The translations under genes and the position numbers were made by a program. Positions 1 through 64,000 of a stretch of 64,000 nucleotides of DNA are shown piece after piece. The notes beneath the pieces are model-generated. The model made no database searches. It was not told the origin of the DNA and was given only the letters and a program-made list of their open reading frames with translations. This DNA comes from Anaerolineales bacterium (lineage in GTDB: Bacteria > Chloroflexota > Anaerolineae > Anaerolineales > Villigracilaceae). The DNA lies in NCBI GenBank assembly GCA_013140605.1, contig JABFSL010000042.1, positions 31,168 to 95,167 of the forward strand. The letters run 5' to 3'. Positions within the stretch are counted from its first letter, which is position 1. Every line of letters starts with the position of its first letter.

Positions 1-56
1 CAATCTCACACGCTGTTTTACATCCAAAATGAGGTAGAGATTGCTTCGTCATGTTT

Positions 57-2177
57 TTACTTGCAAAGATACAACGTTGTTGCCTGATTTCCCGGTCCCT
101 GATTGCCTGATGCTGTATTACTGAATTCAGACACAACAGAACACGAAGCACTCAGCCAATTCGTAATATCCGTTTTGCCGCCGCGATCACCGCCGTACAT
201 CACGTAACGCAATTCGCTGTTCGCCACCATCGCGGATAAATCTTCTGCGTTGACGACTTCGTCCTGTCCGCCGAAGCCGCCCATGTACAGCACGGGTCGC
301 CCCGTGGCGAGCACGAGTGATGACCCGCTTTGTGATGAGGGCACAGCCACGAGATATTCCACATCCTGCGTATTGGCTTCAAGATAAGTCAGAAGTTTAT
401 CGTTCGCATTCAACGCAGGACTATTGCCTTGCATGGCAGGGCGCAATCCATTTTGCTGATTGCTGCCCGTGTATGCAGTGGGTAAATTTATGTTTGGATT
501 GGACGCCACGGTCATGACTGTCCAGTACATTGGTATGACCAACATCGCAGACAGGATCGTGGCGTAGGCAACCCGCTTCCCGCTTCGCGCAACCATTAGG
601 CTGACTCCCACCATAAAGAGGATTCCCGCTGGGAGCATCCACCACATGTTCTCGCCGTATTGATTCATCGCAAAGAATTGAAAGCCAAGCGTTATCGCGG
701 ATGCAACGATGAGCAGAACGCCAGCCCAATTCCTATCCCTGCCCCATGACCATAATTGAGTAAATCCGATTCCAACCATTGCGCCGAGAGCGGGAGCCAG
801 CATGATGGCGTAATACGAATGGAAAATTCCAGAGACCATGCTGAAGAATACAACGCAGGTCAATAGCCATCCGCCCCAGAGGATAAGAGATTTGTGAACA
901 CCAGACTCGATGGGTAGTTTGATTCTTGATCCGAAGAGCCCCAGCAAAACACTGATGAGTGCGAAGGGTAATAGCCATGACATTTGTTTTGAAAGTGGAT
1001 TTGTGAAGAAGCGGAAGACACCAGGCTCACCCGTCTCCTGGCTGAATTGCGTCCCGCCGTTTTGACCACCCAGTCCGCCAACGGGAGCCTGACCATTCTG
1101 CGGGATCATTCCAACAGGCGCACAGGCCAATACATTTTGGTTTGGAGGTGTTATACACGAGCCATTGATCGTGTTTCCATTTTGCTGAGTAAATGAACAA
1201 GCGTCACCTTGTGTGGAACTGGTGCAGGCATCCAATGCCTGTGGCGGCGGCCCTTGACGAGTACCAGTCAGAGGCTGAATCCCCTGATTGGAATCTGTAC
1301 CAGCAATCGGCGCGGAGGGAGGCGTTCCTCCTCCAGGGCCGCCACTGCTTTCGAGTCGCGAGACTCCGTTATGCCCGAAGATCAATCCCATGACTGTGTT
1401 GTTATCGCTGGAACCAATGTAGGGACGTGAATCTGCGGGAGTCAAATCCACGACGATTGCCCACGATAACGAGACTGCGATAAGTAAAACTGTTGCGATG
1501 CCGAGGTTGATAACTTTGCGCAGCCAGGCTTCTTTTGAGCCGAAGAAATACAGCGCGTAAAAAGCGGGGAGCGGCAAAAAGGCCTGCATCATTTTGATGT
1601 TGAAGCCGAGGCCGACGATGAATGCGCCAAGCAAAAGCCATGTCAGTTTGCCTGACTCGGTGGCTTTGATAAATGTCCACGCCGCGAGAAGTAAAAAGAA
1701 AACGAGCAGACCGTCCATGGTGTTGTTGCGATTCGTGGCAACGAAGACTGGCGTGATCGCCATGACAAATGCCGCGATGATTCCTGCCAGTTCGCCCATA
1801 TATTTTTTGACCATCGCATACAGAAGCGGAATTCCCAAAACTCCCGCGATGATATTTGGAAGTGAAACGCTAAAGCCGCTTACGCCGAGAAAGTATGCGA
1901 AGACCGCTTCGATCCATAATCCCAGCGGAGGCTTGTCCACTGTGACCGAGCCGCCAGGTTCCGCCGCGACAAAGAAGAAATTGCTCCACGATTGCAGCAT
2001 CGATTTGACAGCTGCGGTGTAATACGCATTTGCGTCGCCAATCGCTTCGATGTTGTACATGTGCAGTCCAAACGAGAATGCCATGATGACGATGACGAGG
2101 GCGGTTGAGATCGTTACGCCGAGGAAGAGATTCTTCTTCAAGAACGAGGGTTGAGATTGGATGGTTTCAGTTGTCAT
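57..2177 (-). CDS. GT39/ArnT-like (PMT family) polytopic membrane glycosyltransferase with a Gly/Pro/Gln-rich, 4-Cys extracytoplasmic insert
   Basis: 706 aa; motifs DANAYYTAAVKSM, VDKPPLG, NRNNTMD, GFNIKMMQA and C-terminal RPVLYMGGFGG; many TM segments. Confidence 0.85.
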   Translation of the reverse strand: MTTETIQSQPSFLKKNLFLGVTISTALVIVIMAFSFGLHMYNIEAIGDANAYYTAAVKSMLQSWSNFFFVAAEPGGSVTVDKPPLGLWIEAVFAYFLGVSGFSVSLPNIIAGVLGIPLLYAMVKKYMGELAGIIAAFVMAITPVFVATNRNNTMDGLLVFFLLLAAWTFIKATESGKLTWLLLGAFIVGLGFNIKMMQAFLPLPAFYALYFFGSKEAWLRKVINLGIATVLLIAVSLSWAIVVDLTPADSRPYIGSSDNNTVMGLIFGHNGVSRLESSGGPGGGTPPSAPIAGTDSNQGIQPLTGTRQGPPPQALDACTSSTQGDACSFTQQNGNTINGSCITPPNQNVLACAPVGMIPQNGQAPVGGLGGQNGGTQFSQETGEPGVFRFFTNPLSKQMSWLLPFALISVLLGLFGSRIKLPIESGVHKSLILWGGWLLTCVVFFSMVSGIFHSYYAIMLAPALGAMVGIGFTQLWSWGRDRNWAGVLLIVASAITLGFQFFAMNQYGENMWWMLPAGILFMVGVSLMVARSGKRVAYATILSAMLVIPMYWTVMTVASNPNINLPTAYTGSNQQNGLRPAMQGNSPALNANDKLLTYLEANTQDVEYLVAVPSSQSGSSLVLATGRPVLYMGGFGGQDEVVNAEDLSAMVANSELRYVMYGGDRGGKTDITNWLSASCSVVSEFSNTASGNQGPGNQATTLYLCK

Positions 2178-2204
2178 AGTTGCTCCATGTTATTTTTTTA
2201 CGCT

Positions 2205-2323
2205 GGCGGTCGAGTAGCCCCGCATGATTTTCGCGGGGCGTACCGAAACCACCCATTTCATGTTCACTTGTCATTGGTGGTCTCGATACGACTCTCGCTA
2301 TCGCTCGTGTCTACTCGACCACC
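2205..2323. repeat. Inverted pair of REP-like units (GGTCGAGTAG...CGTAYCGARACC)
   Basis: 2205-2253 ggcggtcgagtag..cgtaccgaaaccacc; 2276-2323 reads ggtggtcgagtag..cgtatcgagaccacc on the minus strand. Confidence 0.7.
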
Positions 2324-2325
2324 GA

Positions 2326-2386
2326 ATTTCACTTCTCACTTCTCACTTTTTACTTTTTACTTTTTACTTTATTATTTTATATTTCA
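2326..2386. repeat. Heptamer tandem repeat (acttctc/acttttt)
   Basis: about 8 degenerate 7-nt units read directly from the sequence. Confidence 0.85.
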
Positions 2387-2454
2387 CCGCCAAAACCCGA
2401 GAGTGAAGCCAGTCACCACTTGCCCCGTAAACCCATGAATTCACACATCCACAC

Positions 2455-2472
2455 CCATGACACCAGTCATGG
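2455..2472. promoter_or_regulatory. Palindrome CCATGAC-N4-GTCATGG, candidate response-regulator operator
   Basis: perfect 7-bp arms in the divergent intergenic region; related half-sites at ~2433 and ~2487. Confidence 0.45.
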
Positions 2473-2537
2473 ATAATATGGAGAAATCATGACGGCACAC
2501 ACAAGGCGTGCAAGTCCCTTCGTGATAAGATTTGCGT

Positions 2538-3899
2538 ATGCACTCCCTGAAAGAATCAACTCGAATTCTTCGTACCGCCGCATGGATCTGGATTGGATTC
2601 CTGCTTGCGATGGCACTCATGGATTTTGTGCTATACACACAAACGAATCTTCCAATTACACAAAACCCGCCATTCCAACAGCTTGCGCCCGGTCAGCAGC
2701 TCCCACCCAATTCGCAGGGACTTGTGCCCGCTCAGCCCAACCTGCTGAGAAATCCGTTCAAGCCTGTCTATCTTTTCTACGGCGCAAACGGATTGATCGC
2801 TTTGCTGTTTCTTATCTTTGCTCATTCAACCTGGATACAGATAAAACTTGGGAAAGCCTTCTATCCCCTGCTTCTGCTCACTATTTCCACAGCGCCAATT
2901 ATTATCAATGTGTTGATCACGCCGCGCTTCCCCCAGGGTCCGTTGGCAAATGCGGAGGGAATGGCGCTTCGTCAATTGCCAGTGCTATTCGTTGCGCTCG
3001 CCCTCGTGGCATGGGAATATGAATTAACGCATGTTATTTTTTTCAGCATCGCCACCACCACACTTGAGCTAAGTCTCATTTATTTCAGCACGATGAACTA
3101 CCGAAGTATTTCTGTTTTTATTTTTATCGCCATCATTCGCATGATCAGTTTTATTGCGGTCGGTGTCTTTATCAGTTTGCTGGTTACACAACTTCGCCAA
3201 CAGCGGGAATCACTGCGGGACGCGAATGCCAATCTCACGCACTATGCGTCCACGCTGGAGCAGCTCACGGTGAGCCGCGAACGCAACCGTCTCGCGCGTG
3301 AACTGCATGATACGCTCGCTCATTCCCTCACCGCAATTTCCGTTTCGCTTGAAACCGCCAAGGCTTATTTCGATATTGACTCAAACAAGACCCGCGAGTT
3401 GATCGATAAATCATTGGAGTCGACCCGCATCGGCGTAGATGAAACCCGCCGCGCGCTTAAAGCCTTGCGCTCATCATCTTTGGAAGACATGGGACTTGGA
3501 CTCGCCATCCAGCGCGCGGCTGAATCCGCGGCGGCGCGCTTCCACCTTAATCTGACGCTTGATCTTAAAAATCCCATGCCTTCTCTCAGCCCGGATGTGG
3601 AGCAGACCATCTATCGCATCGCACAGGAGTGTATTGAAAATATCATCAATCACTCGCGCGCCAAAAATTTCAGCGTGAGCCTGCAAAGTAATGGTCACAC
3701 CACGCTCACTATTCAAGATGACGGCATCGGATTTGATATGAAGTCTGATATATCATCGGGTCATTTTGGTTTGGTGGGCATGCATGAACGCGCCGAACTT
3801 GTGGGCGGTAAGTTGAAAATTGAAAGCCCTGCCCTGAGTGGCGAAGCCGTATCGAAGGGCGAAAAAGGAAAAGGCACGAAGGTTGTGCTGACGATATAA
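2538..3899 (+). CDS. Membrane sensor histidine kinase, HisKA_3 (NarX/LiaS-like)
   Basis: ERNRLARELHDTLAHSL H-box, DDGIGFD and GHFGLVGMHERA ATPase motifs; ATG 2538 chosen over TTG 2532. Confidence 0.92.
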   Translation: MHSLKESTRILRTAAWIWIGFLLAMALMDFVLYTQTNLPITQNPPFQQLAPGQQLPPNSQGLVPAQPNLLRNPFKPVYLFYGANGLIALLFLIFAHSTWIQIKLGKAFYPLLLLTISTAPIIINVLITPRFPQGPLANAEGMALRQLPVLFVALALVAWEYELTHVIFFSIATTTLELSLIYFSTMNYRSISVFIFIAIIRMISFIAVGVFISLLVTQLRQQRESLRDANANLTHYASTLEQLTVSRERNRLARELHDTLAHSLTAISVSLETAKAYFDIDSNKTRELIDKSLESTRIGVDETRRALKALRSSSLEDMGLGLAIQRAAESAAARFHLNLTLDLKNPMPSLSPDVEQTIYRIAQECIENIINHSRAKNFSVSLQSNGHTTLTIQDDGIGFDMKSDISSGHFGLVGMHERAELVGGKLKIESPALSGEAVSKGEKGKGTKVVLTI

Positions 3900-3906
3900 T
3901 AACTGC

Positions 3907-3965
3907 GGACGACAGACAATGGACGGTGGACAGGTAAATGGTCAACGGTCTATTGTCCACCGTCG
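3907..3965. repeat. Inverted heptamer array (ggacgac/agacaat/ggacggt ... cggtcta/ttgtcca)
   Basis: 7-nt periodicity in two opposed halves between the kinase and regulator genes. Confidence 0.7.
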
Positions 3966-3975
3966 AGAATCAACT

Positions 3976-4608
3976 ATGAAAATCCTCCTCTGTGACGACC
4001 AGGCCGTGATCCGTGATGGACTTGAAATGCTCCTCAATCTCGAGAAGGATTTTCAAGTTGTTGGCGCAGCGCAGGATGGCGCGGAAGCGATTGAACTCGC
4101 CGCGCAAAAGCAGCCTGATTTGATTCTGATGGATTTGAAAATGCCAATCATGAACGGCATCGAAGCCACACGCGAGATCAGAACAAAATTCCCCAATATA
4201 AAGATACTCGTGCTGACCACCTACGATGACGATGAATGGGTCTTTGATGCCATTCGCGCGGGTGCGTCGGGGTATTTATTGAAAGATACATCACGTCAGA
4301 AAATTGTCGAAGCCATTCGCGGAACAATGGACGGCAAATCCTTTGTTGACCCCGCCATCGCGGGTAAATTGCTCAATCAAGTCGCCAGCAAGCAGACTCA
4401 GCCCACATCCATATTGACAGACAAGCTAACCGAGCGCGAACTGGATGTGCTGCGCTTAATCGCCAAAGGCATTAACAACAGCGAGATCGCCGCACAGTTA
4501 CACCTATCCGAAGGGACTGTGCGGAATCACGTCAGCGCGATTCTTGAAAAGCTAAATGTCTCTGATCGGACTCAGGCCGCAGTCATTGCGATACAGCACG
4601 GTTTATAA
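3976..4608 (+). CDS. NarL/LuxR-family response regulator
   Basis: [24 protein letters not shown] and [21 protein letters not shown]; start moved from 3919 to 3976. Confidence 0.95.
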
Positions 4609-4618
4609 ATATCCACCC

Positions 4619-4703
4619 GTCATTGCGAGGGCGTTAGCCCGAAGCAATCCCCAATTTGATAATAAGATTGCTTCGTCGGGGAGACCGCCCTCCTCGCAAT
4701 GAC
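4619..4703. repeat. REP-like palindromic element, GTCATTGCGAG..GAAGCAATC..GATTGCTTC..CTCGCAATGAC family
   Basis: nested inverted repeats; same family recurs at 5856, 19561, 51707 and 56405. Confidence 0.85.
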
Positions 4704-4723
4704 GACAATAAAAAGAGGTAACC

Positions 4724-5089
4724 ATGACAGTAAAACATTCAAACGAAGTCGAAGCTAAAAACGTAGCCGCTGGAAAAGACACCAAGATTCAAGTGTTGAT
4801 CTCATCTCAAGAGGGACCAAATTTTGCCCTGCGGAAATTTTCCATGCTGCCCGGCGGAGGAATGCCGCGTCACACCAACACGCTGGAGCATGAGCAATAC
4901 GTTCTGCGCGGACATGCGAAGATCGGACTCGGTGATGAAGTTGTTGAAGTCAAAGCTGGCGATGTGGTCTTTATCCCCGAAGGTATGATTCATTTCTATG
5001 AGAACATCGGCGAAGAGCCGTTTGAATTCCTGTGTATCATCCCCAACAAGGAAGACAAGATCACGATTGTGGATGAATCAAGTTGTTGA
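4724..5089 (+). CDS. Cupin domain protein
   Basis: PRHTNTLEHEQYVLRG and GDVVFIPEGMIH cupin motifs; RBS agagg. Confidence 0.88.
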   Translation: MTVKHSNEVEAKNVAAGKDTKIQVLISSQEGPNFALRKFSMLPGGGMPRHTNTLEHEQYVLRGHAKIGLGDEVVEVKAGDVVFIPEGMIHFYENIGEEPFEFLCIIPNKEDKITIVDESSC

Positions 5090-5093
5090 TGCG

Positions 5094-5120
5094 GTAGGGG
5101 CGAGGTCACCTCGCCCCTAC
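5094..5120. repeat. GTAG-type REP hairpin between convergent genes
   Basis: gtaggggcgagg-tca-cctcgcccctac perfect stem. Confidence 0.8.
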
Positions 5121-5122
5121 AA

Positions 5123-5833
5123 TCACAACGGCGTCTTTGCAGGCATCCCCGCATTACGCGGATACTTCGGTGGCGTGGCGGCGACCTTGTCAATAAGAAC
5201 AAGATAACGGTCATCGGCAACGCCGGGCAGGTTGACGGGGATCAACTGCTTTAATTTTCCACCCAATAATTTCATCGCGTTTTCAGCGGACTGCGCTTCG
5301 GCGGGTCCGCTTTCACCTTTTTGCGCGAGCACTATCCCGCCGACTTTTACCAGCGGAAGAAGATATTCGCTCAACACATTGAGATTCGCCACTGCGCGGG
5401 CCACGGCCCAATCGTAAGTTTCACGATGCGCCGTTTTTTGTCCAAGGTCTTCAGCACGAGCCTGGATGACGTTCACGCCTTCCAGCCCAAGCACGCTGAT
5501 AATGTGCTGGCAGAACATGGCTTTCTTCCCAACAGACTCCACCAATGTCAATTGCATGGAGGGATAAATTATTTTCAAGGGAATGCCCGGGAAACCGGCA
5601 CCAGTTCCCACGTCAATGAGGCGGCGCGGGGGATTTGCATTCCACGCCAGTACGCAGGAAAATGAATCCAGAAAATGTTTGGTGCGGATCGACTCCACAT
5701 CCCGAATGGCGGTGAGATTGAATTTCTGATTCCAATCCAGCAGTTCACGCTCATAAGTGATAAGCGCCATGACTTGCCGTCCTGTCATGTGGACATTGAA
5801 TAATGAGAGCGCATCGCGGACAAGAGATTCCAT
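5123..5833 (-). CDS. rsmG: 16S rRNA (guanine527-N7)-methyltransferase
   Basis: WNQKFNLTAI, HFLDS, DVGTGAGFPG and ARAVA motifs; start moved to ATG 5833. Confidence 0.95.
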   Translation of the reverse strand: MESLVRDALSLFNVHMTGRQVMALITYERELLDWNQKFNLTAIRDVESIRTKHFLDSFSCVLAWNANPPRRLIDVGTGAGFPGIPLKIIYPSMQLTLVESVGKKAMFCQHIISVLGLEGVNVIQARAEDLGQKTAHRETYDWAVARAVANLNVLSEYLLPLVKVGGIVLAQKGESGPAEAQSAENAMKLLGGKLKQLIPVNLPGVADDRYLVLIDKVAATPPKYPRNAGMPAKTPL

Positions 5834-5855
5834 AAGGTGATTATACCTAACGCGC

Positions 5856-5895
5856 GATTGCTTCGGGCGAAAAACAAAGATGCCCTCGCAATGAC
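5856..5895. repeat. Half copy of the GATTGCTTC..CTCGCAATGAC REP-like element
   Basis: gattgcttcgggc..gccctcgcaatgac. Confidence 0.75.
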
Positions 5896-5899
5896 GTAT

Positions 5900-5928
5900 A
5901 AAAAAAGAGGTCGCCAAACGGCGACCTC
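5900..5928 (-). terminator. Intrinsic terminator after the DUF4349 gene
   Basis: gaggtcgcc/ggcgacctc 9-bp stem followed by a T-run on the minus strand. Confidence 0.7.
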
Positions 5929-5942
5929 TCACTTTTTACTTT

Positions 5943-6914
5943 TTACTTCTTCTCAACAGAAACATCTTGCGGCTGTTCGTTCCTGACCTTATTGCCGCGC
6001 ATTTTTCTAAAGAGTGCGCGTACGCCGAGGAAGACAAGATACAGCGAAAGGAAGATGATGATCAGAACCGGCAGAATATAGATCACAAAAGTAATGAGGA
6101 ATTCTGTAAAGCCTTTTAGGAAGTCGATCAGGTTCTGTACAGCTTCAAGAGCCACGCCTTTGGGCTCCCAGGTGCCGATCACAACAGGTTGAATGGTTTC
6201 TTCGGCGATGATGCGTACGCTGATGGCCGAAAGCGCGGCGGCTTCTTCGTAATACTTGATCTGGCCTTTTACCAATTCGATCTGTTCGCGATAATAAACG
6301 AGCTGATTGAAAACATTGACCACATCTTCGGTTTCTGTGGCTTTCTTCAAGATCTCATCCAACTGCGCTTCGGCGGCTTCTAGATTCTTTAGACGGGATT
6401 GCAAATCCACATATTCAGCGGTGACATCCTGACCTGAAATATTTTCAGTTTGGACTTCAACCGTGTCCTTCTTGATCTGATCCATTGCCTTTTCCAATTG
6501 ATCGGAAGGCACGCGGATCACGATCTGCGCTTCGGGCACTTCGATGTAATCGCTTGTGAAGCTTTGATATAGATTCGATGAAACGACAAACCCGCCCATT
6601 TGCTCAGCCATGATCTGGATGTTCTTCATGCGTCCTTCAACATCCGAGACAACAATGGCGAGGTCGGCGTTCTTGATGACGATGCGTTCCACTGCCGCCG
6701 CTGAAACGCCGGAACCAGTGTTTGCTGCGGATTCTTCAGCCGCTCTTGCTTCTGGAGCGCTGGCGGGCAGCGCTGAATCCTGCGCCACCGGTGCACCACC
6801 AGACACGCTATAGTTGTCTACCAATTGCACTGGGGATTCAGCTGAGGCACCGCCACATGCGGCGAGGATCAGGGCGGTAATAATAACGAGACTAAATGGC
6901 AAAATTCTTTTCAT
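5943..6914 (-). CDS. DUF4349-family lipoprotein
   Basis: lipobox LAAC; DVTAEYVDLQSRLKNLE coiled region; C-terminal TM helix. Confidence 0.85.
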   Translation of the reverse strand: MKRILPFSLVIITALILAACGGASAESPVQLVDNYSVSGGAPVAQDSALPASAPEARAAEESAANTGSGVSAAAVERIVIKNADLAIVVSDVEGRMKNIQIMAEQMGGFVVSSNLYQSFTSDYIEVPEAQIVIRVPSDQLEKAMDQIKKDTVEVQTENISGQDVTAEYVDLQSRLKNLEAAEAQLDEILKKATETEDVVNVFNQLVYYREQIELVKGQIKYYEEAAALSAISVRIIAEETIQPVVIGTWEPKGVALEAVQNLIDFLKGFTEFLITFVIYILPVLIIIFLSLYLVFLGVRALFRKMRGNKVRNEQPQDVSVEKK

Positions 6915-6943
6915 GATTTCTTCTCCTTGTTTTCACTACACAA

Positions 6944-6971
6944 AAGACGAACATCATATAGAAATAGTTCC
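6944..6971 (-). promoter_or_regulatory. Candidate ECF sigma-factor promoter GGAACT-N16-CGTCTT
   Basis: on the minus strand 30 nt upstream of the DUF4349 ATG; spacer counted as 16 nt. Confidence 0.6.
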
Positions 6972-7006
6972 AGTCATCCGCCTTCTGCTCTCCGCTTTCC
7001 GAATGA

Positions 7007-7744
7007 CTACCAACCTTCGGCAAGACGAGCCGCATGTTTTTCAGGCAGACCTGAAGAGCGGATGCGCTCCTGCACTTCGGCAATGTTGTACATCACACGG
7101 CGTGGAGTCCAGGTGTTTGCATCAGTATCGTAAATGGCGTATGCGGCGCGCGGGTCACGGTCTCGCGGCTGGCCGACCGAGCCTGGGTTCAGGATCAGTT
7201 TCGGGCGCAGGTTGATCGTTTTATCAGGTTTTGTTTGATCCAGGGTGACGCGGTCGCTTCTTGGATCCAAAGCAAACAGACATTGAATGTGAGAGTGCCC
7301 AACGAAACACCAGGGCGTGGTGAAATGGTCAAAGTTGATCCGCGCCGAAAGCGAGTTCAAAATATATTCCCACAACGGGTCGCGCGGGCTTCCATGCGCA
7401 AGCGTAGCGTCACCGCATACCTTTGTGTTGGAAGAAAGCGAGTTCAGATAATCCATGTTATCCGCAGTCATCACTTTTTCATGATGCATCAATGAACGGC
7501 GTGCGTCACCATTAAAAGTTTCGAACGGCATTTTGCCAATGACTGCCACGTCATGATTTCCAAGCATACAGGTAAGGTTTGGGATCTCCCGCACTTCCTC
7601 AACAACTGCGTTTGGGTCGGGGCCGTAGCCCACAAGATCTCCAAGACACCAGGTTTCATCCACCTGTCCGGCGTCTTTTAACACAGCCTGTAGCGCGGTG
7701 TAATTTGCATGTATATCCGATATGACCAAAACGCGCATGTTCAC
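7007..7744 (-). CDS. Calcineurin-like metallophosphoesterase
   Basis: SDIHAN, GDLVGYG, GNHD, HGS, GHSH and NPGSVGQPRD motifs. Confidence 0.92.
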   Translation of the reverse strand: MNMRVLVISDIHANYTALQAVLKDAGQVDETWCLGDLVGYGPDPNAVVEEVREIPNLTCMLGNHDVAVIGKMPFETFNGDARRSLMHHEKVMTADNMDYLNSLSSNTKVCGDATLAHGSPRDPLWEYILNSLSARINFDHFTTPWCFVGHSHIQCLFALDPRSDRVTLDQTKPDKTINLRPKLILNPGSVGQPRDRDPRAAYAIYDTDANTWTPRRVMYNIAEVQERIRSSGLPEKHAARLAEGW

Positions 7745-8946
7745 TCCAACAGCTTTGATATGTGTTCGATGATCTTTTCCGCCACTTCGATTTTACTCAT
7801 CAGCGGCAGCGTTTCCTTCGACCCATTTGCGAACAGGATCGTCACGCGATTGGTCTCCACCGCAAACCCCGCATCGTCAGCGGAAATATTATTCGCAACA
7901 ATAAAATCCAGATTTTTTGATTGCAGCTTTTCGGATGCGTTTTCGAGAAGGTCGCGACTCTCCGCCGCGAATCCTGCCACGACTTGAAAACGCTTCTTAC
8001 TTAACTGTGAGCTGGCAACTGTTTTAAGGATATCAGGCGCCGCTTCGAGTTTTACCTGCGGAATGCCGTCGCGCTTTTTCAATTTATCCTTTGCAGCCTG
8101 CACCGGGCGGAAGTCTGCCGCCGCCACCGCCATGATCAAAGCATCAGCGGATTCTTTCATCACCGCATTAAGCATTTCCTGCACGCTATTAGCTTTGATC
8201 ACGCGCGCACCCACAGGCGGAGTCAATGCTGTCGGCGCAGTGATCAGGCAAACGCCCGCGCCCGAATCGAGAGCTGCCTGGGCGAGCGCATATCCCTGCT
8301 TGCCGGAGGAATGATTCGTAATGACTCGCACCGGGTCGATCGCTTCCTGAGTCCCGCCCGCAGTGACAACGATCTTTTTACCCGCGAGTTTTCCATTCCT
8401 GCCAAGTATGATTCGAAGGTGACCGATAATTTCGGCAGGCTCGATCATTCGTCCCTTGCCTGTTAGCCCGGAAGCGAGATGCCCGTCAGCGGGACCAATA
8501 ATGATGGCGCCGCCTTCTCTAAGTTTAGTTAGATTTTCCTGCGTGGTGGGGTGATAGTACATACCGCCATCCATTGCGGGGGCGATCACCAACGGGCATT
8601 CCGCAGCCAGCGCTGTGACCGTGAGTAGATTATCCGCGAGGCCGTGTGCGAGCTTTGCGATGGTATGTGCTGTACATGGCGCGATGACCAGCAGGTCTGC
8701 TGTTTTTCCGAAACTGACATGCAGGACATGTGCTTCATTGCCCCACAGATCTTGTTCGACATATGCGCGGCGGCCAGTCACAGATTGGAAGGTAAGCGGT
8801 GTAACGAATTTTTCTCCCGCGCCTGTTATAAGAACGTCCACTTTTGCGCCTGCCTGTGCAAGCTTGGAAGCAACGTCAGCGGCTTTGTAACTTGCAATGG
8901 AGCCTGTCACGCCGAGTAGAATGTGTTTACCAGAGAATACGGACAT
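7741..8946 (-). CDS. coaBC: Bifunctional phosphopantothenoylcysteine decarboxylase/ligase
   Basis: GVTGSIASYKA, APAMDGGM, TAGGTQEAIDPVRVITNHSSGKQG and GFAAES motifs. Confidence 0.97.
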   Translation of the reverse strand: MSVFSGKHILLGVTGSIASYKAADVASKLAQAGAKVDVLITGAGEKFVTPLTFQSVTGRRAYVEQDLWGNEAHVLHVSFGKTADLLVIAPCTAHTIAKLAHGLADNLLTVTALAAECPLVIAPAMDGGMYYHPTTQENLTKLREGGAIIIGPADGHLASGLTGKGRMIEPAEIIGHLRIILGRNGKLAGKKIVVTAGGTQEAIDPVRVITNHSSGKQGYALAQAALDSGAGVCLITAPTALTPPVGARVIKANSVQEMLNAVMKESADALIMAVAAADFRPVQAAKDKLKKRDGIPQVKLEAAPDILKTVASSQLSKKRFQVVAGFAAESRDLLENASEKLQSKNLDFIVANNISADDAGFAVETNRVTILFANGSKETLPLMSKIEVAEKIIEHISKLLE

Positions 8947-8987
8947 ATGGGCTGATTATACTTCCAACTCAACTGGAAAATTGCCCC

Positions 8988-9016
8988 TTGACGCATTTGA
9001 GCGACGCGCATAGAAT
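8988..9016 (+). promoter_or_regulatory. Sigma70-type promoter of the aro operon
   Basis: TTGACG(8988)-17 nt-TAGAAT(9011). Confidence 0.75.
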
Positions 9017-9026
9017 AGCGCCCAAC

Positions 9027-9101
9027 ATGTTAACTACTGTCCGCTTTTATTTTGCGTATTACTTTAACGGCCTCCGCTCGGTTGCCGCTGGTTGCGCTTA
9101 A
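9027..9101 (+). CDS. Phe/Tyr-rich leader peptide MLTTVRFYFAYYFNGLRSVAAGCA (24 aa)
   Basis: 6 Phe/Tyr codons in 7 consecutive positions (9045-9065), lying between the promoter and a terminator. Confidence 0.8.
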   Translation: MLTTVRFYFAYYFNGLRSVAAGCA

Positions 9102-9124
9102 GTAGACAGAAAAAATCTGTATGC

Positions 9125-9158
9125 AAAAAGAGCGAGACCACACGGTCTCGCTCTTTTT
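9125..9158 (+). terminator. Attenuator terminator hairpin upstream of aroH
   Basis: aaaaagagcgagacc-acac-ggtctcgctcttttt. Confidence 0.8.
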
Positions 9159-9163
9159 ATTCC

Positions 9164-9200
9164 CCCTCACCCCAACCCCTCTCCCAAAAGGGGAGAGGGG
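9164..9200. repeat. CCCTCACCCC..CCCCTCTCCC..GGGAGAGGGG REP-like hairpin
   Basis: cccctctccc/gggagagggg stem just before the aroH RBS. Confidence 0.7.
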
Positions 9201-9215
9201 CTACAAGGAGCAATT

Positions 9216-9587
9216 ATGGCAATCCGTGGAATCCGTGGCGCGACAACCGTATCGGCAGATGAACCCGATCTAATTCTCGAAGCCACACGGGAATTGTTGG
9301 AAGCAATTTTGGCGGCAAATGAAAGCATGTTGCCTGAGGATGTAGGCAGCGCGCTTTTCACCGTGACTGACGATCTCGCCTCGACCTTCCCCGCGCAGGC
9401 GGCGAGACAAATGGGCTGGGGACTCGTCCCGATGATGTGCGCAAGGGAAATCCCAGTCCCTGGCAGTTTGCGGAAAGTCATCCGTGTACTTGTCCACTGG
9501 AATACGGAGATGCCGCAATCTGAAATCACGCACGTTTATTTACGCGATGCGGTAAAGTTGAGACCCGACTTGGTTGCCGCGCAATAA
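9216..9587 (+). CDS. aroH: Chorismate mutase, AroH type
   Basis: IRGIRGATTV, FTVTDDLASTFPAQAAR and YLRDAVKLRPDL motifs. Confidence 0.95.
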   Translation: MAIRGIRGATTVSADEPDLILEATRELLEAILAANESMLPEDVGSALFTVTDDLASTFPAQAARQMGWGLVPMMCAREIPVPGSLRKVIRVLVHWNTEMPQSEITHVYLRDAVKLRPDLVAAQ

Positions 9588-9591
9588 AACC

Positions 9592-9641
9592 AAGTCGAAA
9601 GTCAAAAGTCAATACGTGACCTTCGACTTTTGACCTTTGAC
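9592..9641. repeat. Inverted heptamer array (aagtcga/aagtcaa ... ccttcga/gaccttt)
   Basis: 7-nt periodic opposed halves right after the aroH stop. Confidence 0.75.
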
Positions 9642-9664
9642 AGGATTTTTAAGGAGAAGAACCT

Positions 9665-10723
9665 ATGATGATCATAATGAAAGCCAATGCCACGCCGCAG
9701 GAAGTGGAAGCGGTGATCGCACAAATCAAATCAATGGGACTCGCCGTCCATTTATCGCAGGGAGTCGAAGCGACGATTATCGGTGCGATCGGTGAGACAC
9801 ATAATATTCCCATGGAACGCTTCGAAGGCTTGGACGGCGTGGATATTGTCCAGCGTATCACCCAGCCGTACAAGCTCGCTTCACGACAATTCCACCCCGA
9901 AGATTCGATCATCCCATTGAGCGGATTCGCTGTCGGTGGAAATGAGATCGCCATCATTGCGGGACCATGCTCGGTGGAGAGTCGCTCACAGATCATTGAA
10001 ACAGCCATCGCTGTGAAAGAGGCGGGAGCGTCCGCTTTGCGCGGCGGAGTGTTCAAGCCGCGCACATCGCCGTATGCATTTCAAGGATTGGGCGAAGAAG
10101 GTCTTGAACTTCTCGCCGAGGCACGCGAGAAAACGGGCCTGCCCATCGTTGTTGAAATTATGTCGCAGGTGCAGTTGGATTTGATGGTGAAGTACGTGGA
10201 TGTGTTTCAAGTGGGCGCGCGCAATATGCAGAATTTCAATTTACTGCGCGCCATCGGTGAAACACGCACTGCGGTTCTGCTCAAGCGCGGACTTTCCGCT
10301 ACCATCGAAGAACTACTGATGTCTGCTGAATATATTCTGGCTGGGGGAAATCAACGTGTGATGTTGTGTGAGCGCGGAATCCGCACATTCGAAACATCCA
10401 CGCGTAACACTACTGATATCAATGCTGTTCCCGTTTTAAAACACTTAACTCATTTGCCCGTCATCCTTGACCCAAGCCACTCCACAGGCCACGCGGATTA
10501 TGTCGCCGCGATTGCGCGCGCTGGCATTGCCGCAGGCGCAGACGGACTAATTATCGAAGTTCATCCTGATCCTGCAAAAGCAGTTTCGGATGGCAAGCAA
10601 TCTCTCAAACCAGAAAAATTTGCCGAGATGGTCAAGCAGGTTGGTCAGATCGCGCAGATTATGGGACGCAGGCTCGCCGCTGTTCAAGGAAATGTTCAAC
10701 CGTTGAAGCAGGGGTGGGCGTAA
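9665..10723 (+). CDS. aroF: DAHP synthase type I-beta with N-terminal ACT-like domain, copy 1
   Basis: AGPCSVES, FKPRTSPYAFQG, GARNMQNF, LKRG, LCERGIRTF and DPSH motifs. Confidence 0.95.
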   Translation: MMIIMKANATPQEVEAVIAQIKSMGLAVHLSQGVEATIIGAIGETHNIPMERFEGLDGVDIVQRITQPYKLASRQFHPEDSIIPLSGFAVGGNEIAIIAGPCSVESRSQIIETAIAVKEAGASALRGGVFKPRTSPYAFQGLGEEGLELLAEAREKTGLPIVVEIMSQVQLDLMVKYVDVFQVGARNMQNFNLLRAIGETRTAVLLKRGLSATIEELLMSAEYILAGGNQRVMLCERGIRTFETSTRNTTDINAVPVLKHLTHLPVILDPSHSTGHADYVAAIARAGIAAGADGLIIEVHPDPAKAVSDGKQSLKPEKFAEMVKQVGQIAQIMGRRLAAVQGNVQPLKQGWA

Positions 10724-10731
10724 ATAAATTT

Positions 10732-10799
10732 GTAGGGGCGACCCTTGTGGTCGCCCTTGATTTACATAAATATTGGGCGGGGACGAGCCCCGCCCCTAC
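10732..10799. repeat. Paired GTAG-type REP units (REPIN-like) between the two aroF copies
   Basis: gtaggggcgacc..ggtcgccc and gggcggggac..ccccgcccctac. Confidence 0.8.
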
Positions 10800-10824
10800 A
10801 AAACATAAAAAAGGAAATATCACC

Positions 10825-11859
10825 ATGATGATCATCATGCACCCCGGTGCCCCCAGAGAACAAATAGACGCTGTCATTGCCGAAATTGAAAAACATAAAT
10901 TATCTTCCCATCCCATCTTTGGCGTTGAGCAAACCATCATCGGCGCAGTCGGCGACGGTCACTATGTTGCAAAGGAAATCTTTGAAGCATTGCCCGGCGT
11001 ATTGGAAGTTCAACGTATTTCCAAGCCTTACAAACTTGCCTCACGACAATTCCACGAACAGGATTCTATATTTCAACTCGACGGCTTCTCCGTTGGCGGC
11101 ACAGAAATCCCAATTATTGCAGGCCCGTGCTCGGTTGAGTCCCGTGCGCAGATTCTTGAGATCGCGCAGGCGGTCAAGGAAGCGGGCGCAAATGCTCTTC
11201 GCGGTGGCGTCTTCAAACCGCGCACGTCGCCATATGCCTTTCAAGGTCTCGGCGAAGAAGGTCTCGAATACATGGTTGAAGCCCGCGAAAAAACAGGCTT
11301 GCCCATCGTTGCCGAAGTAATGGCAGTTTCGCAAATCAAGATGATGGAAAAATATGTGGATGTTTTCCAACTCGGCGCGCGTAATATGCAAAACTTCAAT
11401 CTGCTGCGTGCCATTGGTGAAACACGTACTCCTGTCCTTTTCAAACGCGGCATGTCCGCCACCATCGAAGAAATGTTGATGGCAAGCGAGTACATCATCA
11501 GCGGCGGCAACACGCGCGTCATGTTGTGCGAGCGCGGCATCCGCACATTTGAAACTTCCACGCGCAACACCACTGACATCAATGCCATCCCCGTCCTCAA
11601 AAAACTTACGCACCTTCCCGTCATCCTCGATCCCTCGCACTCCACTGGCGACTCCGCGTATGTCTCCGCAATTGCAAAAGGCGGTGTTGCTGCTGGTGCC
11701 GATGGCATCATTGTTGAAGTGCATCAAGATCCCGCGCACGCAATTTCGGATGGCAAGCAATCTCTCACCCCTGAGGCATTTGCCAAAATGGTGAAGCAGA
11801 TCAAAGCGGTGGCAGAAGCGGTGGATCGTCGTTTGGTTCCGCAACATGCCACAGCCTGA
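10825..11859 (+). CDS. aroF: DAHP synthase type I-beta with ACT-like domain, copy 2
   Basis: same catalytic motifs as copy 1; start at 10825 after RBS aagga. Confidence 0.95.
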   Translation: MMIIMHPGAPREQIDAVIAEIEKHKLSSHPIFGVEQTIIGAVGDGHYVAKEIFEALPGVLEVQRISKPYKLASRQFHEQDSIFQLDGFSVGGTEIPIIAGPCSVESRAQILEIAQAVKEAGANALRGGVFKPRTSPYAFQGLGEEGLEYMVEAREKTGLPIVAEVMAVSQIKMMEKYVDVFQLGARNMQNFNLLRAIGETRTPVLFKRGMSATIEEMLMASEYIISGGNTRVMLCERGIRTFETSTRNTTDINAIPVLKKLTHLPVILDPSHSTGDSAYVSAIAKGGVAAGADGIIVEVHQDPAHAISDGKQSLTPEAFAKMVKQIKAVAEAVDRRLVPQHATA

Positions 11860-12700
11860 CTTTAATCTCGCAGAGTCAAAGATCGCAATCATCGGATTGG
11901 GATTAATGGGCGGCTCGCTCGCTTTGGGATTGCGTGGAAAATGTGCCGCGCTCTACGGGATTGACCCGCATCTTCCCACGCTCGAAACTGCTCTGTCCCA
12001 ACATATAGTGGATTACGCTGACAGTGACCCTGCCAGCCTTCTCCCAGAAGTTGACCTTGTAATCCTATCAGCCCCCGTCCCCGCGATTTTGACTCTGCTT
12101 GAGAAGTTGCCAACGTTCACACAAAATCCCTGCATTATCATGGACATGGGCTCAACGAAAAAGTTGATCGTCGAATCCATGTCGCGCCTGCCCAAACGCT
12201 TTGACCCCATCGGCGGACATCCCATCTGCGGCAAGGAAAAACTCTCCCTCGCCAACGCCGAACGGACTCTCTACTACGCCGCGCCATTTTTGCTGACCCC
12301 GCTTGAACGAACATCACCACGAGCATTATCTGCTGCCAATCAAATCATCGAAGCGGTTGGCGCGAAAGCCAAAATTCTCGAAGCAGTTGAACATGACCGC
12401 ATCCTCGCATCCACAAGTCATTTGCCATTTTTGATTTCCTCCGCGCTGGCGCTTGCAACGCCGCAAGATGTTTCATCATTTATTGGCCCAGGCTTCAAAT
12501 CTACAAGCCGCCTAGCTGGCACATCTTCTTCGATGATGCTGGGCGTCCTGCAATCCAACCGTGAAAATGTTTTGAACGCGCTTCATGGAATGCAAAATCA
12601 ACTGGCAGACCTCGAATCCGCTTTGGATTCAAGTGATTTCTTGAAACTTGAATCCGTTTTGAACGAAGCACAGAAAAAATATCAAGATTTCTCTGTGTGA
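11846..12700 (+). CDS. tyrA: Prephenate/arogenate dehydrogenase
   Basis: IIGLGLMGGSLA, DMGSTK, GGHPICG, HDRILASTSHLP and FKSTSRLA motifs. Confidence 0.92.
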   Translation: MPQPDFNLAESKIAIIGLGLMGGSLALGLRGKCAALYGIDPHLPTLETALSQHIVDYADSDPASLLPEVDLVILSAPVPAILTLLEKLPTFTQNPCIIMDMGSTKKLIVESMSRLPKRFDPIGGHPICGKEKLSLANAERTLYYAAPFLLTPLERTSPRALSAANQIIEAVGAKAKILEAVEHDRILASTSHLPFLISSALALATPQDVSSFIGPGFKSTSRLAGTSSSMMLGVLQSNRENVLNALHGMQNQLADLESALDSSDFLKLESVLNEAQKKYQDFSV

Positions 12701-12759
12701 AAAACACACGCAGATACCCATCCGTTTATCCGCTTTGCGAAGCAATCCGTTACCTCATT

Positions 12760-14064
12760 ATGAAAATCACTCCCATCACACACCCGCTGAAAGCAACTGT
12801 CCGCGTGCCAGGCTCCAAATCGCTGACCAACCGTGCCTTGCTGATTGCATCCCTCGCAGACGGAACTACGCATTTAACCAATGCCTTGTTCTCCGACGAT
12901 TCGCGTTACTTCGCCAAGGCTTTGCAAACCCTTGGCTTCGACGTCCAATTGGATGAGGTTGCTTACTCGATGATTGTTACTGGTCTCGGCGGAAAAATCC
13001 CTGCAAAGAAAGCCGAGCTATTCATTGGGAATGCAGGCACAGCCGCAAGATTCCTCTCTGCGTTTCTCACACTCGGAAATGGTGAGTATGTCTTGGATGG
13101 CGAGCCGCGCATGCGTGAACGTCCGATAGGGGATTTGGTTGATTCGCTTACACAACTTGGCGCAATGATTATGCCTGTTGAACGTTCAACGTTAAATGTT
13201 CGACGCCAAATATGCCCGCCAGTGAAAATTGCTTCCAATGGCTTGCCTGGCGGAAAGACAGCGATTGCGGGCGATATTTCATCTCAATTTTTATCCGCCC
13301 TGCTCATGGTCGCTCCATACGCTCAAAGTGAAATTGAAATTACCCTTTCGACAGACCTCAACTCCAAACCCTATGTGGATATGACCATTGCGATTATGAA
13401 AGACTTCGGCGTGGAAATCGAACGCGACAACTATTCACAATTCACCATTCGCTCAGCCTCCTACTTACCACTTACCAATTACCCCATAGAGTCCGACGCT
13501 TCCGCCGCATCCTACTTCTTCGCCGCTCCAGCCATCTGCGGTGGGACTGTCCGCGTGGAAAACATCTCACGCAAATCTATCCAAGGCGATATTGCATTTC
13601 TCGATGTCTTTAAGCAAATGGGATGTCAGGTTATAGAAGGGGAGAATTTCATCGAAGTTACTGGAACAGAGTCATTGATCGGTGTAGATGTGGACATGCG
13701 CGATATCCCCGACACAGCCCAAACCCTCGCAGTCATTGCTCCCTTTGCATCTTCTCCAACAAGAATTCGTGGCATCGCTTCGGCTCGTGTCAAAGAGACT
13801 GACCGTGTTTCAGCAACCTGTACTGAACTCAAACGGCTCGGAGTAGAAGTTGAAGAACACGAAGACGGCATGACCATATACCCAACCTTCAACCTTCAAC
13901 CTTCAACCTTCAAACCTGCCACCGTTCAAACCTACAATGACCACCGCATGGCGATGGCGTTCTCATTAATCGGCTTGCGCTTCGATGGCGTGACCATTGA
14001 AAACCCATCCTGCGTTTCCAAAACATTCCCAAATTATTTTGAAGTTCTTGAGGCGCTGCAATGA
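12760..14064 (+). CDS. aroA: EPSP synthase with two heptamer-derived insertions
   Basis: PGSKSLTNRALL, GNAGTAARF, SSQFLSALL, RVKETDR and DHRMAMAF motifs; start moved to 12760. Confidence 0.97.
   Translation: MKITPITHPLKATVRVPGSKSLTNRALLIASLADGTTHLTNALFSDDSRYFAKALQTLGFDVQLDEVAYSMIVTGLGGKIPAKKAELFIGNAGTAARFLSAFLTLGNGEYVLDGEPRMRERPIGDLVDSLTQLGAMIMPVERSTLNVRRQICPPVKIASNGLPGGKTAIAGDISSQFLSALLMVAPYAQSEIEITLSTDLNSKPYVDMTIAIMKDFGVEIERDNYSQFTIRSASYLPLTNYPIESDASAASYFFAAPAICGGTVRVENISRKSIQGDIAFLDVFKQMGCQVIEGENFIEVTGTESLIGVDVDMRDIPDTAQTLAVIAPFASSPTRIRGIASARVKETDRVSATCTELKRLGVEVEEHEDGMTIYPTFNLQPSTFKPATVQTYNDHRMAMAFSLIGLRFDGVTIENPSCVSKTFPNYFEVLEALQ
13177..13204 (+). repeat. In-frame heptamer array inside aroA (gttgaac gttcaac gttaaat gttcgac)
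   Basis: 4 x 7 nt, encoding VERSTLNVR. Confidence 0.8.
13883..13917 (+). repeat. In-frame heptamer array inside aroA (caacctt x4 + caaacct)
   Basis: 4 perfect units plus 1 variant, encoding TFNLQPSTFKP. Confidence 0.9.
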
Positions 14065-14891
14065 TAAAACTCGGCCTGATCGGTTATCCTGTTAGTCATA
14101 GCATGTCTCCAAAGATTCAAAATGCTGCCCTGCAAGCCGCAGGTTTGCAAGGTGACTATTCCCTATTCCCTATTCACCCCGATGATGACCAGGGCTTGAA
14201 AGGCTTACTCAATAAAGTCCGCTCGGGCGAAATTGTCGGACTCAACGTCACCATTCCGCACAAACAAAATGTGATTCGATTTATGGACGAACTCACGCCC
14301 ACAGCCAAATCCATTGGCGCAGTCAACACCATTTATATGCGAGACGATAAACTCATCGGCGACAATACCGACGCGCATGGTTTTTTATCTGACCTCAAAA
14401 GATTTCTTGAAGATAGTCAATCATCAATCGGCAATCGGCAATCGGCAATTGTATTGGGGGCAGGTGGTTCTGCTCGTTCGGTTGTGTATGCTTTATGCAA
14501 TGACGGTTGGAAAGTTGCCCTTGCCGCCCGCCGGCATGAACAGGCAGAACAACTTGCAAGTTCATTTTCAACTTACGAAATGCAAATCGCAACTTTCACT
14601 GACCTTCAACTTGCAACCTTCGACCTGCTGGTAAACACCACCCCACTAGGCATGACTCCAAACATAAATACATCGCCGCTACCCGAAGGGATTTTATTGC
14701 CCAGCCATGCGGTTATTTATGATTTGGTCTACAATCCACGCGAGACAAAATTTGTGCGGGATGCCCGTTTACAAGGACTGCGAGCGACCACAGGTTTGGG
14801 TATGCTCATCGAACAAGCCGCGCTTGGATTCGAATTGTGGACGGGGAAAAAACTTCCCAACGAAGTATTCCGAAACGCTGTCGATAACTGA
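14061..14891 (+). CDS. aroE: Shikimate dehydrogenase
   Basis: HSMSPKIQN, GLNVTIPHK, GAVNT, NTDAHGF, GAGGSARS and GLGMLIEQA motifs. Confidence 0.96.
   Translation: MIKLGLIGYPVSHSMSPKIQNAALQAAGLQGDYSLFPIHPDDDQGLKGLLNKVRSGEIVGLNVTIPHKQNVIRFMDELTPTAKSIGAVNTIYMRDDKLIGDNTDAHGFLSDLKRFLEDSQSSIGNRQSAIVLGAGGSARSVVYALCNDGWKVALAARRHEQAEQLASSFSTYEMQIATFTDLQLATFDLLVNTTPLGMTPNINTSPLPEGILLPSHAVIYDLVYNPRETKFVRDARLQGLRATTGLGMLIEQAALGFELWTGKKLPNEVFRNAVDN
14416..14450 (+). repeat. In-frame heptamer array inside aroE (gtcaatc atcaatc ggcaatc ggcaatc ggcaatt)
   Basis: 5 x 7 nt, encoding SQSSIGNRQSAI. Confidence 0.9.
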
Positions 14892-14906
14892 TCACTGGAG
14901 ACAACA

Positions 14907-16082
14907 ATGCCTTTACGCTTCCTAACGGCTGGAGAATCCCACGGCCCATCGCTCACAGCCATCCTTGATGGAATGCCCGCTGGACTTTCCATCACAACTG
15001 AAATCATCAACAAGGAACTCGCCCGCCGCCAGCAGGGGTACGGTTCAGGCGGACGCATGAAAATTGAAAAGGACACCGTGCAAATCCTCGGCGGCGTGAT
15101 GAGCGGCGAAACCACTGGCGCGCCGATTGCATTGCTCGTCCAAAACGATGACCATGTCAAATGGAAGGGCAAAGCCATCGAGCCAATGACCGCTCCGCGC
15201 CCAGGTCACGCGGACTTAACTGGCGCGGTGAAATATGGTTATAAAGATTTGCGCCCCGCACTTGAACGCGCCTCCGCCCGTGAAACCACCATGCGAGTCG
15301 CGGCGGGTGCAGTGTGCAAGCATTTTCTCGAACAATTCGGAATCATCATCGGCGGATATGTTTCATCCATTGGCGAAATCCAAACTGATTTTGGTGATAT
15401 GCCTTTTGAAGAGCGCTTCATCCGCGCGGAAGAATCCGATGTGCGCTGTCCCATCGAATCATCCGCAGATCAAATGCGTGCTGAGATTGAAAAAACCATT
15501 CATGGCAAAAATACATTGGGTGGCGTGCTTGAAATTGTCGCGCTCAATCTTCCAGTGGGCCTTGGCAGTTTTGTCCAATGGGATTGCCGCCTCGAAGCCA
15601 AGCTTGCAATGGCGATCATGAGTGTTCAAGCTATCAAAGGTGTCGAAGTCGGCGATGCATTTGAAAACGCAAAACGAATCGGCACGCAAGCCCACGACCC
15701 AATCAACCTAATTCCTAATTCCCAATCCCTAATTCGTAATTCAAACCGCGCAGGCGGAACCGAAGGTGGAATTAGTAATGGACAGCCGATCATCATCCGC
15801 GCGGCGATGAAACCGATAGCCACCACGCTTCTTCCCCAGCCGACAGTTGATCTGGCGTCAGGGACAGAATCACCCACCAAATATGAACGCTCCGACTTCT
15901 GCCCCGTGCCTCGCGCCGTCCCGATTCTTGAAGCAATGGTCGCCTTTGTCCTGGCTGATGCTCTCATCGAAAAACTCGGCGGCGACTCAATGAATGAAAT
16001 GAAACCGCGCTTTGAATCTTTGCGAAAAGCCACGCTTGAAGACCTCCCAATGGATAATATTCCACACGTATTTTGGGGATAA
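14907..16082 (+). CDS. aroC: Chorismate synthase
   Basis: TAGESHG, RRQQGYGSGGRM, PRPGHADL, ERASARET and AAMKPIAT motifs. Confidence 0.97.
   Translation: MPLRFLTAGESHGPSLTAILDGMPAGLSITTEIINKELARRQQGYGSGGRMKIEKDTVQILGGVMSGETTGAPIALLVQNDDHVKWKGKAIEPMTAPRPGHADLTGAVKYGYKDLRPALERASARETTMRVAAGAVCKHFLEQFGIIIGGYVSSIGEIQTDFGDMPFEERFIRAEESDVRCPIESSADQMRAEIEKTIHGKNTLGGVLEIVALNLPVGLGSFVQWDCRLEAKLAMAIMSVQAIKGVEVGDAFENAKRIGTQAHDPINLIPNSQSLIRNSNRAGGTEGGISNGQPIIIRAAMKPIATTLLPQPTVDLASGTESPTKYERSDFCPVPRAVPILEAMVAFVLADALIEKLGGDSMNEMKPRFESLRKATLEDLPMDNIPHVFWG
15707..15741 (+). repeat. In-frame heptamer array inside aroC (cctaatt family)
   Basis: 5 x 7 nt, encoding LIPNSQSLIRNS just before NRAGG. Confidence 0.88.
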
Positions 16083-16087
16083 TTTTC

Positions 16088-16684
16088 ATGTTTATTGATT
16101 TTGACTGGACACACATATGTCTTGGCCTTATCTTGCTGGGGGGTTCCCTAATCTTTTTATGGCAAAAAAATAAAAGCATCTCATATCTATTTTTCTTTAC
16201 CATTTTTTGGATATACATGATGGCTGTTGTAAGTGTAATTGTTTTTCCATTTTATATTCCTGAAAACTTCTCTAAGTTCGGCAACAAATTAAGCATCAAC
16301 CTTATGCCATTTGATTTTGGGGGTTGCTTTGACGACCTGCCTGCTTTATGCTTCAGGAGTATTTATGAAAATATCCTCCTTACAGTCCCGTTTGGATTTG
16401 GAGTCAGCTTTATTACCCGTATCAATCCTAAAAGAATCGCCTGGCTTGCCATTTCTGTTGGACTTGTTTTTGAGATCGCCCAACTTGTCATTGTATTAAT
16501 CTTCCATGCTTCGTTTCGCACTGTGGACATCAACGATGTCATCCTTAACGCCGCAGGAGTTCTGCTTGGCTACGGAATCTTCTGTGTTTTCGGAGTGATA
16601 TATTCCTTTATCATTCAAAAACTCGCACAACAACCCCGTCATATTTTTGCCTATATTTATGATGTGGTTCACAATCAAAACTGA
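16088..16684 (+). CDS. VanZ-like membrane protein
   Basis: NLMPF, ENILLTVPFGF, FEIAQL and DINDVILNAAG motifs; AT-rich. Confidence 0.85.
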   Translation: MFIDFDWTHICLGLILLGGSLIFLWQKNKSISYLFFFTIFWIYMMAVVSVIVFPFYIPENFSKFGNKLSINLMPFDFGGCFDDLPALCFRSIYENILLTVPFGFGVSFITRINPKRIAWLAISVGLVFEIAQLVIVLIFHASFRTVDINDVILNAAGVLLGYGIFCVFGVIYSFIIQKLAQQPRHIFAYIYDVVHNQN

Positions 16685-16701
16685 TAACTGGATATTAAAC
16701 C

Positions 16702-18273
16702 ATGCATATCTTCCTCTACGGCCCGCCTGGGACAGGCAAATCTACAGTCGGAAAAAAACTTGCTCATAATCTCAATCTCCCTTTCATTGACCTTGACCGC
16801 GTCATCGAAACCAAAGCGGGTATATCCATTTCGCACATTATGGAACAACAGGGTGAATCTGCATTTCGTGACCTTGAATCCGCGGCGCTGAAAGAGGTTG
16901 TATCAGGTCACGCTTTTAGCGTGGCAAATACTGAAGACCTCGGCGGGTTACAAACCCACCCTACAGAATCAGTAATCGCTCTTGGCGGCGGCGCATTGTT
17001 ACGCGACGAAAATCGTAACTTCGCTGAAAGCCACGGTAGTGTCATTTTGTTGGTGGCAGAGTTATCTACTTTGCTTGAGCGATTGCATTACGAATCTGGG
17101 AATCGTCCTTTGCTGGCTGGAGACTTGCGCGAAAAACTTTCATCGCTATTGGCAAAGCGCCATGACCATTACAACTCTTTCCCATTGCTTATCCATATGG
17201 ATGGCAAAACTGCCGAACAGAATGCTCATCAAGCGCAAATTGCATTGGGGCGACATCACCTGTCCGCGATGGGAGAGTATGATGTCATCGTAGGTCAGGT
17301 TTCCAACCTGACAAACTTCCCCATGCAAAACCCCATCATTGTCACTGATGAAAATGTGGCGAAGTTTCATCTTGAAAAAATCAAGCAAGTTTTAGGAAGT
17401 GATATTAAATCTATTATTGTCCCCGCTGGCGAAGAGCATAAAAACCTCGAAACCATTTCCTATTTATGGAAATCTTTTCTTGAAAACGGACTTGACCGCA
17501 AGAGCACAGTCATTGCTTTGGGTGGCGGTGTGGTTGGGGACATGACAGGCTTTGCCGCATCCACGTACATGCGTGGAATTAATTGGATTGGCATACCAAC
17601 GACCCTGCTTTCGATGGTGGATGCTTCGCTGGGCGGGAAGACTGGATTTGACCTGCCCGAAGGAAAAAATCTGATCGGTTCTTTTTACCCGCCGAAACTT
17701 GTTCTGGCTGACCCAAACCTTTTGTTTACGCTGCCAGAACGCGAACTGCGCTCCGGCATGGCGGAAGTGGTTAAGCATGGAATTATCTCTGACCCTGAAT
17801 TATTTAATTTATGCTTGCGCGGATTGGATTGGGTGAAAGATAATCTCGAAGAAGTTGTCAAACGCGCGATGGCGGTGAAGATCAAAGTCATCGAGGAAGA
17901 TCCGTATGAAAAAGGATTCCGCGCGGCATTGAATTTGGGACACACGGTCGGACATGCAGTGGAGCTTGTCAGTAAATTTAAACTTCGGCATGGAGAGGCG
18001 ATTGCCATCGGCATGGTGGCTGAGGCGAAGTATTCTGCCCGGGTTGGGCTGGCAGGCGTCGGGTTGGTGGAGGCGGTGACAGAGTCGCTCAAAGCGTTGG
18101 GATTGCCCATTCAAATTCCCGAAGAAATGCCGCGCGAGGAAATTATCCGTGCGATGCGAGTGGATAAGAAGAAGAATGCGAAGACCATTAGGTTTGCTTT
18201 GCCTGTTGAGATCGGCAAAGTGGAGTTGGTCGCGGTGCGTGTGACGGATTTGGAAGAGGTAATTGGACGATAG
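16702..18273 (+). CDS. aroKB: Shikimate kinase / 3-dehydroquinate synthase fusion
   Basis: GPPGTGKS P-loop, ALGGG; GEEHK, GGGVVGD, PTTLLSMVDASLGGKTG and LNLGHTVGHA motifs. Confidence 0.95.
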   Translation: MHIFLYGPPGTGKSTVGKKLAHNLNLPFIDLDRVIETKAGISISHIMEQQGESAFRDLESAALKEVVSGHAFSVANTEDLGGLQTHPTESVIALGGGALLRDENRNFAESHGSVILLVAELSTLLERLHYESGNRPLLAGDLREKLSSLLAKRHDHYNSFPLLIHMDGKTAEQNAHQAQIALGRHHLSAMGEYDVIVGQVSNLTNFPMQNPIIVTDENVAKFHLEKIKQVLGSDIKSIIVPAGEEHKNLETISYLWKSFLENGLDRKSTVIALGGGVVGDMTGFAASTYMRGINWIGIPTTLLSMVDASLGGKTGFDLPEGKNLIGSFYPPKLVLADPNLLFTLPERELRSGMAEVVKHGIISDPELFNLCLRGLDWVKDNLEEVVKRAMAVKIKVIEEDPYEKGFRAALNLGHTVGHAVELVSKFKLRHGEAIAIGMVAEAKYSARVGLAGVGLVEAVTESLKALGLPIQIPEEMPREEIIRAMRVDKKKNAKTIRFALPVEIGKVELVAVRVTDLEEVIGR

Positions 18274-18324
18274 ACAGTAGACCGTGGACGATAAAAACGG
18301 TCTGCGGTCTACCGTCCACGGTCT
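18265..18324. repeat. Inverted heptamer array (ggacgat agacagt agaccgt ggacgat / cggtctg cggtcta ccgtcca)
   Basis: overlaps the aroB stop; same family as 3907-3965. Confidence 0.8.
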
Positions 18325-18333
18325 TAAGGAGAG

Positions 18334-18771
18334 ATGATGAAAATACTAATCCTGCACGGCCCAAATTTGAATTTGCTTGGAACGCGTGAGCCTGAGGTAT
18401 ACGGCTCAATGACGTTGAATGATATCAATGAGAAGATGATTGTATTGGGCAAAGAATTGGATGCGGAAATAACCTGCCTGCAATCGAATCACGAAGGCGC
18501 GTTGATCGATGCGTTGCAGGATGCTCGCACATGGGCGAATGGTGTGGTGTTCAACCCTGGCGGATATACACATACATCCGTTGCGCTGCGTGATGCGATC
18601 TCTGCGATTGTGATTCCTGTCATCGAGGTGCATTTGTCTAATGTGTATGCGCGTGAGGAGTTTCGGCATACGTCTTTGGTCTCGGCGGTATGCAAAGGCA
18701 AAGTCAGCGGCTTTGGCTGGCATTCGTATGAGTTGGGCTTGCGCGGGCTCATTGATATAATCAAGGTGTGA
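18334..18771 (+). CDS. aroQ: Type II 3-dehydroquinate dehydratase
   Basis: GPNLNLLGTREPEVYG, QSNHEG, NPGGYTHTS and EVHLSN motifs. Confidence 0.97.
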   Translation: MMKILILHGPNLNLLGTREPEVYGSMTLNDINEKMIVLGKELDAEITCLQSNHEGALIDALQDARTWANGVVFNPGGYTHTSVALRDAISAIVIPVIEVHLSNVYAREEFRHTSLVSAVCKGKVSGFGWHSYELGLRGLIDIIKV

Positions 18772-19553
18772 ACACTCAAACCATACAAACTGCTGAACCT
18801 TTTTTTCTGCCTGGTGGGCGAACAGGTATATTGCTAATTCATGGATTTACCGGAACACCCAAGGAAATGCGCTGGATGGGGGAATACTTAAACCGTGAAC
18901 TTGGTTTCACTTGTCTTGGTATCCGACTGGCGGGACATGCAACCCGCCCCAAGGATATGGTTCGCTCGCGCTGGACCGATTGGACGGCTTCTGTTGAAGA
19001 TGGTTACAATCTCTTGCGCGGCTCGGTGGATAATATTTATTTTGTTGGGCTTTCGATGGGGGGCGCATTGTCGTTACTTATGTCTACGAAATTGGATGTG
19101 AAGGGTGTGCTGACCATATCAGCGCCTTATCAATTAACAGAAGAACATCCCGCGTGGCAGATACAACTCTATAGTTATTTCAAAACGTATCTTCCAAAAA
19201 CCAAGGGTGAGCCTGGGGCAGGCTGGTTTGATAAGGACGCTTACAAGGATCACATTTCGTATCCATTGAACCCGATCCGCTCGGCGGCGGAGTTGAAGAT
19301 ATTGCTCGACAAGATGCACTTTGCTTTGCCGAAAGTAAATGTGCCTGTCATGTTGATCCATTCCAAAGATGATGCGTATGTGCTTCCTGAAAATATGGAG
19401 AAAATTTACGCAGGGCTGGTTGCTCTGCATGCATCAGACAAGACAAAACTTTACGTGACTGGATCAGGCCATGTCGTTACGCGTGATGCGGCTCGTCATC
19501 AGGTGTTTGAAGCCGCGCGGGATTTCATTCGACGAATTGATAGTCAATCTTAA
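18768..19553 (+). CDS. Alpha/beta-fold carboxylesterase
   Basis: HGFTG oxyanion motif, GLSMGG nucleophile elbow, SGHV catalytic His. Confidence 0.9.
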   Translation: MNTQTIQTAEPFFLPGGRTGILLIHGFTGTPKEMRWMGEYLNRELGFTCLGIRLAGHATRPKDMVRSRWTDWTASVEDGYNLLRGSVDNIYFVGLSMGGALSLLMSTKLDVKGVLTISAPYQLTEEHPAWQIQLYSYFKTYLPKTKGEPGAGWFDKDAYKDHISYPLNPIRSAAELKILLDKMHFALPKVNVPVMLIHSKDDAYVLPENMEKIYAGLVALHASDKTKLYVTGSGHVVTRDAARHQVFEAARDFIRRIDSQS

Positions 19554-19560
19554 GTAGGTT

Positions 19561-19648
19561 ATGTCGTTGCGAGGGCGATGTTTTTCGCCCGAAGCAATCT
19601 CCAGTTAAGAGGAGATTGCTTCGTCGCTACCGCTCCTCGCAACGACAT
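19561..19648. repeat. REP-like element (GTCGTTGCGAG..GAAGCAATC..GATTGCTTC..CTCGCAACGAC)
   Basis: nested inverted repeats ending immediately before the MFS ATG. Confidence 0.88.
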
Positions 19649-20788
19649 ATGAGAGGCATTTTGAATCGCAACTTATTTTTTGTGGCCGCGGCTTTATTTC
19701 TTTGGGGCTTCGGCGAAGGGATGTTCTTTAATTTTGTGCCGATCTATCTTGACGTGCAATTTTTGTTGAGCAAATATCAGATCGGGTTGATCCTTGGCGC
19801 GTTCGGTTTTTCAATGGCAATCACGCATATCCCGGCAGGCCGCCTCGCTGATAGATTTGGGCGCAGGCCTTTGCTGATCGGCGCATGGCTGCTTGGATTG
19901 TTCTCAACATTGGTCATGGGGTTTGCGCAGGTCTTGCCGCTTTTTTTAATTGGATTATTTGCTTATGGATTGACGGCCTTTGTTTCATCGCCATTAAGCA
20001 GTTATGTGACCGCTGCGCGCGGCAAGTGGCCTGTTGGAACTGTACTCTCGCTCACCACTGCGACCTTTGGCATGGGTATGGTGCTGGGGCCCGTCACTGG
20101 CGGATGGATCGGAGACCATTACGGCATGCGCATGAGTTTTTATGTTGCGGCTGTTGTGTTCGTTTTCTCGAACTTGTTTATGAGTCTCATCGAGCATCAG
20201 CCAATTGATCATCACGATCCTGATTCTCCTCCGCTGAGTTTGAGAAGCAATCGACGGTTCATCACTTTAATGGGTGTGCTTGCATTTGCGACGTTCTCAA
20301 TGTATCTTGCTCAGCCGCTAACGCCGAATTTTCTCGAAGGTGTGCGCAGACTTTCATTGAGTCAGACAGGATTGGTCTTTACTGCGGGCGCGTTGGGAAA
20401 CTCGTTGCTGGCAATTACTTTCAGCCGTGCCAATCCTCGCCGCGGATATTTATTTACACAAGCGTTGGTGATTTTGTTTGCGTTTTTTATTTGGAAAGGC
20501 ACAACCCTGCCTGTCTTTGCGTTGGGATATTTTCTGCTGGGCGGGTTCCGTGCAAGCCGCCCAATGGCGATGGCGCAGGCGCGTGAGCTTGTACATGATT
20601 CACAGATGGGAATCACCTATGGCATCATGGAAACTATCAGTTCGGTCATCTTCATCGTCACTCCGCCGATTGCTGGTTATTTATTCGAGCGTGACCCGAT
20701 GATTATTTATCCGCTTGCGATTGGTTTGATTCTTGCTTCGATTGTTGTGAGTTCCATGTTTTTGCCGCGAAAGGAAGCCCATGCTTGA
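19649..20788 (+). CDS. MFS transporter
   Basis: GRLADRFGRRP motif A; about 12 TM segments; start uncertain (19616 or 19649). Confidence 0.9.
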   Translation: MRGILNRNLFFVAAALFLWGFGEGMFFNFVPIYLDVQFLLSKYQIGLILGAFGFSMAITHIPAGRLADRFGRRPLLIGAWLLGLFSTLVMGFAQVLPLFLIGLFAYGLTAFVSSPLSSYVTAARGKWPVGTVLSLTTATFGMGMVLGPVTGGWIGDHYGMRMSFYVAAVVFVFSNLFMSLIEHQPIDHHDPDSPPLSLRSNRRFITLMGVLAFATFSMYLAQPLTPNFLEGVRRLSLSQTGLVFTAGALGNSLLAITFSRANPRRGYLFTQALVILFAFFIWKGTTLPVFALGYFLLGGFRASRPMAMAQARELVHDSQMGITYGIMETISSVIFIVTPPIAGYLFERDPMIIYPLAIGLILASIVVSSMFLPRKEAHA

Positions 20789-21419
20789 GATACTCTCTTT
20801 CACACTTGGCCCCGCTTCAACCAATGCCTATCTGGTTGCTGACCCCGAAACAAAAGAAGCGGCTGTCATTGACCCATCCTGGGATGGACATATCATCCTC
20901 AAAGCCGCTCAGGATCGCGGCTGGCGGATTGGTCATCTCTGGTACACGCACGCGCATTTCGATCATATTGGCGGGGCGGCGGCGATTGCCGATGCGCTCA
21001 ATCCATTGCCGCATGTTGCTCTCCATCCCGATGACCATGTCCTCTGGCGCGCGGGCGGTGGCGGTGCGCTCTTCGGCTTTGACATTGATCCTGGTCCCGA
21101 ACCGACGATTGATTTTGCGCATGGCATGATTCTCAAACTCGGCTCCAATGAATTTGAAGTGCGCCATACACCGGGGCATACCCGCGGACTTTGTGTGCTG
21201 TATGTAGCAAAGGAAAATATCTGTTTTTGCGGCGACCTGATCTTCAACGGCAGTGTTGGCCGCACCGACCTGCCCGGCGGCGATTTTGCAACTTTGGCAA
21301 ACAGCATCCGCACGCAAATTTTTACCATGCCCGATGAAACCCGTCTGCTTTCTGGTCATGGTTCTGAAACGACTGTGGGGCGTGAGAAAATTTATAATCC
21401 ATTTGTTGGAATAAATTAA
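20781..21419 (+). CDS. Metallo-beta-lactamase-fold hydrolase (glyoxalase II-like)
   Basis: THAHFDH, HTPGHT, GDLIF, GRTDLPGG and GHG motifs. Confidence 0.93.
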   Translation: MLEILSFTLGPASTNAYLVADPETKEAAVIDPSWDGHIILKAAQDRGWRIGHLWYTHAHFDHIGGAAAIADALNPLPHVALHPDDHVLWRAGGGGALFGFDIDPGPEPTIDFAHGMILKLGSNEFEVRHTPGHTRGLCVLYVAKENICFCGDLIFNGSVGRTDLPGGDFATLANSIRTQIFTMPDETRLLSGHGSETTVGREKIYNPFVGIN

Positions 21420-21458
21420 TTCCCGTATAATCTGAAAAAAAACAGTGAGGAGATAAAA

Positions 21459-22583
21459 ATGAAAAATCCAAATGCACAAAATCAAAAGACTAATTCAACG
21501 CCGCCTTCCGAACCAAGACCATCTTTCCTCTCTTTAATTCCACGCTGGCTGATCGGATTGGTTATAGGAGTAATTGTTATTGCTGTCCTTGCCAATTTTA
21601 GCAAGTCATTTTGGTATTTTGAAGTGGTTGAGAACGATCAAGTTGGTGTAACCATTGAAGCGGGCGAAATCCAGGGTGTTGTACAACCGGGTATTGCTTA
21701 TGATTTTGGCCTGTTTGTGGATCTGGTTAAGATTACGACCAGCGCAGTTGCCATCACAGTGGATGACCCCGAATTGATCACAATTGATAAACAACGCATT
21801 GGATTGGAAGTAACCGCTGATGTGTTTCGTCCGCGTGAAGCTGATGTTGTTATCTCGAATTATTCGCGATATCGAAATATTTATTTGAACGACGAATCCC
21901 TCCAACAACGCATGACAGCCTTTACCTTGCAGGCCATGAAGGTTTGCGTTGGCGACAAGAAATTTGATGAGGCAGTGATCGGATCGGGCCGTGACGATCT
22001 GCGTGCCTGCATTGACGAAGAGTTGAGCGGGCTGGCTGAACCGCTGGGCTTGGAAGTACGAAATGTGGCCGTACCGCAAATTTCAATTTCGCCCGAAGTA
22101 CAGGCCGGGCTTGACGCAATTGTGCAAAGCCGTTTGGCTACTGAAAAGGCAAAGCAGGATGCTGAAAAGGCCAAGCAGGAAGCCATTGCCCAACAGGCTG
22201 TGGAGGAGGGTCGAATCCGTGTGGAACAGTCGAAATTGCAGGAAGAGGCGCGCCAACAAGCCATTCTTCAGGAACTAAAACAGCAGCAATTGGCGGCAGA
22301 GTTGGCCGTGATCGAACAGGAGACTGTCAATGCTCAAGCGCAATTGAATCTCACAAAGGCGCAGCAACAGGTCGCGGATGAACAGGCAAGAGTGGATATT
22401 GCCAAGGAATTGGCGCTTGCTCAAATGTACGCCAGCCATCCAGAATATGTTGCTTTGCAAATCGCGCTGGCAAATTCAACAGCCATCAAAGACACAGATA
22501 AACTCATTTTCACGCCGGATGGCGTCTTCCCGAATTTGATCTTCTCGAACGGCACACTGCCAACATTCAATGTAAATCCGTAA
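21459..22583 (+). CDS. SPFH/band-7 domain membrane protein with coiled-coil tail
   Basis: N-terminal TM helix, band-7-like core, AQQ/EQ-rich coiled coil. Confidence 0.8.
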   Translation: MKNPNAQNQKTNSTPPSEPRPSFLSLIPRWLIGLVIGVIVIAVLANFSKSFWYFEVVENDQVGVTIEAGEIQGVVQPGIAYDFGLFVDLVKITTSAVAITVDDPELITIDKQRIGLEVTADVFRPREADVVISNYSRYRNIYLNDESLQQRMTAFTLQAMKVCVGDKKFDEAVIGSGRDDLRACIDEELSGLAEPLGLEVRNVAVPQISISPEVQAGLDAIVQSRLATEKAKQDAEKAKQEAIAQQAVEEGRIRVEQSKLQEEARQQAILQELKQQQLAAELAVIEQETVNAQAQLNLTKAQQQVADEQARVDIAKELALAQMYASHPEYVALQIALANSTAIKDTDKLIFTPDGVFPNLIFSNGTLPTFNVNP

Positions 22584-22624
22584 GATCTCAATCTGATACA
22601 TCCCGCATGATCCAATTTTAAATG

Positions 22625-22664
22625 ATAACAAAACAGGATGACCAAAGTCATCCTGTTTTGTTAT
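22625..22664. terminator. Bidirectional terminator between convergent genes
   Basis: ataacaaaacaggatgac-caaa-gtcatcctgttttgttat, 18-bp perfect stem. Confidence 0.8.
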
Positions 22665-22670
22665 TAACTT

Positions 22671-23870
22671 TTATTCAACATGGTCGAGATATTTTAATCC
22701 CGAACCTGTGTTGAAGATCACAACGCGCTCATCAGGTTCGATCCATTTTTGCGTGATGAGTTCCTTCAATGCGGCCAGTGTCGCGGCGCCTTCAGGAGCG
22801 GCGAAGATACCTTCCTGCACGGCCAGATTTTTCTGCGCTTCAAGGATGGCCGCATCGCTGACGGCTACTGCCGTCCCTGCGCTTTCGCGGATGTTTGCAA
22901 GAATGAGACGGTCTGCGAAACTCTTTGGCACGCGTAAACCGGATGCCATCGTTTGCGCACCCAGCCAAAAGTCACAGAATGATGCGCCTGAGTTGAATGC
23001 CTTGATGACCGGCGCGCATCCTTCCGCCTGTACCGATACCATGCGCGGACGTTTTGTATCGTTCAGCCAGCCAAGTTCTTCGAGTTCGTTAAAGGCCTTC
23101 CACATGCCGACGAGTCCCGTGCCGCCGCCGGTTGGGTAGATGATCACATCGGGCAGTGTCCAGTCGAAGGATTCTGCCAGCTCGTAGCCCATGATCTTTT
23201 TGCCTTCCATGCGATACGGCTCTTTGAAGGTTGAGACATCGAACCAGCCTTCGGCGTGGGCTTTTTCGCCAGCCATGCCGGCCGCGTCGCTGATGAGTCC
23301 ATCCACAAGGATAACTTCAGCGCCCGCAATTCGGCTTTCGATGATATTTGCGGTTGGCGTGTCTTTCGGCATATAGATTAGCGCCTGCATACCGGCACGC
23401 GCGGCGTAAGCCGCCATGGCACCGCCAGCGTTGCCAGCGGTGGGGATAATAACTTTTTTAATGCCCAGTTCCCTGGCCTTGGATATGGCGGCTGAAAGTC
23501 CGCGCGCTTTGAATGAGCCAGTGGGATTACTGCTTTCATCTTTAACAAAAAGATTGGAGAGCCCCAGATCGTTTCCTGTTCTGGGGAGATGCAAGATGGC
23601 TGTGTCGCCTTCGCCCAGCGTAACCATGTTTTGAGGTTCACGCACGGGCAACAGTTCATGCCAGCGCCACATGCCTTTGAGCCGCATATGGACTTCGTCG
23701 CGGTCTACATGCTGCTTTGCAGCAGCAAGATCGTAATTGACAATAAGGGGTGACTGGCAATTGGGACAATACGTATGAATTTCAGCGGCCGAGAATAATG
23801 TCCCGCAATCGGAGCATTGCAGTTCGGTCATGTATGAGATTTTTTCAGGGATGTTCACTTTGTTGGGCAT
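22671..23870 (-). CDS. Threonine synthase-like PLP enzyme (stand-alone paralog)
   Basis: N-terminal CxxC..CxxC, PTGSFKARG PLP lysine, TAGNAG, PTGGGTG; start set to ATG 23870 behind TGnTACAAT; substrate unverified. Confidence 0.85.
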   Translation of the reverse strand: MPNKVNIPEKISYMTELQCSDCGTLFSAAEIHTYCPNCQSPLIVNYDLAAAKQHVDRDEVHMRLKGMWRWHELLPVREPQNMVTLGEGDTAILHLPRTGNDLGLSNLFVKDESSNPTGSFKARGLSAAISKARELGIKKVIIPTAGNAGGAMAAYAARAGMQALIYMPKDTPTANIIESRIAGAEVILVDGLISDAAGMAGEKAHAEGWFDVSTFKEPYRMEGKKIMGYELAESFDWTLPDVIIYPTGGGTGLVGMWKAFNELEELGWLNDTKRPRMVSVQAEGCAPVIKAFNSGASFCDFWLGAQTMASGLRVPKSFADRLILANIRESAGTAVAVSDAAILEAQKNLAVQEGIFAAPEGAATLAALKELITQKWIEPDERVVIFNTGSGLKYLDHVE

Positions 23871-23900
23871 GGGATATTGTAGCATTTATGGTTATTGATT

Positions 23901-24290
<390 letters not shown>

Positions 24291-24301
24291 AGCGTTCTCC
24301 T

Positions 24302-25945
24302 TTATGCTCCGTTCTTATCTTCAATGGTATGGATTAGTTGATCAACAAATTTTCGAGGCTGCAACGAGCCTTTTTGATACAAGGCTTCGATATTGCCGTT
24401 CAATCTTCTTCGTTCTTCAACGGTGATGTCTTTTGCGCTGACAACAACCACCGGAATATCCCTGGTGCGCGGATCGAGTTTGAGTTCCTCCACCAGGCCA
24501 AATCCATCCATGCCGGGCATGGTCAGGTCGGTGATGATAAGGTCGGGCAATTTTTGACGCGCCATTGCCAGTCCTTCCCAGCCGTCATTGGCATGATATA
24601 CCCGATAGGATTTTTTTCCTTCGAGCAGGCGGCGGATGAGCAAGGCATCGTCCGGGTTATCGTCAATCAATAGCACTGTGGTTGTCTTCTCATCCAGGTT
24701 TTCAAGCGCGGCTTCCAATCCTTCGCGCGGGGCGGGCGCTTGCGACTCGCTTAAGTGGACATCCACTGCAAATTGATCTTCGAGCACATGCTTTTCAACC
24801 GGGAAGGTATGTCCTGTACAATTGACCACCACAGTTTCATCTTTTCCAATAATGTCATTTCGAAGCATTTTTTCAAGGCCTGCAAATGCCACCGCTGTTG
24901 CCGGCTCCACAGCCATGCCTTCGCTTTTCGCAAGCGCACGCATGGATGCAAAGGCTTCAGCGTCTGTTACAGATTCCATGATGCCGCCAAATTTTTGCGT
25001 GAGATTCCACAGATAGGTGTACGATTTGCCCGGGTCGCCGGTGGAAAGAATAATGATGCGCGTATCGGGAATGACAGGTTCTGCAGTATCTTTGCCAGCT
25101 TTGAAGGCCTTCACCATAGGTGAACAACCTTCGGCCTGGATGACTGCCAGTTTGGGAACGCGTTCGATCAAACCCATTTTATGAAGTTCTGTAAATCCCT
25201 GATACACACCCAGCGGCCCCAATCCGCCGCTTACTGATTGGATATACCAATCCGGCGCTCTCCAGCCAAGCTGCTCCACGATCTCGTATGCGATGGTCTT
25301 CATGGATTCGCGGGCGGGGATGGAACTGGAGCCGCGGTCGAGCCACAAATGTTTTCTTTGGGCGAATTGGGATGCGATCTGTTTTGTCTGATCGTAATTG
25401 CCGCTGACTCGAATAACCTCCGCGCCGAAGAGAGCGGCTTCTCGCAGCTTTTCCTGCGGAACGAGGCTGGTCATAAAGACCCAGAGCTTGATCCCAGCCC
25501 GGGCACAGGCGGCGGCGTATGCGACAGCGGCATTGCCGGTCGAAGCGATGACTGCCTCGCGGATGCCGCCTTCATTCATTGCGGCGACAGCCACAGCGGC
25601 CTGACGGTCTTTGAAGGAACTGGTCGGCCCGTAGCGTTCATCCTTCAAGTAAACAGAATCATGCCCGAGCGCAGGGGCGAAGCGTTGCGACAGCCAGAGC
25701 GGAGTCCCGCCAGCGGGGTAGAGGTCCAAAGCGTTGAGATTGTTGAGCGGTAAGACATCCGAATAACGCCACATGTTGGCGGGGCGGTTGGGCAGGCCGC
25801 GCAAAATTTCGCGTTTGAATGCGGTGTAATCATAACGGGCTTCGAGCCATTGCGCGCCGCAGTGAACGCAGGTTGCGGGTATGAAGGCTTCGTAGGGTTG
25901 CTGCTTCCCGCAAATATTACATTCCAAAAATTTCGGTGTCGCCAT
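24302..25945 (-). CDS. Threonine synthase-like PLP enzyme fused to a C-terminal receiver domain
   Basis: CxxC..CxxC, PTSSFKDRQ, STGNAA, EPATA; then IDDNPDD..ITDLTMPGMDG..SAK..QKG; start moved from 26188 to 25945. Confidence 0.88.
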   Translation of the reverse strand: MATPKFLECNICGKQQPYEAFIPATCVHCGAQWLEARYDYTAFKREILRGLPNRPANMWRYSDVLPLNNLNALDLYPAGGTPLWLSQRFAPALGHDSVYLKDERYGPTSSFKDRQAAVAVAAMNEGGIREAVIASTGNAAVAYAAACARAGIKLWVFMTSLVPQEKLREAALFGAEVIRVSGNYDQTKQIASQFAQRKHLWLDRGSSSIPARESMKTIAYEIVEQLGWRAPDWYIQSVSGGLGPLGVYQGFTELHKMGLIERVPKLAVIQAEGCSPMVKAFKAGKDTAEPVIPDTRIIILSTGDPGKSYTYLWNLTQKFGGIMESVTDAEAFASMRALAKSEGMAVEPATAVAFAGLEKMLRNDIIGKDETVVVNCTGHTFPVEKHVLEDQFAVDVHLSESQAPAPREGLEAALENLDEKTTTVLLIDDNPDDALLIRRLLEGKKSYRVYHANDGWEGLAMARQKLPDLIITDLTMPGMDGFGLVEELKLDPRTRDIPVVVVSAKDITVEERRRLNGNIEALYQKGSLQPRKFVDQLIHTIEDKNGA

Positions 25946-25946
25946 T

Positions 25947-28739
25947 TTATTTTTCCGTTTTCTCGATCGGTTCAGCGAGTTTTGCTTCAAGCGGCAGTTC
26001 CACAAAGAAGGTACAGCCTTCGCCTGGGATGCCGGTACTTTCTGCCCAAATGTGACCGCCATGCATTTCCACGAGACGGCGGCTGATGGGCAGGCCGAGA
26101 CCTGTGCCGCCGGCTTTGCGTGTGGTGGATGAATCCACTTGTGTAAACTCCTGGAAGACCGCTTCCAATTTGTCGGTGGGGATGCCAATGCCGGTGTCGT
26201 GGACAGCGATCAAGGCATGCTCATTTTGTAATGAGGCGCTCAGGGAGATTTTGCCTTTCTCTGTAAACTTAATTGCGTTGTTGACGATGTTGATCATGAT
26301 CTGGCGCAGGCGGGTGCGGTCTGCAAATATTTCCAATTCCTGATCTGAATTGCTCTCGATAAACAGCGAGAGATTTTTTTCGCTTGCCAGCGTGGATGTG
26401 ATGCTGGTTACTTCTTCGAGGATTTCGTGAACCCTGAGTTTTTCAGGCGCCAGGTTCATCTTGCCTGATTCGATCTTGGCCATATCCAACACATCGTTGA
26501 TCAGGTGCAGGAGGTGTTGTCCATTTTTCTGGATCAACCCCAGGTCGTTGGCCATGTTTTCTGTCAGCGGGCCATCCAGTTCTTCGAGCATTACATCAGA
26601 GAAACCGAGGATGGAGTTGAGCGGTGTGCGTAATTCGTGTGACATGTTGGCGAGGAAGGATGACTTGAGGCGATCCAACTCGCGCAATTGAGTTACAGTT
26701 GCAGATTGTTCCATGTATAGACGGGCGTTTTGTAAAGCCACTGCCACTTGTGATGCAAGGGTGGTGTAGATGTTGGCATCTTCCGTGCTGAAATGCCCCA
26801 CTAAATCGGATTGGACATCGAACACACCGATAACCTTATCGCCTGAGATCATTGGCACAGCCATTTCTGAGCGGGTTTCAGGGAGAAATGGGTTGGGGAG
26901 AAAATCAGGGTCACTCCGTATATCATTCACGATGATGGCGCTGCGCGCGCGGGTGGCGCGTGCCATAAGGGATTTTTCATCGTCCATTTGAATGGAGTGA
27001 CCTGCGGCAACCATTTGCCTGCCGACTTCGCCCGCGCCTGCCGCGAGTAACAGCGTATTCCATGATTGATCGGCGAGATAGATGTGAGTATGGTAGATCT
27101 TGAAGCGTTCCTTTGTCAGGTCCACAACGGATTGCAGTAATTCATCCGGGTTCAACACGGTGGAGGCTGTTGAGCTAACGACGGCCACCGTTTCCAGTTG
27201 GTTCGCGCGCTGCGCCAAAATCGCTTCGTCACGCTTGCGCTGGGTAATGTCACGTTGGACGGCTACAAACTGGAGAATTTCTCCGCGTTCATCTGCAATA
27301 GGTGAGATGGTGAGTTGGGCGTTGTAAAAAGAGCCGTCTTTGTGACGATTTGTTACTTCACCGCTCCATGTCTGACCCGATAGAATGGTTCCCCACATAA
27401 CTTTATAGAAGTTTGCATCCTGTTCCCCGCTCTTAAGCAGGCGCGGGTTGCCTCCCATAGCCTCATTCACTGTATAGCCAGTGGTTTTCTCAAAAGCGGG
27501 ATTGGCGAATTGAATAGTGCCTGTGCGGTCGGTGATGACAACCATATCGGCTGTAGACTCGACCGCGCGAGCCAGACGGCGGGTTTCTGCCAGCGACTTC
27601 TGTGTCTCTTCGAACAAGCGCAGGTTTTCGAGGTGTACGCTGACCCGTTCCGCAATGGCGAGTGCCATCTCGGCGGCCTGCGGCGGAATTTCCTTCCAGC
27701 CTGCCACAGCCAATTGGCCGATGGTCTCACCGCGCACTGTGAGAGGCTGCGTAAAATTTACTTCCTGCGTAATGGGTGATTCTTTGATGGATGTGACTTG
27801 ATTGGAATCGTAAACAAAACCGAGGGTGGAAAGATCCTTGTTGGTGGTGTAGGTCTGCCAGCTTTCGTGGGTGAGGCGGCGGGTGGCTGATTCTGCTTCG
27901 GCGCGGGCGCGTGATGCATCTGCCAGCAGGCGGATGTTTTCCACTTGTTGCGCAACTTGTTTTGCGATTGCGCTGACCATTACCTTGTCGTCGCTTGTGA
28001 ATGGATGGGATGGGTCGGGTTCCAAATACAAGGTCCCGACATGTTCATCCATGACATTCACAGATTCGCGGAAACCTTCATCAGATTGCGGCTTTTCCAC
28101 ATCATAAGGTAAGACAGAGGCCTGATCGTAAGAATAGCCAACGCGTTCACTGTGATGAATCGCGTCGAGATAAGAATCCCAGTTTTCGTGCATGAAGCGG
28201 CGGGTGGCTGATTCTGCTTCGGCGCGGGCACGTTCCGTGGCGGTGAGCAGGCGCAGGTTCTGGATTTGAAGCGAAGCCTGTTGGGCAACGGCGTTGAGCA
28301 GGCTGGTTTCATCTTTTGTCCAAGGACGTTCAGACGGCGGTTCGATCTGCATTTCACCGATCAATTGTCCGCTGGCTGTTAGTGGAGCAGTGATGGCATC
28401 TGTCCCTTCGTTTGTTTCAGGTGACAGCAATTGAAGCGACTTCACTCCATCCTTGGAATATGAATAGCCCATATGCTCCTTCTCATAAAGCATGGGAGCT
28501 GTGGGACGCTGCGGCGTATCATTAATAATGGGTGCGTCTTCCTGTATGGCGGAGCGTTTTTCGCTTTCCAAAAACTGCGTTTCCAGTTCGCAAAGGCGTT
28601 TATATAACTCCTTGATTTCCGCATGAAATACAGATGGAGAAATGGACGGGTCGGCCTTGATACTTTCCATATCTGCGAAAAGCGCATCAAGCCGCTGACG
28701 AAATTGGTTGTTGAACATGCCTGCTATCTCCTGAACCAT
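25947..28739 (-). CDS. Soluble histidine kinase: three partial GAF-like units, PAS, GAF, HisKA, HATPase
   Basis: NMSHELRTPLNSI, NNAIKFT, DTGIGI and GGTGLGL motifs; PAS (ITDRTGTIQFANPAFE); no TM segment. Confidence 0.93.
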   Translation of the reverse strand: MVQEIAGMFNNQFRQRLDALFADMESIKADPSISPSVFHAEIKELYKRLCELETQFLESEKRSAIQEDAPIINDTPQRPTAPMLYEKEHMGYSYSKDGVKSLQLLSPETNEGTDAITAPLTASGQLIGEMQIEPPSERPWTKDETSLLNAVAQQASLQIQNLRLLTATERARAEAESATRRFMHENWDSYLDAIHHSERVGYSYDQASVLPYDVEKPQSDEGFRESVNVMDEHVGTLYLEPDPSHPFTSDDKVMVSAIAKQVAQQVENIRLLADASRARAEAESATRRLTHESWQTYTTNKDLSTLGFVYDSNQVTSIKESPITQEVNFTQPLTVRGETIGQLAVAGWKEIPPQAAEMALAIAERVSVHLENLRLFEETQKSLAETRRLARAVESTADMVVITDRTGTIQFANPAFEKTTGYTVNEAMGGNPRLLKSGEQDANFYKVMWGTILSGQTWSGEVTNRHKDGSFYNAQLTISPIADERGEILQFVAVQRDITQRKRDEAILAQRANQLETVAVVSSTASTVLNPDELLQSVVDLTKERFKIYHTHIYLADQSWNTLLLAAGAGEVGRQMVAAGHSIQMDDEKSLMARATRARSAIIVNDIRSDPDFLPNPFLPETRSEMAVPMISGDKVIGVFDVQSDLVGHFSTEDANIYTTLASQVAVALQNARLYMEQSATVTQLRELDRLKSSFLANMSHELRTPLNSILGFSDVMLEELDGPLTENMANDLGLIQKNGQHLLHLINDVLDMAKIESGKMNLAPEKLRVHEILEEVTSITSTLASEKNLSLFIESNSDQELEIFADRTRLRQIMINIVNNAIKFTEKGKISLSASLQNEHALIAVHDTGIGIPTDKLEAVFQEFTQVDSSTTRKAGGTGLGLPISRRLVEMHGGHIWAESTGIPGEGCTFFVELPLEAKLAEPIEKTEK

Positions 28740-28779
28740 CCATCAGAAACAATCAGAGATTGGGACATAAAAGCATCCA

Positions 28780-31563
28780 TTAATTATTATGATCCTTCAT
28801 GCCTAACTGGGCGATGGTAAGCGGCGCGCCGAGGGCATGTCCCAATTCACGCGCTGCAATTTGAAGCACGGCTTCCACTGTGGTGGCGCTCTGGATCTTC
28901 TGGCTGATGGTGTTTAACATACTTTCACGTTCAGCCTGCTGCTGTGATTTGGAAAATGATTTGGCGTTCTGCAAAGCGGTGGATACCTGAGACGCAAGAG
29001 TGGTATAGATATTGGCATCCTCTTCCGAGAAGGCGTTGATGCGCTCCGATTGCACATCCAGCACACCCAGGATCTGATCGCCGATGTTCAATGGCACCGC
29101 CATTTCGGAAGCGGTATCAGGCAGAACCGGATTGGGCAGCCAGCCTGGCTCATTATGCACATCATTGACAATCACGGCTTGCCTGGTGCGGGCAGAGCGC
29201 GCCACAAGCGATTGCTCCTGCGCTATTGGAATAACCGCAGTGCCATCCGTGCCTTCATGTGGGTCGCCTTCCTTATAACCACAGGCGACAATCTTAAGCT
29301 CCGCTGTGTTTTCGTCATAGATAAAAATGTGGGCATGGTACAAGCCGAATTGACGCTGGGTCAAATGCACCACCGAGTGCAGCATTTTATCAACATCCAG
29401 TTCTCTGGATGAAACGGAACTGACCTCGGCAACCGCCGCGAGCTGGTGGGCGCGTTTATCGAGTTCGATCTCGCCGCGTTTGGTTTCTTCAAACAGGCGC
29501 AGGTTTTCGATATGGGCACCAAGGCGTTCGGCAACCGCATTGGCAAGTTCAAGGGATTCTGCATCATCAGATCCAAGGCCCTGAATAACGAGTTTGCCAA
29601 CGGTCTCATCATGGATTTTGAGCGGCAGGGTGGTGGAAGACTCTTCGGTCTGTTGATCTGCATTTTGATCGTATGGCCGCACTTCCTTCAAATCATATTT
29701 AAAGCTCAAGCCTTCACCGGCATTTGTCTCCACATAATCTTTCCAGCCTTCACGTGTAAGGCGGCGTGAGGCTTCTTCCGCCTCGAAACGATAACGTTCC
29801 GCGCTATCAAGCAGGCGCAGACTTTCGATCTGCTGTGCCACCTGACGCGCCACGATGTTGACCAGTTCGGAAGTGCGCGCAATCGGCGATTGGTTTTCCA
29901 TTTCCACAACTAAATTTCCGAGCGATTCACCAATGACCGCAATTGACGCAGTCAAAGTGTTATCGTTTATTTGCAATTGAGATTGTTCCACCGGGGTGAT
30001 TGGTGCGATCTTACTTTGCTCGTACACAAAACCGATCTCTTCGGGTTTATGTATGGCATCCAGGTAATCTTTCCAATTGGCGCGTGACTGGCGTTGAGCT
30101 TGAGATTCAACGTCAGCGCGGGCTTGTTCCGTCTCTGCAAGGAAGGTGGCGTTTTGGATGGCGATGGCTAATTGTCCCGCCAGAGCTTCAAACGCGGTTA
30201 ATTCTTCCTGATTCAACTTGTTGACTTCGTGGCTTTGCATATCCAGCACACCCACCACTCGTTCACCGATAATCAGCGGAACAGCCATTTCAGAACGGGT
30301 CTCTGGCAGGAGCGGATTTGGTTTGAAGGTGGTGCTGGCGCTGGTATTTGAGATAATCACAGAGCGTTTCTCGATTGCGGCCCGTCCGTTGATCGATGCG
30401 TTATTTAACGGTAGTTGGTGCGCACGCGCAACCAGTTCCGCGCCGACTGTTCCAGTACCAGATTGCAGAATCAGGGCGGTCCGACTCGGATTCGTCAAAT
30501 AGACTTGCACATAGTAAAGATCAAATCGTGAACGGATGAGTTCGGTGGCGTCATTTAACATAACATCCAGAGAACGTACTTGCGATACAGCGCGCGCTAC
30601 TTCGGCGGCGAGTTTAAGGCTATGGGTACCTTCTGCTACGCGTTGTTCCAGTGTGCCAAACAGATTCTTCAACTGTAAAGCCATTGAGTTGAAGGCCGCG
30701 CCAAGCACGGAAACTTCGTCGCGACCAGCCACATCTATGAACTGGTCCAGATTACCCTGCTGCAGGGATGCGGTGCTGTGGGTTAGGATTCTCAAGCGGC
30801 TGGTAATCGAAACCACGATCAGGTAGCTTAGAAAGAGGCCGAGAACCAAACCAATGACCAGAACGATGAAGCCGGTAAGGAGCGCTTGTTGGAACGAGGC
30901 TTGCGCCAATGTGTTTGAGAATTCAGCATAAGTATTGTTAACATCGATCAACGTCTGAAGGCTGGCGCGGGCAGCTTGAAGGTTTTGGAGCGCCTCATTC
31001 ACAAGGGCATCATCCGGGGTTCCTGTTTGAACTGATACCAGATAATTTTCAATGGCGCTCTTATATACACTGAACGCTGTATGGAATGATTTCAGAGCCG
31101 CAAGTTCCTGTTGCTGTAAGCCGAGCTTGCCTGCGTCCCGTAAGGATTGCGTGAATTCAGGGCTGACGGTTGTTACCCATTCAGTGTCATAGCGGGCGAT
31201 GGTATCAGCTGTCAATTTGTTATCTGACTGAATTGCATCAATGTTCTCCGCTGCTTCCTGTTCTGTGGCTTCATCAAGGTTCTCGATCTGATATTGCGCA
31301 TCTGCCAGGGCGGTGTCTGCGTGATTAATGGCGACAATCGGGATCAACATGAAGTCATAGATATTGGAGAGTTGATAACGCATGGATTGCAGGCCGCTAT
31401 AAGCGGCGCCCGCAACACCCAGTGTGCCTAGAAAAAGTACAAATGCCATTAAGGCCATTTTCCAGGCAAGGGAGATATTTCCAAGAAATCCCAAAAGGAA
31501 CAACTGTTGGCCTGCTGGTGATTTGGAAGCTTGTCCGGTCTTGAATAACTGATTAGTGGTCAT
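28780..31563 (-). CDS. Membrane sensor without output domain: 4HB-like periplasmic domain, HAMP, GAF, two partial GAF units, GAF, partial-GAF tail
   Basis: 2 TM segments; HAMP (RDEVSVLGAAFNSM); LPETRSEMAVP GAFs; no H-box, GGDEF or MCP signalling domain. Confidence 0.85.
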   Translation of the reverse strand: MTTNQLFKTGQASKSPAGQQLFLLGFLGNISLAWKMALMAFVLFLGTLGVAGAAYSGLQSMRYQLSNIYDFMLIPIVAINHADTALADAQYQIENLDEATEQEAAENIDAIQSDNKLTADTIARYDTEWVTTVSPEFTQSLRDAGKLGLQQQELAALKSFHTAFSVYKSAIENYLVSVQTGTPDDALVNEALQNLQAARASLQTLIDVNNTYAEFSNTLAQASFQQALLTGFIVLVIGLVLGLFLSYLIVVSITSRLRILTHSTASLQQGNLDQFIDVAGRDEVSVLGAAFNSMALQLKNLFGTLEQRVAEGTHSLKLAAEVARAVSQVRSLDVMLNDATELIRSRFDLYYVQVYLTNPSRTALILQSGTGTVGAELVARAHQLPLNNASINGRAAIEKRSVIISNTSASTTFKPNPLLPETRSEMAVPLIIGERVVGVLDMQSHEVNKLNQEELTAFEALAGQLAIAIQNATFLAETEQARADVESQAQRQSRANWKDYLDAIHKPEEIGFVYEQSKIAPITPVEQSQLQINDNTLTASIAVIGESLGNLVVEMENQSPIARTSELVNIVARQVAQQIESLRLLDSAERYRFEAEEASRRLTREGWKDYVETNAGEGLSFKYDLKEVRPYDQNADQQTEESSTTLPLKIHDETVGKLVIQGLGSDDAESLELANAVAERLGAHIENLRLFEETKRGEIELDKRAHQLAAVAEVSSVSSRELDVDKMLHSVVHLTQRQFGLYHAHIFIYDENTAELKIVACGYKEGDPHEGTDGTAVIPIAQEQSLVARSARTRQAVIVNDVHNEPGWLPNPVLPDTASEMAVPLNIGDQILGVLDVQSERINAFSEEDANIYTTLASQVSTALQNAKSFSKSQQQAERESMLNTISQKIQSATTVEAVLQIAARELGHALGAPLTIAQLGMKDHNN

Positions 31564-31596
31564 AATTTGTTACCTCGGCTAACTGGCAATAATTTA

Positions 31597-33474
31597 TCAG
31601 TTGAGATTGGAGTCATTGCCAACATCCTGACGGCTGGCAATACTGGCACTGACACGAGATGCTCCGAGCGCCAGCCCAATTTCGCGGATGGCTGTTTGCA
31701 ACGTATCGTCCACTGTAGTGGCTCGCTGTATCTTCTGGCCGATGGCATTGACCAGAGACTCAAGATCTGCTTGCGCTTTGGATTGCTCAAACGCGCGCAC
31801 GTTTTGAATGGATGTGGATACCTGCGAAGCCAGTGTGACCTGGATATTGATATCTGAATCGGTGAAGCGGCCAACTTGATCCGATTGCACATCGAAGACG
31901 CCAATCACCTTTCCACCGACGATCATGGGCACAGCCAGTTCTGAGCGGGTGTTTGGGAGCAGGGCATTGGGCAGGAAGTCTGCCGCCTGTGTTACATCAT
32001 TGACGGTAACGCCTTTTCGTTCGCGGGCAGCGCGGGCTACCAGTGATTGTTCGCGGTTGAGCGGGATGGAGAGTCCCTTTGCCATCATTTGACGTCCCGC
32101 TTCGCCCGCGCCTGAAGCCAGCACCAGATTTTCGCCGGACTCATCCAATAGATAGATGTGAGAGTGATATAAGTTGAAGCGTTCTTTTGAGAGGTTCACC
32201 ACTTCCTGTAAGAGTTTTTCGCTTTCCAGAATTGTGGCGGTCGCGGTTCCCACTTCAGCCACTGTCGCGAGTTCCGTGGCGCGGCGACGAACTTCTTCGA
32301 ATGCCTGTTGCAGGCGGGAGGTCATGGAGTTGAACGTTTGCGCCAGGAGGCCAACCTCGTCACCGGAAGAAACTTCAGCCTGTACATCGAAGTTGCCCGA
32401 GGCGATCTGTTCAGCGGTGTTTGTCAACGATGTGACTGGCCGGGTAATTTGTCGTGATAGTGCGATTGAAACAATAATGGTGAGGGCCAGAACGACCATG
32501 ATCGTAATAATTGAATATGTAAAGGTTTGGGTACTGGTTGTTTGAGCAGTACTAATATCCTCAGCCGCGAGTTGTTCACCCAATGCTTCGATCTTTGTCG
32601 ATAGCGGCTCAATCTCGCGGGCGGCAGCGATCATCGCCGCGTCGTATTCAGCGATTTCCCTGTCCTTGGTCACGAGCACATCGAAGGCCGTTTGGTAGGT
32701 ACCGGCCAGGTTTCTTAGCTCGGTCTTTTCGGCGACTTGGAGCAGGTCGGATGCAGTCGCTTGGTTTTTGAACTGGGTGACCAATGTATGAACATCATCA
32801 ATATATCCTTGATCCTTACGCGCCAGATAATCCTTTTCATTACGACGGATTTGCAACAGGGTAATTTCCAGATTTTCCAATCCTGCCTGATCGGAGATTT
32901 TAACTTCAATATCATGCGCCACATTACGCACGTCACCCAAAAAGCCGGTATTTTCATCTTCACCATATTGCCTGGAGACTTCAACGAGTGTGAGGAAGCT
33001 CTGATTGTATTTATCAGTGAGTTGGGTTAGTGAAGCGATATCAGCCTCATATTGCGCCTGGGTCATATCACCTGTCGAAACAGTCGCCGCTAAAGGTCCA
33101 AAGGGAGCCAGTAATTTAATGTGTTCGTGCATCAAGGCAATATTTTCGTTGTAAGGAATCACATAGTTGGTGTAGGCCGTATCATATCCTTCGTTTTGCC
33201 AGCGCAGAATAAAGTTTTTCTCATAACGGCGGGCTTGCAGCAAGTAGATTTGCAATTCGTCCGATAAATTTTGAACCTGGCCGCCTTGTGACAGAGCGTG
33301 TTCATAAGTGGTCTGTACTTGATTTAACCCCCGCAGAGTGACGCCAGCAATAATCAGCGCAAAAACGAACATGACACTGAAAGCCAGCATCAATTTAAGC
33401 GAGAGGCGAAGGTCACCCCAGAAGCCAAAGTGCTTCTCTGATGAAATCGAATTAGAAGTTGAGGTTATGTTCAT
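31597..33474 (-). CDS. Membrane sensor without output domain: chemoreceptor-like helical periplasmic domain, HAMP, GAF, partial-GAF tail
   Basis: two LQARRYEKNF/LQIRRNEKDY helical modules; DEVGLLAQTFNSM HAMP; one full GAF. Confidence 0.85.
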   Translation of the reverse strand: MNITSTSNSISSEKHFGFWGDLRLSLKLMLAFSVMFVFALIIAGVTLRGLNQVQTTYEHALSQGGQVQNLSDELQIYLLQARRYEKNFILRWQNEGYDTAYTNYVIPYNENIALMHEHIKLLAPFGPLAATVSTGDMTQAQYEADIASLTQLTDKYNQSFLTLVEVSRQYGEDENTGFLGDVRNVAHDIEVKISDQAGLENLEITLLQIRRNEKDYLARKDQGYIDDVHTLVTQFKNQATASDLLQVAEKTELRNLAGTYQTAFDVLVTKDREIAEYDAAMIAAAREIEPLSTKIEALGEQLAAEDISTAQTTSTQTFTYSIITIMVVLALTIIVSIALSRQITRPVTSLTNTAEQIASGNFDVQAEVSSGDEVGLLAQTFNSMTSRLQQAFEEVRRRATELATVAEVGTATATILESEKLLQEVVNLSKERFNLYHSHIYLLDESGENLVLASGAGEAGRQMMAKGLSIPLNREQSLVARAARERKGVTVNDVTQAADFLPNALLPNTRSELAVPMIVGGKVIGVFDVQSDQVGRFTDSDINIQVTLASQVSTSIQNVRAFEQSKAQADLESLVNAIGQKIQRATTVDDTLQTAIREIGLALGASRVSASIASRQDVGNDSNLN

Positions 33475-33492
33475 TTTTTGCTCCGGAACCCA

Positions 33493-35478
33493 TTAGTTGC
33501 TTTTGTGCTCATCGGCCAGCACTTCGGGATCAAGCGCGACCATGGTGTGCCGCATCCCCAGCGCGTGACCGAGTTCGCGAGCCGCAGTCTGCAGCGCCGC
33601 TTCGATGGTTGGCGCGTTTTGGATTTTCTGAGTAATCAAGTTGATGGCTTCCTGCTGGGCAGCGCGTTTGCGGTTGAGTTCCTCCAAGCGGCGGCGCTCA
33701 GTAACATCCTGATTTGCGCCATACCAGCGGATAATCTTTCCATCCTTATCACGCTCTACATTAATGTTTACTGTAATGTAGCCTAGTTCACCGTCTGAAA
33801 AAATGATACGGTGTTCCAGTGCCGTGTGGAGGTGGCGTTCTTTGGAGTCCATAACTTTTTGAATCTCACCCCCTACAAGCGCTGCATCATCGGGGTGGAC
33901 AAAATTCCGTGCATAGTCAGCAGAGGATATTTTGTACCCGCCAACCTTTTCGGCAGTGGTGCGGAAAATCGAATAGAACTGATCGTTGAAGGTAAAGAGA
34001 TCTTTCTCCACATCGTATTCCCAGTTGGCAAGGCGGGCGATCTTGAGCGCATCGGACAAAAGAACCTGACTACGTTGGATTTCCGTGTACGACTGCGCAT
34101 TTTGCACGGCAATAGCAACCTGGTTCGCGATGGATTGCAGTGAGTCAACATCCTCCTGCTTTAGGCCGTCAATAATATTGTGTTGCACATCCAACACGCC
34201 CAGAACTTCATCCCCGATGGAGATCGGAATTGCTGTTTCGGATTTGGTATCAGGCAGCAACTGGTTGGGCAGCCAGTCGGGGTTTTGAGCCGTATCCGAT
34301 ACCAGAATCGGCTGGTTGCTGTCTGCCGCACGACCTACAAGGCCGCGGCCTTTCGGGACTTTATGCTCTTTTGCCAGCATCGTTGCACCGGCTTCCCCTG
34401 TGCCGCCCGCCATAACCAGATTTTCATTAGCTTCATCGTAAAAGTAGATTTGAGTATGATAGTAGCCGAAGGCATTGTTTACCTGATTCACCACCTCGAT
34501 CACCAGTTCCTTCCGATTAAGAATTGTGGAAAGACGACGGCTTACTTGAGTGGATGTGGCAAGCGCTTTGGTGCGGTCTGCCACGCGTTGTTCCAACCCG
34601 CTGAGGATATCTTTCAGTTGCGTGATCATGCTGTTGAATGAGCGGGCGAGCATGCCAATTTCATCAGTGCTTGTGGCATCAGCATAAGCGTCGAGATTCC
34701 CTTTGGCAATTTGATTGGCGGTCAGAGCTAGTTGACTAACTGGTGTTACCACTGAGCGAACGATGAAAAAGCCCAGAGTGATTGTGATTAAAACGGTTGC
34801 TATGATTAACGTGATAAGAAACGTTATGGAACGGTTGATTAAGGACTGGACATCCGTTTCCTTTTTTTGGATCTCCACGTGTTGTAATTGAACTGCCCGG
34901 TCAATGGCGGAACGGTGAGATTCGTAATCTGGTGTGAGTATCTCATCAAAAATTTTATCGGCTTCCTGAAGTTTGTCCGCTCGAATGGCTGGTATCAATT
35001 GATTATTGACAACTTCAAAGAAATTTTTAGCAGGCAGGTAGGAGTCAATAAGGAGCGCCTGCTCAATATCCTTGTTTTCAATTTCTTCAGAAGCCAGTGT
35101 TTCGACCCAGTAGGCATGCCGCGCCTTATACTCATTTTGCAGCACGGGTATTTTTTCGATCAAACTGTCCACTGATGCCGTGTTCCCCTCCTTGGCGGCT
35201 TCCAATAATAGCGATGTTGTGAGATATGACTCAATGATGTAGGCCGGGGGCGGCAAAATATCGGCCACTAATTCTTGATTCTGTGTAAGCTGTTTATACA
35301 GTGGACCATTAACCTGTACCGTGCTCATTGTATTAAAAGCAAAAGCTGCAAAGGTACCCAAACCAACCACACTGATCGCTATTAATGTGGATAATTTGAT
35401 TCCGACGCGTAAGTTTGAAAAAAAGGGAAATAATCTTGGACGCGGGTTGCCGGATGAATTAAGGTCAGGTGTTTTCAT
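33493..35478 (-). CDS. Membrane sensor without output domain: MCP-like ligand-binding domain, HAMP, GAF, PAS/PAC, partial-GAF tail
   Basis: [25 protein letters not shown]-type head; [15 protein letters not shown]; WEYD..HPDD PAS_3. Confidence 0.85.
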
Positions 35479-37856
35479 ATTTTAGCCTCTTCATGGTTTG
35501 AAAAATCAATAATTGATGGGATCGATTCTTTGGTAGTCGCTATACACGGGAGGGTAACGATAAAACGTGAACCTTTACTCATTTCGCTTTCCACCTTTAC
35601 CTGCCCGCCATGTTGTTCGGCAATGGCTTTGACAATTGCCAGTCCCAGCCCATTGCCTTCCACCTTGTTATGTTCTCCATCGCGCACGCGATAGAAGCGG
35701 TCAAAAATAAAGGGCAGGTCTGCGGCGGGAATTCCCAAACCGTTATCCCGCACATCCACTTGAATATTTTCCCTGTTCATATTCATGGACACTATGATGT
35801 GCCCGCCTTGCTGTGTGTACTTGATGGCATTTCCCACTAAATTGCGGAACAATTGCTTTAATTGCAGGCGGTCGCCGTTTACATGCTCGGGAAAATCAAG
35901 CGGATGGAATTGAAGCGCCTGCTCTTTAACCTCTGCTTGCGGATTGAATTCATCAATTACATCCACGAGCAATTCGGTCACTTCCACCGGCTCATGGTTT
36001 TGCGCCGTATTCAGATCCGACTGAACGAGATGCATCATGCTTTGCACAAGTTCACTCATGGAGGCTGCCGCATTTTGAATTCGCTGCATGAACCTCATCT
36101 GCACATCATTGAGCGGACCAGCTTGTGAGAGCAGTTCACTAAAGCCCACAATCGCTGTGATGGGATTTTTTAGATCATGCGATGCGGTCGCAATGAATTC
36201 ATTCTTCACGCGCTCGATATTTTTGAAACGCGTTACATCCTGCAAAATGGCGACCAGTCCGCCGGACTCTATCGAGGTAATGAGCGCCATAAAGGTGCGT
36301 TGATCGGGCCATGTGATTTCTCCCGTTTTGGATAGGCCGCTCAGACGGGCCTCTTCCAGCATCTTCAAAAGCGCATCGCAGCCATGCCCTGCTTCCAAAG
36401 GACGGTTCAGAATGGCATTGAAATCTGTGAATAAATCTTCGCCCGCGGGGTTGAGCAGGCTCAAATTCCCATCCGCGTCGAACATAAAAATCGCCTCGTC
36501 CGCGTTTTGCAAAACAGCAGAGAGACGTTTTTGTTGTTTTGCAACATCCTCATATAACAACGCATTTTCCATTGCAATGGCCGCCTGACTGGCAATGGCC
36601 TGCAACAGCAATAGATGTTCCAGTTGGAAGTAATGGATTTTTTCATGCGCCAATACCAGCAAGCCCAGCAGGTGTTGACGGCCAAACATTGGGACGATCA
36701 CCGCCGAGCGGGTTGGGTCATTTATGACAGACTGCCAGCGCGGTTCGTTATGCACATCATCAAGGATCAGACTCTCGCGTGTCTCGTTGATCTCTTTCAT
36801 GAAATTTTCAAAGTTTGGACAATCGCTTTGAGTGGAAGCGGAAGTGCTGTATGTTTTTTCTAATGGGTGGTGCGGGTCAAGTACAACAATATGCCCCATG
36901 ATCGCACCCAGGGTTTCGACTGTCCGCCGCAGGACAACACTGGTCAACTCGTTGATATCCAGCCGCGCACTTAATTCCTTGCCGATCTCAGGCAGCATGC
37001 TCAACTGGCGGTTGCGGCGGCGGATCGCATCTTCAAATGATTTGGTGCGGAGCTTGGCGCGAATGCGCGCAAACAATTCGCGGCGATCAAATGGTTTCGT
37101 AATGTAATCGTCAGCGCCCAAATTCAAACCCGCCTGAATTTGATCCGGGTGCAGGCGTGCCGCAGTGAAGATAATGACCGGGATATGCTCGATGACTGGG
37201 TCAGCGCGGATTTCCTTTAATACAGCAAATCCATCCTTATCCGGCATATTCACATCCAGAAGGATCAGGTCTGGCATTTCAGTGCGTGTTTTTTCCAACG
37301 CCTCCGCCCCGTTAAACGCCGATATATAGGAATAGCCTTCACTGTTCATATAACGTGACAACAGGGTCACGTTATCGGGCATGTCATCAACGATCAATAT
37401 TTTGAAAGGTTCTATTTCTTCCGCCGCCGGCACCGTGATTGGAGCATGCCCAATGGATTTCATGACATTCCCAACGATCTGACAAATGCGTTCTGGCCGC
37501 ACAGGCTTGATGATGGTTTCATCCACCTTTAAACGTCGCGCAGTTTCCTTTAGGCCGGGCACATCATAAGCAGTGATCAAAATGGTATGTGTGGGCCTGC
37601 CGCCGGAATTGGACTGGATTTTCTCGATCAATTCCAGGCCATTCATGCCGGGCATCATCATATCGGTGATGAGCATATCCACTGAATTGCCCGCGACCCG
37701 TTCCAGCGCTTCGCTTCCGCTGCAGGCGGAAATCACATTAACCTCGGTCCCCATTTGCGAGATGGCGCGGGCCAAAGTTGCCGCTGTGGCGGGATGATCA
37801 TCCACAACCAAAATGCGGATGGAATTTGAAGCTTTGAGAGAATCATGGTTTTCCAT
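35475..37856 (-). CDS. Hybrid histidine kinase REC-REC-GAF-PAS-HisKA-HATPase
   Basis: ITDMMMPG and LLDVNMPD receivers; ASHDLKNP H-box; GNAIKYT and GLGLAI motifs. Confidence 0.93.
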
Positions 37857-37940
37857 GGTTCATATTTTCCCTGAAATATGCGGGTTAACCGTTAGGGAGA
37901 TGATGTAAAAGGTTGGGAAAAGTTGGGACGCCTGCGGCGG

Positions 37941-37978
37941 AAAAACCCGCCTCCGGCTAAGCTGGAAGCGGGTTTTTA
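37941..37978 (-). terminator. Intrinsic terminator after the response regulator gene
   Basis: aaaaacccgc..gcgggtttt hairpin. Confidence 0.65.
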
Positions 37979-38006
37979 TCCAATAAACAGGATCAGCGCT
38001 GGAAAT

Positions 38007-38801
38007 TTAATCTGCCACGAGACGATAGCCCAGTCCGCGCACGTTGATCAAATAAGCGGGCGCATGAGCATCATTTTCGATTGCCTGCCGCAGTTGATGA
38101 ATATGCCATTTGGTTAATTCCTGCGCTTCGCGCGCATCTGCCTGATAGCCCTGCGCTTCGGCCACCAAAGTTTGCCAATCGACCGCATTCGGCGAATGCC
38201 GCATAAGCACCAAAAGATAGTTGAACGATGTGGGCGGCAAATTGATGACGCGTTCGCCGATCTTCAAACGTTGACCGTGAAGATCAAGAATCAATGCGCC
38301 GCGCTTAATGAAGCGGTCTGTTGTTGGGGTTGTCTGTGTTGTTTCCACAGTTTCCCCGCTTTCCAAATTTTTTAATTCAGTCTGCAATGATTCGATCTGC
38401 ATCACGATCTCACGCTTGCGTCTTTCCTTTTGACGCCCTGCGAGGATCACTTTTGTTTTTGCAATGATCACTTCCGGCTTAAGTGGTTTCAACAAATAAT
38501 CAGTCGCGCCGCGCCGCAGGGCTTCCACTGCCGAGTTCAGGTCAGGCTGGGCGGTAAATAGAATCACTGGCAGGGTTGGGTATCTGGCATGGATGACATT
38601 GAGAACATCCAGCCCGCTTAGTCCGGGCATGCGCAGATCCATGTAGGCCATGTCGAAATTGGAACTTTGCAATAAGGAGAGACCCTGCTCGCCGTTTTCA
38701 GCGGTAGTGACTTCAAAGCCCGCCTGTATCAAAACACGAGCCAGTGTTTTTCGCAGCAGCGGTTCATCGTCAATGATCAAAATGTGTCCGCTGATATTCA
38801 T
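38007..38801 (-). CDS. OmpR-like response regulator (REC, coiled linker, winged helix)
   Basis: IIDDE, YMDLRMPG, DYLLKP; HIHQLRQAIE..INVRGLGYRL. Confidence 0.92.
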   Translation of the reverse strand: MNISGHILIIDDEPLLRKTLARVLIQAGFEVTTAENGEQGLSLLQSSNFDMAYMDLRMPGLSGLDVLNVIHARYPTLPVILFTAQPDLNSAVEALRRGATDYLLKPLKPEVIIAKTKVILAGRQKERRKREIVMQIESLQTELKNLESGETVETTQTTPTTDRFIKRGALILDLHGQRLKIGERVINLPPTSFNYLLVLMRHSPNAVDWQTLVAEAQGYQADAREAQELTKWHIHQLRQAIENDAHAPAYLINVRGLGYRLVAD

Positions 38802-41461
38802 TGGTTTTCCCTTTTTTCAATGGGCAGCCACACACTGAATGTAGCTCCGCGCTGTGAGTTGTTTTCAGCTTGAATGCGCCCGCCGTGTTTGGTGACAATA
38901 TCATAGGAAATGGTCAGGCCGAGACCGGTACCGGTTTCCTTGTCTGTTATAAACGCTTCGAAGATGCTGTGCAGGATGGATGGATTGATGCCGATGCCGG
39001 TATCTGCTACTTTCAGAAGGATTTCCCCGCTCTGCATTAAGTATTGTGTGGAAATGGTCAGGCGGCCGCCGCTCGTCATGGCTTCCGCGGCGTTCATTAC
39101 CAAATTGAGCAAAACCTGTCTGATCTGATCCACCAGGCCGGGGATGGTTGGAAGGTTCGGGTCGGGGTAAAACTCAAAGGATATTTCATTATGGCGCAAA
39201 TGTGTGGCGATCAATGCGTACACATCTTCAATGAGGTCGTTGACCTGCATTGGTTGAAAATCCTCCATTTGAGCAGGACGATAGGTGGCGCGCAGGCGGG
39301 CGATCAAGGCAGCCATCCGTTCGGATTCCGAAAGCACGATATCAAGGTCTTGTTTTCCCTGCGGAGAGATCCCTTTTTCTTCACGCAACAAAAAGAGCGC
39401 GTTCTGTATCGCTTGCAAGGGGTTGTTCAATTCATGTGAAACAGAAGCGAGCAGGCGTCCCATTGTGGCGAGACGTTCATTTTGTACCAATTGATCGCGC
39501 ATGGCTTTTTCGGTTTGCAGGGATGTTTGCAGGTGGGCATATAAGTTCGCTTTTTGCAAAGCGATGGCCAGTTGGTCTGCGACCGCGCTGACCAGTTGAA
39601 TATCGCGTGGCCCAAGTGAGCGCGGCGGGATCTGTTGAATATCCAGTACCCCCAGGATACGCCCGTCAATTTTGACAGGCACAGCCAGTTCTGATTTTGT
39701 GTCTGGCAGTAATGGGTTTCGAACGAAAAAATGTATTTGGTCCACATCATTTGTAAAAAATGGGGACCCGGTTTCTGCTGTATACCCTACGATGCCTTCG
39801 CCCGCGCGCAGGCGATGATTTTTTTCCTTTAGTTTCACGCCAATTTCAGTACTGCCTGTGTGCATAATTAAGTCGCCGTTTTGCGGCTCAACGGTATAAA
39901 CCTGAACATGGTAGTACTCGAAGTTTTTTTGCAGCAACTCCACCGCATCCTGCAATAATTCGTGCGGATCCAGCGATGCAACCAGCTTTTGATTAATGCT
40001 GTATAAGGCGTTTGATTCTTTCAAAGCCTGTTGAATGCTTTCCAGCAAATGCGCATTTTCAATGGCAATAGCGGCCTGCGTTCCGAGCGCGCTGAGCAGG
40101 CGGGTTTCATCTTCTGTAAACGCATCCACCAAACTACTTTGCACGCTGATGGTGCCCAATTTTTTTTCGCCGCTTTGTACCGGGGCGACCATGAGCGAAC
40201 GATAGGAAGGAGGCGTGTTACCAAAAGCCACAAAACGCGGGTCTGTGCCAACATCTGTAATGTTGATCGTTTCACCTTTGACGATGACTTGCCCTGCCAC
40301 GCCTTCGTTGGGGCGTATTTTTATTGTTTTCCAATTCGTGGCGTCTTCAGCGTAGCCGATGACTGCCTCTGCTGTGAGAATTTGCTGCTCTTCATCCAAA
40401 AGATGAATCACAGCCTGTTCTGTTGAGGGTATTAATTCCTTTGTTGAATTAACGATCAACTGCAATACCGTACTTAACCCAACACGTTCCGTCTCGCTTA
40501 AGGCGCGCCCTATATTTGCAAGCGCATTTGTTTCTCTAAGCCGTTTTTGAATCTCAACTTCCTGCTGAACTGTCCAAAGAACAAGCGCAATTTGATCACC
40601 GGCTTGTTGCGCTTGTTCAATCTCTTCAGGTGTGAATTGATGTGGGGCGCTATATGTGAGAACAGCCGCGCCCAGTTTATATCCTCTTGCAATAAAAGGT
40701 ATGCCGAGCATGGATTGAATTGGAAATGCAGAATCTTTGGAAAGTGTGGAATTGACGGCGTACTGAGAATTTGGCACATCATTAACAGCCAGGATTTGTC
40801 TGGTTCGCAATACCGACTCTGTTATTTCTGATGCCACCGATTCCATTATGGTTTTGGAATCGACCTGCTCCGACTGTACAGTTGATATTATGAGAGCTGT
40901 CTTTTCCTGGGGCGCATCCCAATGAACGAGATACCCATAATCGGCGATAAATAAGTTTACAAGGTGATTAAGTAGAAAGTAATACTTCTCACCGGGTTTT
41001 TTGATGTTCAGAATATCACTGGTTGTTATCTTGAGCAGAGTGAGATAACGTTCCCGGGAGCGCAATTGATTTTCTGTTTGCAGGCGGGCATCAAGAATTT
41101 GTCTTAATCGTCCTGTGATCACACCTATAAGGATAAAAATAATGCTGCCAAATGGATAACCACCATAAAATACAGACTCCCAGGCATATCCACCATATTC
41201 GATTAAAAGGATGGCGGTAAGAATGACTGCCAGCAAACTAGCTGTAACGCCTCCCAACATACCTAAAAACCATCCCGCCACAATGATGGGAATTGCCGCT
41301 AACATGACAATGCCATCTCCATATAATTGGATGAGCCATGCTGCGCTGATCCAATAGACTGCCGTCAGGCCAACAACAATCCCCCATTTCTGGAGATGCG
41401 ATAGGGATCTCATTCCCATTATTTTAGCATCTCCAAATTTGGGGGATTTCATTTGTAACAA
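38798..41461 (-). CDS. Membrane histidine kinase with three GAF domains
   Basis: N-terminal TM bundle; 3 GAFs; SVSHELNNPL, NAAEAM, DTGIGI and GTGLGL motifs; start uncertain. Confidence 0.92.
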   Translation of the reverse strand: MLQMKSPKFGDAKIMGMRSLSHLQKWGIVVGLTAVYWISAAWLIQLYGDGIVMLAAIPIIVAGWFLGMLGGVTASLLAVILTAILLIEYGGYAWESVFYGGYPFGSIIFILIGVITGRLRQILDARLQTENQLRSRERYLTLLKITTSDILNIKKPGEKYYFLLNHLVNLFIADYGYLVHWDAPQEKTALIISTVQSEQVDSKTIMESVASEITESVLRTRQILAVNDVPNSQYAVNSTLSKDSAFPIQSMLGIPFIARGYKLGAAVLTYSAPHQFTPEEIEQAQQAGDQIALVLWTVQQEVEIQKRLRETNALANIGRALSETERVGLSTVLQLIVNSTKELIPSTEQAVIHLLDEEQQILTAEAVIGYAEDATNWKTIKIRPNEGVAGQVIVKGETINITDVGTDPRFVAFGNTPPSYRSLMVAPVQSGEKKLGTISVQSSLVDAFTEDETRLLSALGTQAAIAIENAHLLESIQQALKESNALYSINQKLVASLDPHELLQDAVELLQKNFEYYHVQVYTVEPQNGDLIMHTGSTEIGVKLKEKNHRLRAGEGIVGYTAETGSPFFTNDVDQIHFFVRNPLLPDTKSELAVPVKIDGRILGVLDIQQIPPRSLGPRDIQLVSAVADQLAIALQKANLYAHLQTSLQTEKAMRDQLVQNERLATMGRLLASVSHELNNPLQAIQNALFLLREEKGISPQGKQDLDIVLSESERMAALIARLRATYRPAQMEDFQPMQVNDLIEDVYALIATHLRHNEISFEFYPDPNLPTIPGLVDQIRQVLLNLVMNAAEAMTSGGRLTISTQYLMQSGEILLKVADTGIGINPSILHSIFEAFITDKETGTGLGLTISYDIVTKHGGRIQAENNSQRGATFSVWLPIEKRENQ

Positions 41462-41475
41462 CCCTGTAAGAAAGT

Positions 41476-43002
41476 TTACTTGGCGTATTCTGTAGACCGT
41501 GTTTCGCGTATTACCGTCACGCGGATCTGACCTGGATACTGCATCGTTTCTTCGATCTTCTTGGCGATGTCGCGCGCCAATCTTGCAGATGATAAGTCAT
41601 CAATTTGATCGGGCTTGACGAGGATGCGTACTTCGCGTCCTGCCTGAATGGCGAAGGCTTGCTGTACGCCTTCGAAGGACATGGACATTTCTTCGAGTGA
41701 GCGGATGCGTTTGATGTACGCTTCCAAATCTTCGCGGCGGGCACCGGGGCGCGCACCGGAGATCGCGTCTGCTGCTTCAGCGATGACCGCTTCAACAGTA
41801 TCCTGATCAATTTCATGGTGGTGGGATGCGATGGCGTTGACCACGATCGGGTTGACGCCGTAGCGTTTGCAAAATTCCGCGCCGAGGCCTGCGTGCGTGC
41901 CATCCTGGTTGTGATCCATGGCTTTGCCGATATCATGCAGGAATCCGCCCTGTTTGGAAAGCTCGATGTTTGCGCCAAGTTCCGCAGCGAGAATACCCGC
42001 CAGTTTGGAAACTTCCACCGCATGGGCGAGTTGATTTTGTCCGTAGGATGTGCGGAATTTCAAACGGCCCATCATGCGCAGGACTTCGATATGCAAGCCA
42101 GTGACATTGGCTTCATAGGCCGCCTGCTCGCCCGCTTCATTGATAATCTTTTCAACAGCCTTGGTTTCATCTTCCACGATCTTTTCAATATGCGCGGGAT
42201 GAATGCGGCCATCCAGAATTAATTTTGATAACGCGCGGCGGCCGATTTCACGGCGCACCGAGTCGAAACAGGAGACGGTAACAGAATCTGGAGTGTCGTC
42301 CACGATCACATCCACACCTGCGGCCTGTTCGAAGGCTTTGATGTTGCGTCCGTTGCGGCCGACGATGCGTCCCTTCATTTCTTCGCTTGGCAGGGTGACT
42401 ACGGCGCGGGTGACTTCAGCCACGTGTTCAGAAGCCACGCGCTGGATTGCATCCGCGATCAATTTGCGGGCGCGTTTCTCGCCTTCTTCACGCGCTTCCG
42501 CTTCGATCTGGCGGATGATGCGTGCCATGTCGCCGCGGGCTTCCTTTTCAACCGCCGCAAAGAGATCCTTGCGGGCATCGTCTTGAGTCATATTCGCAAC
42601 CTGCTCAAGTTTCTTGAATTGATCTTCGTACAGCTTGTCAATATCGTTGGCGCGTTTGTCAACTTGTGACTGGCGTTTGTTCAATGTTGCTTCGCGCTGT
42701 TCGATTTTGTCGAAACGGCTGTCAAGTTCGCCGCGGCGTTTGTCAAGCCGCTCTGTTTCGCGGTTCAACTCGATGCGGCGTTCCTTCATTTCGGATTCGG
42801 CGGCTTGTACGATCTTGGTGGCGCTTTCACGCGAACCGCTTTCGATCAGACGCGCCTGTGAAGTTGCCGCTTTCAAAATATCGTCTGCTTTTTCGTGCCT
42901 GGCTTTTGCGGCCTGGTCAGCTTGATATCGATGGAAAAAATACCCAGCTATAACACCCACAACGAGCGCCAGTATATCTATAATAATACTTAGCGGGTTC
43001 AT
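41476..43002 (-). CDS. rny: Ribonuclease Y
   Basis: N-terminal TM helix and coiled coil; KH motif GRIVGRNGRNI; RTSYGQN; HDIGK HD domain. Confidence 0.97.
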   Translation of the reverse strand: MNPLSIIIDILALVVGVIAGYFFHRYQADQAAKARHEKADDILKAATSQARLIESGSRESATKIVQAAESEMKERRIELNRETERLDKRRGELDSRFDKIEQREATLNKRQSQVDKRANDIDKLYEDQFKKLEQVANMTQDDARKDLFAAVEKEARGDMARIIRQIEAEAREEGEKRARKLIADAIQRVASEHVAEVTRAVVTLPSEEMKGRIVGRNGRNIKAFEQAAGVDVIVDDTPDSVTVSCFDSVRREIGRRALSKLILDGRIHPAHIEKIVEDETKAVEKIINEAGEQAAYEANVTGLHIEVLRMMGRLKFRTSYGQNQLAHAVEVSKLAGILAAELGANIELSKQGGFLHDIGKAMDHNQDGTHAGLGAEFCKRYGVNPIVVNAIASHHHEIDQDTVEAVIAEAADAISGARPGARREDLEAYIKRIRSLEEMSMSFEGVQQAFAIQAGREVRILVKPDQIDDLSSARLARDIAKKIEETMQYPGQIRVTVIRETRSTEYAK

Positions 43003-43658
43003 GATATATCCTCATCTTCAAAATTTTTCGCTTGATCATCTGTGTGAGTCTCGCTCCACAGCCGGGTGACAATGGGTGCGATGACGGAGTAGGGGAAACC
43101 GCGCCGCGCGAGGAACTCAGATAGCTTTTTGCGAAATTCGTTCCACTCCAGACCTGTGAGCCTGCCCAGCCTTTTTTGGGCAGCTTCGTAGGCCAGAGCC
43201 TCTTCATCCACTCCTGAAACTGCGGAGTGGACTGTTTCATCGTCGAGTCCCTTTTGGCGAAGTTCCATTGCCAGGGCTCGGCGGCTGCGTGGTCGAAAGG
43301 TGCTGCGATTCTCAACCCACGCCTGTGCAAATTCATTGTCGTTGGCAAGCCCGGCCTTGCGAAGTCTTTCGATGGTTTCCTCGATCACTTCTTCGGGCAT
43401 TTCATGTTTACGCAGGTTTTGCCGTATTTCTTTTTCTGAACGGGCGCGATAACTCAGGAAGAGCAGGGCTTGTTGATAAGCCCATTCGCGCGCGTCTTCT
43501 GCCAGTAATTGGGCGATCTTTTCATCGCTTAGTTCTTCGCCAATTTTTAACCACGCGGCTGTGATGCGCGCCACTCCAAAAGCGTACTCTCCATCGAGGT
43601 GGATGTTCACCCGATTGGGGTTCTTCTTTTGGACAGAGATGGCGGTTATCTTTTTCAT
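42999..43658 (-). CDS. recX: RecX regulatory protein
   Basis: NRVNIHLDG, LSYRARSEKEI, NDNEFAQAWV and FLARRGF motifs. Confidence 0.93.
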   Translation of the reverse strand: MKKITAISVQKKNPNRVNIHLDGEYAFGVARITAAWLKIGEELSDEKIAQLLAEDAREWAYQQALLFLSYRARSEKEIRQNLRKHEMPEEVIEETIERLRKAGLANDNEFAQAWVENRSTFRPRSRRALAMELRQKGLDDETVHSAVSGVDEEALAYEAAQKRLGRLTGLEWNEFRKKLSEFLARRGFPYSVIAPIVTRLWSETHTDDQAKNFEDEDIS

Positions 43659-43666
43659 TTAAAGTA

Positions 43667-43849
43667 CACAGCCAAGGCTTCCGATGTTCGGCCTTGGCTG
43701 TGAAAAATGTCTGGGTTGGCTGAGCAGGCCCCAGGTCCGGTTTGAGGCGGGTGGGGATAGTTCAAAAGTAAATGACGGTTTACGTCATGTACAGCGCAGG
43801 TGTGGGCGTGAAGCCTATCCTTGTCTAAAAAATCATAAATAGACTTCAC
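43667..43849 (-). other. Structured leader (four hairpins) coinciding with a 64-codon ORF that overlaps the recX start
   Basis: stems at 43667-43702 (12 bp perfect), 43711-43734, 43772-43788 and 43808-43849; identity unknown. Confidence 0.4.
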
Positions 43850-44108
43850 AAATTAACTCCCATCGCCTTTGGCGGGAGAGAGATCGTGCACCATTTTCCA
43901 GTCAGTTTCAAGTAAGGCCGCGAGCGGCGGAAGTTTCTAAGGAATCCCTAAGGATTTTTTGAATTATACATGATAATCATGAATTGTTAACATAACTTTT
44001 TCATGGCGGAGGGGTAATAGCATTTATAGAATCGTGACAAATGGAACTATGTGGATTTGACGAGTCGTGCAATAATTTGGATTGTTTAAAAAACCCAATG
44101 GAGGCAAT

Positions 44109-46370
44109 ATGGCTAAGATTACTCGTGAAGATGCTCTCGAATATCACCGTTTGAAAGGGAAACCCGGCAAAATTTCAATCATGCCGACCAAGCCGATGGA
44201 TACACAGCGGGATCTGGGACTGGCTTATACACCCGGCGTGGCGGAACCGGTGCTGGAGATCGAAAAGAATCCAGAGGATGCCTACGAATACACATCCAAG
44301 GGGAATTTGGTGGCGGTGGTTTCGAATGGCACGGCGATTTTAGGCCTGGGTGACCGCGGCGCATTGGCAAGCAAGCCCGTTATGGAAGGCAAGGGGGTGC
44401 TATTCAAGAAATTTGCAGACATTGACGTTTTCGACATCGAAGTAAACTCGCATGACCCCGATGAGATCATTAAAATCGTCGCGGCGATCTCTCCGACTTT
44501 TGGCGGGATCAATCTCGAAGACATTAAAGCCCCTGAATGTTTTTACATCGAAGAAGAACTCAAGAAGATGCTGGACATTCCCGTCTTCCATGATGACCAG
44601 CATGGTACGGCAATCATCTCATCCGCGGGTCTGGCGAATGCGTTGGAAATCGTTGGAAAGAAACATGAGGAGATTAAAATTGTTATTTCCGGCGCGGGTG
44701 CGGCGGCAATCTCCTGCGCAGAGTTGGCGATCAAGTGGGGCGTGAAGCGCGAGAACATCATGTTGTGCGATAGCAAAGGCGTGGTGTACAAAGGCCGCAA
44801 GGAAAACATGAATAAGTATAAGGAACGCTTCCTCGTTGACACAGATGCGCGGACTCTGTCCGATGCGCTGCGCGGCGCGGATGTGTTCTATGGCTTATCG
44901 GTGGCGAATGTGATGACGCCTGAAATGGTCAAATTGATGGCGGCGGACCCGATCATCTTTGCGATGGCGAATCCTGACCCGGAGATCAGGCCTGAACTGG
45001 CGAAAGCGGCGCGCAACGACGTGATCATTGCGACAGGCCGCTCTGATTTTGCAAACCAGGTCAATAACGTATTGGGCTTCCCGTTCATTTTCCGCGGCGC
45101 ACTGGATGTGCGCGCGAGACAAATCAACGATGATATGAAGTTTGCGGCTTCCAAAGCGTTGGCCGCGCTTGCAAAAGAGGATGTGCCGGATTCTGTCATC
45201 CGTGCGTATGGCGGCGAGAGTATCAAGTTTGGGCGCGAGTACATCATTCCCAAGCCGTTTGATCCGCGGGTGTTGTTGTGGGAAGCGCCCGCTGTCGCTG
45301 AGATGGCGATGATAACCGGCGTGGCTCGCAAGAAGATCGACCTCGATGAATATCGCGAACAACTTGCGTATCGTCAGGGCAAGGGCGAGCGCATCCGCTA
45401 TTTCTTCCAGAACAAGGCGCGTTCCTCAGGCGGTACAAAACGGGTGGTGTTCGCGGAAGGCGAAGAGCAAAAGATCATCCGCGCCGCGTATCAAATTCAA
45501 GAGGAAGGCATTGCCACTCCTGTTTTGATCGGGCGTAAGAGCGTGATCGAAGATCAACTGAACGATCTCAGCATTGATTACAAGCCTGAGATCGTTGACC
45601 CCGACCAGTTCCCCAAGATCGATGCGTATGCCAAGGCGTATTATGAACTGCGTCAACGCAAAGGCATGATGATGAGTGATGCCGCCAAGAAGGCGCGTGA
45701 TCCCAATATCCTCGGTTCATTGATGGTGAAGATGGGTGACGCGGATGCGTTTATCTCCGGCCTCACCTTTGATTATCCCGAAGTGATCCGCCCCGCTTTG
45801 CAGATTCACCACACGGCTCCGGGTGTGGCACGTGCGGCTGGTGTATACATTATGATCTTTGAAGAAAAGGTTTTCCTCTTCACAGATGCCACCGTCAACA
45901 TTGACCCAACTGCTGAAGACCTGGCGGACATTGCCGCCCTCGCAGCGGATTATGCCAAGAAGTTGGAGATCGACCCGCATGTGGCTTTCCTCTCCTTCTC
46001 GAACTTTGGTTCCACGCCCCATCCGCTTTCGGATAAGGTGCGCAAGGCCGTGGAGTTGATCAAAGCCCGCCGCCCTGACTTACGTGTGGATGGTGAAATG
46101 CAGGCCGATACCGCCGTTGTTCCAGAGATCGCAGAATCGCGCTATCCGTTCAGCGCGGTCAAGGATGCCAACGTGCTGGTGTTCCCGTCGCTTGAATCTG
46201 CGAATATCGCTTACAAGCTTTTGGCCCGCCTTGGTAACGCCAAGGCCATTGGACCAATTCTCCTCGGCGTAGGCGCTCCTGTGCATGTCCTGCAAACTGG
46301 TGACGATGTGAATGCCATTGTGCAGATCGCTTCCGTGGCTGTCATGGATGCGATGGGACGCGAGAAGTAA
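44109..46370 (+). CDS. maeB: NADP-dependent malic enzyme with phosphotransacetylase-like domain
   Basis: [38 protein letters not shown] and DGEMQAD motifs; start at 44109. Confidence 0.96.
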
Positions 46371-46389
46371 AGTAATAAGTAATAAGTGG

Positions 46390-46422
46390 AACTCGCCTCG
46401 AAATTTTTTCGAGGCGAGTTTT
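46390..46422 (+). terminator. Intrinsic terminator after maeB
   Basis: aactcgcctcgaa/ttcgaggcgagtt stem plus T-run. Confidence 0.75.
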
Positions 46423-46458
46423 GTTATACTCGGCTTTATTTTGAAAACAGGAAAATAC

Positions 46459-47703
46459 ATGACAAATCTCGAATCTATTGCGCGCAAAATAACCACCATA
46501 CTATTCGCGCAACAATCCCTCGCTTCGGCGGGGTTTATCGCCGCTGCCACACTTAATTCCATTGTTGGCAAGGAACTCAGCGGGCATTCGAATTGGGCGG
46601 GTGTGCCTTCGGCTGTTTATCTTTTAGCGGGCGCGTTTGCCGCATTTATGTGGGGATATGTTTTCGATGCCATCGGTCGGCGCGGCGGATTGACTACTGG
46701 TTTAAGTATCGGCGTTGTTGGTTCTGGTGTGGCTTTCTATGCCATCGCGATCCATTCATTCGCGATCTTTCTTTTCGGCATGATCTTGATGGGTATCGCA
46801 AACGCAGCAGTTCAACTTGGACGCTTTGCGGCGGCGGAAGTGAATCGTCCCGAACATCGCGGACGCGCAATTTCAAACGTGGTTATCGGCGGAACGGTCG
46901 GCTCGGTGGTTGGTCCGTTCGTGGCTGGGCCTGCTGGTTCGCTGATCGGTTCGTGGGGAATTGATGAACTGGCTGGCGCGTATCTTGTCAGTCTCGTACT
47001 GTTTGCAATTGCGGCCATCGTTGTGTTTCTTGGATTGCGCCCCGACCCGCGCGAGATCGGCAAAGAGGTGGCGGAACAATTCCCAGAAACAGTGGCAGGT
47101 TCAGGTCAAGTAAGAAGCGTGCTTGAGATTCTTCGTCAGCCCGCCGCAAGAGTCGCAGTCATCAGCATGGTGTTGGGGCAAATGGTGATGGTGCTGGTGA
47201 TGGTTATCACATCACTTCATATGCGCGGACATAATCACGGCCTGCCCGATATTTCGCTTGTGATTTCTTCGCATACGTTTGGCATGTATGCATTTTCCAT
47301 CATCTCCGGCCGTCTCGCGGATCGGTGGGGGCGTGGGCCTGTCATCATGATCGGCTCGGCTACGCTTGTGATTGCGTGTATCGCGGCCACGATCTCCCCC
47401 GATGTTCTTCCGCTGGGTGTGGCATTATTTTTGCTTGGCCTTGGTTGGAATTTTTGTTTTGTCGGCGGCTCCACTTTGCTGGCCGATCAACTTTCTCCGC
47501 TTGAACGCGCACGCACGCAGGGTTTCAATGACTTGCTTGTGGGGCTTGCCTCTGCGCTTGGAAGTTTGGAAAGTGGATTCATTTTCGCCGCGCTCGGATA
47601 CAACACGATGGCGTATATCAGCGCGGCCTTCGCGCTCATCCCCCTGATCTTCGCTTCTTTCTGGACCTTGAAGCTGGTACGAAAAACCCAGGCATTCTCT
47701 TAA
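46459..47703 (+). CDS. MFS transporter
   Basis: DAIGRRGG and GRLADRWGRG motif A; about 12 TM segments; start moved to 46459. Confidence 0.9.
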   Translation: MTNLESIARKITTILFAQQSLASAGFIAAATLNSIVGKELSGHSNWAGVPSAVYLLAGAFAAFMWGYVFDAIGRRGGLTTGLSIGVVGSGVAFYAIAIHSFAIFLFGMILMGIANAAVQLGRFAAAEVNRPEHRGRAISNVVIGGTVGSVVGPFVAGPAGSLIGSWGIDELAGAYLVSLVLFAIAAIVVFLGLRPDPREIGKEVAEQFPETVAGSGQVRSVLEILRQPAARVAVISMVLGQMVMVLVMVITSLHMRGHNHGLPDISLVISSHTFGMYAFSIISGRLADRWGRGPVIMIGSATLVIACIAATISPDVLPLGVALFLLGLGWNFCFVGGSTLLADQLSPLERARTQGFNDLLVGLASALGSLESGFIFAALGYNTMAYISAAFALIPLIFASFWTLKLVRKTQAFS

Positions 47704-47704
47704 G

Positions 47705-47736
47705 AAAAAAGAGCGAGACGATGGTCTCGCTCTTTT
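47705..47736. terminator. Bidirectional terminator
   Basis: aaaagagcgagac-gatg-gtctcgctctttt. Confidence 0.75.
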
Positions 47737-47747
47737 CATTTGCTTCT

Positions 47748-48050
47748 TTATTTTTCCGAACTTTTGCTGGTTTCGCTCGCGGCAGGTTTGCTTTCAGTTG
47801 AAGATTCCTTCGATGTGCTTTTCTTTTCTTCCTTGTCGGATTTCTTCGCGCTGGAAGTATCTCCCGAAGGTGACTTGTGATCGGTAGCGTAAAAGCCCGA
47901 ACCTTTAAAGATGATCTTGGTTGGGGTGATGACCTTCTTGAGCGCCTTCTTGCGGCACTCGGGACAGGTCTTTAGTGGATTGTCTGTGAAGGATTGATGG
48001 CGTTCGAATTGGATACCACAAGCTTCACAACGATAAGTATAGACTGGCAT
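47748..48050 (-). CDS. FmdB-family zinc-ribbon protein
   Basis: MPVYTYRCEACG..CPEC..FKGSGFYATD; low-complexity tail. Confidence 0.92.
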   Translation of the reverse strand: MPVYTYRCEACGIQFERHQSFTDNPLKTCPECRKKALKKVITPTKIIFKGSGFYATDHKSPSGDTSSAKKSDKEEKKSTSKESSTESKPAASETSKSSEK

Positions 48051-48150
48051 TTTTTCTCCTTGCATTTCTTTCGGAACAACGCTTGAGATTATAGCGTGAT
48101 TGACAGGCACGGACAAGCCTGTGACGCGCCATGTTATAATTTTCTAATAA

Positions 48151-48183
48151 AGGTGACAGTCACTTTAAAAGTGACTGTCACCT
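48151..48183. repeat. Perfect 33-bp palindrome AGGTGACAGTCACTTT-A-AAAGTGACTGTCACCT
   Basis: 16-bp perfect arms between a TGnTATAAT box (48132-48140) and the Rdx gene. Confidence 0.8.
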
Positions 48184-48200
48184 AAATCACGGAGAATTCC

Positions 48201-48443
48201 ATGCTCAAAATCGAGATCACCTACTGCGCGGTTTGACATTACACCAATCGGGCCGTGAGCCTGATGGACGAATTACTCAAGGATTATGAGCACTTGATCG
48301 AATCGGTGGCGTTAATTCCCTCGGACGGGGGCAGGTTCGAGGTCAGCGTGAACGGGAATTTGATCTATTCGAAATTACAGACGAAACGTCACGCTGAGGC
48401 GGGCGAAGTCGTCAATCTTATTCATAAAATGGTTGAAGGATAA
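48201..48443 (+). CDS. Rdx/SelW-family selenoprotein (CxxU), in-frame UGA at 48234
   Basis: RBS ggaga; MLKIEITYCAV-TGA-HYTNRAVSL continues in frame into ORF 48255-48443 (GGRFEV..IYSK Rdx motif). Confidence 0.88.
48244..48267 (+). promoter_or_regulatory. Candidate bacterial SECIS hairpin
   Basis: cca-a-tcgggc-cgtga-gcctga-tgg stem-loop beginning 8 nt after the UGA. Confidence 0.55.
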
Positions 48444-48446
48444 AGA

Positions 48447-49433
48447 ATGGCAAAAAAAGGCAGAGTGTTTTCGGGCGCGCGCCCAACGGGGAAGCAGCAT
48501 CTGGGGAATTATTTGGGTGCAATTAATAATTATGTTGCGATGCAGAATGATTACGAATGTATCTACTGCATTGTGGATGTTCACGCGTTGACCACGGTCG
48601 AGACCACGCAGGAATTAAAACAGAATACTTTGGAAATGGCGTTGGATTGGCTCGCGGCGGGCATTCGCCCCGAAGATTCCATCGTCTTCGTTCAGTCACA
48701 TGTGCCGCAGGTGATGGAACTGCACACCTATCTTTCAATGGTGACGCAATTCGGCAAGTTGACCGATCTGCCGACCTTCAAAGAGAAGGTGCGCCAACAG
48801 CCTGAAAATATTAATTATGGGCTGGTCGGCTATCCTGTGTTAATGACCGCGGACATTGTGCTTTATAAAACGGACATCGTCCCCGTGGGTATTGACCAGG
48901 CTCCGCATATTGAATTTGCGCGCGAGATCGTGCGTTCATTTAATTATCGTTATCACACAAAGGTGCTGGTCGAGCCGCAAGTGAAACATACCGAAGTGCT
49001 GAAAGTCCTTGGCATTGACGGCAAGGATAAGATGGGCAAGAGTTTGAATAATCACATCGAACTCGCCACCACACCCGAAGTGACGGTTAAGCGTGTCAAG
49101 GAAATGGTTACCGACCCTGCGCGTTTGCGCCGCACTGACCCGGGCAACCCTGACATTTGCAATGTGTTCACCATGCACAAACTTTTCTCCCCGAAGGAAG
49201 AAGTGGACATGATCAATGTCGAATGCCGCAAAGCCGGCATCGGCTGCGTGGATTGCAAACTTCGTTTTGCCAATAACCTTAACAAACATCTTGAACCTTT
49301 CCGTGCCAAACGCGCAGAACTGGCTGCCGATCCAAACAAGATTCAAGACATATTGCACGACGGCGCCAACCGTGCCCGCGCCATCGCCGAGCAGACAATG
49401 ATCGAAGTACGCGAGGCGATGCAATTACCTTAG
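48447..49433 (+). CDS. trpS: Tryptophan--tRNA ligase
   Basis: FSGARPTG..HLGNYLG, YPVLMTADI, VPVGIDQ and KMGKS motifs. Confidence 0.96.
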   Translation: MAKKGRVFSGARPTGKQHLGNYLGAINNYVAMQNDYECIYCIVDVHALTTVETTQELKQNTLEMALDWLAAGIRPEDSIVFVQSHVPQVMELHTYLSMVTQFGKLTDLPTFKEKVRQQPENINYGLVGYPVLMTADIVLYKTDIVPVGIDQAPHIEFAREIVRSFNYRYHTKVLVEPQVKHTEVLKVLGIDGKDKMGKSLNNHIELATTPEVTVKRVKEMVTDPARLRRTDPGNPDICNVFTMHKLFSPKEEVDMINVECRKAGIGCVDCKLRFANNLNKHLEPFRAKRAELAADPNKIQDILHDGANRARAIAEQTMIEVREAMQLP

Positions 49434-49481
49434 TCCGCTAGTCTGCTGGTCGACTAGTCCACTAGTTGACCAGCAGACTAA
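49431..49481. repeat. Inverted heptamer array (tagtccg ctagtct gctggtc / gactagt ccactag ttgacca gcagact)
   Basis: 7-nt periodic opposed halves at the trpS stop. Confidence 0.75.
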
Positions 49482-49487
49482 ATTCCC

Positions 49488-49925
49488 ATGCGCCTATTAA
49501 TCCAGCGAGTTTCCCACGCAAGTGTTGCTGTCGAACAAAAGACCATTTCCATGATCGGGAATGGTCTGCTGATTTTATTGGGCATCGGTCACGATGATGG
49601 GGAAGAGCAAACTGTGTTCCTTGCAGAAAAAACCGCGAACTTGCGAATATTTGAAGATGAACAAGGCAAGACCAATCTCTCAGTATTGGATGTTAATGGT
49701 GAAGCCATCGTTGTTTCACAATTCACCTTGTATGCTGATACTCGTAAAGGACGCCGTCCTTCTTTTATAGATGCGGCATTACCTGAAGCCGCTTCTCCAT
49801 TGGTGGATCGTTTCGTTGAATTGCTGCGCTCCCATGGCGTGCCGACTCAAACAGGTCAATTTGGAGCGCATATGGAAGTGGAAATTCATAATGATGGCCC
49901 TGTAACCATCTGGCTGGAAAAATAA
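49488..49925 (+). CDS. dtd: D-aminoacyl-tRNA deacylase
   Basis: [20 protein letters not shown] and NDGPVT motifs. Confidence 0.96.
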
Positions 49926-49930
49926 ATCCA

Positions 49931-50422
49931 ATGTCTTCTCATCCCAACTTATTCCAACGCGGCTTGCTCTATATTTTTATGCAAAAATCAGTCACAGCCA
50001 TTATCACTCCCATCCTGCACAGGGTCGATGGTTTTTTCTGGAAAATAAGCGGGGGACGTTTATTCTTCTCCAGTTGGCTCGTTGGAATACCGGCGTTTCG
50101 GATCACCTCGATAGGTGCAAAAAGCAAACAACCGCGCACCCTTGTTTTGTATGGATTTAGCGAAGGCGAGCAAATCGCATTGATCGCCTCAAACTTTGGG
50201 CAGGCCCATAACCCTTCCTGGTATTACAACCTCAAGGCCAACCCGAAATGTCAGGTTGAATGGAAGGGAGTATCACGCGAATATGTCGCTCGTGAAGCCG
50301 TTGGTGAAGAGCGGGAAAGATTTTGGCGGCTGGCTGTCTCCTATTACAAGGGCTACGATCTATACAAAATCCGTGCCGCGCACCGGCATATTCCGGTGCT
50401 AATTTTGGAGCCAACAAAATAA
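49931..50422 (+). CDS. Deazaflavin (F420)-dependent nitroreductase-family oxidoreductase (DDN-like)
   Basis: GAKSKQPRT, IASNFG..PSWYYNLKANP and RHIPVLIL motifs. Confidence 0.88.
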   Translation: MSSHPNLFQRGLLYIFMQKSVTAIITPILHRVDGFFWKISGGRLFFSSWLVGIPAFRITSIGAKSKQPRTLVLYGFSEGEQIALIASNFGQAHNPSWYYNLKANPKCQVEWKGVSREYVAREAVGEERERFWRLAVSYYKGYDLYKIRAAHRHIPVLILEPTK

Positions 50423-50595
50423 TTGTCAAGATGAGAATTTCATGATAAAGTTGCGCTCGTAGGATGCAAGTGGCTTTTCGTTGTGGAAGTAAAAAGACGA
50501 GGCTCAAAGCGCAACCTTTGAGTCGTTTTGTTTAACCGCCCGATGAAAGACATACTGCGTCACCTTATTTTTTTATTTGCTGTAGGAGGCAAAAA

Positions 50596-50805
50596 ATGTC
50601 TGATCGTGTAATCGGTACGGTTAAATGGTTCAATGGTACAAAGGGTTTCGGCTTCATCGAACGTGAAGGCGGCCCGGATGTCTTCGTCCACTTCTCTGCC
50701 ATCAAGGGCGACGGCTTCAAGAACCTTCAGGAAGGCCAGAAAGTCGAATTCACAATCGAAAAAGGCCCCAAAGGTTTGCAAGCTGCTGACGTCGTAGTTC
50801 TGTAA
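50596..50805 (+). CDS. Cold-shock protein
   Basis: [22 protein letters not shown] and GPKGLQA motifs. Confidence 0.97.
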
Positions 50806-50818
50806 ATCATAACCAACC

Positions 50819-50854
50819 AAAAAGAGTCCCGCTGAAAAGCGGGACTCTTTTTTT
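50819..50854 (+). terminator. Intrinsic terminator after the csp gene
   Basis: aaagagtcccgc-tgaaaa-gcgggactcttttttt. Confidence 0.85.
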
Positions 50855-50930
50855 ATTTTGGATGAAGGGGTGCGTCGCACCTTACTTAATGAGGAAATCT
50901 GACCGAGTAGATTCTACTGCTTTATTGGAT

Positions 50931-51695
50931 TTATCCACCCGTCTGGTGCGACGCACTCGTATCATGCGGGACCCAAAGCTGGGCATCTGTTTCGACAGCC
51001 ATCGCCCCAGTTGACAGCATATCCGCCGCATCTTGTTCTGTCCACACACCGCCAGCCCCGATGATTGGAATCCCGATCATCGCCGCCGAGCGGACAATGT
51101 CCAACGAGCGCGGAAATAACGATTGACCATACAGTCTTCCCGTAATTGGTTTGTTGTCACGCATCATCGCCCCGCGCGGACTTGATATGCTGATCGCCGC
51201 CGCGCCACTTTGAATCAACTTTGGGCCTAAAGACAATATCTGTTCAGTGGGCAGCGAAAATATTAACGGCAATTCCCCGACACACATTTCTAAATTCAAT
51301 AGAATAATATCGTCTGACAATAGCGGGGCAAAGCCAAGCTCAATCGCCATGACATTCTCGATGTTTTCAAGACTTCTTACCATTTGCTGAGTTTCTTCTG
51401 GACGGTCAGCCATCAAGTTGACAATGATGGGCATATCCGCGCGGTTCCAGCGTGCGCCATGTTTTTTGAGCACGGATGACAGCCCGGAATTCGGTAGGCC
51501 CGTATGCAGCAGGAATCCGCCGGGGAATTCGATCAAAGCCGGTTGGGCAGCAGGCAGGCGCGAGCGCAGAGAGATCGGATTCGTGATGAACGCGCCGAAC
51601 GAATCCAAATCAATCCCATTGCGCGGATCGGGCGCGAATCCAAGTGATCCCGCCGCATTCATGATTGGTTTGCTAAAATAGAGGTCACGTTTCAT
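50931..51695 (-). CDS. Degenerate dihydroorotate dehydrogenase-like FMN-barrel protein
   Basis: KPIMNAAG, TGLPNSG, TGRLYG and IPIIGAGGV match family-1 DHOD; catalytic NxSCP loop absent. Confidence 0.75.
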   Translation of the reverse strand: MKRDLYFSKPIMNAAGSLGFAPDPRNGIDLDSFGAFITNPISLRSRLPAAQPALIEFPGGFLLHTGLPNSGLSSVLKKHGARWNRADMPIIVNLMADRPEETQQMVRSLENIENVMAIELGFAPLLSDDIILLNLEMCVGELPLIFSLPTEQILSLGPKLIQSGAAAISISSPRGAMMRDNKPITGRLYGQSLFPRSLDIVRSAAMIGIPIIGAGGVWTEQDAADMLSTGAMAVETDAQLWVPHDTSASHQTGG

Positions 51696-51706
51696 ATGTT
51701 GTGTTC

Positions 51707-51792
51707 ATGTCGTTGCGAGCGCTCTTTGCGAAGCAACCTCCAACGATGAGGAGATTGCTTCGTCGCCGCAAAGCGGCTTCTCGCAACGACAT
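51707..51792. repeat. REP-like element (GTCGTTGCGAG family)
   Basis: atgtcgttgcgag..gaagcaacctc..gagattgcttc..ctcgcaacgacat. Confidence 0.88.
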
Positions 51793-51808
51793 AATGATCA
51801 GGAGAATC

Positions 51809-52969
51809 ATGCAGGCATTAACTGGAATCAAAGTGTTAGATTTAAGCCGCGTGCTGGCTGGCCCTTATTGTACGATGGTTCTCGGTGACCTGGGAGCGGA
51901 TGTGATCAAAGTGGAGCCGCCCGAAGGTGACGAGACACGCGGTTGGGGGCCGCCGTTTGCAGGAGGGGAGAGTGCGTATTATTTATGCGTCAACCGCAAC
52001 AAGCGCGGCATTGTGATCAACTTGAAAACCGATGAAGGCAAAAAGATATTGCGTGACCTCGCGCTGCGGAGTGATGTGCTGGTTGAAAATTTCCGTCCGG
52101 GCACATTGAATAAATTTGGTCTGGATTATGAAACTCTGCATGAGTTGAATCCAAAGTTGATCTATTGCTCAATCACAGGTTTTGGACAAACGGGTTCCAT
52201 GAAGGATAAGCCCGGTTATGATTTTATGATCCAGGCGCTGGGCGGATTGATGAGCATTACAGGTGTGCCAGATGGCGAGCCGATGAAAACAGGCGTGGCC
52301 GTCGTGGACTTGTTCGCGGGGCAGAATGCGATCATTGCTATTCTCGCCGCGTTGCAAGCGCGCACGCTGACAGGGCACGGACAGCATCTTGATATTTCAT
52401 TGTTTGATTCGCAATTAGGCTGGCTGGCGAACGTTGCCAGTAATTATTTAATTTCTGGCAAACTGCCAAAGCGTCACGGCAACGCGCACGCGAATATCGT
52501 GCCGTATCAAAGTTTTCAGGCCAGTGACGGTTGGTTTGCGATTGCGGTGGGGAATGATAAACAGTTTGCGCGCTTATGTGAAATGCTTGGTAAACCCGAG
52601 ATTGCACTTGATGAAAAATTCGCCACGAATTCCGGGCGTGTGGAAAATCGCGCTGAGATCATCTCTTTGCTGGCTTCTATTTTCAAGAATGCTTCTGTCT
52701 CTGAGTGGTTGACAAAACTTGACGAAGCCGAAATCCCATGCGGACCGATTCAAAATTTTGAGCAGGTCTTTTCCATGCCAACTGTGCAAGAACGCGAGAT
52801 GCTTGTGAAGATGAATCATCCTACGATTGGTGAGTTGCCTTTGGTTGGTTCACCGTTGAAGATGACTGATACACCCGTGGAGTATCGTCTACATCCGCCG
52901 TTGATGGGGGAGCATACGGATGAGGTGTTGCGGGAGTTGGGGTATCTTGATGATGGAAGGGATGAATAA
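51809..52969 (+). CDS. CaiB/BaiF family (class III) CoA-transferase
   Basis: VLDLSRVLAGP, GADVIKVE, NRNKR, VENFRPG and SITGFG motifs; start at 51809 after RBS ggaga. Confidence 0.95.
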   Translation: MQALTGIKVLDLSRVLAGPYCTMVLGDLGADVIKVEPPEGDETRGWGPPFAGGESAYYLCVNRNKRGIVINLKTDEGKKILRDLALRSDVLVENFRPGTLNKFGLDYETLHELNPKLIYCSITGFGQTGSMKDKPGYDFMIQALGGLMSITGVPDGEPMKTGVAVVDLFAGQNAIIAILAALQARTLTGHGQHLDISLFDSQLGWLANVASNYLISGKLPKRHGNAHANIVPYQSFQASDGWFAIAVGNDKQFARLCEMLGKPEIALDEKFATNSGRVENRAEIISLLASIFKNASVSEWLTKLDEAEIPCGPIQNFEQVFSMPTVQEREMLVKMNHPTIGELPLVGSPLKMTDTPVEYRLHPPLMGEHTDEVLRELGYLDDGRDE

Positions 52970-53009
52970 AAATTAATGCTAAAAATAATTGGGTTTATAC
53001 TATGCCCAA
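52792..53009 (+). repeat. Direct repeat A1: CoA-transferase 3' end plus TTGGGTTTATACTATGCCCAA
   Basis: aligns with 53816-54033. Confidence 0.9.
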
Positions 53010-53815
53010 CGATTTTCTATTTCAGAGTCATTGCATTTGAAATCTTCATGTTTGCGTTGGCACACTTTCCTTCAGTTAATAAAGGATTAAAATAATGTCA
53101 GAAGAACAACAAATGAGAAAAGTTATTTTTGCAATCAATATCACGATAGACGGCTGCTGCGGACATGAATCGGTAGTCGCCGACGACGAACTGCACGAGT
53201 ACTTCACCGGGCTCCTGCGGGATTCAGGCGTTGAAATTTTCGGGCGCAACACGTATCACTTGATGTATCCGTACTGGCACGATGTCGCAGTGAATCAATC
53301 GGAAACGAAAGTGACCAACGAATTCGCGCGTACATTCGATTCCATGCAAAAGATCGTCTTTTCAACGACGTTGAAGAGCGTAGAGTGGAACAACACGACG
53401 CTCCTCCACTCAAATCTTCGAGAAGAGATTATGAAGTTAAAACAACAGCCAGGAAAAAATATTTCCATTGGTGGACTGAACATCGCAGCGCAAGTTGCAC
53501 AATGGGATCTCATCGACGAGTATCACTTTGTCGTTCACCCGATCATTGCGGGAAAAGGTCCCCGCTTGTTCGAAACGGGCAGGAACCTTACATTAAAACT
53601 TGTCGGGTCAAAAACGTTTCGTTCGGGAGTTGTTGCGTTACATTATAAGAAATAATTCTTTATGGAAACCAAAGGATTGCTGTTCGGTTCCATCGGTTTG
53701 GAAAGAGTGAGACATGTATTTCTAACGGTGGCATTATCGATCTCCTGATGAGTAGTGCTGCCTGGCGTGGTTGGTCAATTCTTCGGAGAGACGCTTCAAA
53801 CAATGCACCTGAATC
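53010..53815. mobile_element. Small acquired segment (one DHFR-like gene) bracketed by repeats A1 and A2
   Basis: flanking direct repeats; no recombinase gene inside. Confidence 0.5.
53095..53655 (+). CDS. DHFR/RibD C-terminal-like reductase
   Basis: NITIDG, FGRNTY, KIVFSTTL, DLIDEYHFVVHPIIAGKGPRLF and SGVVALHY motifs. Confidence 0.9.
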   Translation: MSEEQQMRKVIFAINITIDGCCGHESVVADDELHEYFTGLLRDSGVEIFGRNTYHLMYPYWHDVAVNQSETKVTNEFARTFDSMQKIVFSTTLKSVEWNNTTLLHSNLREEIMKLKQQPGKNISIGGLNIAAQVAQWDLIDEYHFVVHPIIAGKGPRLFETGRNLTLKLVGSKTFRSGVVALHYKK

Positions 53816-53993
53816 ACGCGAGATACTTGTGAAAATGGATCATCCCACCATTGGTGAATTGCCTTTAGTCGGCTCGCCGTTGAAGATGAGCGACACGCCC
53901 GTGGAATATCGTCTCCCGCCGCCGTTGATGGGGGAGCATACGGAGGATGTGTTGAGGGAGTTGGGATATGGGGATGATGGAAGGAAGGTGTAA
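53816..53993 (+). pseudogene. Orphan 3' fragment of the CaiB/BaiF gene (repeat A2 extends to 54033)
   Basis: EILVKMDHPTIGELPLVGSPLKMSDTPVEYRLPPPLMGEHTEDVLRELGY versus host EMLVKMNHPTIGELPLVGSPLKMTDTPVEYRLHPPLMGEHTDEVLRELGY. Confidence 0.9.
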
Positions 53994-54141
53994 AACTCCA
54001 AACTCTAAATAGTTGGGTTTATACTATGCCCAATGTTTATTTGCCCAGAACTGCTTACACAAACGGTTAAGGTGTGTGCATTATCAATAATATTGACAAA
54101 TAATTTTGTTATTTCTACTAAATAATAACGAGGAAAATAAA

Positions 54142-54747
54142 ATGCCAAAATACCAGGGACACCGAAATATAGTTCACCCAGATGGAAGTAATGATTCTTC
54201 ATGGCTAGTATATACATGCGCTAACTGTAATACAAATGTGTCTGGTGCAGTAGTGTCAGCTTTTAATAACGGTTATGGGGTTGTCAAGTGGTTGCTATGT
54301 TCTAGCTGTGGGGAAGGTTCTGTGCAATTATCCAATACCCTTATTTATCCCAGTGCTTCATTCGGGCCAATCATTGATGGATTGCCCGATGATGTAAAGA
54401 TTGCATATACAGAAGCTCGGAATTGCATATCAACTAATGCGATAACTGCTTGCGAACTTATGTGCCGCAAAATATTAATGCATGTTGCTGTTGAGAAGGG
54501 TGCCAAGGAAGGAGATACCTTTGCGGCATATCTGACACATCTTGAGGGGTTAGGATATATAACCCCTCCTATGAAAATATGGGTCGGGTTAATTCGTGAA
54601 AATGGAAATGAGGCTACGCATTTATTAGCAACACCTCCAAGAGAACGAGTAGAAAGCACTTTGTTTTTTACGGCGGAACTTCTACGCTTGGTTTATGAAA
54701 TGGAATTTTTGGCAAGGAAATATGTTCCAAAAGCACCAAACCCATAA
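54142..54747 (+). CDS. Zinc-ribbon + DUF4145 (HEPN-like) protein
   Basis: CxxC..CxxC; AYTEARNC..ACELMCRKIL; IRENGNEATH; AT-rich. Confidence 0.8.
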   Translation: MPKYQGHRNIVHPDGSNDSSWLVYTCANCNTNVSGAVVSAFNNGYGVVKWLLCSSCGEGSVQLSNTLIYPSASFGPIIDGLPDDVKIAYTEARNCISTNAITACELMCRKILMHVAVEKGAKEGDTFAAYLTHLEGLGYITPPMKIWVGLIRENGNEATHLLATPPRERVESTLFFTAELLRLVYEMEFLARKYVPKAPNP

Positions 54748-54803
54748 AATTGTATTGGGAATATTGACTGGAGCTTGAAGTAGATGACATCATCACCATC
54801 CCT

Positions 54804-54961
54804 TCATAAAAAATCTCCGAGTTCTTCAAGAACTCGGAGATTTGGTTTTAACTTATGCTGTTTCGATCAATTCCATTGCTTCCAACATTTCTTCGTTGCT
54901 GGAGAACTTGAATTCCAGGAGTCCACGTTTTTTTGGCTTCTTCCGCTCGACTACTTCGAGC
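54804..54961 (-). pseudogene. Direct repeat B1: frameshifted orphan 3' end of the FAD oxidoreductase gene plus its terminator
   Basis: aligns with 61506-61664; encodes EEAKKRGLLEFKFSSNEEMLEAMELIETA*; 1-nt deletion; hairpin aaatctccgagttct/agaactcggagattt. Confidence 0.9.
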
Positions 54962-55044
54962 CATGTTTTGCTTCTGAAGGAAACGACTGCTATCAAGCTT
55001 GAAAATGGGGGAATACAACAAAGTACCCAAATGACCGAACTACA

Positions 55045-55073
55045 TTGACAGACATAGTACTTTGATGTATATT
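55045..55073 (+). promoter_or_regulatory. Sigma70 promoter TTGACA-17-TATATT of the padR operon
   Basis: -10 box ends 6 nt before ATG 55080, consistent with a leaderless mRNA. Confidence 0.7.
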
Positions 55074-55079
55074 GTACCT

Positions 55080-55421
55080 ATGGATGAGTCAACAACCCCC
55101 AACAAAATCTCCTCAGACCTCCTTAGAGGTCATACCGATACGATTATCCTGAAGTTATTGCTAAGCGGTGACAAATATGGGTATGAAATATCGAAATTGA
55201 TCCATATAAATTCCTCCGGTGAGTATGAACTCAAGGAAGCTACCATGTACTCAAGTCTAAAGAGGCTGGAGGGTGACGGCTGTATCACTTCCTATTGGGG
55301 TGATGAGTCCCAGGGCGGCAGAAGACGGTATTACCAGATCACCGCAAGAGGTAAAAAGGCGTATTCTGAAAATAAAGATAACTGGGAATACGCAAAGCGC
55401 GTACTCGATAACTTATTGTAA
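55080..55421 (+). CDS. PadR-family transcriptional regulator
   Basis: DLLRGHTD, YGYEI, ATMYSSLKRLE and RRRYYQIT motifs. Confidence 0.93.
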   Translation: MDESTTPNKISSDLLRGHTDTIILKLLLSGDKYGYEISKLIHINSSGEYELKEATMYSSLKRLEGDGCITSYWGDESQGGRRRYYQITARGKKAYSENKDNWEYAKRVLDNLL

Positions 55422-55436
55422 AGGAGATGTGATGTT

Positions 55437-56363
55437 ATGAACGAGAAATTAAACCAATATTTGGATGGCGTTTTTGCACCCTATGATGGAGTAAAAAGCG
55501 TCGCCGAGCTAAAGGCCGATCTGCTCTCCGATTTGCAGGAGCGGTTCCGTGAACTCAAGGCCGAAGGCAAGGACGATGAAACGGCCTTTGCGATGACCGT
55601 TGACAGTATCGGCGACATCGAACAAACGGTACAGGAGGTCGCTAGTCTCTCCCGCTCATTGGAGCGGCAGGTGCTAATAAACTTCAGCGGGAGCAACCTG
55701 CCAGAGAGCGACTTTGCAGGCGTTACTGTGCATAAAGGGAAATTTGAAGGAAGTGCATTGCACGACTCCAACTTTGCAGGTGCAGCCTTGACTGGCAGCT
55801 CGTTTGTAGGCAGCGATGTGCGTGATACCAATTTTGCAAACGCAGACTTAACTGGCAGCTCGTTTAAGGCCAGCGATGTGCGCGAAGTCAATTTTGACGG
55901 GGCAAATCTGACAGATTGCACCCTGTACGCGAGTGACTTTACGGGTGCAAGCTTCAACAAAGCCATTCTTGTGCGCACCCAAATCAACGCGTCAGAGCTG
56001 AGCGGGGCAAAATTCAGCGATGTAAAACTGGTTGACGTAAAGCTGACGGCTACCGACCTTAGGAAAATAGTCTTTGAGAAGTGTACCTTCAACGGTGTGG
56101 ACTTCAAATACTGTGACCTGCAAGGGCAGTGCCTGGACGGAATGACCTTTATTGGCGTCCACTTTGACAGGGTGGAGCTGAAGGAAGTTACGTTTAAAGG
56201 CGCAACATTTAAAAATGTGTCCTTCCTTCCGTCGTTTGCCTTGACGAATAAATACTACCGTGCCATCAAAGCCATTAACTTTGACGGTGCCATGATGGAT
56301 AAGCTGACCTACGCCGCACTCAAAGGTTTGGGAGTCGATTTATCAAAAGTTACTGTTATCTAA
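55437..56363 (+). CDS. Pentapeptide-repeat protein with N-terminal helical (HAAS/permease-prefix-like) domain
   Basis: YLDGVF..ELKADLLSDLQERF..SIGDIE; many A(D/N)Lxx/SxFxx pentapeptide coils. Confidence 0.88.
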   Translation: MNEKLNQYLDGVFAPYDGVKSVAELKADLLSDLQERFRELKAEGKDDETAFAMTVDSIGDIEQTVQEVASLSRSLERQVLINFSGSNLPESDFAGVTVHKGKFEGSALHDSNFAGAALTGSSFVGSDVRDTNFANADLTGSSFKASDVREVNFDGANLTDCTLYASDFTGASFNKAILVRTQINASELSGAKFSDVKLVDVKLTATDLRKIVFEKCTFNGVDFKYCDLQGQCLDGMTFIGVHFDRVELKEVTFKGATFKNVSFLPSFALTNKYYRAIKAINFDGAMMDKLTYAALKGLGVDLSKVTVI

Positions 56364-56404
56364 GGGTTCGTAAAAATATAATTTCCCTCACCTGCCGCCG
56401 AACC

Positions 56405-56508
56405 ATGTCTTTGCGAAGGCGCACTTGCTCTTCGCCCGAAGCAATCCCCTCGCTGATACGGAGATTGCTTCGCCGCCAAAGACCAAGAGCGGCGGCTCGC
56501 AACGACAT
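56405..56508. repeat. REP-like element (GAAGCAATC..GATTGCTTC family)
   Basis: atgtctttgcga..gaagcaatc..gagattgcttc..ctcgcaacgacat. Confidence 0.85.
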
Positions 56509-56551
56509 TGCGGGAAGTTAATAATTTACAGACCCTAAGGAGAAGAAGAAT

Positions 56552-57313
56552 ATGCTAAACAATTCAATCCAAGTGAAAGGGCTGCAAAAGTCCTATAAGA
56601 AACTTCATGTTCTAAAGGGTGTCGATTTTGAGGTGGAAAAAGGCAGTATTTTCGCCCTGCTCGGCTCCAACGGTGCGGGCAAGACCACGATTGTCAAAAT
56701 CCTCACCACGCTGCTCAAACAGGATAGCGGAACTGCCAGCGTCAACGGCTTCGACGTTGCGGCAAAGCCCGACGATGTGCGGCAGTCGATCAGCTTGACC
56801 GGGCAATTCGCCGCCGTGGATGAAATTTTGACTGGTCGGGAAAATCTGATAATGATTGCCAGGCTGCGGCATCTCAAAGATCCGCATCAGGTCACGGATG
56901 ATCTGCTGAACCGCTTCGGCCTGACCGACGCTGCCGATCGCGGAGTATCCACCTATTCGGGCGGTATGCGCCGCAGACTCGACATCGCCATGAGCCTGGT
57001 AGGGAAACCGCAGATCATTTTCCTCGACGAGCCCACTAACGGGCTTGACCCCGAAGCGCGTATCGAGGTTTGGAAGACTGTCAAAGAGCTTGCTAATAAC
57101 GGCACGACGGTACTTCTGACTACACAGTATTTGGACGAAGCTGAACAGCTCGCCGACAGAATTGCCATTCTGCATGAAGGGAAAATTATCGCGAACGGCA
57201 CACTCGCGGAACTGAAGAAGCTGTTTCCGCCCGCAAAGGTGGAATATATTGAAAAACAGCCGAGCTTGGAGGAAATATTCCTCGCAATCGTCGGCAAGAA
57301 AGAGGAAAAGTAA
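56552..57313 (+). CDS. ABC exporter ATP-binding protein (DrrA-like)
   Basis: GSNGAGKT, YSGGMRRRLD and FLDEPT motifs. Confidence 0.95.
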   Translation: MLNNSIQVKGLQKSYKKLHVLKGVDFEVEKGSIFALLGSNGAGKTTIVKILTTLLKQDSGTASVNGFDVAAKPDDVRQSISLTGQFAAVDEILTGRENLIMIARLRHLKDPHQVTDDLLNRFGLTDAADRGVSTYSGGMRRRLDIAMSLVGKPQIIFLDEPTNGLDPEARIEVWKTVKELANNGTTVLLTTQYLDEAEQLADRIAILHEGKIIANGTLAELKKLFPPAKVEYIEKQPSLEEIFLAIVGKKEEK

Positions 57314-58081
57314 ATGGAAACGATAAAGAACTATTTTTTCAGCGACATGGGCGTCATGCTTGAACGTTCCATGCGCCATATTTTCCGCAGCATGGATACC
57401 ATCATCACGACCACCATCATGCCGATTGCGCTTATGCTGTTGTTCGTCTATGTGTTCGGCGGCGCCATTCAAACCGGCACGGATAACTATGTGAATTACC
57501 TGTTGCCCGGTATACTGCTGATTACCATTGCAAACAGTATAGGCTATGTGTCTTTCCGCCTGTTTACCGATGTGCAACGGGGAATATTCGAGCGTTTCCA
57601 CTCCATGCCGATTGCGCGTTCGGCCGCGCTGTGGGGGCACGTGCTGACCTCACTGGTGTCCAATACGATTTCGGTTGTCGTCATCATTCTCGTGGCGCTC
57701 GTGATGGGCTTCCGCTCGCCGGCAGGCGTATTGTCATGGCTTGCCGTGGCCGGTATACTCGCGCTGTTTTCGCTGGCCTTGACCTGGATTGCGGCGATTG
57801 CCGGGTTGTCCGCAAAATCGTTGGATGGCGCAATTGCAATTGCCTATCCGATTCACCTCCTGCCGTTAATTAGCTCGGCATTTGTGCCGACCGCGACGAT
57901 GCCTTTGGCCGTTCGCGTCTTTGCCGAAAATCAGCCTGTGACCTCGATAATAGAGACCATCCGTGCGTTGCTGTCAGGTCAGCCGGTGGGCAATGATATC
58001 TGGATTGCGCTCGCGTGGTGCGTCGGGATTATGCTCGTGGCTTATGTCTTTGCGATGAGGGTGTATAAAAAACGGGTGTAA
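57314..58081 (+). CDS. ABC-2 type permease (DrrB-like)
   Basis: YVFGGAI, YLLPGILL, ERFHSMPI, SSAFVP and NQPVT motifs. Confidence 0.93.
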   Translation: METIKNYFFSDMGVMLERSMRHIFRSMDTIITTTIMPIALMLLFVYVFGGAIQTGTDNYVNYLLPGILLITIANSIGYVSFRLFTDVQRGIFERFHSMPIARSAALWGHVLTSLVSNTISVVVIILVALVMGFRSPAGVLSWLAVAGILALFSLALTWIAAIAGLSAKSLDGAIAIAYPIHLLPLISSAFVPTATMPLAVRVFAENQPVTSIIETIRALLSGQPVGNDIWIALAWCVGIMLVAYVFAMRVYKKRV

Positions 58082-58180
58082 TGAAAACTTGAAAAAATCT
58101 TTTCATTTTCTGTGTATCCATTTTTCTCTTCGCAGATTCAAGTATCAAGTGCAACTTTGAAGACAGTCAAAAGAGGTAAC

Positions 58181-58690
58181 ATGGAATTTAGCATTCTTTA
58201 TCAGGAACTTCAAAATAGCACAGAGATGATCCGTGCTTTATTGTCGGGAGTCGCACCAGAGGCAGCACGCCTCAAACCGAGTGCGGAGTCGTGGTCAATG
58301 CTCGAGGCGGTGTGTCACTTATACGATGTAGAGCGCGAAGATTTTCGAGAACATCTCGATTTCATTCTTTACCGCCAAAATGAAAAATGGCATGAGATTG
58401 ACTCCGATCGTTTGGTAACAGAGCGAAAATATAACGAACAGAACTTCGCTGACATGCTGGAAAAATTCTTTGCCGAACGTGAAAAATCACTTGCCTGGCT
58501 CAATGAATTGCAGAATCCAGATTGGGGGAAAACTTTTACAACGGAGTACCGCACAATCAGTGCGGGAGAGATGTTCGCCTGTTGGGTTGCGCATGACAAT
58601 CTCCATATCCGCCAATTGGTGGAACTCAGGCGCATGAGGCTGGAAAATATCACAAAGCCTTACAATCTCGAATACGCAGGTGATTGGTAA
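58181..58690 (+). CDS. DinB/YfiT-family metalloprotein
   Basis: WSMLEAVCHL and WVAHDNLHIRQL motifs; start at 58181 after RBS gagg. Confidence 0.88.
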   Translation: MEFSILYQELQNSTEMIRALLSGVAPEAARLKPSAESWSMLEAVCHLYDVEREDFREHLDFILYRQNEKWHEIDSDRLVTERKYNEQNFADMLEKFFAEREKSLAWLNELQNPDWGKTFTTEYRTISAGEMFACWVAHDNLHIRQLVELRRMRLENITKPYNLEYAGDW

Positions 58691-58747
58691 CTGATAGATG
58701 CGAAATGCACAAGCGAAGGTTCTGTTCAAATGGTATAGGAGATTCTA

Positions 58748-59053
58748 ATGATTGCGAGAACTTGGCACGGCATAACTGAAGCATCGAAAGCCGATGAGTA
58801 CTTTGACTACCTAAACAAAACAGGTGTTGCTGCATATCGCGCGACACAAGGAAATCTAGGCGTGTATGTGCTACGCAGGATTGAGGGAAACAAAGCTCAT
58901 TTTCTATTGCTTACGCTCTGGGAATCCGAAGATGCCATAAAAAGGTTTGCGGGCTCAAATATAGAGAAAGCTAAGTATTACCCTGAAGATGAGCAGTTTC
59001 TTCTTGAGCTTGAGCCAACAGTTACGCATTATGAAGTCATGGTTAAGCCGTAG
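58748..59053 (+). CDS. Antibiotic biosynthesis monooxygenase (ABM)-like protein
   Basis: MIARTWHG, GNLG, TLWES..IKRFAG and YYPED motifs; RBS aggag. Confidence 0.85.
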   Translation: MIARTWHGITEASKADEYFDYLNKTGVAAYRATQGNLGVYVLRRIEGNKAHFLLLTLWESEDAIKRFAGSNIEKAKYYPEDEQFLLELEPTVTHYEVMVKP

Positions 59054-59089
59054 AAATTATCGAAACAGGAAAAGCAGCAGGGTTGTTCC

Positions 59090-59263
59090 GCGTAACACAG
59101 TTACAGCGACAGATGGGAGCCTGCGCGTTTTAAAAGCATTTTTCCTTGGACAGTCCGCCACCTTCGGCAGGCTGGCTTCGAGTTTTCTCTGCTCCCAAGC
59201 AGAGTCTACGCCCACCCAGTGCCACAGCCCGTAGGGCTAGTCCGCGAACGCAAACCGTTAGAA
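59090..59263 (+). repeat. Degenerate integron attC-like site
   Basis: GCGTAAC-ACAGT ... GCAAACC-GTTAGAA ends with internal hairpins (ctctgct/agcagag, gccc/gggc); imperfect R boxes and longer than usual. Confidence 0.55.
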
Positions 59264-59320
59264 AGCACTTGTCAGAATTATGCTGATAGTTTTTACCTCC
59301 TAAAATGGCAGAATCAGAAT

Positions 59321-59900
59321 ATGCTTAATCAAAATTTCGTAATAATTGGCACTCTAATTGGCACTACAGGTGCTTTCGCGTATGTATGGGACACAATTAA
59401 GGGGAATGTCAAACCTAATAGAGTCTCTTTTTTATTATGGTCAATCGCTCCGATGATTGCCTTTGCAGCCCAAATAAAACAAGGGGTGGGTTTAGAGTCA
59501 TTAATGACTTTTAGTACTGGTTTTCTGCCTCTTTTAACTTTTATCGCCTCCTTTACCAATAAAAATGCCGAATGGAAATTAACAAGGTTTGATTTAGCAT
59601 GTGGCTTTTTGTCTTTGGTAGGTCTGATTATTTGGCTGATAACAAAGGTTGGTAATGTGGCTATTTTCTTTAGCATCGTGGCTGATGGTCTGGCTGCACT
59701 ACCAACACTGGTTAAGGCCTATAAACATCCAGAAACGGAGGTTGCATGGCCTTGGCTGGCAACTTGCTTTGGCGTTACTTTAACATTACTAACGTTAAAG
59801 GAGTGGACATTTGCCAATAGCGGTTTTTATCATTTATATCTTTATTGTGGACTTAATGATTTTTATCTGTGTGCAATTCAAGTTAGGAAAGCGGGCTTAA
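59321..59900 (+). CDS. Hypothetical polytopic membrane protein, apparent +1 frameshift near the 3' end
   Basis: PNRVSFLLW and PTLVKAYKHPETE; removing one T at ~59823-59827 restores a last TM helix (FIIYIFIVDLMIFICVQFKLGKRA*) stopping at 59900. Confidence 0.65.
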
Positions 59901-59927
59901 AATACCCTCGCACTCGGAAGGCTATCT

Positions 59928-61397
59928 ATGACACCCAAAAACATCTTCGCTGGTCTTGAGCCTGCCGCTCTGTGGGCCTGCTTCTCGCGCATTACTGAAA
60001 TCCCCAGGCCGTCCGGACAAGAGTCCGCAATCGCTGAATGGCTTGCCAATTGGGCGAGCACTCAAGGCTTCTTGTCTCGCCGAGACACCGCCGGGAACAT
60101 CTGCGTTTACGTTCCCGCATCTATGGATTCGCTCGCCTCGCGAACGGTCGCGTTGCAGGCCCACCTGGACATGGTATGTGTCCGCTCCGACGATAGCACT
60201 TCCGATCCCGCCGCGGGCAGCATCCGGATTCTCCGCGAAGGAGACTGGATAGTAGCCCCATCTTCCACCCTCGGCGCGGATAACGGGATCGGGATAGCTG
60301 CGGCGATGTGCCTCGCTGAGAGCAAAGCCACGCCTCACGGCCCCCTTGAACTGCTGTTCACTGTCGAGGAAGAAACCACATTCAAGGGCGCAGACGAACT
60401 GGACCCCAGCCTAATTCAGGCTAATGTGATGCTGAACCTTGACCATGAGACCGCAGGCGAACTGTGTGTTGGATGCGCCGGGGCTACCTGGACTATCCTT
60501 CGCTGGCCTGCCCCCGCTCAACCATCTCCTGAGGGTTGGCTTGTCGTAGATATTGTTCTCTCGGGGCTCAGCGGTGGGCATTCAGGTAAAGACATTCACA
60601 AGAACCAGCTGAACGCCATCAAGGGAATGGTCTGGCTCGTTAGGAGGCTTGCTAAGGATGTCCCGTTCCGTCTCTGCGCGCTTGAAGGCGGCGACGCGGT
60701 CAATGCCATTCCCATTTGGGCACATGCGACCATCTCGTTTCCGCCCACCGAGGCTCATTCCTTCAAAGCAGCCCTTGCTGACGCCCGCTCTCGTCTCGCG
60801 AGCCGTTTTTCCCTCACCGACCCCGGGCTTTCCCTTTCCACGGCCAATATCGATCTGCAAGGCATCAAGTGCTGGAGCGACGAGAGCCGGGATCGGCTGC
60901 TTGACCTCCTCACTGCTGTCCCTTCAGGGGTGGTCGCAATGGAGCAACACGCTCCCGATATGGTTGAGACATCCAACAACCTGGGGATTGTCGCCTTGAG
61001 AGACGATGTTGTAGAGGTTCACTGCCTATCCCGATCTTCAGTAGCTGACGCTCAAGAAGAGACCGTAGCCTCGATAGAATCCGTCGCCCAGTTGGCCGGG
61101 GCCGAATTCGCCATTGTCCCACCAGTCATAGGTCCATGGCGTCTCCCCTCCGATTCTGCCCTATTGGCCATCGTGCAAGCCACATATCAGGATCTCTTCC
61201 GCCGAGCGCCTATCTTGGCTACGATACATGCAGGCGTCGAATGCGGAACCATCCAACAACGCATCCCAGGTCTGGACGTTCTCTCTCTGGGTCCAGAAAT
61301 CCACTATCTCCACAGGCCAGGAGAGCGCGTTAATATTCCCTCTGTGGTGGAGTTTTATGCACTGCTTTGTGAAGTTGTCCGGAGGCTAGCGGCTTAG
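59928..61397 (+). CDS. M20 aminoacyl-histidine dipeptidase (PepD-like)
   Basis: IPRPSG, LQAHLDMV, LGADNGIG, TVEEET, GGHSG, SNNLG and HAGVECG motifs; more GC-rich than its neighbour. Confidence 0.88.
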   Translation: MTPKNIFAGLEPAALWACFSRITEIPRPSGQESAIAEWLANWASTQGFLSRRDTAGNICVYVPASMDSLASRTVALQAHLDMVCVRSDDSTSDPAAGSIRILREGDWIVAPSSTLGADNGIGIAAAMCLAESKATPHGPLELLFTVEEETTFKGADELDPSLIQANVMLNLDHETAGELCVGCAGATWTILRWPAPAQPSPEGWLVVDIVLSGLSGGHSGKDIHKNQLNAIKGMVWLVRRLAKDVPFRLCALEGGDAVNAIPIWAHATISFPPTEAHSFKAALADARSRLASRFSLTDPGLSLSTANIDLQGIKCWSDESRDRLLDLLTAVPSGVVAMEQHAPDMVETSNNLGIVALRDDVVEVHCLSRSSVADAQEETVASIESVAQLAGAEFAIVPPVIGPWRLPSDSALLAIVQATYQDLFRRAPILATIHAGVECGTIQQRIPGLDVLSLGPEIHYLHRPGERVNIPSVVEFYALLCEVVRRLAA

Positions 61398-61460
61398 GAA
61401 CTCATTTCCGTTCCCTATCAGGGCTTCCTGCTCTTGACTGTTCCCCAGAACCTCGGGGCG

Positions 61461-61486
61461 GCCTAACACAGCATGGACCCGACTGG
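61461..61486 (+). repeat. Truncated attC-like left arm
   Basis: GCCTAAC (perfect RYYYAAC)-ACAGC-ATGGACCC-GACTGG, 63 nt after the pepD-like stop; no right arm. Confidence 0.55.
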
Positions 61487-61505
61487 TAGATAGTTTCATG
61501 GTTCC

Positions 61506-61664
61506 TCACAAAAAATCTCCGAGTTCTTTAAGAACTCGGAGATTTGGTTTTAGCTTACGCTGTTTCGATCAATTCCATTGCTTCAAGCATTTCTTCGTTT
61601 CTGGAGAACTTGAATTCCACAAGTCCGCGTTTCTTGGCTTCTTCAGCTTCGACCGCTTCGAGCC
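61506..61664 (-). repeat. Direct repeat B2: functional 3' end and terminator of the FAD oxidoreductase gene
   Basis: aligns with 54804-54961. Confidence 0.9.
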
Positions 61665-62868
61665 GTTTGATGTCGTCTTTCATGATGACGGGCTTGCTTA
61701 ACCCGCGCATCTTTTCGGTGACATCGTCCATGCTGGCGTTTGCGGGCTGAATGGTCTGGAGATAGTCCCAGACGGCTCTGGCGGCGTTGGTCCCATCTTT
61801 GCGCGCATAACCGACCAAACCTTCGCTGGCTTTGCGTGACCATCCGCCTACGAATACACCGTCAATTGTGGATTCATAGGAGATGCCGTCCACAGGGAAT
61901 TTCGGTTCTTTGTTTTTGATGAACTCGTTCCATTCAGTCGGCAGGCCAAAGGATTCGTCCACTTTATCGCCGATGGCGAAGATGACCGTGTCTACATCAA
62001 TGGTGCGTTTGACGCCTGTTCCCTTTGCGCTGATCTTTCCGTCTCTTTCAGTGAGGATGTTATCCTCCACTTCCAATTTGGTCAGCGCGCCGTTCTCTCC
62101 GAACATCGCAGTGGGCGAGGCGAGGAAGTCAAAATGAAACTTGGCCTCGCTGGTTTTGGGATCTGCCTTCGCGAGAGCATCCAACACTTTTTGCCGACCA
62201 GCTTCCAGGTCCTGATTGATCGCTTGCACGACAGGCTGAACCCGCGCCATTTCCTTTTCGAATTCATCCAGATCCAGATATGAGATCAGATGCTTCATTT
62301 CTTCCTTGGTGAAATTTACTTCATTTGGGCCGCGTCGTACAACTGCGATGACCTCGTCCACTTTTTGGACGTTGATCAGATGTCGTGCAATATCCACCAT
62401 CACATTGCCCGCGCCGATGATGGCACAGCGTTTTCCAAAGCGGAAATTTTTCTGGCTGTAAGGCGGCAGGTTGTTGTACGCATATACAACTTCCTTGGCG
62501 TGATACACGCCTTCAAGTTCTTCGCCGGGCAGGCCGAGCCATTTGGTTCCCTGCGCGCCCGCGCTGACAAGCACAGCATCAAAGCCAAGTTCGCGCAATT
62601 CATTGAGCGTAATATCGCCATTGTCTCCGACAACAAGGTTGCCGTAATATTCAAGGTTGGGGTTATCCATCGCGCCGCGGAACTGCTTGCGCAACCCTTC
62701 CTTCATCATATGCTTTTCAGGATAAATCCCATACTCGGCCAAACCGCCCGGTTTAATATCGCGATTAAAAAGTGCAACACGAACGCCTTGATTTGCCAAT
62801 TCGCGCGCGCCGAACAAGCCCGCCGGGCCCGCTCCTATTACTGCTACAGAATAAATTTTCTCACTCAC
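61555..62868 (-). CDS. FAD-dependent oxidoreductase, ferredoxin-NADP+/adrenodoxin reductase-like
   Basis: GAGPAG, GGLAEYGI, GAGNV and GGWSRKASEGLVG motifs; GTG 62868 after RBS ggagg. Confidence 0.85.
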   Translation of the reverse strand: MSEKIYSVAVIGAGPAGLFGARELANQGVRVALFNRDIKPGGLAEYGIYPEKHMMKEGLRKQFRGAMDNPNLEYYGNLVVGDNGDITLNELRELGFDAVLVSAGAQGTKWLGLPGEELEGVYHAKEVVYAYNNLPPYSQKNFRFGKRCAIIGAGNVMVDIARHLINVQKVDEVIAVVRRGPNEVNFTKEEMKHLISYLDLDEFEKEMARVQPVVQAINQDLEAGRQKVLDALAKADPKTSEAKFHFDFLASPTAMFGENGALTKLEVEDNILTERDGKISAKGTGVKRTIDVDTVIFAIGDKVDESFGLPTEWNEFIKNKEPKFPVDGISYESTIDGVFVGGWSRKASEGLVGYARKDGTNAARAVWDYLQTIQPANASMDDVTEKMRGLSKPVIMKDDIKRLEAVEAEEAKKRGLVEFKFSRNEEMLEAMELIETA

Positions 62869-63203
62869 TTCAACCTCCGTCAAATAAGACAAAAACTGTA
62901 CGATTATATTTGGGAATTATACAATCAACAAGCTGTAAAACTGGATTCTCATCATGCTTTTATAATTATTTCATTATCCTACAAGTCGAACAGGAATTGA
63001 AAAAGTTACCCGTGACCACATTAGACTTTCATGAGAAACCCATACCCCCCGCTTTTTCTCCGTGCTTTCGTGAAATCCGTGCACTGATGGTTTAATTATG
63101 GCAATTCCCAATGACCTTAAAAATCAAAATAGTTATCAGGTTGTAACTGTGTTAATATTGGCGTAAGTCATCATCGACCGGCGTTTTTTCAACAGGAGAC
63201 ACC

Positions 63204-63992
63204 ATGAACAATGAACCCAAAAAAGATCCCAGCGCCCGTTTGCGAAACGTATTGGGCAATCAATCTGCGCTCAGCCATCTCCCTAAAAAGAGGAATGACA
63301 CAACAGATTTTATGCCAGAGCATGAATCCAGAAAAGAGCCGTCTGTAAAAAAGGATGTGACGCATCATGCTGCGCCCGAGCCTGATCCTGTTACGAAGAA
63401 ACGTAGGTTTAACTTTTGGCCCGCCATCTGGACGATTGCGAGCGTTCTTTCTCTTACCATCAATTTGGTTCTGGCCATTCTACTATTTTCGACCTGGATG
63501 AATCTCCCATCCCTGAATGTTAACGGCGCCACAGATGTTGTCACCGATATTGGTACCGGGGTGCTCGGAGGTTTATATACAAATTTTGAAAAAATGGATC
63601 GCGCCCATATTACGCGCACAATTCCTGTTCAAACCACGATCCCGGTCAAATTTGATCTGGCACTTAACCAACAAACGAACGTGGTTTTGAGTCAGGACGT
63701 GACGATCAGTAATGCGCTTGTCACTGTAAACACTGGCGGCTTGAATATATCAAGAGCGTTGGCAACCATTGTTCTGCCCCAGGGAACGACCCTGCCTGTT
63801 GTGTTAAATTTGACCGTCCCTGTGGATACCACTGTGCCGGTCTCGTTGAATGTGGATGTTGATATTCCTTTAAATGAAACACAGCTGCATGATCCGTTCG
63901 TGGGCTTGCGTCAGGTGGTTGAACCATACTATTGCATGATCAATCCCGAAGCTCTTAATCTGGATGGACAGAAAGTTTGCGTGAATAAATAA
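63204..63992 (+). CDS. Hypothetical single-pass membrane protein with a beta-rich external domain
   Basis: RBS aggag; charged N-terminus, one TM helix, V/P/T-rich C-terminus with 2 Cys. Confidence 0.7.
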   Translation: MNNEPKKDPSARLRNVLGNQSALSHLPKKRNDTTDFMPEHESRKEPSVKKDVTHHAAPEPDPVTKKRRFNFWPAIWTIASVLSLTINLVLAILLFSTWMNLPSLNVNGATDVVTDIGTGVLGGLYTNFEKMDRAHITRTIPVQTTIPVKFDLALNQQTNVVLSQDVTISNALVTVNTGGLNISRALATIVLPQGTTLPVVLNLTVPVDTTVPVSLNVDVDIPLNETQLHDPFVGLRQVVEPYYCMINPEALNLDGQKVCVNK

Positions 63993-64000
63993 CGGTACAT

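Follow-up and report, generated by a model that had tools for sequence, protein, structure and literature searches.

Most documented cases of classical attenuation come from Proteobacteria and Actinobacteria, and pheL and pheM of E. coli are the textbook attenuators for phenylalanine. The leader of the aro operon described here resembles pheL-pheA and pheM-pheST in its leader peptide with Phe codons, its predicted alternative 1:2, 2:3 and 3:4 helices and its intrinsic terminator. Unlike pheL and pheM, it matched no Rfam Phe_leader model, its codons mix Phe, Tyr and, in some relatives, Trp, and its transcript is predicted to be near-leaderless where theirs are led by a Shine-Dalgarno (SD) sequence; unlike pheL, it stands before genes of the common shikimate pathway and tyrA, not before pheA. 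The architecture and logic of E. coli trpL and thrL, with the stop codon in segment 2 and the regulatory codons in segment 1, are the same, although other amino acids are sensed there. With the Tyr, Phe and Trp T-boxes that precede aro, tyrS and pheS genes of Firmicutes and some Chloroflexi, the aro leader would have in common the sensing of tRNA charging and the terminator/antiterminator output, whereas it has no specifier loop, no T-box sequence and no Rfam match, and its sensor would be the translating ribosome.

The closest characterised case is aroR of Corynebacterium glutamicum, and the likeness drawn here, from its description, is one of function. As relayed in PMC11802643, aroR encodes a Phe-Tyr-Phe leader peptide that controls the aroF operon and responds to Phe limitation, not to Tyr limitation (Neshat 2014, via PMC11802643). 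By that account, aroR works as is proposed for the present leader: a small peptide containing Phe and Tyr codons governs, through ribosome stalling with attenuation, an aromatic operon including a DAHP synthase. Unlike the triplet of aroR, the leaders here carry 6-8 aromatic codons, and their operon, in another phylum, is much larger and begins with aroH. A sequence-only reading of the locus had named no characterised example of this class; aroR, as described in PMC11802643, is one, a Phe/Tyr leader peptide for a DAHP-synthase operon outside Chloroflexota. A literature search, with subscription journals outside its scope, returned no description of such a leader in Chloroflexi/Chloroflexota. 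The mechanism is ordinary; new are its occurrence in this phylum, the predicted near-leaderless start, the number of genes that would be controlled as one operon and what looks like modular reuse.

The locus was analysed within a window of 64,000 nucleotides, which is the whole stretch of DNA presented here, and its features are as follows.

8988-8993, + strand: -35 box TTGACG, from reading of the sequence, with TTGAC at the same position in 73 of 75 relatives.
9011-9016, + strand: -10 box TAGAAT, its end 10 nt ahead of the start codon of the upstream open reading frame (uORF).
9027-9101, + strand: leader-peptide uORF MLTTVRFYFAYYFNGLRSVAAGCA with its TAA, kept in close relatives and also in other families and classes.
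9037-9063, + strand: segment 1, the 5' strand of the 1:2 helix (anti-antiterminator), overlapping the Phe/Tyr codons, from the minimum free energy (MFE) fold.
9045-9065, + strand: regulatory codon run TTT TAT TTT GCG TAT TAC TTT (F Y F A Y Y F), aromatic in relatives with F, Y and W exchanged.
9068-9087, + strand: P1 hairpin, CGGC...GCCG with inner CC/GG, directly 3' of the aromatic run, from folding and alignment A1.
9090-9109, + strand: segment 2, holding the stop codon and pairing with segment 1 or the terminator 5' arm, from folding.
9102-9124, + strand: P3 hairpin (GUA/UGC and ACAGA/UCUGU), extended by the antiterminator, from folding and seen in the folds of the genus.
9125-9163, + strand: intrinsic terminator, stem 9125-9139/9144-9158 with loop ACAC and a U-rich tail, from folding and A1.
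9205-9210, + strand: SD sequence AAGGAG of aroH, from reading of the sequence.
9216-19553, + strand: putative controlled operon, from open reading frames, family assignment and spacing.

These features very probably constitute a classical ribosome-mediated (leader-peptide) transcription attenuator of an aromatic amino acid operon, as the sequence-only reading had proposed. The proposal was strongly supported by the conserved uORF, aromatic run, stop codon and terminator, by the lack of room for a promoter in relatives, by parallel leaders in the same genome and by the lack of any riboswitch or T-box match in Rfam.

In the proposed mechanism, transcription would begin a few bases before ATG 9027 and the mRNA on which the peptide is made would be essentially leaderless. 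Given an ample supply of Phe-tRNA and Tyr-tRNA, the ribosome would pass the seven Phe/Tyr codons and reach the stop codon at 9099-9101. Segment 2 (9090-9109) would then be covered by the ribosome or, without translation, be paired to segment 1 (9037-9063); with segment 2 occupied, the terminator at 9125-9158 would form and RNA polymerase would halt ahead of aroH. A shortage of charged Phe- or Tyr-tRNA would make the ribosome stall on 9045-9065 and cover segment 1, and the freed segment 2 would pair with the newly made 5' arm of the terminator (9090-9093/9136-9139 and 9095-9099/9130-9134, on P3). The terminator would thereby be blocked, and transcription would continue into aroH, the DAHP synthases, tyrA, aroA, aroE, aroC, aroKB and aroQ. 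Most likely, then, the operon would be switched on when Phe or Tyr runs short. A dual response to Phe and Tyr is not guaranteed for the aro leader, because aroR of C. glutamicum reacts to Phe limitation only.

The promoter TTGACG-17-TAGAAT claimed by the earlier reading was present at 8988-9016 and, with 10 of 12 promoter matches, was one of the two top promoter-like sites in a scan of 14 kb (8000-22000); its spacer is 17 nt, and ATG 9027 begins 10 nt further on. In 71 of 75 relatives the -10-like hexamer and the ATG were exactly 10 nt apart. An SD-like motif before the uORF was found in none of the 75, nor at ATG 9027. Because of this spacing and the lack of SD-like motifs in relatives, the leader peptide is probably made from a near-leaderless mRNA, with no SD and a 5' untranslated region of only about 2-4 nt, and the transcription start would lie a few bases 5' of ATG 9027. 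The peptide itself was recovered as had been claimed, with 24 amino acids including FYFAYYF, ATG at 9027, stop codon TAA at 9099-9101 and no Trp; seven of eight consecutive codons were Phe or Tyr (9045-9065). We infer that this uORF (9027-9101) is translated. Its lack of Trp, which the earlier reading had noted, is not the rule in the genus, most members of which have one Trp codon.

Conservation was analysed by searching for AroH and inspecting the 400 nt upstream of each match. In a scan of named public genomes, the relatives proved to be Anaerolineales metagenome-assembled genomes (MAGs), including Candidatus Villigracilis, and 76 of them at species level had enough upstream sequence. The conservation of an F/Y(/W)-rich uORF upstream of aroH, a check that the sequence-only reading had suggested, was seen in 75 of these 76 close relatives, in other families and in further Anaerolineae. 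From the AroH search, 19 genomes of the genus were found to have the uORF together with the terminator, and so were members of at least 10 further families within the order (one genome from each of 10). Two subtypes of the leader were distinguished, RFYFAYYF, which is that of the source genome and has no Trp, and RWFAFYFYY, with one Trp. F, Y and W replaced one another freely in the run, which stayed aromatic; the ATG, the position of the stop codon and the RNA helices were conserved, and the remaining peptide sequence was not. Several species had a 1-nt deletion after the run (…YYYFTAPNRLPLVALK) and still stopped within segment 2; their stop is the TAG in the conserved CTTAAGTAG and lies 3 nt past the usual one. 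Since these frameshifted variants keep their stop inside segment 2, the C-terminal part of the peptide is unimportant, and it is the RNA and the position of the stop that matter; in the sequences compared, codon identity and RNA are under selection rather than the peptide. In one member of the genus (G010, L012), a 1-nt insertion shifted the frame of the uORF so that it ended 21 nt later, at the foot of the terminator; either the sequence contains an error there, or the behaviour of this leader is altered or constitutive.

With strict filters, a covariance model built from 29 leaders (R1) recovered the leader in 36 of the 401 genomes of Anaerolineae searched. At the loci inspected, the matches with an aromatic uORF lay directly upstream of aroH and in one case of a DAHP synthase. 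In a search of the rest of the phylum, R1 gave no true match outside Anaerolineae; three matches there (G446, G418:C24 and G082) were rejected as terminators at the 3' ends of genes. R1 is too lineage-specific for the other classes of Chloroflexota. Direct inspection upstream of aroH revealed the same layout in some genomes from several families of these classes, with leader peptides such as MVGSRFYTYFFYFTSRKPDWSLRISWR and MQSRSAYYFWFWYFASSPRDWLLRVG, each consisting of a uORF, a strong terminator, an SD sequence and aroH. The arrangement is widespread in Chloroflexota. The uORF of these examples began about 30 nt 3' of a -10-like box, not 10 nt, and at least one had an SD-like AAGGAAG. Where aroH stood inside an operon in other Chloroflexota, no leader was seen directly upstream of it.

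The folding of the whole leader gave -48.9 kcal/mol (z = -5.5 against shuffles). In the MFE structure, segment 1 paired with segment 2 through 9037-9041/9105-9109, 9043-9046/9100-9103, 9054-9058/9093-9097 and 9061-9063/9090-9092. The strong terminator that had been claimed ahead of aroH was confirmed as a stem of 15 bp (9125-9139/9144-9158) with a U tail; its 3' arm is U-rich and runs into the U-tract. A simple terminator scan missed the hairpin at 9125-9158 because the U-tract itself forms part of the stem. On A1, 98% of the cells of the terminator were paired, with compensatory changes at 5 pairs, and P1 showed compensatory changes at 6 of 9 pairs. For P1 and the terminator taken together, 93.4% of the cells were paired and 11 pairs (40 cells) were compensatory, values reached by 0 of 500 shuffles. 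A canonical intrinsic terminator was kept in every lineage examined. The stop codon (9099-9101) falls within segment 2, and a ribosome finishing the peptide would therefore block the antiterminator. The gene upstream of the leader is a divergent Dfp/CoaBC flavoprotein gene, so the terminator at 9125-9158 serves no convergent gene.

The antiterminator was predicted by masking the footprint of the stalled ribosome and cutting the transcript before the 3' arm of the terminator, under which conditions segment 2 folded with the terminator 5' arm. The predicted helix consists of GGUU 9090-9093 with GACC 9136-9139 and CGCUU 9095-9099 with GAGCG 9130-9134, stacked on P3, so that bases 9130-9134 and 9136-9139 of the terminator 5' arm are the segment-3 partners. 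Its stability was about -16 kcal/mol versus -22 kcal/mol for the terminator; as the terminator is the more stable at equilibrium, the switch would have to be kinetic. Comparable pairing of segment 2 with the terminator arm was predicted in every lineage folded, and in Chloroflexia-like leaders a GCUUCGC/GCGAGGC pairing was read by eye. On A1, 87.4% of the cells in the antiterminator columns can pair, versus 31-59% with slid partner columns. The covariation of these columns on A1 was not significant, with double changes at only 2 pairs, which 145 of 500 shuffles equalled; when cognate terminator arms were exchanged for non-cognate ones among 23 lineages, the result was p = 0.07; and shuffled segment-2 regions folded about equally well (mean z = -0.3). 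The low power of these tests is due to the GC-rich, G·U-tolerant arms, which pair with almost anything. The modelled antiterminator is thus a likely but unproven 2:3 helix of the switch. The antiterminators proposed by the sequence-only reading survived in part: CUCCGCUC (9072-9079) does pair with GAGCGAG in the source lineage, but this pairing is not conserved in the genus, and the exact helix had to be replaced by the one kept across relatives (9090-9093/9136-9139 and 9095-9099/9130-9134). In relatives of the RWF type, segment 1 lies mostly 5' of the aromatic codons, and the details of the masking may therefore differ between the subtypes.

The start of aroH was placed at 9216 (TIGR01796, E = 1.4e-43). 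In some relatives the terminator is separated from the ATG of aroH by only 20-30 nt, with the SD sequence directly 3' of the terminator, so that a promoter for aroH alone would not fit there. Since, in addition, the promoter scan detected no promoter-like site between 9164 and 9215, the expression of aroH would need read-through of the terminator. Between the terminator and the SD sequence of aroH, a REP-like palindrome, CCCCTCTCCCAAAAGGGGAGAGGGG, was observed at 9176-9200. Similar CCCTCTCC…GGAGAGGG hairpins occupied the same spot in many relatives and were absent or different in others; because of this variability, the palindrome is probably a dispersed repeat that is not part of the switch. 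In one relative (G011, L004), about 90 bases were masked as N exactly in the spacer between terminator and aroH.

Three other explanations of the locus were weighed. P1 and the terminator are both structured and conserved, as would be expected if the leader were an attenuator that binds a ligand, a tRNA or a protein (riboswitch, T-box or TRAP/PyrR-like) and the ORF were incidental, and many Gram-positive bacteria have their aro and aminoacyl-tRNA synthetase genes under T-box control. Nevertheless, an Rfam cmscan of 8800-9400 at E <= 10 gave no T-box, riboswitch or known leader family, including Phe_leader, Trp_leader, His_leader, Thr_leader, Leu_leader and the leu/phe leader; the matches that did occur at this threshold (plastid psbA 3'UTR and miRNAs) were rejected as chance matches to hairpin- or terminator-shaped sequence. 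The leader, at about 135 nt, has too little length to be a T-box, and its 5' half keeps the amino acid class, the ATG and the position of the stop, not the nucleotide sequence. As the parallel leaders also carry the cognate residues of tyrS, metG, ask, ilvD and hisG, a binding attenuator is very unlikely. It is extremely unlikely that the uORF and its terminator are an independent small gene for a hydrophobic peptide or a small RNA, non-regulatory and followed by an aroH with its own promoter. The strength of the terminator would suit such a gene, and the attenuated transcript might do something in its own right, as is reported for rnTrpL/peTrpL in Sinorhizobium; yet the element was always directly upstream of aroH or a DAHP synthase, the C-terminal half of the peptide tolerates frameshifts, and both the short gap before aroH in some relatives and the lack of a promoter-like site in 9164-9215 argue against a promoter for aroH alone.

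A translated regulatory uORF that does not sense charged tRNA, either as a TnaC-like arrest peptide for a free aromatic amino acid or through Rho or translational coupling, would account for an antiterminator without significant covariation and for the C-terminal 'VAVGGA', which is fairly conserved in the genus. This conservation is lost in the frameshifted variants, and it is accounted for by RNA pairing of the P1 3' arm and segment 2. Runs of codons for the end product of a pathway are the hallmark of tRNA-charging sensors such as trpL, pheL and hisL, and the retention of the canonical intrinsic terminator in all lineages also speaks against arrest or coupling of this kind, which we regard as unlikely. 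The leader-peptide attenuator responding to tRNA charging was accordingly preferred.

The source assembly (3.9 Mb) was scanned for residue-enriched uORFs with a strong terminator within 70 nt, and the downstream genes were assigned to families. With at least 6 aromatic residues in 8 and a terminator, the 3.9 Mb contained three matches, namely the aro leader, a tyrS leader and one likely protein C-terminus. Five parallel leaders were found outside the window, at (in numerical order) C19(+), C48(-), C52(-), C52(+) and C118(+):

tyrS leader: MFGIRFFSNYYYYTKP, Tyr (YYYY).
metG leader: MKFRPASPMVAMTMAMRTMRMEMF…, Met-rich.
Aspartate kinase leader: …GTMTMTTTSG…, Thr/Met.
ilvD leader: …LTLIVVVLVVLII…, Ile/Leu/Val-rich.
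hisG leader: …AHKHHHIQPPH…, His.

The enriched residue fitted the downstream gene in all five. Such a fit in every case would be hard to explain otherwise than by ribosome-mediated sensing as a general device of the source organism. In four of the five, those of tyrS, metG, aspartate kinase and hisG, the ATG followed the end of a -10-like box at a distance of about 6-11 nt; the ilvD leader was the exception. The promoter and leader start of aspartate kinase in the source genome (TTGACTCAT…GCATAGAATACCGCCCAATTATG) closely resembled those of aro.

R1 also matched Thr/Met-rich leaders (e.g. MMSMSMTTTTMTTTPYRVAVASS) before aspartate kinase in another family of Anaerolineae (L045, L048, L051, L056, L058 and L059). 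In segment 2 (GCCGTYGCTTCGTCGTGA), in the terminator and in the 3' arm of P1 these leaders agree with the aro leaders, and this common module suggests that one scaffold has been re-coded for different amino acids. There is about an even chance that the leaders belong to an undescribed, phylum-wide family of Chloroflexota attenuators, near-leaderless in Anaerolineales, in which one promoter/RNA scaffold is re-coded for F/Y/W (aro) and Thr/Met (aspartate kinase), the set in the source genome including tyrS, metG, ilvD and hisG and doing the job of the T-box in Firmicutes.

The analysis provides a model for the regulation of an entire shikimate/tyrosine operon in Anaerolineales, a largely uncultured order that includes the abundant wastewater filament Ca. 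Villigracilis and in which gene regulation is essentially a blank. The aro leader is unannotated and in no Rfam family, and it is conserved enough to seed a new one, as R1 recovers it class-wide. It would also place classical attenuation on transcripts predicted to be near-leaderless in Chloroflexota. For metabolic reconstruction from MAGs, the composition of the leader (F/Y with or without W) may indicate which end products feed back on the pathway.

The genes between 9216 and 19553 encode aroH, two DAHP synthases, tyrA, aroA, aroE, aroC, a VanZ-like gene, an aroK-aroB fusion, aroQ and an alpha/beta hydrolase; aroH and the ten further genes overlap or lie at most 78 nt apart. From these overlaps and short gaps only, the attenuator would be expected to control the whole operon (9216-19553). 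A prephenate dehydratase domain (PF00800) was not detected in the source assembly, which is 96% complete, and was present in 20 of 31 relatives. In one complete genome of the genus, no Phe leader was seen ahead of pheA. The pheA gene stood directly upstream of the aro leader in one member of the genus and was fused to aroH in one other family. The VanZ-like membrane protein gene (PF04892, E = 3.7e-18) at 16073-16684, between aroC and aroK-aroB, overlaps aroC by 10 nt and is an odd passenger for a shikimate operon.

Follow-up and report, generated by a model that had tools for sequence, protein, structure and literature searches.

Introduction

The output of a two-component system is almost always a transcription factor, a cyclic-di-GMP enzyme or a chemotaxis protein. 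In chemosensory arrays (MCP-CheW-CheA-CheY), as in the locus described here, there are several transmembrane receptors that have HAMP domains and lack a kinase (one of ours has a 4HB_MCP head), the membrane-distal helical tip is conserved more strongly than the rest of the receptor, and a soluble kinase and single-domain receivers are encoded alongside. ParC and PpfA go with chemoreceptor clusters, and loci paralogous to ours likewise encode a ParA-like ATPase. However, the present locus has no MCP signalling domain, CheA, CheW, CheR or CheB, its kinase is an ordinary HisKA/HATPase protein, and its receptor tip is a hairpin of about 45 aa that resembles a GAF N-terminus and whose coupling to the kinase we infer. 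In DivJ/PleC-DivK-PleD, the CheY1/CheY2 sink of Sinorhizobium and RedCDEF of Myxococcus, one kinase is encoded with several receivers, some of them single-domain, without an Hpt domain, as is the case here. The components are nevertheless related to ours only by generic domains, and these systems have neither HAMP-GAF receptors without a kinase domain nor a PLP output.

In the enzyme-output response regulators (CheB, PleD/WspR, RpfG and those of PP2C type), a receiver with a complete phospho-acceptor pocket is joined to an enzyme and the kinase gene is adjacent. The ThrC-REC protein of this study follows that plan, but with a fold-type-II PLP domain as its output and the receiver at its C-terminus. 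Our literature search found no described response regulator with a fold-type-II PLP output and no paper on a ThrC-REC system. The threonine synthases (1UIM, 2ZSJ, 2D1F) share with ThrC-REC the Zn ribbon, the SFKDR lysine motif, the STGN loop and the TGH motif; they differ from it in that ThrC-REC scores below the family cut-offs, has one motif replaced, belongs to a separate clade and carries an added receiver. A union of PLP enzyme and CheY-fold domain is also found in the LdcI family and in Rv2531c of M. tuberculosis, fold-I basic amino-acid decarboxylases in which a CheY-fold wing influences the oligomeric state (PMC12329521). The CheY-like domain of the LdcI family is N-terminal or central and structural, and a partner kinase is not reported (PMC12329521). 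Unlike these type I PLP enzymes, ThrC-REC has a receiver with all of the phospho-chemistry residues, and a kinase gene lies 1 nt upstream.

In this study, we analysed a 64,000-nucleotide stretch of an Anaerolineales genome (hereafter the window; all positions refer to it). Its sequence leads us to propose, with a probability of about 0.55, that an array of receptors acts through a kinase to switch a PLP enzyme, to which we assign no particular chemistry. ThrC-REC goes together with a large family of dedicated, catalytically silent receptors in the membrane. If the proposal is true, ThrC-REC would represent a new class of enzymatic response regulator with a direct action on amino-acid chemistry, an unstudied route that would run straight from a signalling pathway. 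The system would also be a second, independently evolved solution to connecting many receptors to one kinase, otherwise known from chemotaxis arrays, and a handle on sensing by the abundant but poorly cultured Anaerolineae of wastewater, groundwater and sediment.

Organization of the locus

Between 22671 and 41461 lie ten co-oriented genes on the minus strand. An earlier note on this DNA had listed these open reading frames and their domains, and both the coordinates and Pfam agree with it.

41476..43658, minus strand: recX and rny upstream block (order recX-rny-HK1 retained in 4 of 5 relatives)
42999-43658, minus strand: recX, upstream context (NCBIfam RecX, 144 bits)
41476-43002, minus strand: rny, upstream context (NCBIfam RNase Y, 633 bits)
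38798..41461, minus strand: HK1, membrane-anchored 3xGAF-HisKA-HATPase histidine kinase, 887 aa (Pfam; TM scan)
38007..38801, minus strand: OmpR-type response regulator, REC-Trans_reg_C (winged helix; Pfam)
35475..37856, minus strand: RRHK, REC-REC-GAF-HisKA-HATPase, two N-terminal receivers (Pfam)
33493..35478, minus strand: S1, TM, outer domain of ~170 aa, TM, HAMP, GAF, PAS (Pfam; TM scan)
31597..33474, minus strand: S2, TM, outer domain of ~260 aa, TM, HAMP, GAF (Pfam; TM scan)
28780..31563, minus strand: S3, 4HB_MCP head, HAMP, GAF, two mini-GAF repeats, GAF (Pfam; repeat HMM)
25947..28739, minus strand: HK3, soluble PAS-GAF-HisKA-HATPase histidine kinase (Pfam; no TM segment)
24302..25945, minus strand: ThrC-REC, 547 aa, PALP and Response_reg (Pfam; NCBIfam)
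23901..24290, minus strand: lone single-domain receiver, 129 aa (Pfam)
22671..23885, minus strand: thrC, Zn-ribbon-type threonine synthase, 404 aa (PALP; NCBIfam equivalogs)
22623..22666, no strand: 20-bp hairpin, bidirectional and terminator-like, between thrC and a convergent SPFH gene

The ATGA overlaps reported at 38801/38798 and 35478/35475 are present in the sequence, the first joining the HK1 stop to the start of the OmpR-type regulator and the second the RRHK stop to the S1 start. The remaining intergenic gaps are 150 nt (before RRHK), 18, 33, 40, 1, 11 and 15 nt. HK1 does begin 14 nt past the rny stop, as had been noted; its start codon is TTG, with alternative in-frame ATGs at 41452 and 41419, and the corresponding gap in relatives is 70 to 331 nt. 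At the other end, the predicted hairpin terminator closes the cluster.

The N-terminus of HK1 has about four TM-like segments (residues 26-116), and its orthologues, 41-59% identical, occupy the same position in 5/5 relatives. The regulator that follows belongs to the OmpR/PhoB family (REC 105.3 bits, Trans_reg_C 45.2 bits), has intact phospho-acceptor residues, is 62-69% identical to its orthologues in 5/5 relatives, and is a second, transcriptional output of the locus. RRHK, with both RECs intact, is conserved upstream of the sensor array, and the HK1-OmpR-RRHK trio as a whole is upstream in 5/5 relatives. All five REC domains of the locus pass the PF00072 score and retain the acidic pair, the phospho-Asp, the Thr/Ser and the Lys. 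Pfam confirmed in the ten proteins the reported absence of CheA, CheW, CheR, CheB, GGDEF, EAL, aspartokinase and homoserine-kinase domains. By Pfam, an Hpt domain is likewise missing from all ten, and therefore the word phosphorelay, used earlier for this locus, does not apply in its strict His-Asp-His-Asp sense.

Conservation across genomes

The earlier proposal was to stand or fall in part with the conservation of thrC-like genes beside the kinases, and for the fusion the association is complete: a kinase, its core ending just before the fusion, lies directly upstream in 72/72 related loci. Downstream of the fusion there is at least one lone receiver in 78/78 loci (two in 17), the number per locus ranging from one to three. 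The strict core is thus a soluble HisKA kinase, ThrC-REC and one or more lone receivers. What the neighbourhood comparison reveals is a conserved multi-sensor two-component locus with the ThrC-like/receiver fusion as its dedicated, always-present partner. Beyond the core, synteny was followed in five relatives of one family; the order recX-rny-HK1-OmpR-RRHK-sensors-HK-ThrC-REC-REC is found in four of the five, from three genera, and the fifth keeps it from HK1 onward without recX-rny.

The sensors end in a conserved tail, and among 301 Chloroflexota genomes, 27 have both fusion and tail, 7 the fusion only, 5 the tail only and 262 neither (Fisher p=4e-27, phylogenetic non-independence being ignored). 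In nearly all cases the tail matches lie on the same contig, 5-30 kb from the fusion. The fusion is present in 21/21 sampled genomes of the window's family and in several other Chloroflexota families, and two distant lineages (g51 and G282) have it without tails.

In a signalling system that is family-wide in the Anaerolineae, the window locus represents the "type A" copy. The paralogous type-B loci, at about 50% identity, encode tail sensors, a ParA-like ATPase, a hybrid HK-REC-REC, ThrC-REC and, directly following the fusion, an EamA transporter. They too have a trio of GAF-HK, REC-HK and OmpR; the best match of these kinases in this genome is HK1, and for their OmpR-type regulator the window's regulator is only the second-best match.

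We consider it highly improbable that independent two-component genes and a housekeeping thrC are neighbours here by chance, joined by recent common ancestry alone and devoid of joint function. The one-family scope of the synteny beyond the core would fit that explanation, the 150-nt gap before RRHK and a promoter-like site before thrC would permit separate transcription units, and HK1-OmpR resembles a self-contained classical pair. However, core and sensor arrays are found again in two paralogous systems and across several families and classes, the tail family is essentially confined to the neighbourhood of fusions, and the type-B loci have a trio of their own.

The ThrC-REC fusion

The open reading frame listed at 24302-26188 has its true start at ATG 25945, 1 nt past the HK3 stop. 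From this start the protein consists of a Cys4 zinc ribbon, a threonine-synthase-like fold-type-II PLP domain, a linker of about 40 aa and a C-terminal receiver. Its two central residues are as follows.

25610-25612, minus strand: PLP lysine, Lys112, invariant in the family
24527-24529, minus strand: phospho-Asp473, invariant in the family

ThrC-REC is 82-89% identical among relatives, and relatives of it are encoded in at least 524 species genomes. Across members that are 46-91% identical, the Zn-ribbon cysteines, Lys112, the STGN loop, the SGGxG phosphate loop and GHT 378-380 (of the TGHT motif) are invariant, as are D429, D473 and K525 of the receiver, in which the residue after the conserved lysine is Gly and not the usual Pro. 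Between paralogues the PLP domain is more conserved than the REC domain. To judge by these residues, the PLP domain would be catalytically equipped.

The closest solved relatives are the threonine synthases 1UIM and 2ZSJ (E=2e-40), and both ThrC-REC (235.9 bits) and the adjacent ThrC (247.2 bits) pass the PALP (PF00291) gathering score of 35. Nevertheless, ThrC-REC falls below both threonine-synthase cut-offs (NF006050, 250.2 against 303; TIGR00260, 162.1 against 167.1), and neither the other members with the fusion nor the nearest stand-alone relatives reach 303 with NF006050. Throughout the fusion clade, IP(A/S)xE(S/A)MKT stands in place of the threonine-synthase motif PxR(L/M)EG(Q/K)K. In the Thermus enzyme, we take Lys61 to be the PLP Schiff-base lysine and Arg160 of the PxR(L/M)EG motif to be the residue that binds the phosphate of the substrate. 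ThrC-REC is thus probably not a threonine synthase, and the label "threonine synthase" that the fusion bears in public records is probably wrong and should be read with caution. The earlier suggestion of a metabolite other than threonine fits with the two failed cut-offs, the lost motif and the EamA gene that follows in the paralogous system.

The same features have another possible explanation, namely that the ThrC-like domain is an input: a PLP or amino-acid sensor, or a pseudo-enzyme, that tunes its own receiver and so steers phosphate away from, or to, the lone receivers as the true effectors. The C-terminal receiver is placed as in CheV or hybrid kinases, the linker is flexible (disordered in an AF2 model), one to three lone receivers always accompany the fusion, the Arg motif is lost and the ThrC cut-offs are failed. 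We regard this explanation as unlikely, since even deeply diverged members share the same catalytic Lys, carboxylate loop and PLP-phosphate loop. In the type-B loci, moreover, the kinase carries the extra RECs as part of its own chain, leaving ThrC-REC the sole free acceptor, and the EamA transporter directly after the fusion suggests a small-molecule product.

The lone receiver and the adjacent thrC

The lone receiver starts 11 nt past ThrC-REC and has the ribosome-binding site AGGAG; in P0124 and P0125 the two proteins are a single ThrC-REC-REC chain. Between its stop and thrC lies a promoter-like element.

23876..23904, minus strand: promoter-like TTGAAA-17-(TG)TACAAT, a consensus match only (10/12 matches in a consensus scan, extended -10)

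Because this element overlaps the listed thrC ATG, the true start may be 23870 or 23831. The 404-aa protein passes both cut-offs (NF006050, 574.7 against 303; TIGR00260, 182.9 against 167.1) and retains PYRMEGKK, the Arg motif, by which it is an ordinary, bona fide threonine synthase.

The outputs had been named earlier as two ThrC-like proteins. ThrC-REC keeps that place as the always-present partner; thrC, which adjoins the fusion in 39/64 type-A loci (61%) and in none of type B, is for this reason an accessory neighbour and not a defining output, and the OmpR-type regulator is a further output. It is very unlikely, in our opinion, that ThrC-REC is a phosphorylation-controlled regulatory paralogue that tunes threonine synthesis through hetero-oligomers with the adjacent ThrC or competition for its substrate. 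Threonine synthases of this class are dimers, and the bona fide gene is directly downstream in L088 as well as in the 39 type-A loci; but it is absent from 39% of type-A and all type-B loci, it may have its own promoter, and its product shares only 30% identity with ThrC-REC and groups in a different clade (SH-aLRT 97).

Sensors, kinase and proposed mechanism

S1, S2 and S3 had been described as output-less membrane sensors, and Pfam indeed finds no catalytic domain in them. The family ends in a nearly invariant helical tail of about 45 aa, the most conserved part of the sensors.

33529-33663, minus strand: S1 conserved tail (tail HMM, residues 606-650, E=5e-21)
31636-31773, minus strand: S2 conserved tail (tail HMM, residues 568-613, E=7e-21)
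28798-28938, minus strand: S3 conserved tail (tail HMM)

In 44 S3 orthologues that are otherwise about 30% identical, the tail hardly varies, and an AF2 model of the S3 tail predicts a helical hairpin (pLDDT about 90). The tails have no Pfam match; they align weakly to GAF columns 4-50 (hhalign, E=0.0024, probability 12%). A comparison with the HisKA DHp domain gave no support to a pseudo-DHp tail (hhalign probability 0.14%, 12 columns aligned). The sensors are also not methyl-accepting chemotaxis proteins of a chemosensory pathway: Pfam found no MCP signalling domain (PF00015), CheA or CheW in the locus, and the resemblance of S3 stops at the 4HB_MCP head and HAMP. The arrays comprise three sensors here and up to about ten elsewhere (tails per locus, 1 to 10), and upstream of the kinase gene, most of about 70 tabulated loci have between one and three or more sensors that bear the tail and lack a kinase domain, counts that are often bounded only by the 10-kb flank.

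HK3 begins with an N-terminus of about 85 aa, and its PAS domain is present in only 4% of orthologues.

27600-28487, minus strand: three HK3 mini-GAF repeats, ~105 aa each (repeat match to the GAF C-terminal half)
25950-26699, minus strand: HK3 DHp-CA core, very conserved (orthologue alignment)

Among 53 orthologues, the DHp shows 85-96% identity. Of the GAF profile, the repeats cover only positions ~84-133, with an hhalign probability of 99.5% to the C-terminal 71 columns; neither they nor the tails match the whole-domain profile, and full GAF domains were thus rejected for both. The repeats are constant at three in HK3 whereas the tails vary from 1 to 10, and this mismatch, like the distant lineages with a fusion and no tails, speaks against a docking of tail and kinase.

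According to the reading that we prefer, the receptors would bind extracytoplasmic ligands and signals would travel down the HAMP/GAF/coiled-coil rods to the conserved distal tail, which, by analogy with chemoreceptor tips and CheA, may let them control the soluble HK3; docking of tail and kinase is here purely our inference. HK3 would phosphorylate ThrC-REC at Asp473 and also the lone receiver, a putative competing sink or modulator. Phosphorylation may alter how active the PLP domain is or how it oligomerizes, although the AF2 model of ThrC-REC predicts no confident PLP-REC contact through which it could do so. The PLP domain would act, other than as a threonine synthase, on a threonine/homoserine-related or another amino-acid substrate. 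HK1-OmpR and RRHK would contribute a transcriptional branch, and the neighbouring bona fide thrC would be frequent but dispensable. A more specific version is tentative, and we doubt that it holds in full: CheA/CheW-independent arrays of 3-10 HAMP-GAF receptors, accompanied in the paralogous loci by the ParA-like ATPase, would control one HisKA kinase through the hairpin tip, and its substrate, the first PLP-output response regulator, would make or remove a threonine/homoserine-like metabolite that EamA moves in the paralogous system and that could be an exported signal. In relatives, solute-binding lipoproteins are interleaved with the receptors.

Results

Gene content of the cluster

The ten co-oriented genes described by an earlier note on this DNA are confirmed by the ORF list and a Pfam scan, both in their arrangement on the minus strand at 22671-41461 and in their domain content. 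From the 5′ end of the cluster, the features are as follows.

38798-41461 (-): HK1, kinase, 3xGAF-HisKA-HATPase, with about four N-terminal membrane segments
38007-38801 (-): OmpR, OmpR-type regulator
35475-37856 (-): RRHK, REC-REC-GAF-HisKA-HATPase
33493-35478 (-): S1, transmembrane HAMP-GAF sensor with PAS, without catalytic domain
31597-33474 (-): S2, transmembrane HAMP-GAF sensor, without catalytic domain
28780-31563 (-): S3, transmembrane HAMP-GAF sensor with 4HB_MCP head, without catalytic domain
25947-28739 (-): HK3, soluble kinase, PAS-GAF-HisKA-HATPase
24302-25945 (-): ThrC-REC, PALP + receiver fusion
23901-24290 (-): lone receiver, between ThrC-REC and the PALP gene
22671-23885 (-): thrC, PALP protein of 404 aa (ThrC404)

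Both ATGA overlaps (38798-38801 and 35475-35478) are present in the sequence, and the other intergenic gaps in the cluster are 150, 18, 33, 40, 1, 11 and 15 nt. The genes of RNase Y (rny) and RecX lie upstream, and HK1 begins as close to rny as had been noted, with a TTG start 14 nt past the rny stop and ATG codons 9 and 42 nt further on. Two alike short hairpins of the ATCTCC-loop-GGGGGAT type, 32 nt apart, occupy the rny-HK1 junction and the first HK1 codons (41379-41447). We corrected the start of ThrC-REC to the ATG at 25945, 1 nt past the HK3 stop, which yields a protein of 547 aa; its homologues measure 546-572 aa and mostly exactly 547. Because the listed ATG of thrC is enclosed by a promoter-like element, TTGAAA-17-TACAAT, the true start of this gene may be 23870 or 23831. 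The cluster is closed by a 20-bp hairpin (22623-22666). Convergent on thrC are genes for an MFS transporter, an MBL-fold hydrolase and SPFH/HflK-like proteins (19616-22583, +), but only about 15 of the 80 related loci keep them in synteny, at 63-93% identity, and these include loci that lack thrC.

As previously stated, no Che, GGDEF/EAL, aspartokinase or homoserine-kinase domain was detected by Pfam in the ten proteins. The same scan found no Hpt domain in them; therefore, the proposal that the locus encodes a phosphorelay does not hold in the His-Asp-His-Asp sense.

Conservation of the neighbourhood

Relatives of ThrC-REC occur in at least 524 species genomes, and the neighbourhood counts refer to the best 80 loci (82-89% identity) of these. 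Nearly all of the 80 carry the label of Anaerolineales or other Chloroflexota MAGs, the exception being a 1.6-kb contig binned as Pseudomonadota. The neighbourhood, whose conservation across relatives the earlier note had named as a check, is indeed conserved: a HisKA-HATPase core that is closest to HK3 ends directly 5′ of the fusion in all 72 loci that extend far enough upstream. One or more lone receivers are located 3′ of the fusion in 78/78 loci (two in 17), and in some lineages the lone receiver has been fused on, generating ThrC-REC-REC proteins of 708-715 aa. The HK1-OmpR-RRHK genes are found 5′ of the sensor genes in all five relatives checked, which represent three genera, and recX-rny precede HK1 in four of these five with spacers of 70-331 nt.

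The DHp region is 85-96% identical among HK3 orthologues, which always contain three repeats of ~105 aa whose similarity to GAF is confined to its C-terminal half (hhalign probability 99.5%). Only about 4% of 53 orthologues share the PAS domain of HK3 (27240-27599, residues 381-500), which is thus a lineage-specific insertion into a conserved kinase.

A C-terminal motif shared by the kinase-less sensors

S1, S2 and S3 all terminate in a shared motif of ~45 aa, which we refer to as the tail. A tail HMM produced 159 matches in 80 loci, and 145 of them lie within 25 aa of the C-terminus; the remaining matches have a short low-complexity extension beyond them or belong to run-together ORFs. The tail has no Pfam match, is nearly invariant across 44 S3-like proteins with about 30% identity elsewhere, and is modelled by AF2 as the end of a long signalling helix followed by a second helix (pLDDT about 90). 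The output-less sensors thus constitute a dedicated family. We rejected the possibility that they are decayed kinases, because more than 70 loci preserve them as kinase-less proteins whose tail is almost invariant, and also the possibility that the tail is a His-less DHp mimic (hhalign probability 0.14%). The tail does align, weakly and co-linearly, with the first ~47 GAF columns (4-50; E = 0.0024, probability 12%). Although this homology is compatible with a strict split-GAF complementation, in which one tail pairs with each HK3 repeat, such a pairing is not supported: a locus has 1-10 tails and a constant three HK3 repeats, S3 also contains the same repeats without tails, no tail lies within the long sensor-kinase fusions, and AF2 models these mini-GAF repeats, with modest confidence, as complete small domains. 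In relatives, lipoprotein-type solute-binding proteins of ~320-340 aa with a lipobox Cys are interleaved with the tail sensors (L007:1935-2906, L014:1620-2642, L031:3160-4158, L060:2460-3422, L079:3115-4074); the window's own array contains no such gene.

The tail and the fusion co-occur. Of 301 Chloroflexota genomes sampled evenly, 34 carry a full-length fusion, including 21/21 of the window's family, and 32 carry tails; 27 genomes have both, seven only the fusion, five only the tail and 262 neither (Fisher p = 4e-27, uncorrected for phylogeny). The seven fusion-only genomes comprise one genus of another class and G282, and the five tail-only genomes have single weak tail matches. In nearly every fusion locus of the tail-positive genomes, tail ORFs are found 5-30 kb from the fusion on the same contig. 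In the more distant lineages L087 and L088, a single long kinase precedes the fusion, and tails were not detected.

A paralogous system

Many relatives carry a second fusion, 46-52% identical to the ThrC-REC of the window, in a paralogous system that we call type B, the window's kind of locus being type A. Type-B loci have the order tail sensors (up to ~10), ParA/MinD-like ATPase, hybrid kinase with one or two C-terminal receivers, ThrC-REC and EamA-family transporter, with a GAF-kinase, a receiver-kinase and an OmpR-type regulator alongside. The ATPase (AAA_31) is just 5′ of the hybrid kinase and EamA just 3′ of the fusion in 11 loci; examples of type B are L085:3913-10643, L086:7018-13585, L091 and L102:74-7625. 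In several metagenome loci of this type, pyruvate kinase is next. The best match in the window's genome to the type-B GAF-kinase and receiver-kinase is HK1, and the window's OmpR is merely the second-best match to the type-B regulator. On another contig of this genome (C57:22743-43865), two lone receivers are followed by eight consecutive tail-bearing HAMP/GAF sensors, and a ninth sensor ORF is truncated by the end of the contig. Because type B is present in all six sampled genomes of the same genus, the array probably represents the 5′ portion of a type-B locus, with the ParA, hybrid kinase, ThrC-REC and EamA genes missing from the assembly.

Tail sensors, kinase, ThrC-REC and lone receivers are strictly coupled in the genomes, in orthologous and paralogous systems alike. 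That the genes of the cluster are unrelated neighbours is a reading to which we give very little credence.

ThrC-REC and the bona fide threonine synthase

The earlier note recognised two threonine-synthase-like proteins as outputs of the locus. Both are ThrC-like, but only one passes the threonine-synthase models. ThrC404 scores 574.7 bits with NF006050 (cut-off 303) and 182.9 with TIGR00260 (cut-off 167.1), and is classified by these NCBI curated models as a bona fide threonine synthase; ThrC-REC, 30% identical to it, scores 250.2 and 162.1 and remains under both cut-offs. In a quick ML tree with SH-aLRT as the only branch support, all fusion PLP domains group in a single clade (99), the sister of which consists of stand-alone ThrC-like proteins, likewise under the ThrC cut-off. 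Together (97), these two groups are separate from the clade of ThrC404, Thermus ThrC and a third paralogue. A metagenome scan from one stand-alone protein (P0134) returned further ThrC-REC fusions.

The residues of 24 fusion members (46-91% identical) were compared in an alignment with Thermus ThrC. The four zinc-ribbon cysteines are invariant in 24/24 members, and the SFKDR lysine K112, the STGN loop, the SGGxG PLP-phosphate loop and Gly-His-Thr 378-380 of the TGHT motif, in which T377 is variable, are also invariant, as are D429, D473 and K525 of the receiver. In its catalytic and phospho-acceptor residues, ThrC-REC is thus intact both as a PLP protein and as a receiver. A PLP domain that serves as a ligand sensor is a rather doubtful reading of this protein. 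The motif PxR(L/M)EG(Q/K)K is kept in Thermus ThrC, in ThrC404 (PYRMEGKK) and in ThrC-LeuA_dimer fusions; the whole fusion clade has IP(A/S)xE(S/A)MKT in its place. We take the Arg of this motif to bind the substrate phosphate in Thermus ThrC, and its loss from ThrC-REC would argue against plain threonine synthesis. The third paralogue (422 aa; C51:44091-45302, L001:8116-9384), encoded on another contig of the window's genome downstream of xanthine-dehydrogenase-type genes, passes TIGR00260, fails NF006050 and has Thr where the PxR Arg is expected. The AF2 model of ThrC-REC (pLDDT 73, pTM 0.62) has both domains formed and a disordered linker of ~40 aa (residues 379-420), with no reliable interdomain contact that would indicate REC-PLP docking.

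This organism has an ordinary threonine pathway, in which ThrC404 serves as the housekeeping enzyme. Homoserine dehydrogenase is present in the window's genome, and a model search of its 96%-complete assembly detected none of the three known types of homoserine kinase (thrB). Because 17 of 21 relatives carry canonical thrB, we rejected the idea of an organism without homoserine kinase, and the missing gene is most likely an assembly gap. A bona fide thrC follows in 39/64 loci; regulation of ThrC by ThrC-REC is an improbable explanation of the locus.

Discussion

We assign a probability of roughly 0.55 to a model that leads from the receptors through HK3 to ThrC-REC and the lone receiver, with an altered PLP activity and a transcriptional branch. 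The receptors would respond to extracytoplasmic ligands and use their conserved tips to control HK3; this kinase would phosphorylate Asp473 of ThrC-REC and the lone receiver, the latter acting as a sink or modulator; and phosphorylation would change the activity of the PLP enzyme. HK1-OmpR and RRHK would form the transcriptional branch. Exporters of threonine/homoserine and of cysteine/O-acetylserine are among the members of the EamA family. The frequent adjacency of thrC in type A and the EamA gene 3′ of the fusion in type B both hint that the chemistry of ThrC-REC concerns a threonine/homoserine-like metabolite.

The logic of the locus is similar to that of a chemosensory array, here without the MCP signalling domain, CheA and CheW. 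ThrC-REC also resembles the enzyme-output response regulators, to which it adds a new output fold, and differs from them in this fold and in its reversed domain order. Literature searches for such a fusion found no description of it. The nearest PLP precedent found is in fold-I decarboxylases such as Rv2531c, whose receiver-like "wing" domain is structural and has no reported kinase partner (PMC12329521). Another regulatory fusion of the ThrC family was observed in P0202 and P0207 (611-620 aa), in which a ThrC-type PLP domain is joined to a LeuA allosteric/dimerisation domain.

Follow-up and report, generated by a model that had tools for sequence, protein, structure and literature searches.

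A threonine synthase-like PLP enzyme fused to a C-terminal receiver domain: a putative enzyme-type response regulator of Chloroflexota

Organization of the locus

In this work we have examined a stretch of 64,000 nucleotides from an Anaerolineales bacterium (Chloroflexota), referred to below as the window, and specifically a gene which joins a threonine synthase (ThrC)-like PLP enzyme to a C-terminal receiver (REC) domain. The gene occupies 24302-25945 on the minus strand as a continuous open reading frame of 547 aa, from the ATG at 25945-25943 to the TAA at 24304-24302; it has Pfam matches to both PALP and Response_reg, and full-length homologues are found in hundreds of assemblies. The original prediction had described one frame holding a zinc ribbon, a ThrC-like core with its PLP lysine, a short linker and a receiver, and each of these features is present in the translation and the Pfam matches. 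What has to be corrected is the strand: the frame lies on the minus strand, and a plus-strand reading of 24302-25945 was rejected as it is full of stops. A longer frame, starting from TTG and extending to 26188, was also set aside as an artefact of the ORF listing, since it overlaps the kinase gene and does not match the N-termini of the homologues (MAxP...).

Immediately upstream is the presumed cognate histidine kinase (25947-28739, minus strand; 930 aa), which by Pfam has the architecture PAS-GAF-HisKA-HATPase_c and no receiver of its own. Its TAA (25949-25947) and the ATG of the fused gene are separated by a single base, the A at 25946, exactly the spacing that had been predicted. Ahead of the kinase, 28780-35478 (minus strand) encodes three HAMP-GAF membrane sensors that lack an output domain, with Pfam matches to HAMP, GAF and, in the first protein only, 4HB_MCP_1; most of the related loci also have HAMP-GAF homologues in front of the kinase gene. 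On the other side, 11 nt downstream of the fused gene, lies a stand-alone receiver of 129 aa (23901-24290, minus strand; Response_reg 92.8 bits), whose gene is preceded by an AGGAG ribosome-binding site and whose best solved relative is DivK (6.6e-24). A further 15 nt downstream follows a canonical zinc-ribbon threonine synthase of 404 aa (22671-23885, minus strand), which scores 574.7 bits with NF006050 against a cut-off of 303.

This order of genes recurs elsewhere. The kinase homologue is found directly upstream of the fused gene in 73 of 75 related loci, and in 14/14 loci spanning three paralogue tiers; the lone receiver is directly downstream in 59/72 related loci, and a homologue of the canonical ThrC is found no more than three genes downstream in 37/62, or about 60%. 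A second receiver is always part of the module. It is encoded as a lone gene in the tiers at 63-88% identity, and among the four kinases scanned those of the 45-52% tier carry a fused receiver, whereas the kinase of the 85% tier carries none. This second phospho-acceptor receiver, as a constant part of the module, had been missed in the original prediction. The last receiver of the second-group kinases resembles the receiver of the fused enzyme over its full length (32-42% identity). We also considered whether the lone receiver is the split-off counterpart of the kinase-fused receiver of the second group; with only 25-31% identity between them, this was not supported.

Domains and conserved residues of the fused protein

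The protein begins with a four-Cys zinc ribbon (C9, C12, C26 and C29; 25859-25921, minus strand), seen in the translation, and each of these cysteines is present in 211-213 of 213 family members. The catalytic domain is of the PALP type (fold-type II PLP) and covers residues 78-378 (24812-25714, minus strand; Pfam 236 bits, E 5.8e-70). Its PLP lysine, K112 in the motif SFKDR (codon 25610-25612, minus strand), aligns on K61 of 1UIM and is kept in 213/213 members; of the STGN motif, S135 and N138 are likewise found in 213/213 and T136 in 212/213. An interdomain linker of about 25 residues (396-420; 24686-24760, minus strand) leads to the receiver, and the linker sequence quoted in the prediction, VHLSESQAPAPREGLEAALENLDEK, is present as given. 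The linker contains a conserved short helix: among 73 sequences with 40-86% identity to the window protein, G409 never varies, and the conservation of P406, L410, A413 and L414 is 90% or higher.

The receiver comprises residues 421-545 (24311-24685, minus strand), with the phospho-acceptor D473 (codon 24527-24529, minus strand) lying within ITDLTMPG. The Response_reg match spans residues 424-507 and scores 62.4 bits against a cut-off of 30.2 (E 5.3e-17), so that both this match and that to PALP are far beyond chance. The predicted acidic pocket, phospho-Asp, Ser and Lys correspond to D428/D429, D473, S503 and K525. Among the 213 members D428 is kept in 204 (with Glu in a further 7), D429 in 211, D473 in 212, Ser or Thr at 503 in 212 and K525 in 210. 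On the receiver surface T508, E511, L515, Q524, K525 and G526 are kept across paralogues which are only about 50% identical. Taken over the 213 family members, the pattern of conservation indicates that both domains are under strong constraint. The fused receiver has Lys-Gly where Lys-Pro is usual.

Two AlphaFold models of the fused protein, one built with 11 sequences and the other with 73, had a pTM of 0.65-0.67. In both of them residues 422-546 form all five strand-helix pairs of the (beta-alpha)5 receiver fold, so that no truncation should be read into the limited extent of the Pfam match; the receiver is C-terminal and intact, as had been claimed. The linker was modelled with a pLDDT of about 27-44. 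In the first model values below 50 extend over residues 378-420, and in the second over 380-385 and 387-420. Neither of the two runs gave a fixed arrangement of the PLP domain relative to the receiver.

Distribution and origin of the fusion

Could the fusion be a mis-assembly, or the product of a frameshift between a ThrC gene and an adjacent receiver gene? The draft genome to which the window belongs is in 132 contigs, and beyond this we found nothing in favour of such an explanation, which we regard as hardly credible. As a check the prediction had suggested a search for the domain architecture (PALP plus Response_reg); this architecture is common to over 120 protein clusters (84-99% identity). 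Proteins of 545-555 aa with this architecture occur in independent sources (NCBI, JGI, ENA and Logan), some of them on contigs of more than 4 Mb, and a linker with conserved residues also speaks against an accidental joining. At least one fused paralogue is present in 107 of 121 genomes of the same Anaerolineales family, and cultured Herpetosiphon (strains DSM 589 and DSM 7119) is among the carriers, with 63% identity to the window protein. Altogether, relatives are encoded at no fewer than 599 loci of species-representative genomes, and the best 80 of these are all from Chloroflexota except for one 1.6-kb contig labelled Pseudomonadota. An assembly artefact or a singleton, either of which had been named as an outcome that would overturn the prediction, is thus ruled out. 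A second group of fused paralogues also exists, which the prediction had not noticed.

In a phylogenetic tree the fused proteins all grouped together (SH-aLRT 99), within a 29-row clade (support 98) of unfused ThrC-like proteins, with the two canonical ThrCs of the genome placed elsewhere. This topology points to a single origin of the fusion, inside a divergent sub-clade of ThrC.

Relationship to threonine synthase

By resemblance the PLP domain is close to threonine synthase. The best sequence match of the fused protein is the threonine synthase 1UIM (2e-40), the best solved relatives of the domain are the threonine synthases 1UIM, 2ZSJ and 2D1F, and Foldseek returned 2D1F, 6CGQ and 1UIM with target-normalised TM-scores of about 0.8. 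The homologues are annotated as threonine synthase in their source records. Is the fused protein then a genuine threonine synthase isozyme, converting O-phosphohomoserine to threonine under tuning by its receiver, in an operon that adjusts threonine supply to a signal together with the downstream canonical ThrC? The matches just given would suit such an isozyme, as would the retained PLP lysine, STGN loop and TGH motif and the TIGR00260 score of 162.6, which is short of the cut-off of 167.1 by only 4.5 bits. We nevertheless consider it improbable. The fused protein falls under every NCBIfam ThrC equivalog cut-off, reaching 250.2 bits against 303 for NF006050 and 186 against 421 for NF004170, and an equivalog assignment was rejected on these curated cut-offs.

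The substrate-phosphate loop of ThrC is also changed. The canonical loop N-x-x-N-P-x-R-x-E-G-x-K-T reads R-G-S-S-S-I-P-A-R-E-S-M-K-T in the fused protein; NPxRxEG is replaced by S-I-P-A-R-E-S-M, and other residues stand in place of the Asn, the Ser and the E-G of the canonical loop. These include the positions of N154 and S155 of the Thermus enzyme, which together with R160 we take to be the residues of ThrC that hold the substrate phosphate. An arginine is kept beside the R160 position, which could be counted in favour of an isozyme, but this residue, R212, is one position off the phosphate-binding Arg, and the second paralogue group has Val, Ile or Lys instead. Compared with 55 canonical zinc-ribbon ThrCs, about 26 positions are fixed differently, among them R104, Q115, T159, M215, S239, P244, I297, T302, D304 and Y309, and several of these are in active-site motifs. 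Besides the fused gene the genome already has two canonical ThrC genes which score above the cut-off.

The gene context can be read both ways. In the same-family genomes which hold both genes, the canonical ThrC adjoins the fused gene in 31/33, and this adjacency, like the frequent downstream position of a canonical ThrC, could point to threonine metabolism. However, among 121 same-family genomes the neighbouring type of ThrC is present in 33/48 genomes with a fused orthologue and in 45/73 without one, so that its presence is not associated with the fused gene. We therefore rejected the neighbouring ThrC as an obligate partner, as only the adjacency is conserved when both are present, and this adjacency may simply be inherited because the genomes all belong to one family. 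The nearest unfused relatives also lie outside hom/thrB contexts. Three of them, all members of the same clade, are found beside an ATP-grasp ligase, beside a radical SAM/SPASM protein with TauE and Fe-ADH, and beside an epimerase with a methyltransferase, with neither hom nor thrB next to any of these three; the contexts are mostly single short contigs, which makes these hints of biosynthetic surroundings weak. Another unfused relative, P0130, is surrounded by housekeeping genes. As for the second paralogue group, an EamA transporter follows the fused gene in 7/10 loci. Together, the contexts of the unfused relatives and this transporter give hints of a chemistry that is not housekeeping. From its sequence divergence, we think that the fused protein is a neofunctionalised paralogue and not the housekeeping threonine synthase, and the public label 'threonine synthase' is probably wrong for pathway reconstruction.

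A proposed role in signal transduction

We hypothesize that the fused protein is an enzyme-type response regulator, in which the kinase would phosphorylate the receiver and so change the attached PLP enzyme, whose chemistry would be other than housekeeping. We put the probability of this reading at roughly 0.5. From the conserved gene order, with the kinase upstream in nearly all related loci and a gap of 1 nt in the window, we presume that the kinase and the receiver are a cognate pair. The presumably co-transcribed PAS-GAF kinase probably combines the signals of the HAMP-GAF membrane sensors encoded upstream of it, and would transfer phosphate to D473 of the C-terminal receiver. The phosphorylated receiver would in turn alter the activity of the PLP enzyme. 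Threonine synthases are dimers, which open and close upon substrate binding, and the likely route is a change in the association of the receiver, via its conserved alpha4-beta5 face, with the second subunit or with the catalytic domain. The DivK-like lone receiver may compete for the same kinase or feed back on it. As to the reaction, a beta- or gamma-replacement or an elimination on an O-activated amino acid, for example O-phosphohomoserine or O-phosphoserine, seems the most likely, and the product would be other than threonine or formed in addition to it.

Could control instead run in the opposite direction, with the PLP domain as the input and the receiver as the effector? An amino acid or another metabolite bound to the ThrC-like domain would then alter how the receiver gains or loses phosphate, and the protein would act as a metabolite-gated phosphate sink that sets the flow to the lone DivK-like receiver, the real output. 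Several features would agree with this. One kinase is always common to the two receivers, and none of the kinases scanned showed an HPt domain; neither the ORF list nor Pfam gave a DNA-binding output for the module; the C-terminal position of the receiver is that found in hybrid kinases; the stand-alone receiver resembles DivK, which acts by binding partners; and in the AlphaFold models no docked arrangement suggests that the receiver occludes the active site. On the other hand, the full catalytic apparatus, including the STGN loop and the E213-x-M-K-T and TGDPG motifs, is about 100% conserved over paralogues of about 50% identity, which is beyond what PLP binding needs. The EamA exporter behind the paralogue gene is also easier to reconcile with the making and export of a product than with a sensor. 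We consider a sensory role of the PLP domain rather doubtful, and prefer an enzyme controlled by its receiver.

A more speculative extension of phospho-controlled catalysis can be offered only tentatively. Perhaps the Chloroflexota fusions are an unrecognised class of two-component outputs, in which the kinase gates a PLP enzyme that makes a non-proteinogenic amino acid or a derivative of one. In the EamA group this compound might be exported as a signal-controlled messenger or public good of filamentous bacteria, with the second receiver setting the threshold of the switch.

It is well known that the outputs of two-component systems are almost always transcription factors or one of a few kinds of enzyme, namely methylesterases, cyclic-di-GMP or cAMP enzymes and phosphatases. 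According to the original prediction no characterised PLP synthase is known as an output, and our full-text literature search likewise found no description of a ThrC-like PLP enzyme as a response regulator output, although a listing in the Galperin census is possible; in a search for Herpetosiphon and threonine synthase the fusion was not described either. With this fusion, which recurs in hundreds of Chloroflexota genomes, an amino-acid enzyme is probably the direct target of a two-component signal. If so, a PLP amino-acid enzyme under phospho-control would be a new route by which a signal reaches metabolism within seconds and without transcription, and the threonine synthase scaffold would have acquired a new reaction. 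The abundance of these proteins in the genomes of one Anaerolineales family and their presence in the two cultured Herpetosiphon strains make them open to bench study.

Comparison with known systems

With canonical ThrC (EC 4.2.3.1; 1UIM/1V7C of Thermus thermophilus, 2ZSJ of Aquifex, 2D1F of M. tuberculosis, and NF006050/PRK08197) the fused protein has in common the fold-type II PALP domain, the SFKDR lysine, the STGN loop and the TGH motif, and the PRK08197-type enzymes have the same four-Cys ribbon at the N-terminus. It differs from them in its C-terminal receiver and in being encoded in a signalling operon, not in the company of hom and thrB. A ThrC-family enzyme with an added regulatory element is already found in plants: the Arabidopsis enzyme (1E5X/2C2B) is allosteric and activated by S-adenosylmethionine, which binds at the dimer interface, and it has an N-terminal extension. 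2C2B is among the fold matches of the fused protein, but there the regulator is a small-molecule ligand and here it would be a phospho-receiver. Cysteate synthase shows that a ThrC scaffold can be adapted to a different replacement reaction of a phospho-amino acid. The relationship to the cysteate synthase CapA2 (PDB 9K3C) can be detected (7.7e-14); this enzyme lacks a receiver domain, the fused protein lies outside its clade, and the score with TIGR03844 is 118.6 bits against a cut-off of 324.9. Another PLP enzyme with a receiver-fold domain is Rv2531c of M. tuberculosis, an amino-acid decarboxylase of the AAT fold, for which the accessible part of the report mentions neither a cognate kinase nor phosphorylation (PMC12329521). 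Its PLP domain is of fold type I and not II, and its receiver-like domain is described there as N-terminal or central (PMC12329521).

The closest parallels in signalling are CheB (REC-methylesterase) and PleD (REC-REC-GGDEF), which like the fused protein combine a phospho-acceptor receiver and an enzyme. As in known enzymatic response regulators of the CheB, PleD/WspR, RpfG and PP2C types, the two are in one polypeptide encoded beside a kinase gene. In CheB and PleD, however, the receiver is N-terminal, and the described outputs of such regulators are methylesterase, GGDEF, EAL, HD-GYP or PP2C domains, whereas here the receiver is at the C-terminus and PALP is the only other domain assigned by Pfam; the predicted activity is that of a PLP enzyme on small amino acids and not of a methylesterase or a cyclic-nucleotide enzyme. 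The fused receiver best matches REC1 of PleD. In Caulobacter PleD is encoded with DivK, and both are phosphorylated by DivJ/PleC. The locus in the window mirrors this DivK-PleD pair, the lone receiver resembling DivK and the fused receiver resembling REC1 of PleD.

Results

The gene at 24302-25945 encodes a threonine synthase (ThrC)-like PLP enzyme joined to a C-terminal receiver domain (REC). An open frame had been predicted over this interval and exists, but its strand needs correcting to minus: the plus strand is closed by many stops, whereas the reverse complement is a single open frame of 547 codons. As predicted, only one base separates its ATG at 25945 from the TAA of the preceding kinase gene (25947-28739, minus, 930 aa). 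The translation and Pfam also recovered every element named in the original prediction: an N-terminal ribbon with four cysteines (C9, C12, C26 and C29), the PLP lysine (K112, within SFKDR), the interdomain linker, and the full receiver set of acidic pocket (D428/D429), phospho-acceptor D473, S503 and K525. Pfam assigns residues 78-378 to PALP with 236 bits and residues 424-507 to Response_reg with 62.4 bits (cut-off 30.2). The receiver match ends at profile position 81 of 111; since both AlphaFold models nevertheless predict a whole five-stranded receiver at 422-546, its C-terminal third is divergent rather than missing. Both domains were well modelled in the two runs (pTM 0.65-0.67); in the second, predicted pLDDT was 80-96 over most of the PLP domain and 74-89 in the first half of the receiver, and the models fall below 50 at residues ~378-420.

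The fusion is neither an artefact nor a singleton. Matches among 5.8 billion proteins included more than 120 clusters with 84-99% identity; each is 546-572 aa long and has both PALP and Response_reg, and they are drawn from NCBI, JGI, ENA and Logan assemblies, some of the contigs exceeding 4 Mb. Relatives are encoded at 599 or more loci of species-representative genomes. That the fusion is an artefact is thus extremely improbable. The best 80 of these at least 599 loci belong to Chloroflexota, except for one 1.6-kb contig labelled Pseudomonadota, and include Anaerolineales (with Candidatus Villigracilis), Thermoflexales and Herpetosiphon; the cultured H. geysericola DSM 7119 and H. giganteus DSM 589 carry relatives at 63% identity. 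The fused proteins form three tiers: orthologues at about 66-88% identity (48 of the 121 genomes sampled from the family of the window reach at least 76%), the Herpetosiphon proteins at 63%, and a second paralogue group at 45-54%, often in the same genome as the first tier. At least one fused gene occurs in 107 of the 121 family genomes; the window genome, with a single fused match in this survey, appears to be without a second-group paralogue. Only about six full-length representatives are left after clustering at 50% identity, so the family is abundant yet phylogenetically narrow. Some members have two C-terminal receivers (ThrC-REC-REC, 708-715 aa; 7672-10110, minus, at locus L026, and proteins P0123 and P0124).

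Both halves are conserved: the PLP lysine, STGN loop and zinc-ribbon cysteines, and likewise the phospho-acceptor Asp, Ser/Thr and Lys of the receiver, are each kept in 210-213 of 213 family members. In a second set of 73 sequences, 40-86% identical to the window protein, conservation was also seen in a short linker helix (P406, G409, L410, A413 and L414), in receiver helix alpha1 (L436, R439 and L441), which is the usual kinase-docking helix, and in the alpha4-beta5 region (T508, E511, L515, Q524, K525 and G526), the face normally used by receivers for output or dimerisation. Judged from the alignment, the linker and receiver positions would fit signalling via a protein contact, whichever the partner.

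The window operon lies on the minus strand and begins with three HAMP-GAF membrane sensors, followed by the PAS-GAF-HisKA-HATPase kinase, the fused gene, a lone REC (23901-24290, 129 aa, 11 nt after the fused gene, with an AGGAG site) and a canonical ThrC (22671-23885, 404 aa, 15 nt further on). Over 76 related loci, with denominators that differ by neighbour, a homologous kinase is directly upstream of the fused gene in 73/75, a lone REC directly downstream in 59/72 and a canonical ThrC at most three genes downstream in 37/62. The kinase-enzyme pair is kept in all 14 of 14 loci covering the three identity tiers, and a second receiver accompanies the kinase core and the enzyme-linked receiver at every locus examined. 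Pfam found no HPt domain in the window or in the scanned related kinases. The closest solved relatives of the lone REC are DivK (6.6e-24) and PleD REC1; that of the fused receiver is PleD REC1.

Some orthologous loci have a further enzyme-type response regulator after the lone REC (L041, 10077-11306; L096, 9949-11163). By visual inspection, one is a REC-HD-GYP protein (motif HHEKWDGSGYP) and the other combines a REC with a class III nucleotide cyclase, which suggests several enzymatic outputs downstream of a single kinase module. Near the module a GNAT-type acetyltransferase is found repeatedly, by Pfam in the Herpetosiphon locus L021 (1538-2449) and by eye in three Anaerolineales loci (L036, 10449-11348; L044, 10469-11365; L103, 10428-11336). 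Separate HAMP-GAF sensors are absent from L021, where one 1877-aa kinase (2615-8248; dCache, HAMP, GAF, PAS, GAF, HisKA and HATPase by Pfam) looks as if the Anaerolineales sensors and kinase had been joined in one protein. The second paralogue group has the order HAMP-GAF sensors, ParA/MinD-like ATPase, hybrid kinase, fused enzyme, EamA/DMT transporter (at L023, 4413-5201, 5167-8484, 8503-10155 and 10196-11143). Its kinase contains one or two receivers of its own, and no lone REC was found at its loci; the ATPase precedes the kinase in 6/10 of them and an EamA-family transporter follows the enzyme in 7/10.

Is the catalytic domain still a threonine synthase? The best solved sequence relative of the fused protein is threonine synthase 1UIM (2e-40), and Foldseek with the predicted model gave target-normalised TM-scores near 0.8 for threonine synthases 2D1F, 6CGQ and 1UIM. 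A genuine threonine synthase isozyme under the same kinase-receiver control would accord with these matches; we consider it rather unlikely. The fused protein falls under every curated ThrC cut-off (NF006050, 250 against 303; TIGR00260, 162.6 against 167.1), and two other zinc-ribbon ThrCs of the window genome pass, the neighbour with 574.7 bits on NF006050 and a third family member with 177 bits on TIGR00260. The latter (contig C51, 44115-45383, 422 aa) adjoins a xanthine-dehydrogenase-like gene outside any hom/thrB operon. This gene probably encodes the housekeeping enzyme, since nearly all family genomes have an unfused ThrC that is 34-39% identical to the neighbour type. In a maximum-likelihood tree the fused proteins form one clade with one unfused protein (SH-aLRT 99), nested inside a 29-row clade of unfused ThrC-like proteins (SH-aLRT 98), and the two canonical ThrCs fall in other clades. 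The fusion therefore has a single origin within an already divergent ThrC lineage and was duplicated afterwards.

The fused family differs by fixed residues from 55 aligned canonical zinc-ribbon ThrCs at about 26 positions, several of them in active-site motifs: R104 (canonically G/T/S) just ahead of the lysine loop, Q115 (G/A) immediately after K-D-R, M215 of E-x-M-K-T, the PLP-phosphate-loop residues S239 and P244, and I297, T302, D304, G306 and Y309 in the T-G-D-P-G segment that stands in place of I-G-N-P. In the fused protein G-S-S-S-I-P-A-R-E-S takes the place of the canonical loop N-S-x-N-P-x-R-x-E-G; in the second paralogue group the loop Arg is Val, Ile or Lys, with another basic residue five positions earlier. 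We take K61, T85, N154, S155 and R160 of Thermus ThrC to have the functional roles assigned to them in structure papers. Taking these differences with the scores, the tree and the gene surroundings described next, we lean towards chemistry other than plain threonine synthesis.

Three unfused clade relatives adjoin biosynthetic-looking enzyme genes on single short contigs: an ATP-grasp ligase in one case, an epimerase and a methyltransferase in another, and in the third (P0137; metagenome locus L115, 218-6140) a radical SAM/SPASM enzyme, a TauE-family anion exporter and an Fe-dependent alcohol dehydrogenase, with a 619-aa protein without Pfam match on the other side. The L115 genes may be a small biosynthetic cluster. 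A further relative, also on a short contig, sits amid housekeeping genes, and neither hom nor thrB was found beside those examined on such contigs. The biosynthetic surroundings hint weakly at non-housekeeping chemistry. Another regulated-looking architecture is a zinc-ribbon ThrC with a LeuA allosteric (dimerisation) domain at its C-terminus, in P0201 (PALP plus LeuA_dimer, 95.9 bits, Pfam) and, from the alignment, P0206.

Neighbour-type ThrC is present in 33 of 48 family genomes with a fused orthologue and in 45 of 73 without, which is no association across these 121 genomes of one family. Where both occur they are adjacent (31/33), an arrangement that may be inherited gene order since all sampled genomes come from one family. 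A functional link through a common O-phosphohomoserine pool is possible.

Discussion

The best-supported model, to which we give roughly an even chance (about 0.5), is that the adjacent kinase would phosphorylate D473 of the receiver, that this would alter catalysis by a neofunctionalised ThrC-clade enzyme along a route from D473 to the active site that we infer, and that the DivK-like lone receiver would act as competitor or feedback element. Could the PLP domain instead sense a metabolite and thereby gate a phosphate sink? We consider this, too, rather unlikely and prefer the phosphorylation-controlled enzyme.

Enzymatic outputs are already known among response regulators. According to the original prediction no characterised PLP synthase is known among them, and our full-text literature search found no fold-type II PLP enzyme with a C-terminal receiver as a described response-regulator type, a bare listing in the Galperin census papers being possible, and no paper on such a fusion in Herpetosiphon. 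Rv2531c has a receiver-like domain within a fold-type I PLP decarboxylase and is described, in the part of the source considered here, without a kinase or phosphorylation (PMC12329521); the fused protein is of fold-type II. What appears to be new, within the literature searched, is the fold-type II PLP enzyme as receiver partner and the C-terminal place of the receiver. For the module as a whole, the best analogy is Caulobacter DivJ/PleC-DivK-PleD, because every examined locus has a second receiver and the two receivers match DivK and PleD REC1. There, the genes of a single-domain receiver and of an enzyme-linked receiver lie together, and both proteins are served by one kinase.

Follow-up and report, generated by a model that had tools for sequence, protein, structure and literature searches.

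Bacterial SelW-like selenoproteins with a CxxU motif have been known since 2004–2005 and have been catalogued in comparative surveys by Zhang, Gladyshev and co-workers (PMC1088965, PMC1794560); in the Sargasso Sea data, no other selenoprotein family was as abundant (PMC1088965). Bacterial SECIS elements are described as stem-loops that directly follow the UGA on its 3' side and have a G in a small apical loop (PMC1088965). The locus described here also includes a tryptophanyl-tRNA synthetase (TrpRS) gene. In the TrpRS of Thermotoga maritima, Cys236, Cys259, Cys266 and Cys269 bind a [4Fe-4S] cluster, and in genomes with two TrpRS the four-Cys motif occurs in one copy only (PMC2954223).

We analyzed a 64,000-nt stretch of DNA from an Anaerolineales bacterium (GenBank assembly GCA_013140605.1, contig JABFSL010000042.1, positions 31,168–95,167), hereafter the window, together with the rest of the genome and those of its relatives. 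An earlier examination of the letters and open reading frames, referred to below as the sequence-only reading, had proposed a hidden selenoprotein gene in front of trpS and dtd. Our results indicate that 48201–48443 is very probably a real gene for an 80-residue SelW-like selenoprotein, whose UGA at codon 12 is read as selenocysteine (Sec) and which heads a selW-trpS-dtd unit (Table 1).

Table 1. Features of the proposed selW-trpS-dtd locus in the window.
Feature	Position	Strand	Basis
Putative promoter: conserved block CATGTTATAATTTTCTAATA with extended -10 TGTTATAAT (TATAAT at 48135-48140)	48130..48149	+	Consensus and conservation
Perfect 16+16 nt palindrome, AGGTGACAGTCACTTT A AAAGTGACTGTCACCT, in the leader between promoter and RBS	48151..48183	+	
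Shine-Dalgarno sequence GGAG, 6 nt 5' of the selenoprotein ATG	48191..48194	+	Sequence; similar sites in relatives
Proposed SelW-like (Rdx family) selenoprotein gene, 80 codons + TAA (ATG 48201-48203, TAA 48441-48443, both read directly from the sequence)	48201..48443	+	Translation, profile matches, model
Redox motif C-A-V-U, TGC GCG GTT TGA (predicted Sec codon TGA, codon 12, at 48234-48236)	48225..48236	+	
Candidate bacterial SECIS, 6-bp stem and 5-nt loop CGUGA, 17 nt, 11 nt past the UGA	48248..48264	+	Comparative
Shine-Dalgarno sequence AAGGA of trpS, within the last selenoprotein codons, 6 nt before the trpS ATG	48436..48440	+	Sequence
trpS, tryptophanyl-tRNA synthetase with C-x21-C-x6-C-x2-C	48447..49433	+	TIGR00233, 294 bits
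dtd, D-aminoacyl-tRNA deacylase	49488..49925	+	PF02580, 191 bits; TIGR00256, 187 bits

The Reading Frame and Its Conservation

In the table-11 list of open reading frames, the frame opens only at GTG 48255 and gives a product of 62 residues that lacks the first 18 codons. When it is translated from the ATG with TGA as U, the frame yields MLKIEITYCAVUHYTNRAV...KMVEG, a protein of 80 residues with the motif C9-A-V-U12. The sequence-only reading was thus right that the open reading frame list misses 18 codons, that the read-through product has 80 residues and a C-A-V-U motif, that a good ribosome-binding site (RBS) precedes its ATG, and that trpS begins 3 nt after its stop codon. The same truncation is found in the public gene calls for the orthologs, which have products of 59–62 residues (e.g., P0015, P0043 and P0077), while the database homologs presented as full-length have W at the Sec column, the result of translating the TGA with table 4.

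Among the orthologs that we covered, the TGA is conserved to a degree far beyond chance. In a search of 41 related genomes, all 34 genomes with a match had exactly one in-frame TGA, and the 80 loci of named Chloroflexota genomes all had TGA at the Sec column. At the family level, 101 loci provided 88 distinct gene sequences, and TGA was invariant among them, although the codons that flank it varied synonymously (TGC/TGT for Cys, GCG/GCA/GCC/GCT for Ala and GTT/GTC/GTG for Val). Each of the 30 relatives' loci that were read in detail had a start codon 11–12 codons 5' of the TGA, which in most of them was preceded by GGAG or a similar purine-rich RBS. The peptide MLKIEIxYCAV was kept among orthologs with synonymous codon changes, so that the in-frame TGA is flanked on both sides by conservation at the protein level.

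The sequence-only reading had held that Rdx-family proteins use CxxC or CxxU, and had suggested aligning homologs for Cys at the TGA column. That alignment agreed with it: the present protein and its close relatives have CxxU, whereas Cys takes the place of U in more distant homologs, such as the proteins of known structure 2fa8 (YCTQC) and 2p0g (YCRQC) and two phylum-level homologs, L135 (YCADC) and L136 (YCRRC). In one congener (G003:C58:4709-4949), the ortholog appeared as two overlapping matches in different frames, which points to a frameshift in this copy or to a fault in the assembly.

Protein Family and Predicted Fold

Profile searches were run with the read-through protein after substitution of C for U. 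The Pfam family PF10262 (Rdx) matched over the entire protein with 74.9 bits (cut-off, 22.6) and the NCBIfam model TIGR02174 (CXXU_selWTH) matched with 62.2 bits (cut-off, 34.2). The top-scoring NCBIfam model was the Campylobacter-type equivalog NF041051 (SelTWH_Campy), but its score of 83 bits fell below the cut-off of 88 bits, which places the protein outside that equivalog group.

An AlphaFold2 model built with 30 orthologs as input (pLDDT 95.6, pTM 0.85) comprised the elements E2-9, H15-32, E33-41, E46-50, E53-57 and H69-79. The predicted fold is thioredoxin-like with the order b1-a1-b2-b3-b4-a2 of Rdx proteins, and the CxxU motif is situated, as in that family, at the junction of b1 and a1. 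Comparison of the model with 2obk, 2p0g, 2fa8 and 3dex by Foldseek gave TM scores of 0.87–0.90 and rmsd values of 1.2–1.3 Å, and mouse SelW and thioredoxins ranked below these bacterial SelW-related structures. A profile of the orthologs also retrieved 2fa8, 2p0g and 2obk by sequence, with E-values of 1e-10 to 3e-15. The proteins 2fa8 (A. tumefaciens Atu0228), 2p0g (V. cholerae) and 2obk (P. fluorescens) share the fold of the model, superpose with it over 75–78 residues and are 26–36% identical to it in sequence; they differ in having CxxC, the second Cys of which is found at the column of U12. With two families above their curated cut-offs, the fold of the model and the structural matches all in agreement, the Rdx/SelW-type assignment made from the letters alone can be retained. 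The protein is most likely a thiol/selenol oxidoreductase. To our knowledge, no redox function has yet been defined for any bacterial SelW-like protein.

The Selenocysteine Machinery of the Genome

The sequence-only reading had supposed that the organism has selABCD, and selA, selB, selD and the gene for tRNA-Sec (selC) were all located in the genome. A genome profile search detected selA with 554.8 bits. The selB gene is split by an assembly break, and the ends of contigs C37 and C115, which share an overlap of about 40 codons containing two mismatches, together encode a full-length protein. The tRNA-Sec has a UCA anticodon, an acceptor stem of 8 bp and a T stem of 5 bp (the 8/5 form), and a long extra arm. 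The selD gene (354 bits; C36:13079-14011, minus strand) has an in-frame TGA of its own, in the context ...SACAG*ASK..., where the asterisk marks the TGA. We take this position to be that of the active-site Cys of E. coli SelD, and the genome would then encode a second selenoprotein, the selD product.

TGA continues to serve as a stop codon: it terminates 376 of the 1765 long open frames in the genome, and several orthologs of the selenoprotein gene themselves end at TGA. Given the Sec machinery, the conserved TGA, the Cys forms of the protein and the continued use of TGA as stop, the TGA of codon 12 is best read as a Sec codon. Its UGA would be decoded by the SelA, SelB, SelD and tRNA-Sec of the genome itself.

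A Candidate SECIS Hairpin

The hairpin that the sequence-only reading had noticed just 3' of the UGA was located at 48248–48264 and gains support from covariation. Its strands are UCGGGC-CGUGA-GCCUGA, and in agreement with the description of bacterial SECIS elements it is found directly 3' of the UGA and has a G within its loop CGUGA. In the alignment of genus- and family-level sequences, 90.6% of the cells assigned to its stem were paired, vs. at most 47% when the pairing partners were slid. The most informative pair joins the codons of Arg17 and Leu21, which in the 88 distinct sequences occurred as CGG/CTG in 71, CGA/TTG in 11, CGG/TTG (a G-U pair) in 5 and as the mismatched CGA/CTG in 1 (Fisher p = 1.5e-9, from counts uncorrected for phylogeny). 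The outer pair of the stem alternates between C-G (63) and U-A (13), and GU at loop positions 2–3 is invariant. Synonymous diversity drops at exactly codons 17–21, to 1.1–1.75 effective codons; for most Leu, Ala and Ser positions in other parts of the gene the figure is about 2–5. Folding of 48225–48300 as a single sequence did no better than shuffles (z = -0.24), so the case for a SECIS at this position is a comparative one. In the proposed mechanism, the 17-nt hairpin 11 nt after the UGA probably recruits SelB.

Further comparison revealed that the position of the hairpin differs among lineages. The proximal hairpin A, which is that of the window, was favored in 84 of 85 family-level sequences, with a mean dG of -8.1 kcal/mol across these 85. 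A distal hairpin B, 4 nt further 3', was favored in all 19 sequences from the rest of the order and from other Chloroflexota classes; one example from outside the family, CCGUCA-GUU-UGACGG, has many compensatory variants. Hairpin B (alignment columns 19-35) was also considered as the SECIS of the window and was rejected, its dG there being -2.0 vs. -8.0 kcal/mol for hairpin A. Compared with loci L034-L042 and L123-L141, this genus and family have the predicted SECIS 4 nt nearer to the UGA. On this comparative evidence, the SECIS element appears to have shifted its register by 4 nt within a conserved coding sequence.

The minimal SECIS of E. coli fdhF is said, in work of 1998 by Liu et al., to be the 17-nt upper stem-loop, located 11 nt past the UGA. 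The candidate resembles the fdhF element in its length of 17 nt, in its 11-nt spacer and in the GU of its apical loop. It differs from it in sequence and in having no bulged U, and its binding by SelB is a prediction.

Organization of the Proposed selW-trpS-dtd Unit

The placement of the selenoprotein gene at the head of trpS and dtd, as had been proposed from the letters, is borne out by synteny in relatives and by the predicted promoter upstream. The order selW-trpS-dtd was found in 27 of 30 order-level loci, and in the remaining 3 dtd was directly next; among the named Chloroflexota genomes it was found in 79 of 80. Outside the order, trpS was linked at none of 19 loci, where the neighbors were unrelated and no recurrent neighbor gene was found. 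In relatives, selW and trpS were separated by spacers of 2 to 314 nt, and the long ones held assorted, unrelated palindromic inserts and no conserved element.

A 20-nt block with an extended -10, CATGTTATAATTTTCTAA(C/T)A, lies 5' of the selenoprotein gene in most genus-level relatives. The corresponding block of the window is a putative promoter, as judged from consensus and conservation. The selenoprotein gene was unmatched in four congeners and two other family members (L143-L148; G011, G020, G022, G178, G214 and G265), all of which have kept selA and have trpS and dtd; none of the six had a remnant of the gene next to trpS. In the four congeners, in which the sequence upstream of trpS was read (G011, G020, G022 and G178), the promoter block is 35–45 nt before trpS. 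As the same block is directly 5' of trpS in the congeners that have no selenoprotein gene, the promoter would serve the whole unit, and the first cistron, the selenoprotein gene, can be dispensed with. We therefore propose, from gene order and conserved elements, that selW, trpS and dtd form one transcription unit with a conserved extended -10 promoter and a short leader, in which selW would be the first cistron.

The perfect palindrome in the leader holds two GTGACnGTCAC sub-palindromes and may act as an operator or fold into a leader hairpin. Its reading as a conserved operator was rejected, the GTGACnGTCAC core being present in just 6 of 110 relatives; different palindromes are apparently found at the same spot of the leader in several other relatives, as judged by eye. 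A T-box (Rfam RF00230) was not found in the window at the gathering score, in 47700–48500 at E <= 1, or in the loci of 20 relatives, and the leader here is just about 55 nt long. Nor was any other known RNA found upstream of the selenoprotein gene or between it and trpS.

Two further features were observed near the unit. On the minus strand, 47748–48116 encodes a divergent Zn-ribbon protein (PF09723, FmdB-type) with a long tail rich in Ser, Lys and Glu, and the position of this gene next to the operon is conserved in the genus and family. On the plus strand, 50459–50852 is a full-length match to the cspA thermoregulator of Rfam (RF01766, 119.6 bits), upstream of a cold-shock protein gene (50596–50805) and overlapping its start.

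The Linked TrpRS

Four Cys residues of the linked TrpRS align with Cys236, Cys259, Cys266 and Cys269 of the T. maritima TrpRS (2g36). Their spacing, C-x21-C-x6-C-x2-C, fits the motif C-x(21-24)-C-x6-C-x2-C of the anticodon-binding domain, by which this enzyme would be assigned to the [4Fe-4S] type (PMC2954223). The motif was found in 98 of 100 linked trpS copies, the other two being truncated at contig ends. A second TrpRS, 39% identical to the linked one and lacking the four-Cys motif, is encoded outside the window (within C98:82876-88970) in a trp operon of the order trpE-trpS2-trpGD-trpC-trpF.

The location of a gene for a predicted thiol/selenol oxidoreductase beside that for an Fe-S enzyme, with which it is presumably co-expressed, is suggestive. 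If the SelW-like selenoprotein worked together with the [4Fe-4S]-type TrpRS, and possibly with Dtd as well, its role could be to maintain the cysteines of the predicted cluster site in reduced form, or to link TrpRS expression to selenium or to the redox state; the trpS of the trp operon, which has no cluster motif, would then serve as a back-up. Such a partnership is quite unlikely, since the congeners that have no selenoprotein gene keep the four-Cys TrpRS and the linkage ends at the boundary of the order.

Alternative Explanations for the In-Frame UGA

The public gene calls, with their products of 59–62 residues, are what would be expected if the TGA were a true stop and the real gene had 59–62 codons starting from GTG 48255 or ATG 48264, with the 11 upstream codons as untranslated leader. 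The shortened product would, however, be without strand 1 and the entire Rdx redox motif, and those 11 codons are conserved as protein through synonymous changes; moreover, the start codon that is conserved among relatives is the upstream one rather than that at 48255, with a GGAG-type RBS in most loci. A true stop is therefore exceedingly improbable. A pseudogene, or a sequencing error that created the TGA in a former CxxC gene, has nothing specific in its favor beyond the split match in one relative (G003), which is maybe a frameshifted copy, and is effectively refuted by the occurrence of TGA at the same column in all of more than 110 independent assemblies and by a frame that is otherwise intact and under purifying selection. 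It is also highly improbable that the UGA is read as Trp, Cys or Gly, whether by near-cognate decoding or under a reassigned code. The frame is open under table 4 and some pipelines give W, but no long conserved gene is interrupted under table 11, many long frames end in TGA, and so do orthologs of the selenoprotein gene itself. Insertion of another residue would also leave aside the complete Sec machinery, the conserved hairpin at the SECIS position and the homologs with Cys.

Compatible with decoding of the UGA as Sec is the suggestion that the codon is in addition a selenium-dependent gate, at which premature termination after failed Sec insertion would reduce trpS and dtd expression through polarity; the sequence-only reading had suggested such polarity on trpS. 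The 3-nt distance to trpS, the lack of a promoter-like site between the two genes in this genome and the second trpS, which has no Fe-S motif and could act as a back-up from the trp operon, are in line with such a gate. It is very unlikely all the same, given that trpS has an AAGGA RBS of its own, that the spacer of relatives ranges so widely and often holds unrelated palindromic inserts, that congeners have cleanly lost the selenoprotein gene while retaining promoter, trpS and dtd, and that no rut-like or attenuator element was identified.

Comparison with Known SelW-Like Selenoproteins

The family has long been known, and our result is mainly a correction of annotation. The error is a systematic one, in which the public records are fragments of 59–62 residues without the active site or have W in place of Sec, and it touches a gene present in hundreds of Chloroflexota genomes. 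The use of selenium by these uncultured Anaerolineales is also documented, with SelD and the SelW-like protein both predicted to be selenoproteins. The comparison of hairpins A and B provides a clean comparative case in which a SECIS seems to have moved by 4 nt inside a coding sequence, and the function of bacterial SelW-like proteins gains a mild lead from the constant association of the gene with an Fe-S type TrpRS. Minor points of interest are the position before that TrpRS gene, the clean loss of the selenoprotein gene from some congeners, and the 4-nt shift.

Like the catalogued bacterial SelW-like proteins, the protein described here has about 80 residues, a CxxU motif near the N-terminus and a predicted thioredoxin-like Rdx fold. 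As in the catalogued genes, the candidate SECIS is located directly past the UGA with a G in its small apical loop, and Cys forms are found elsewhere; genes of that family are, as here, routinely miscalled by gene finders. The present gene does not differ from them in kind; what sets it apart is its position ahead of trpS-dtd and a predicted SECIS that is 4 nt closer to the UGA than in the rest of the order and phylum.
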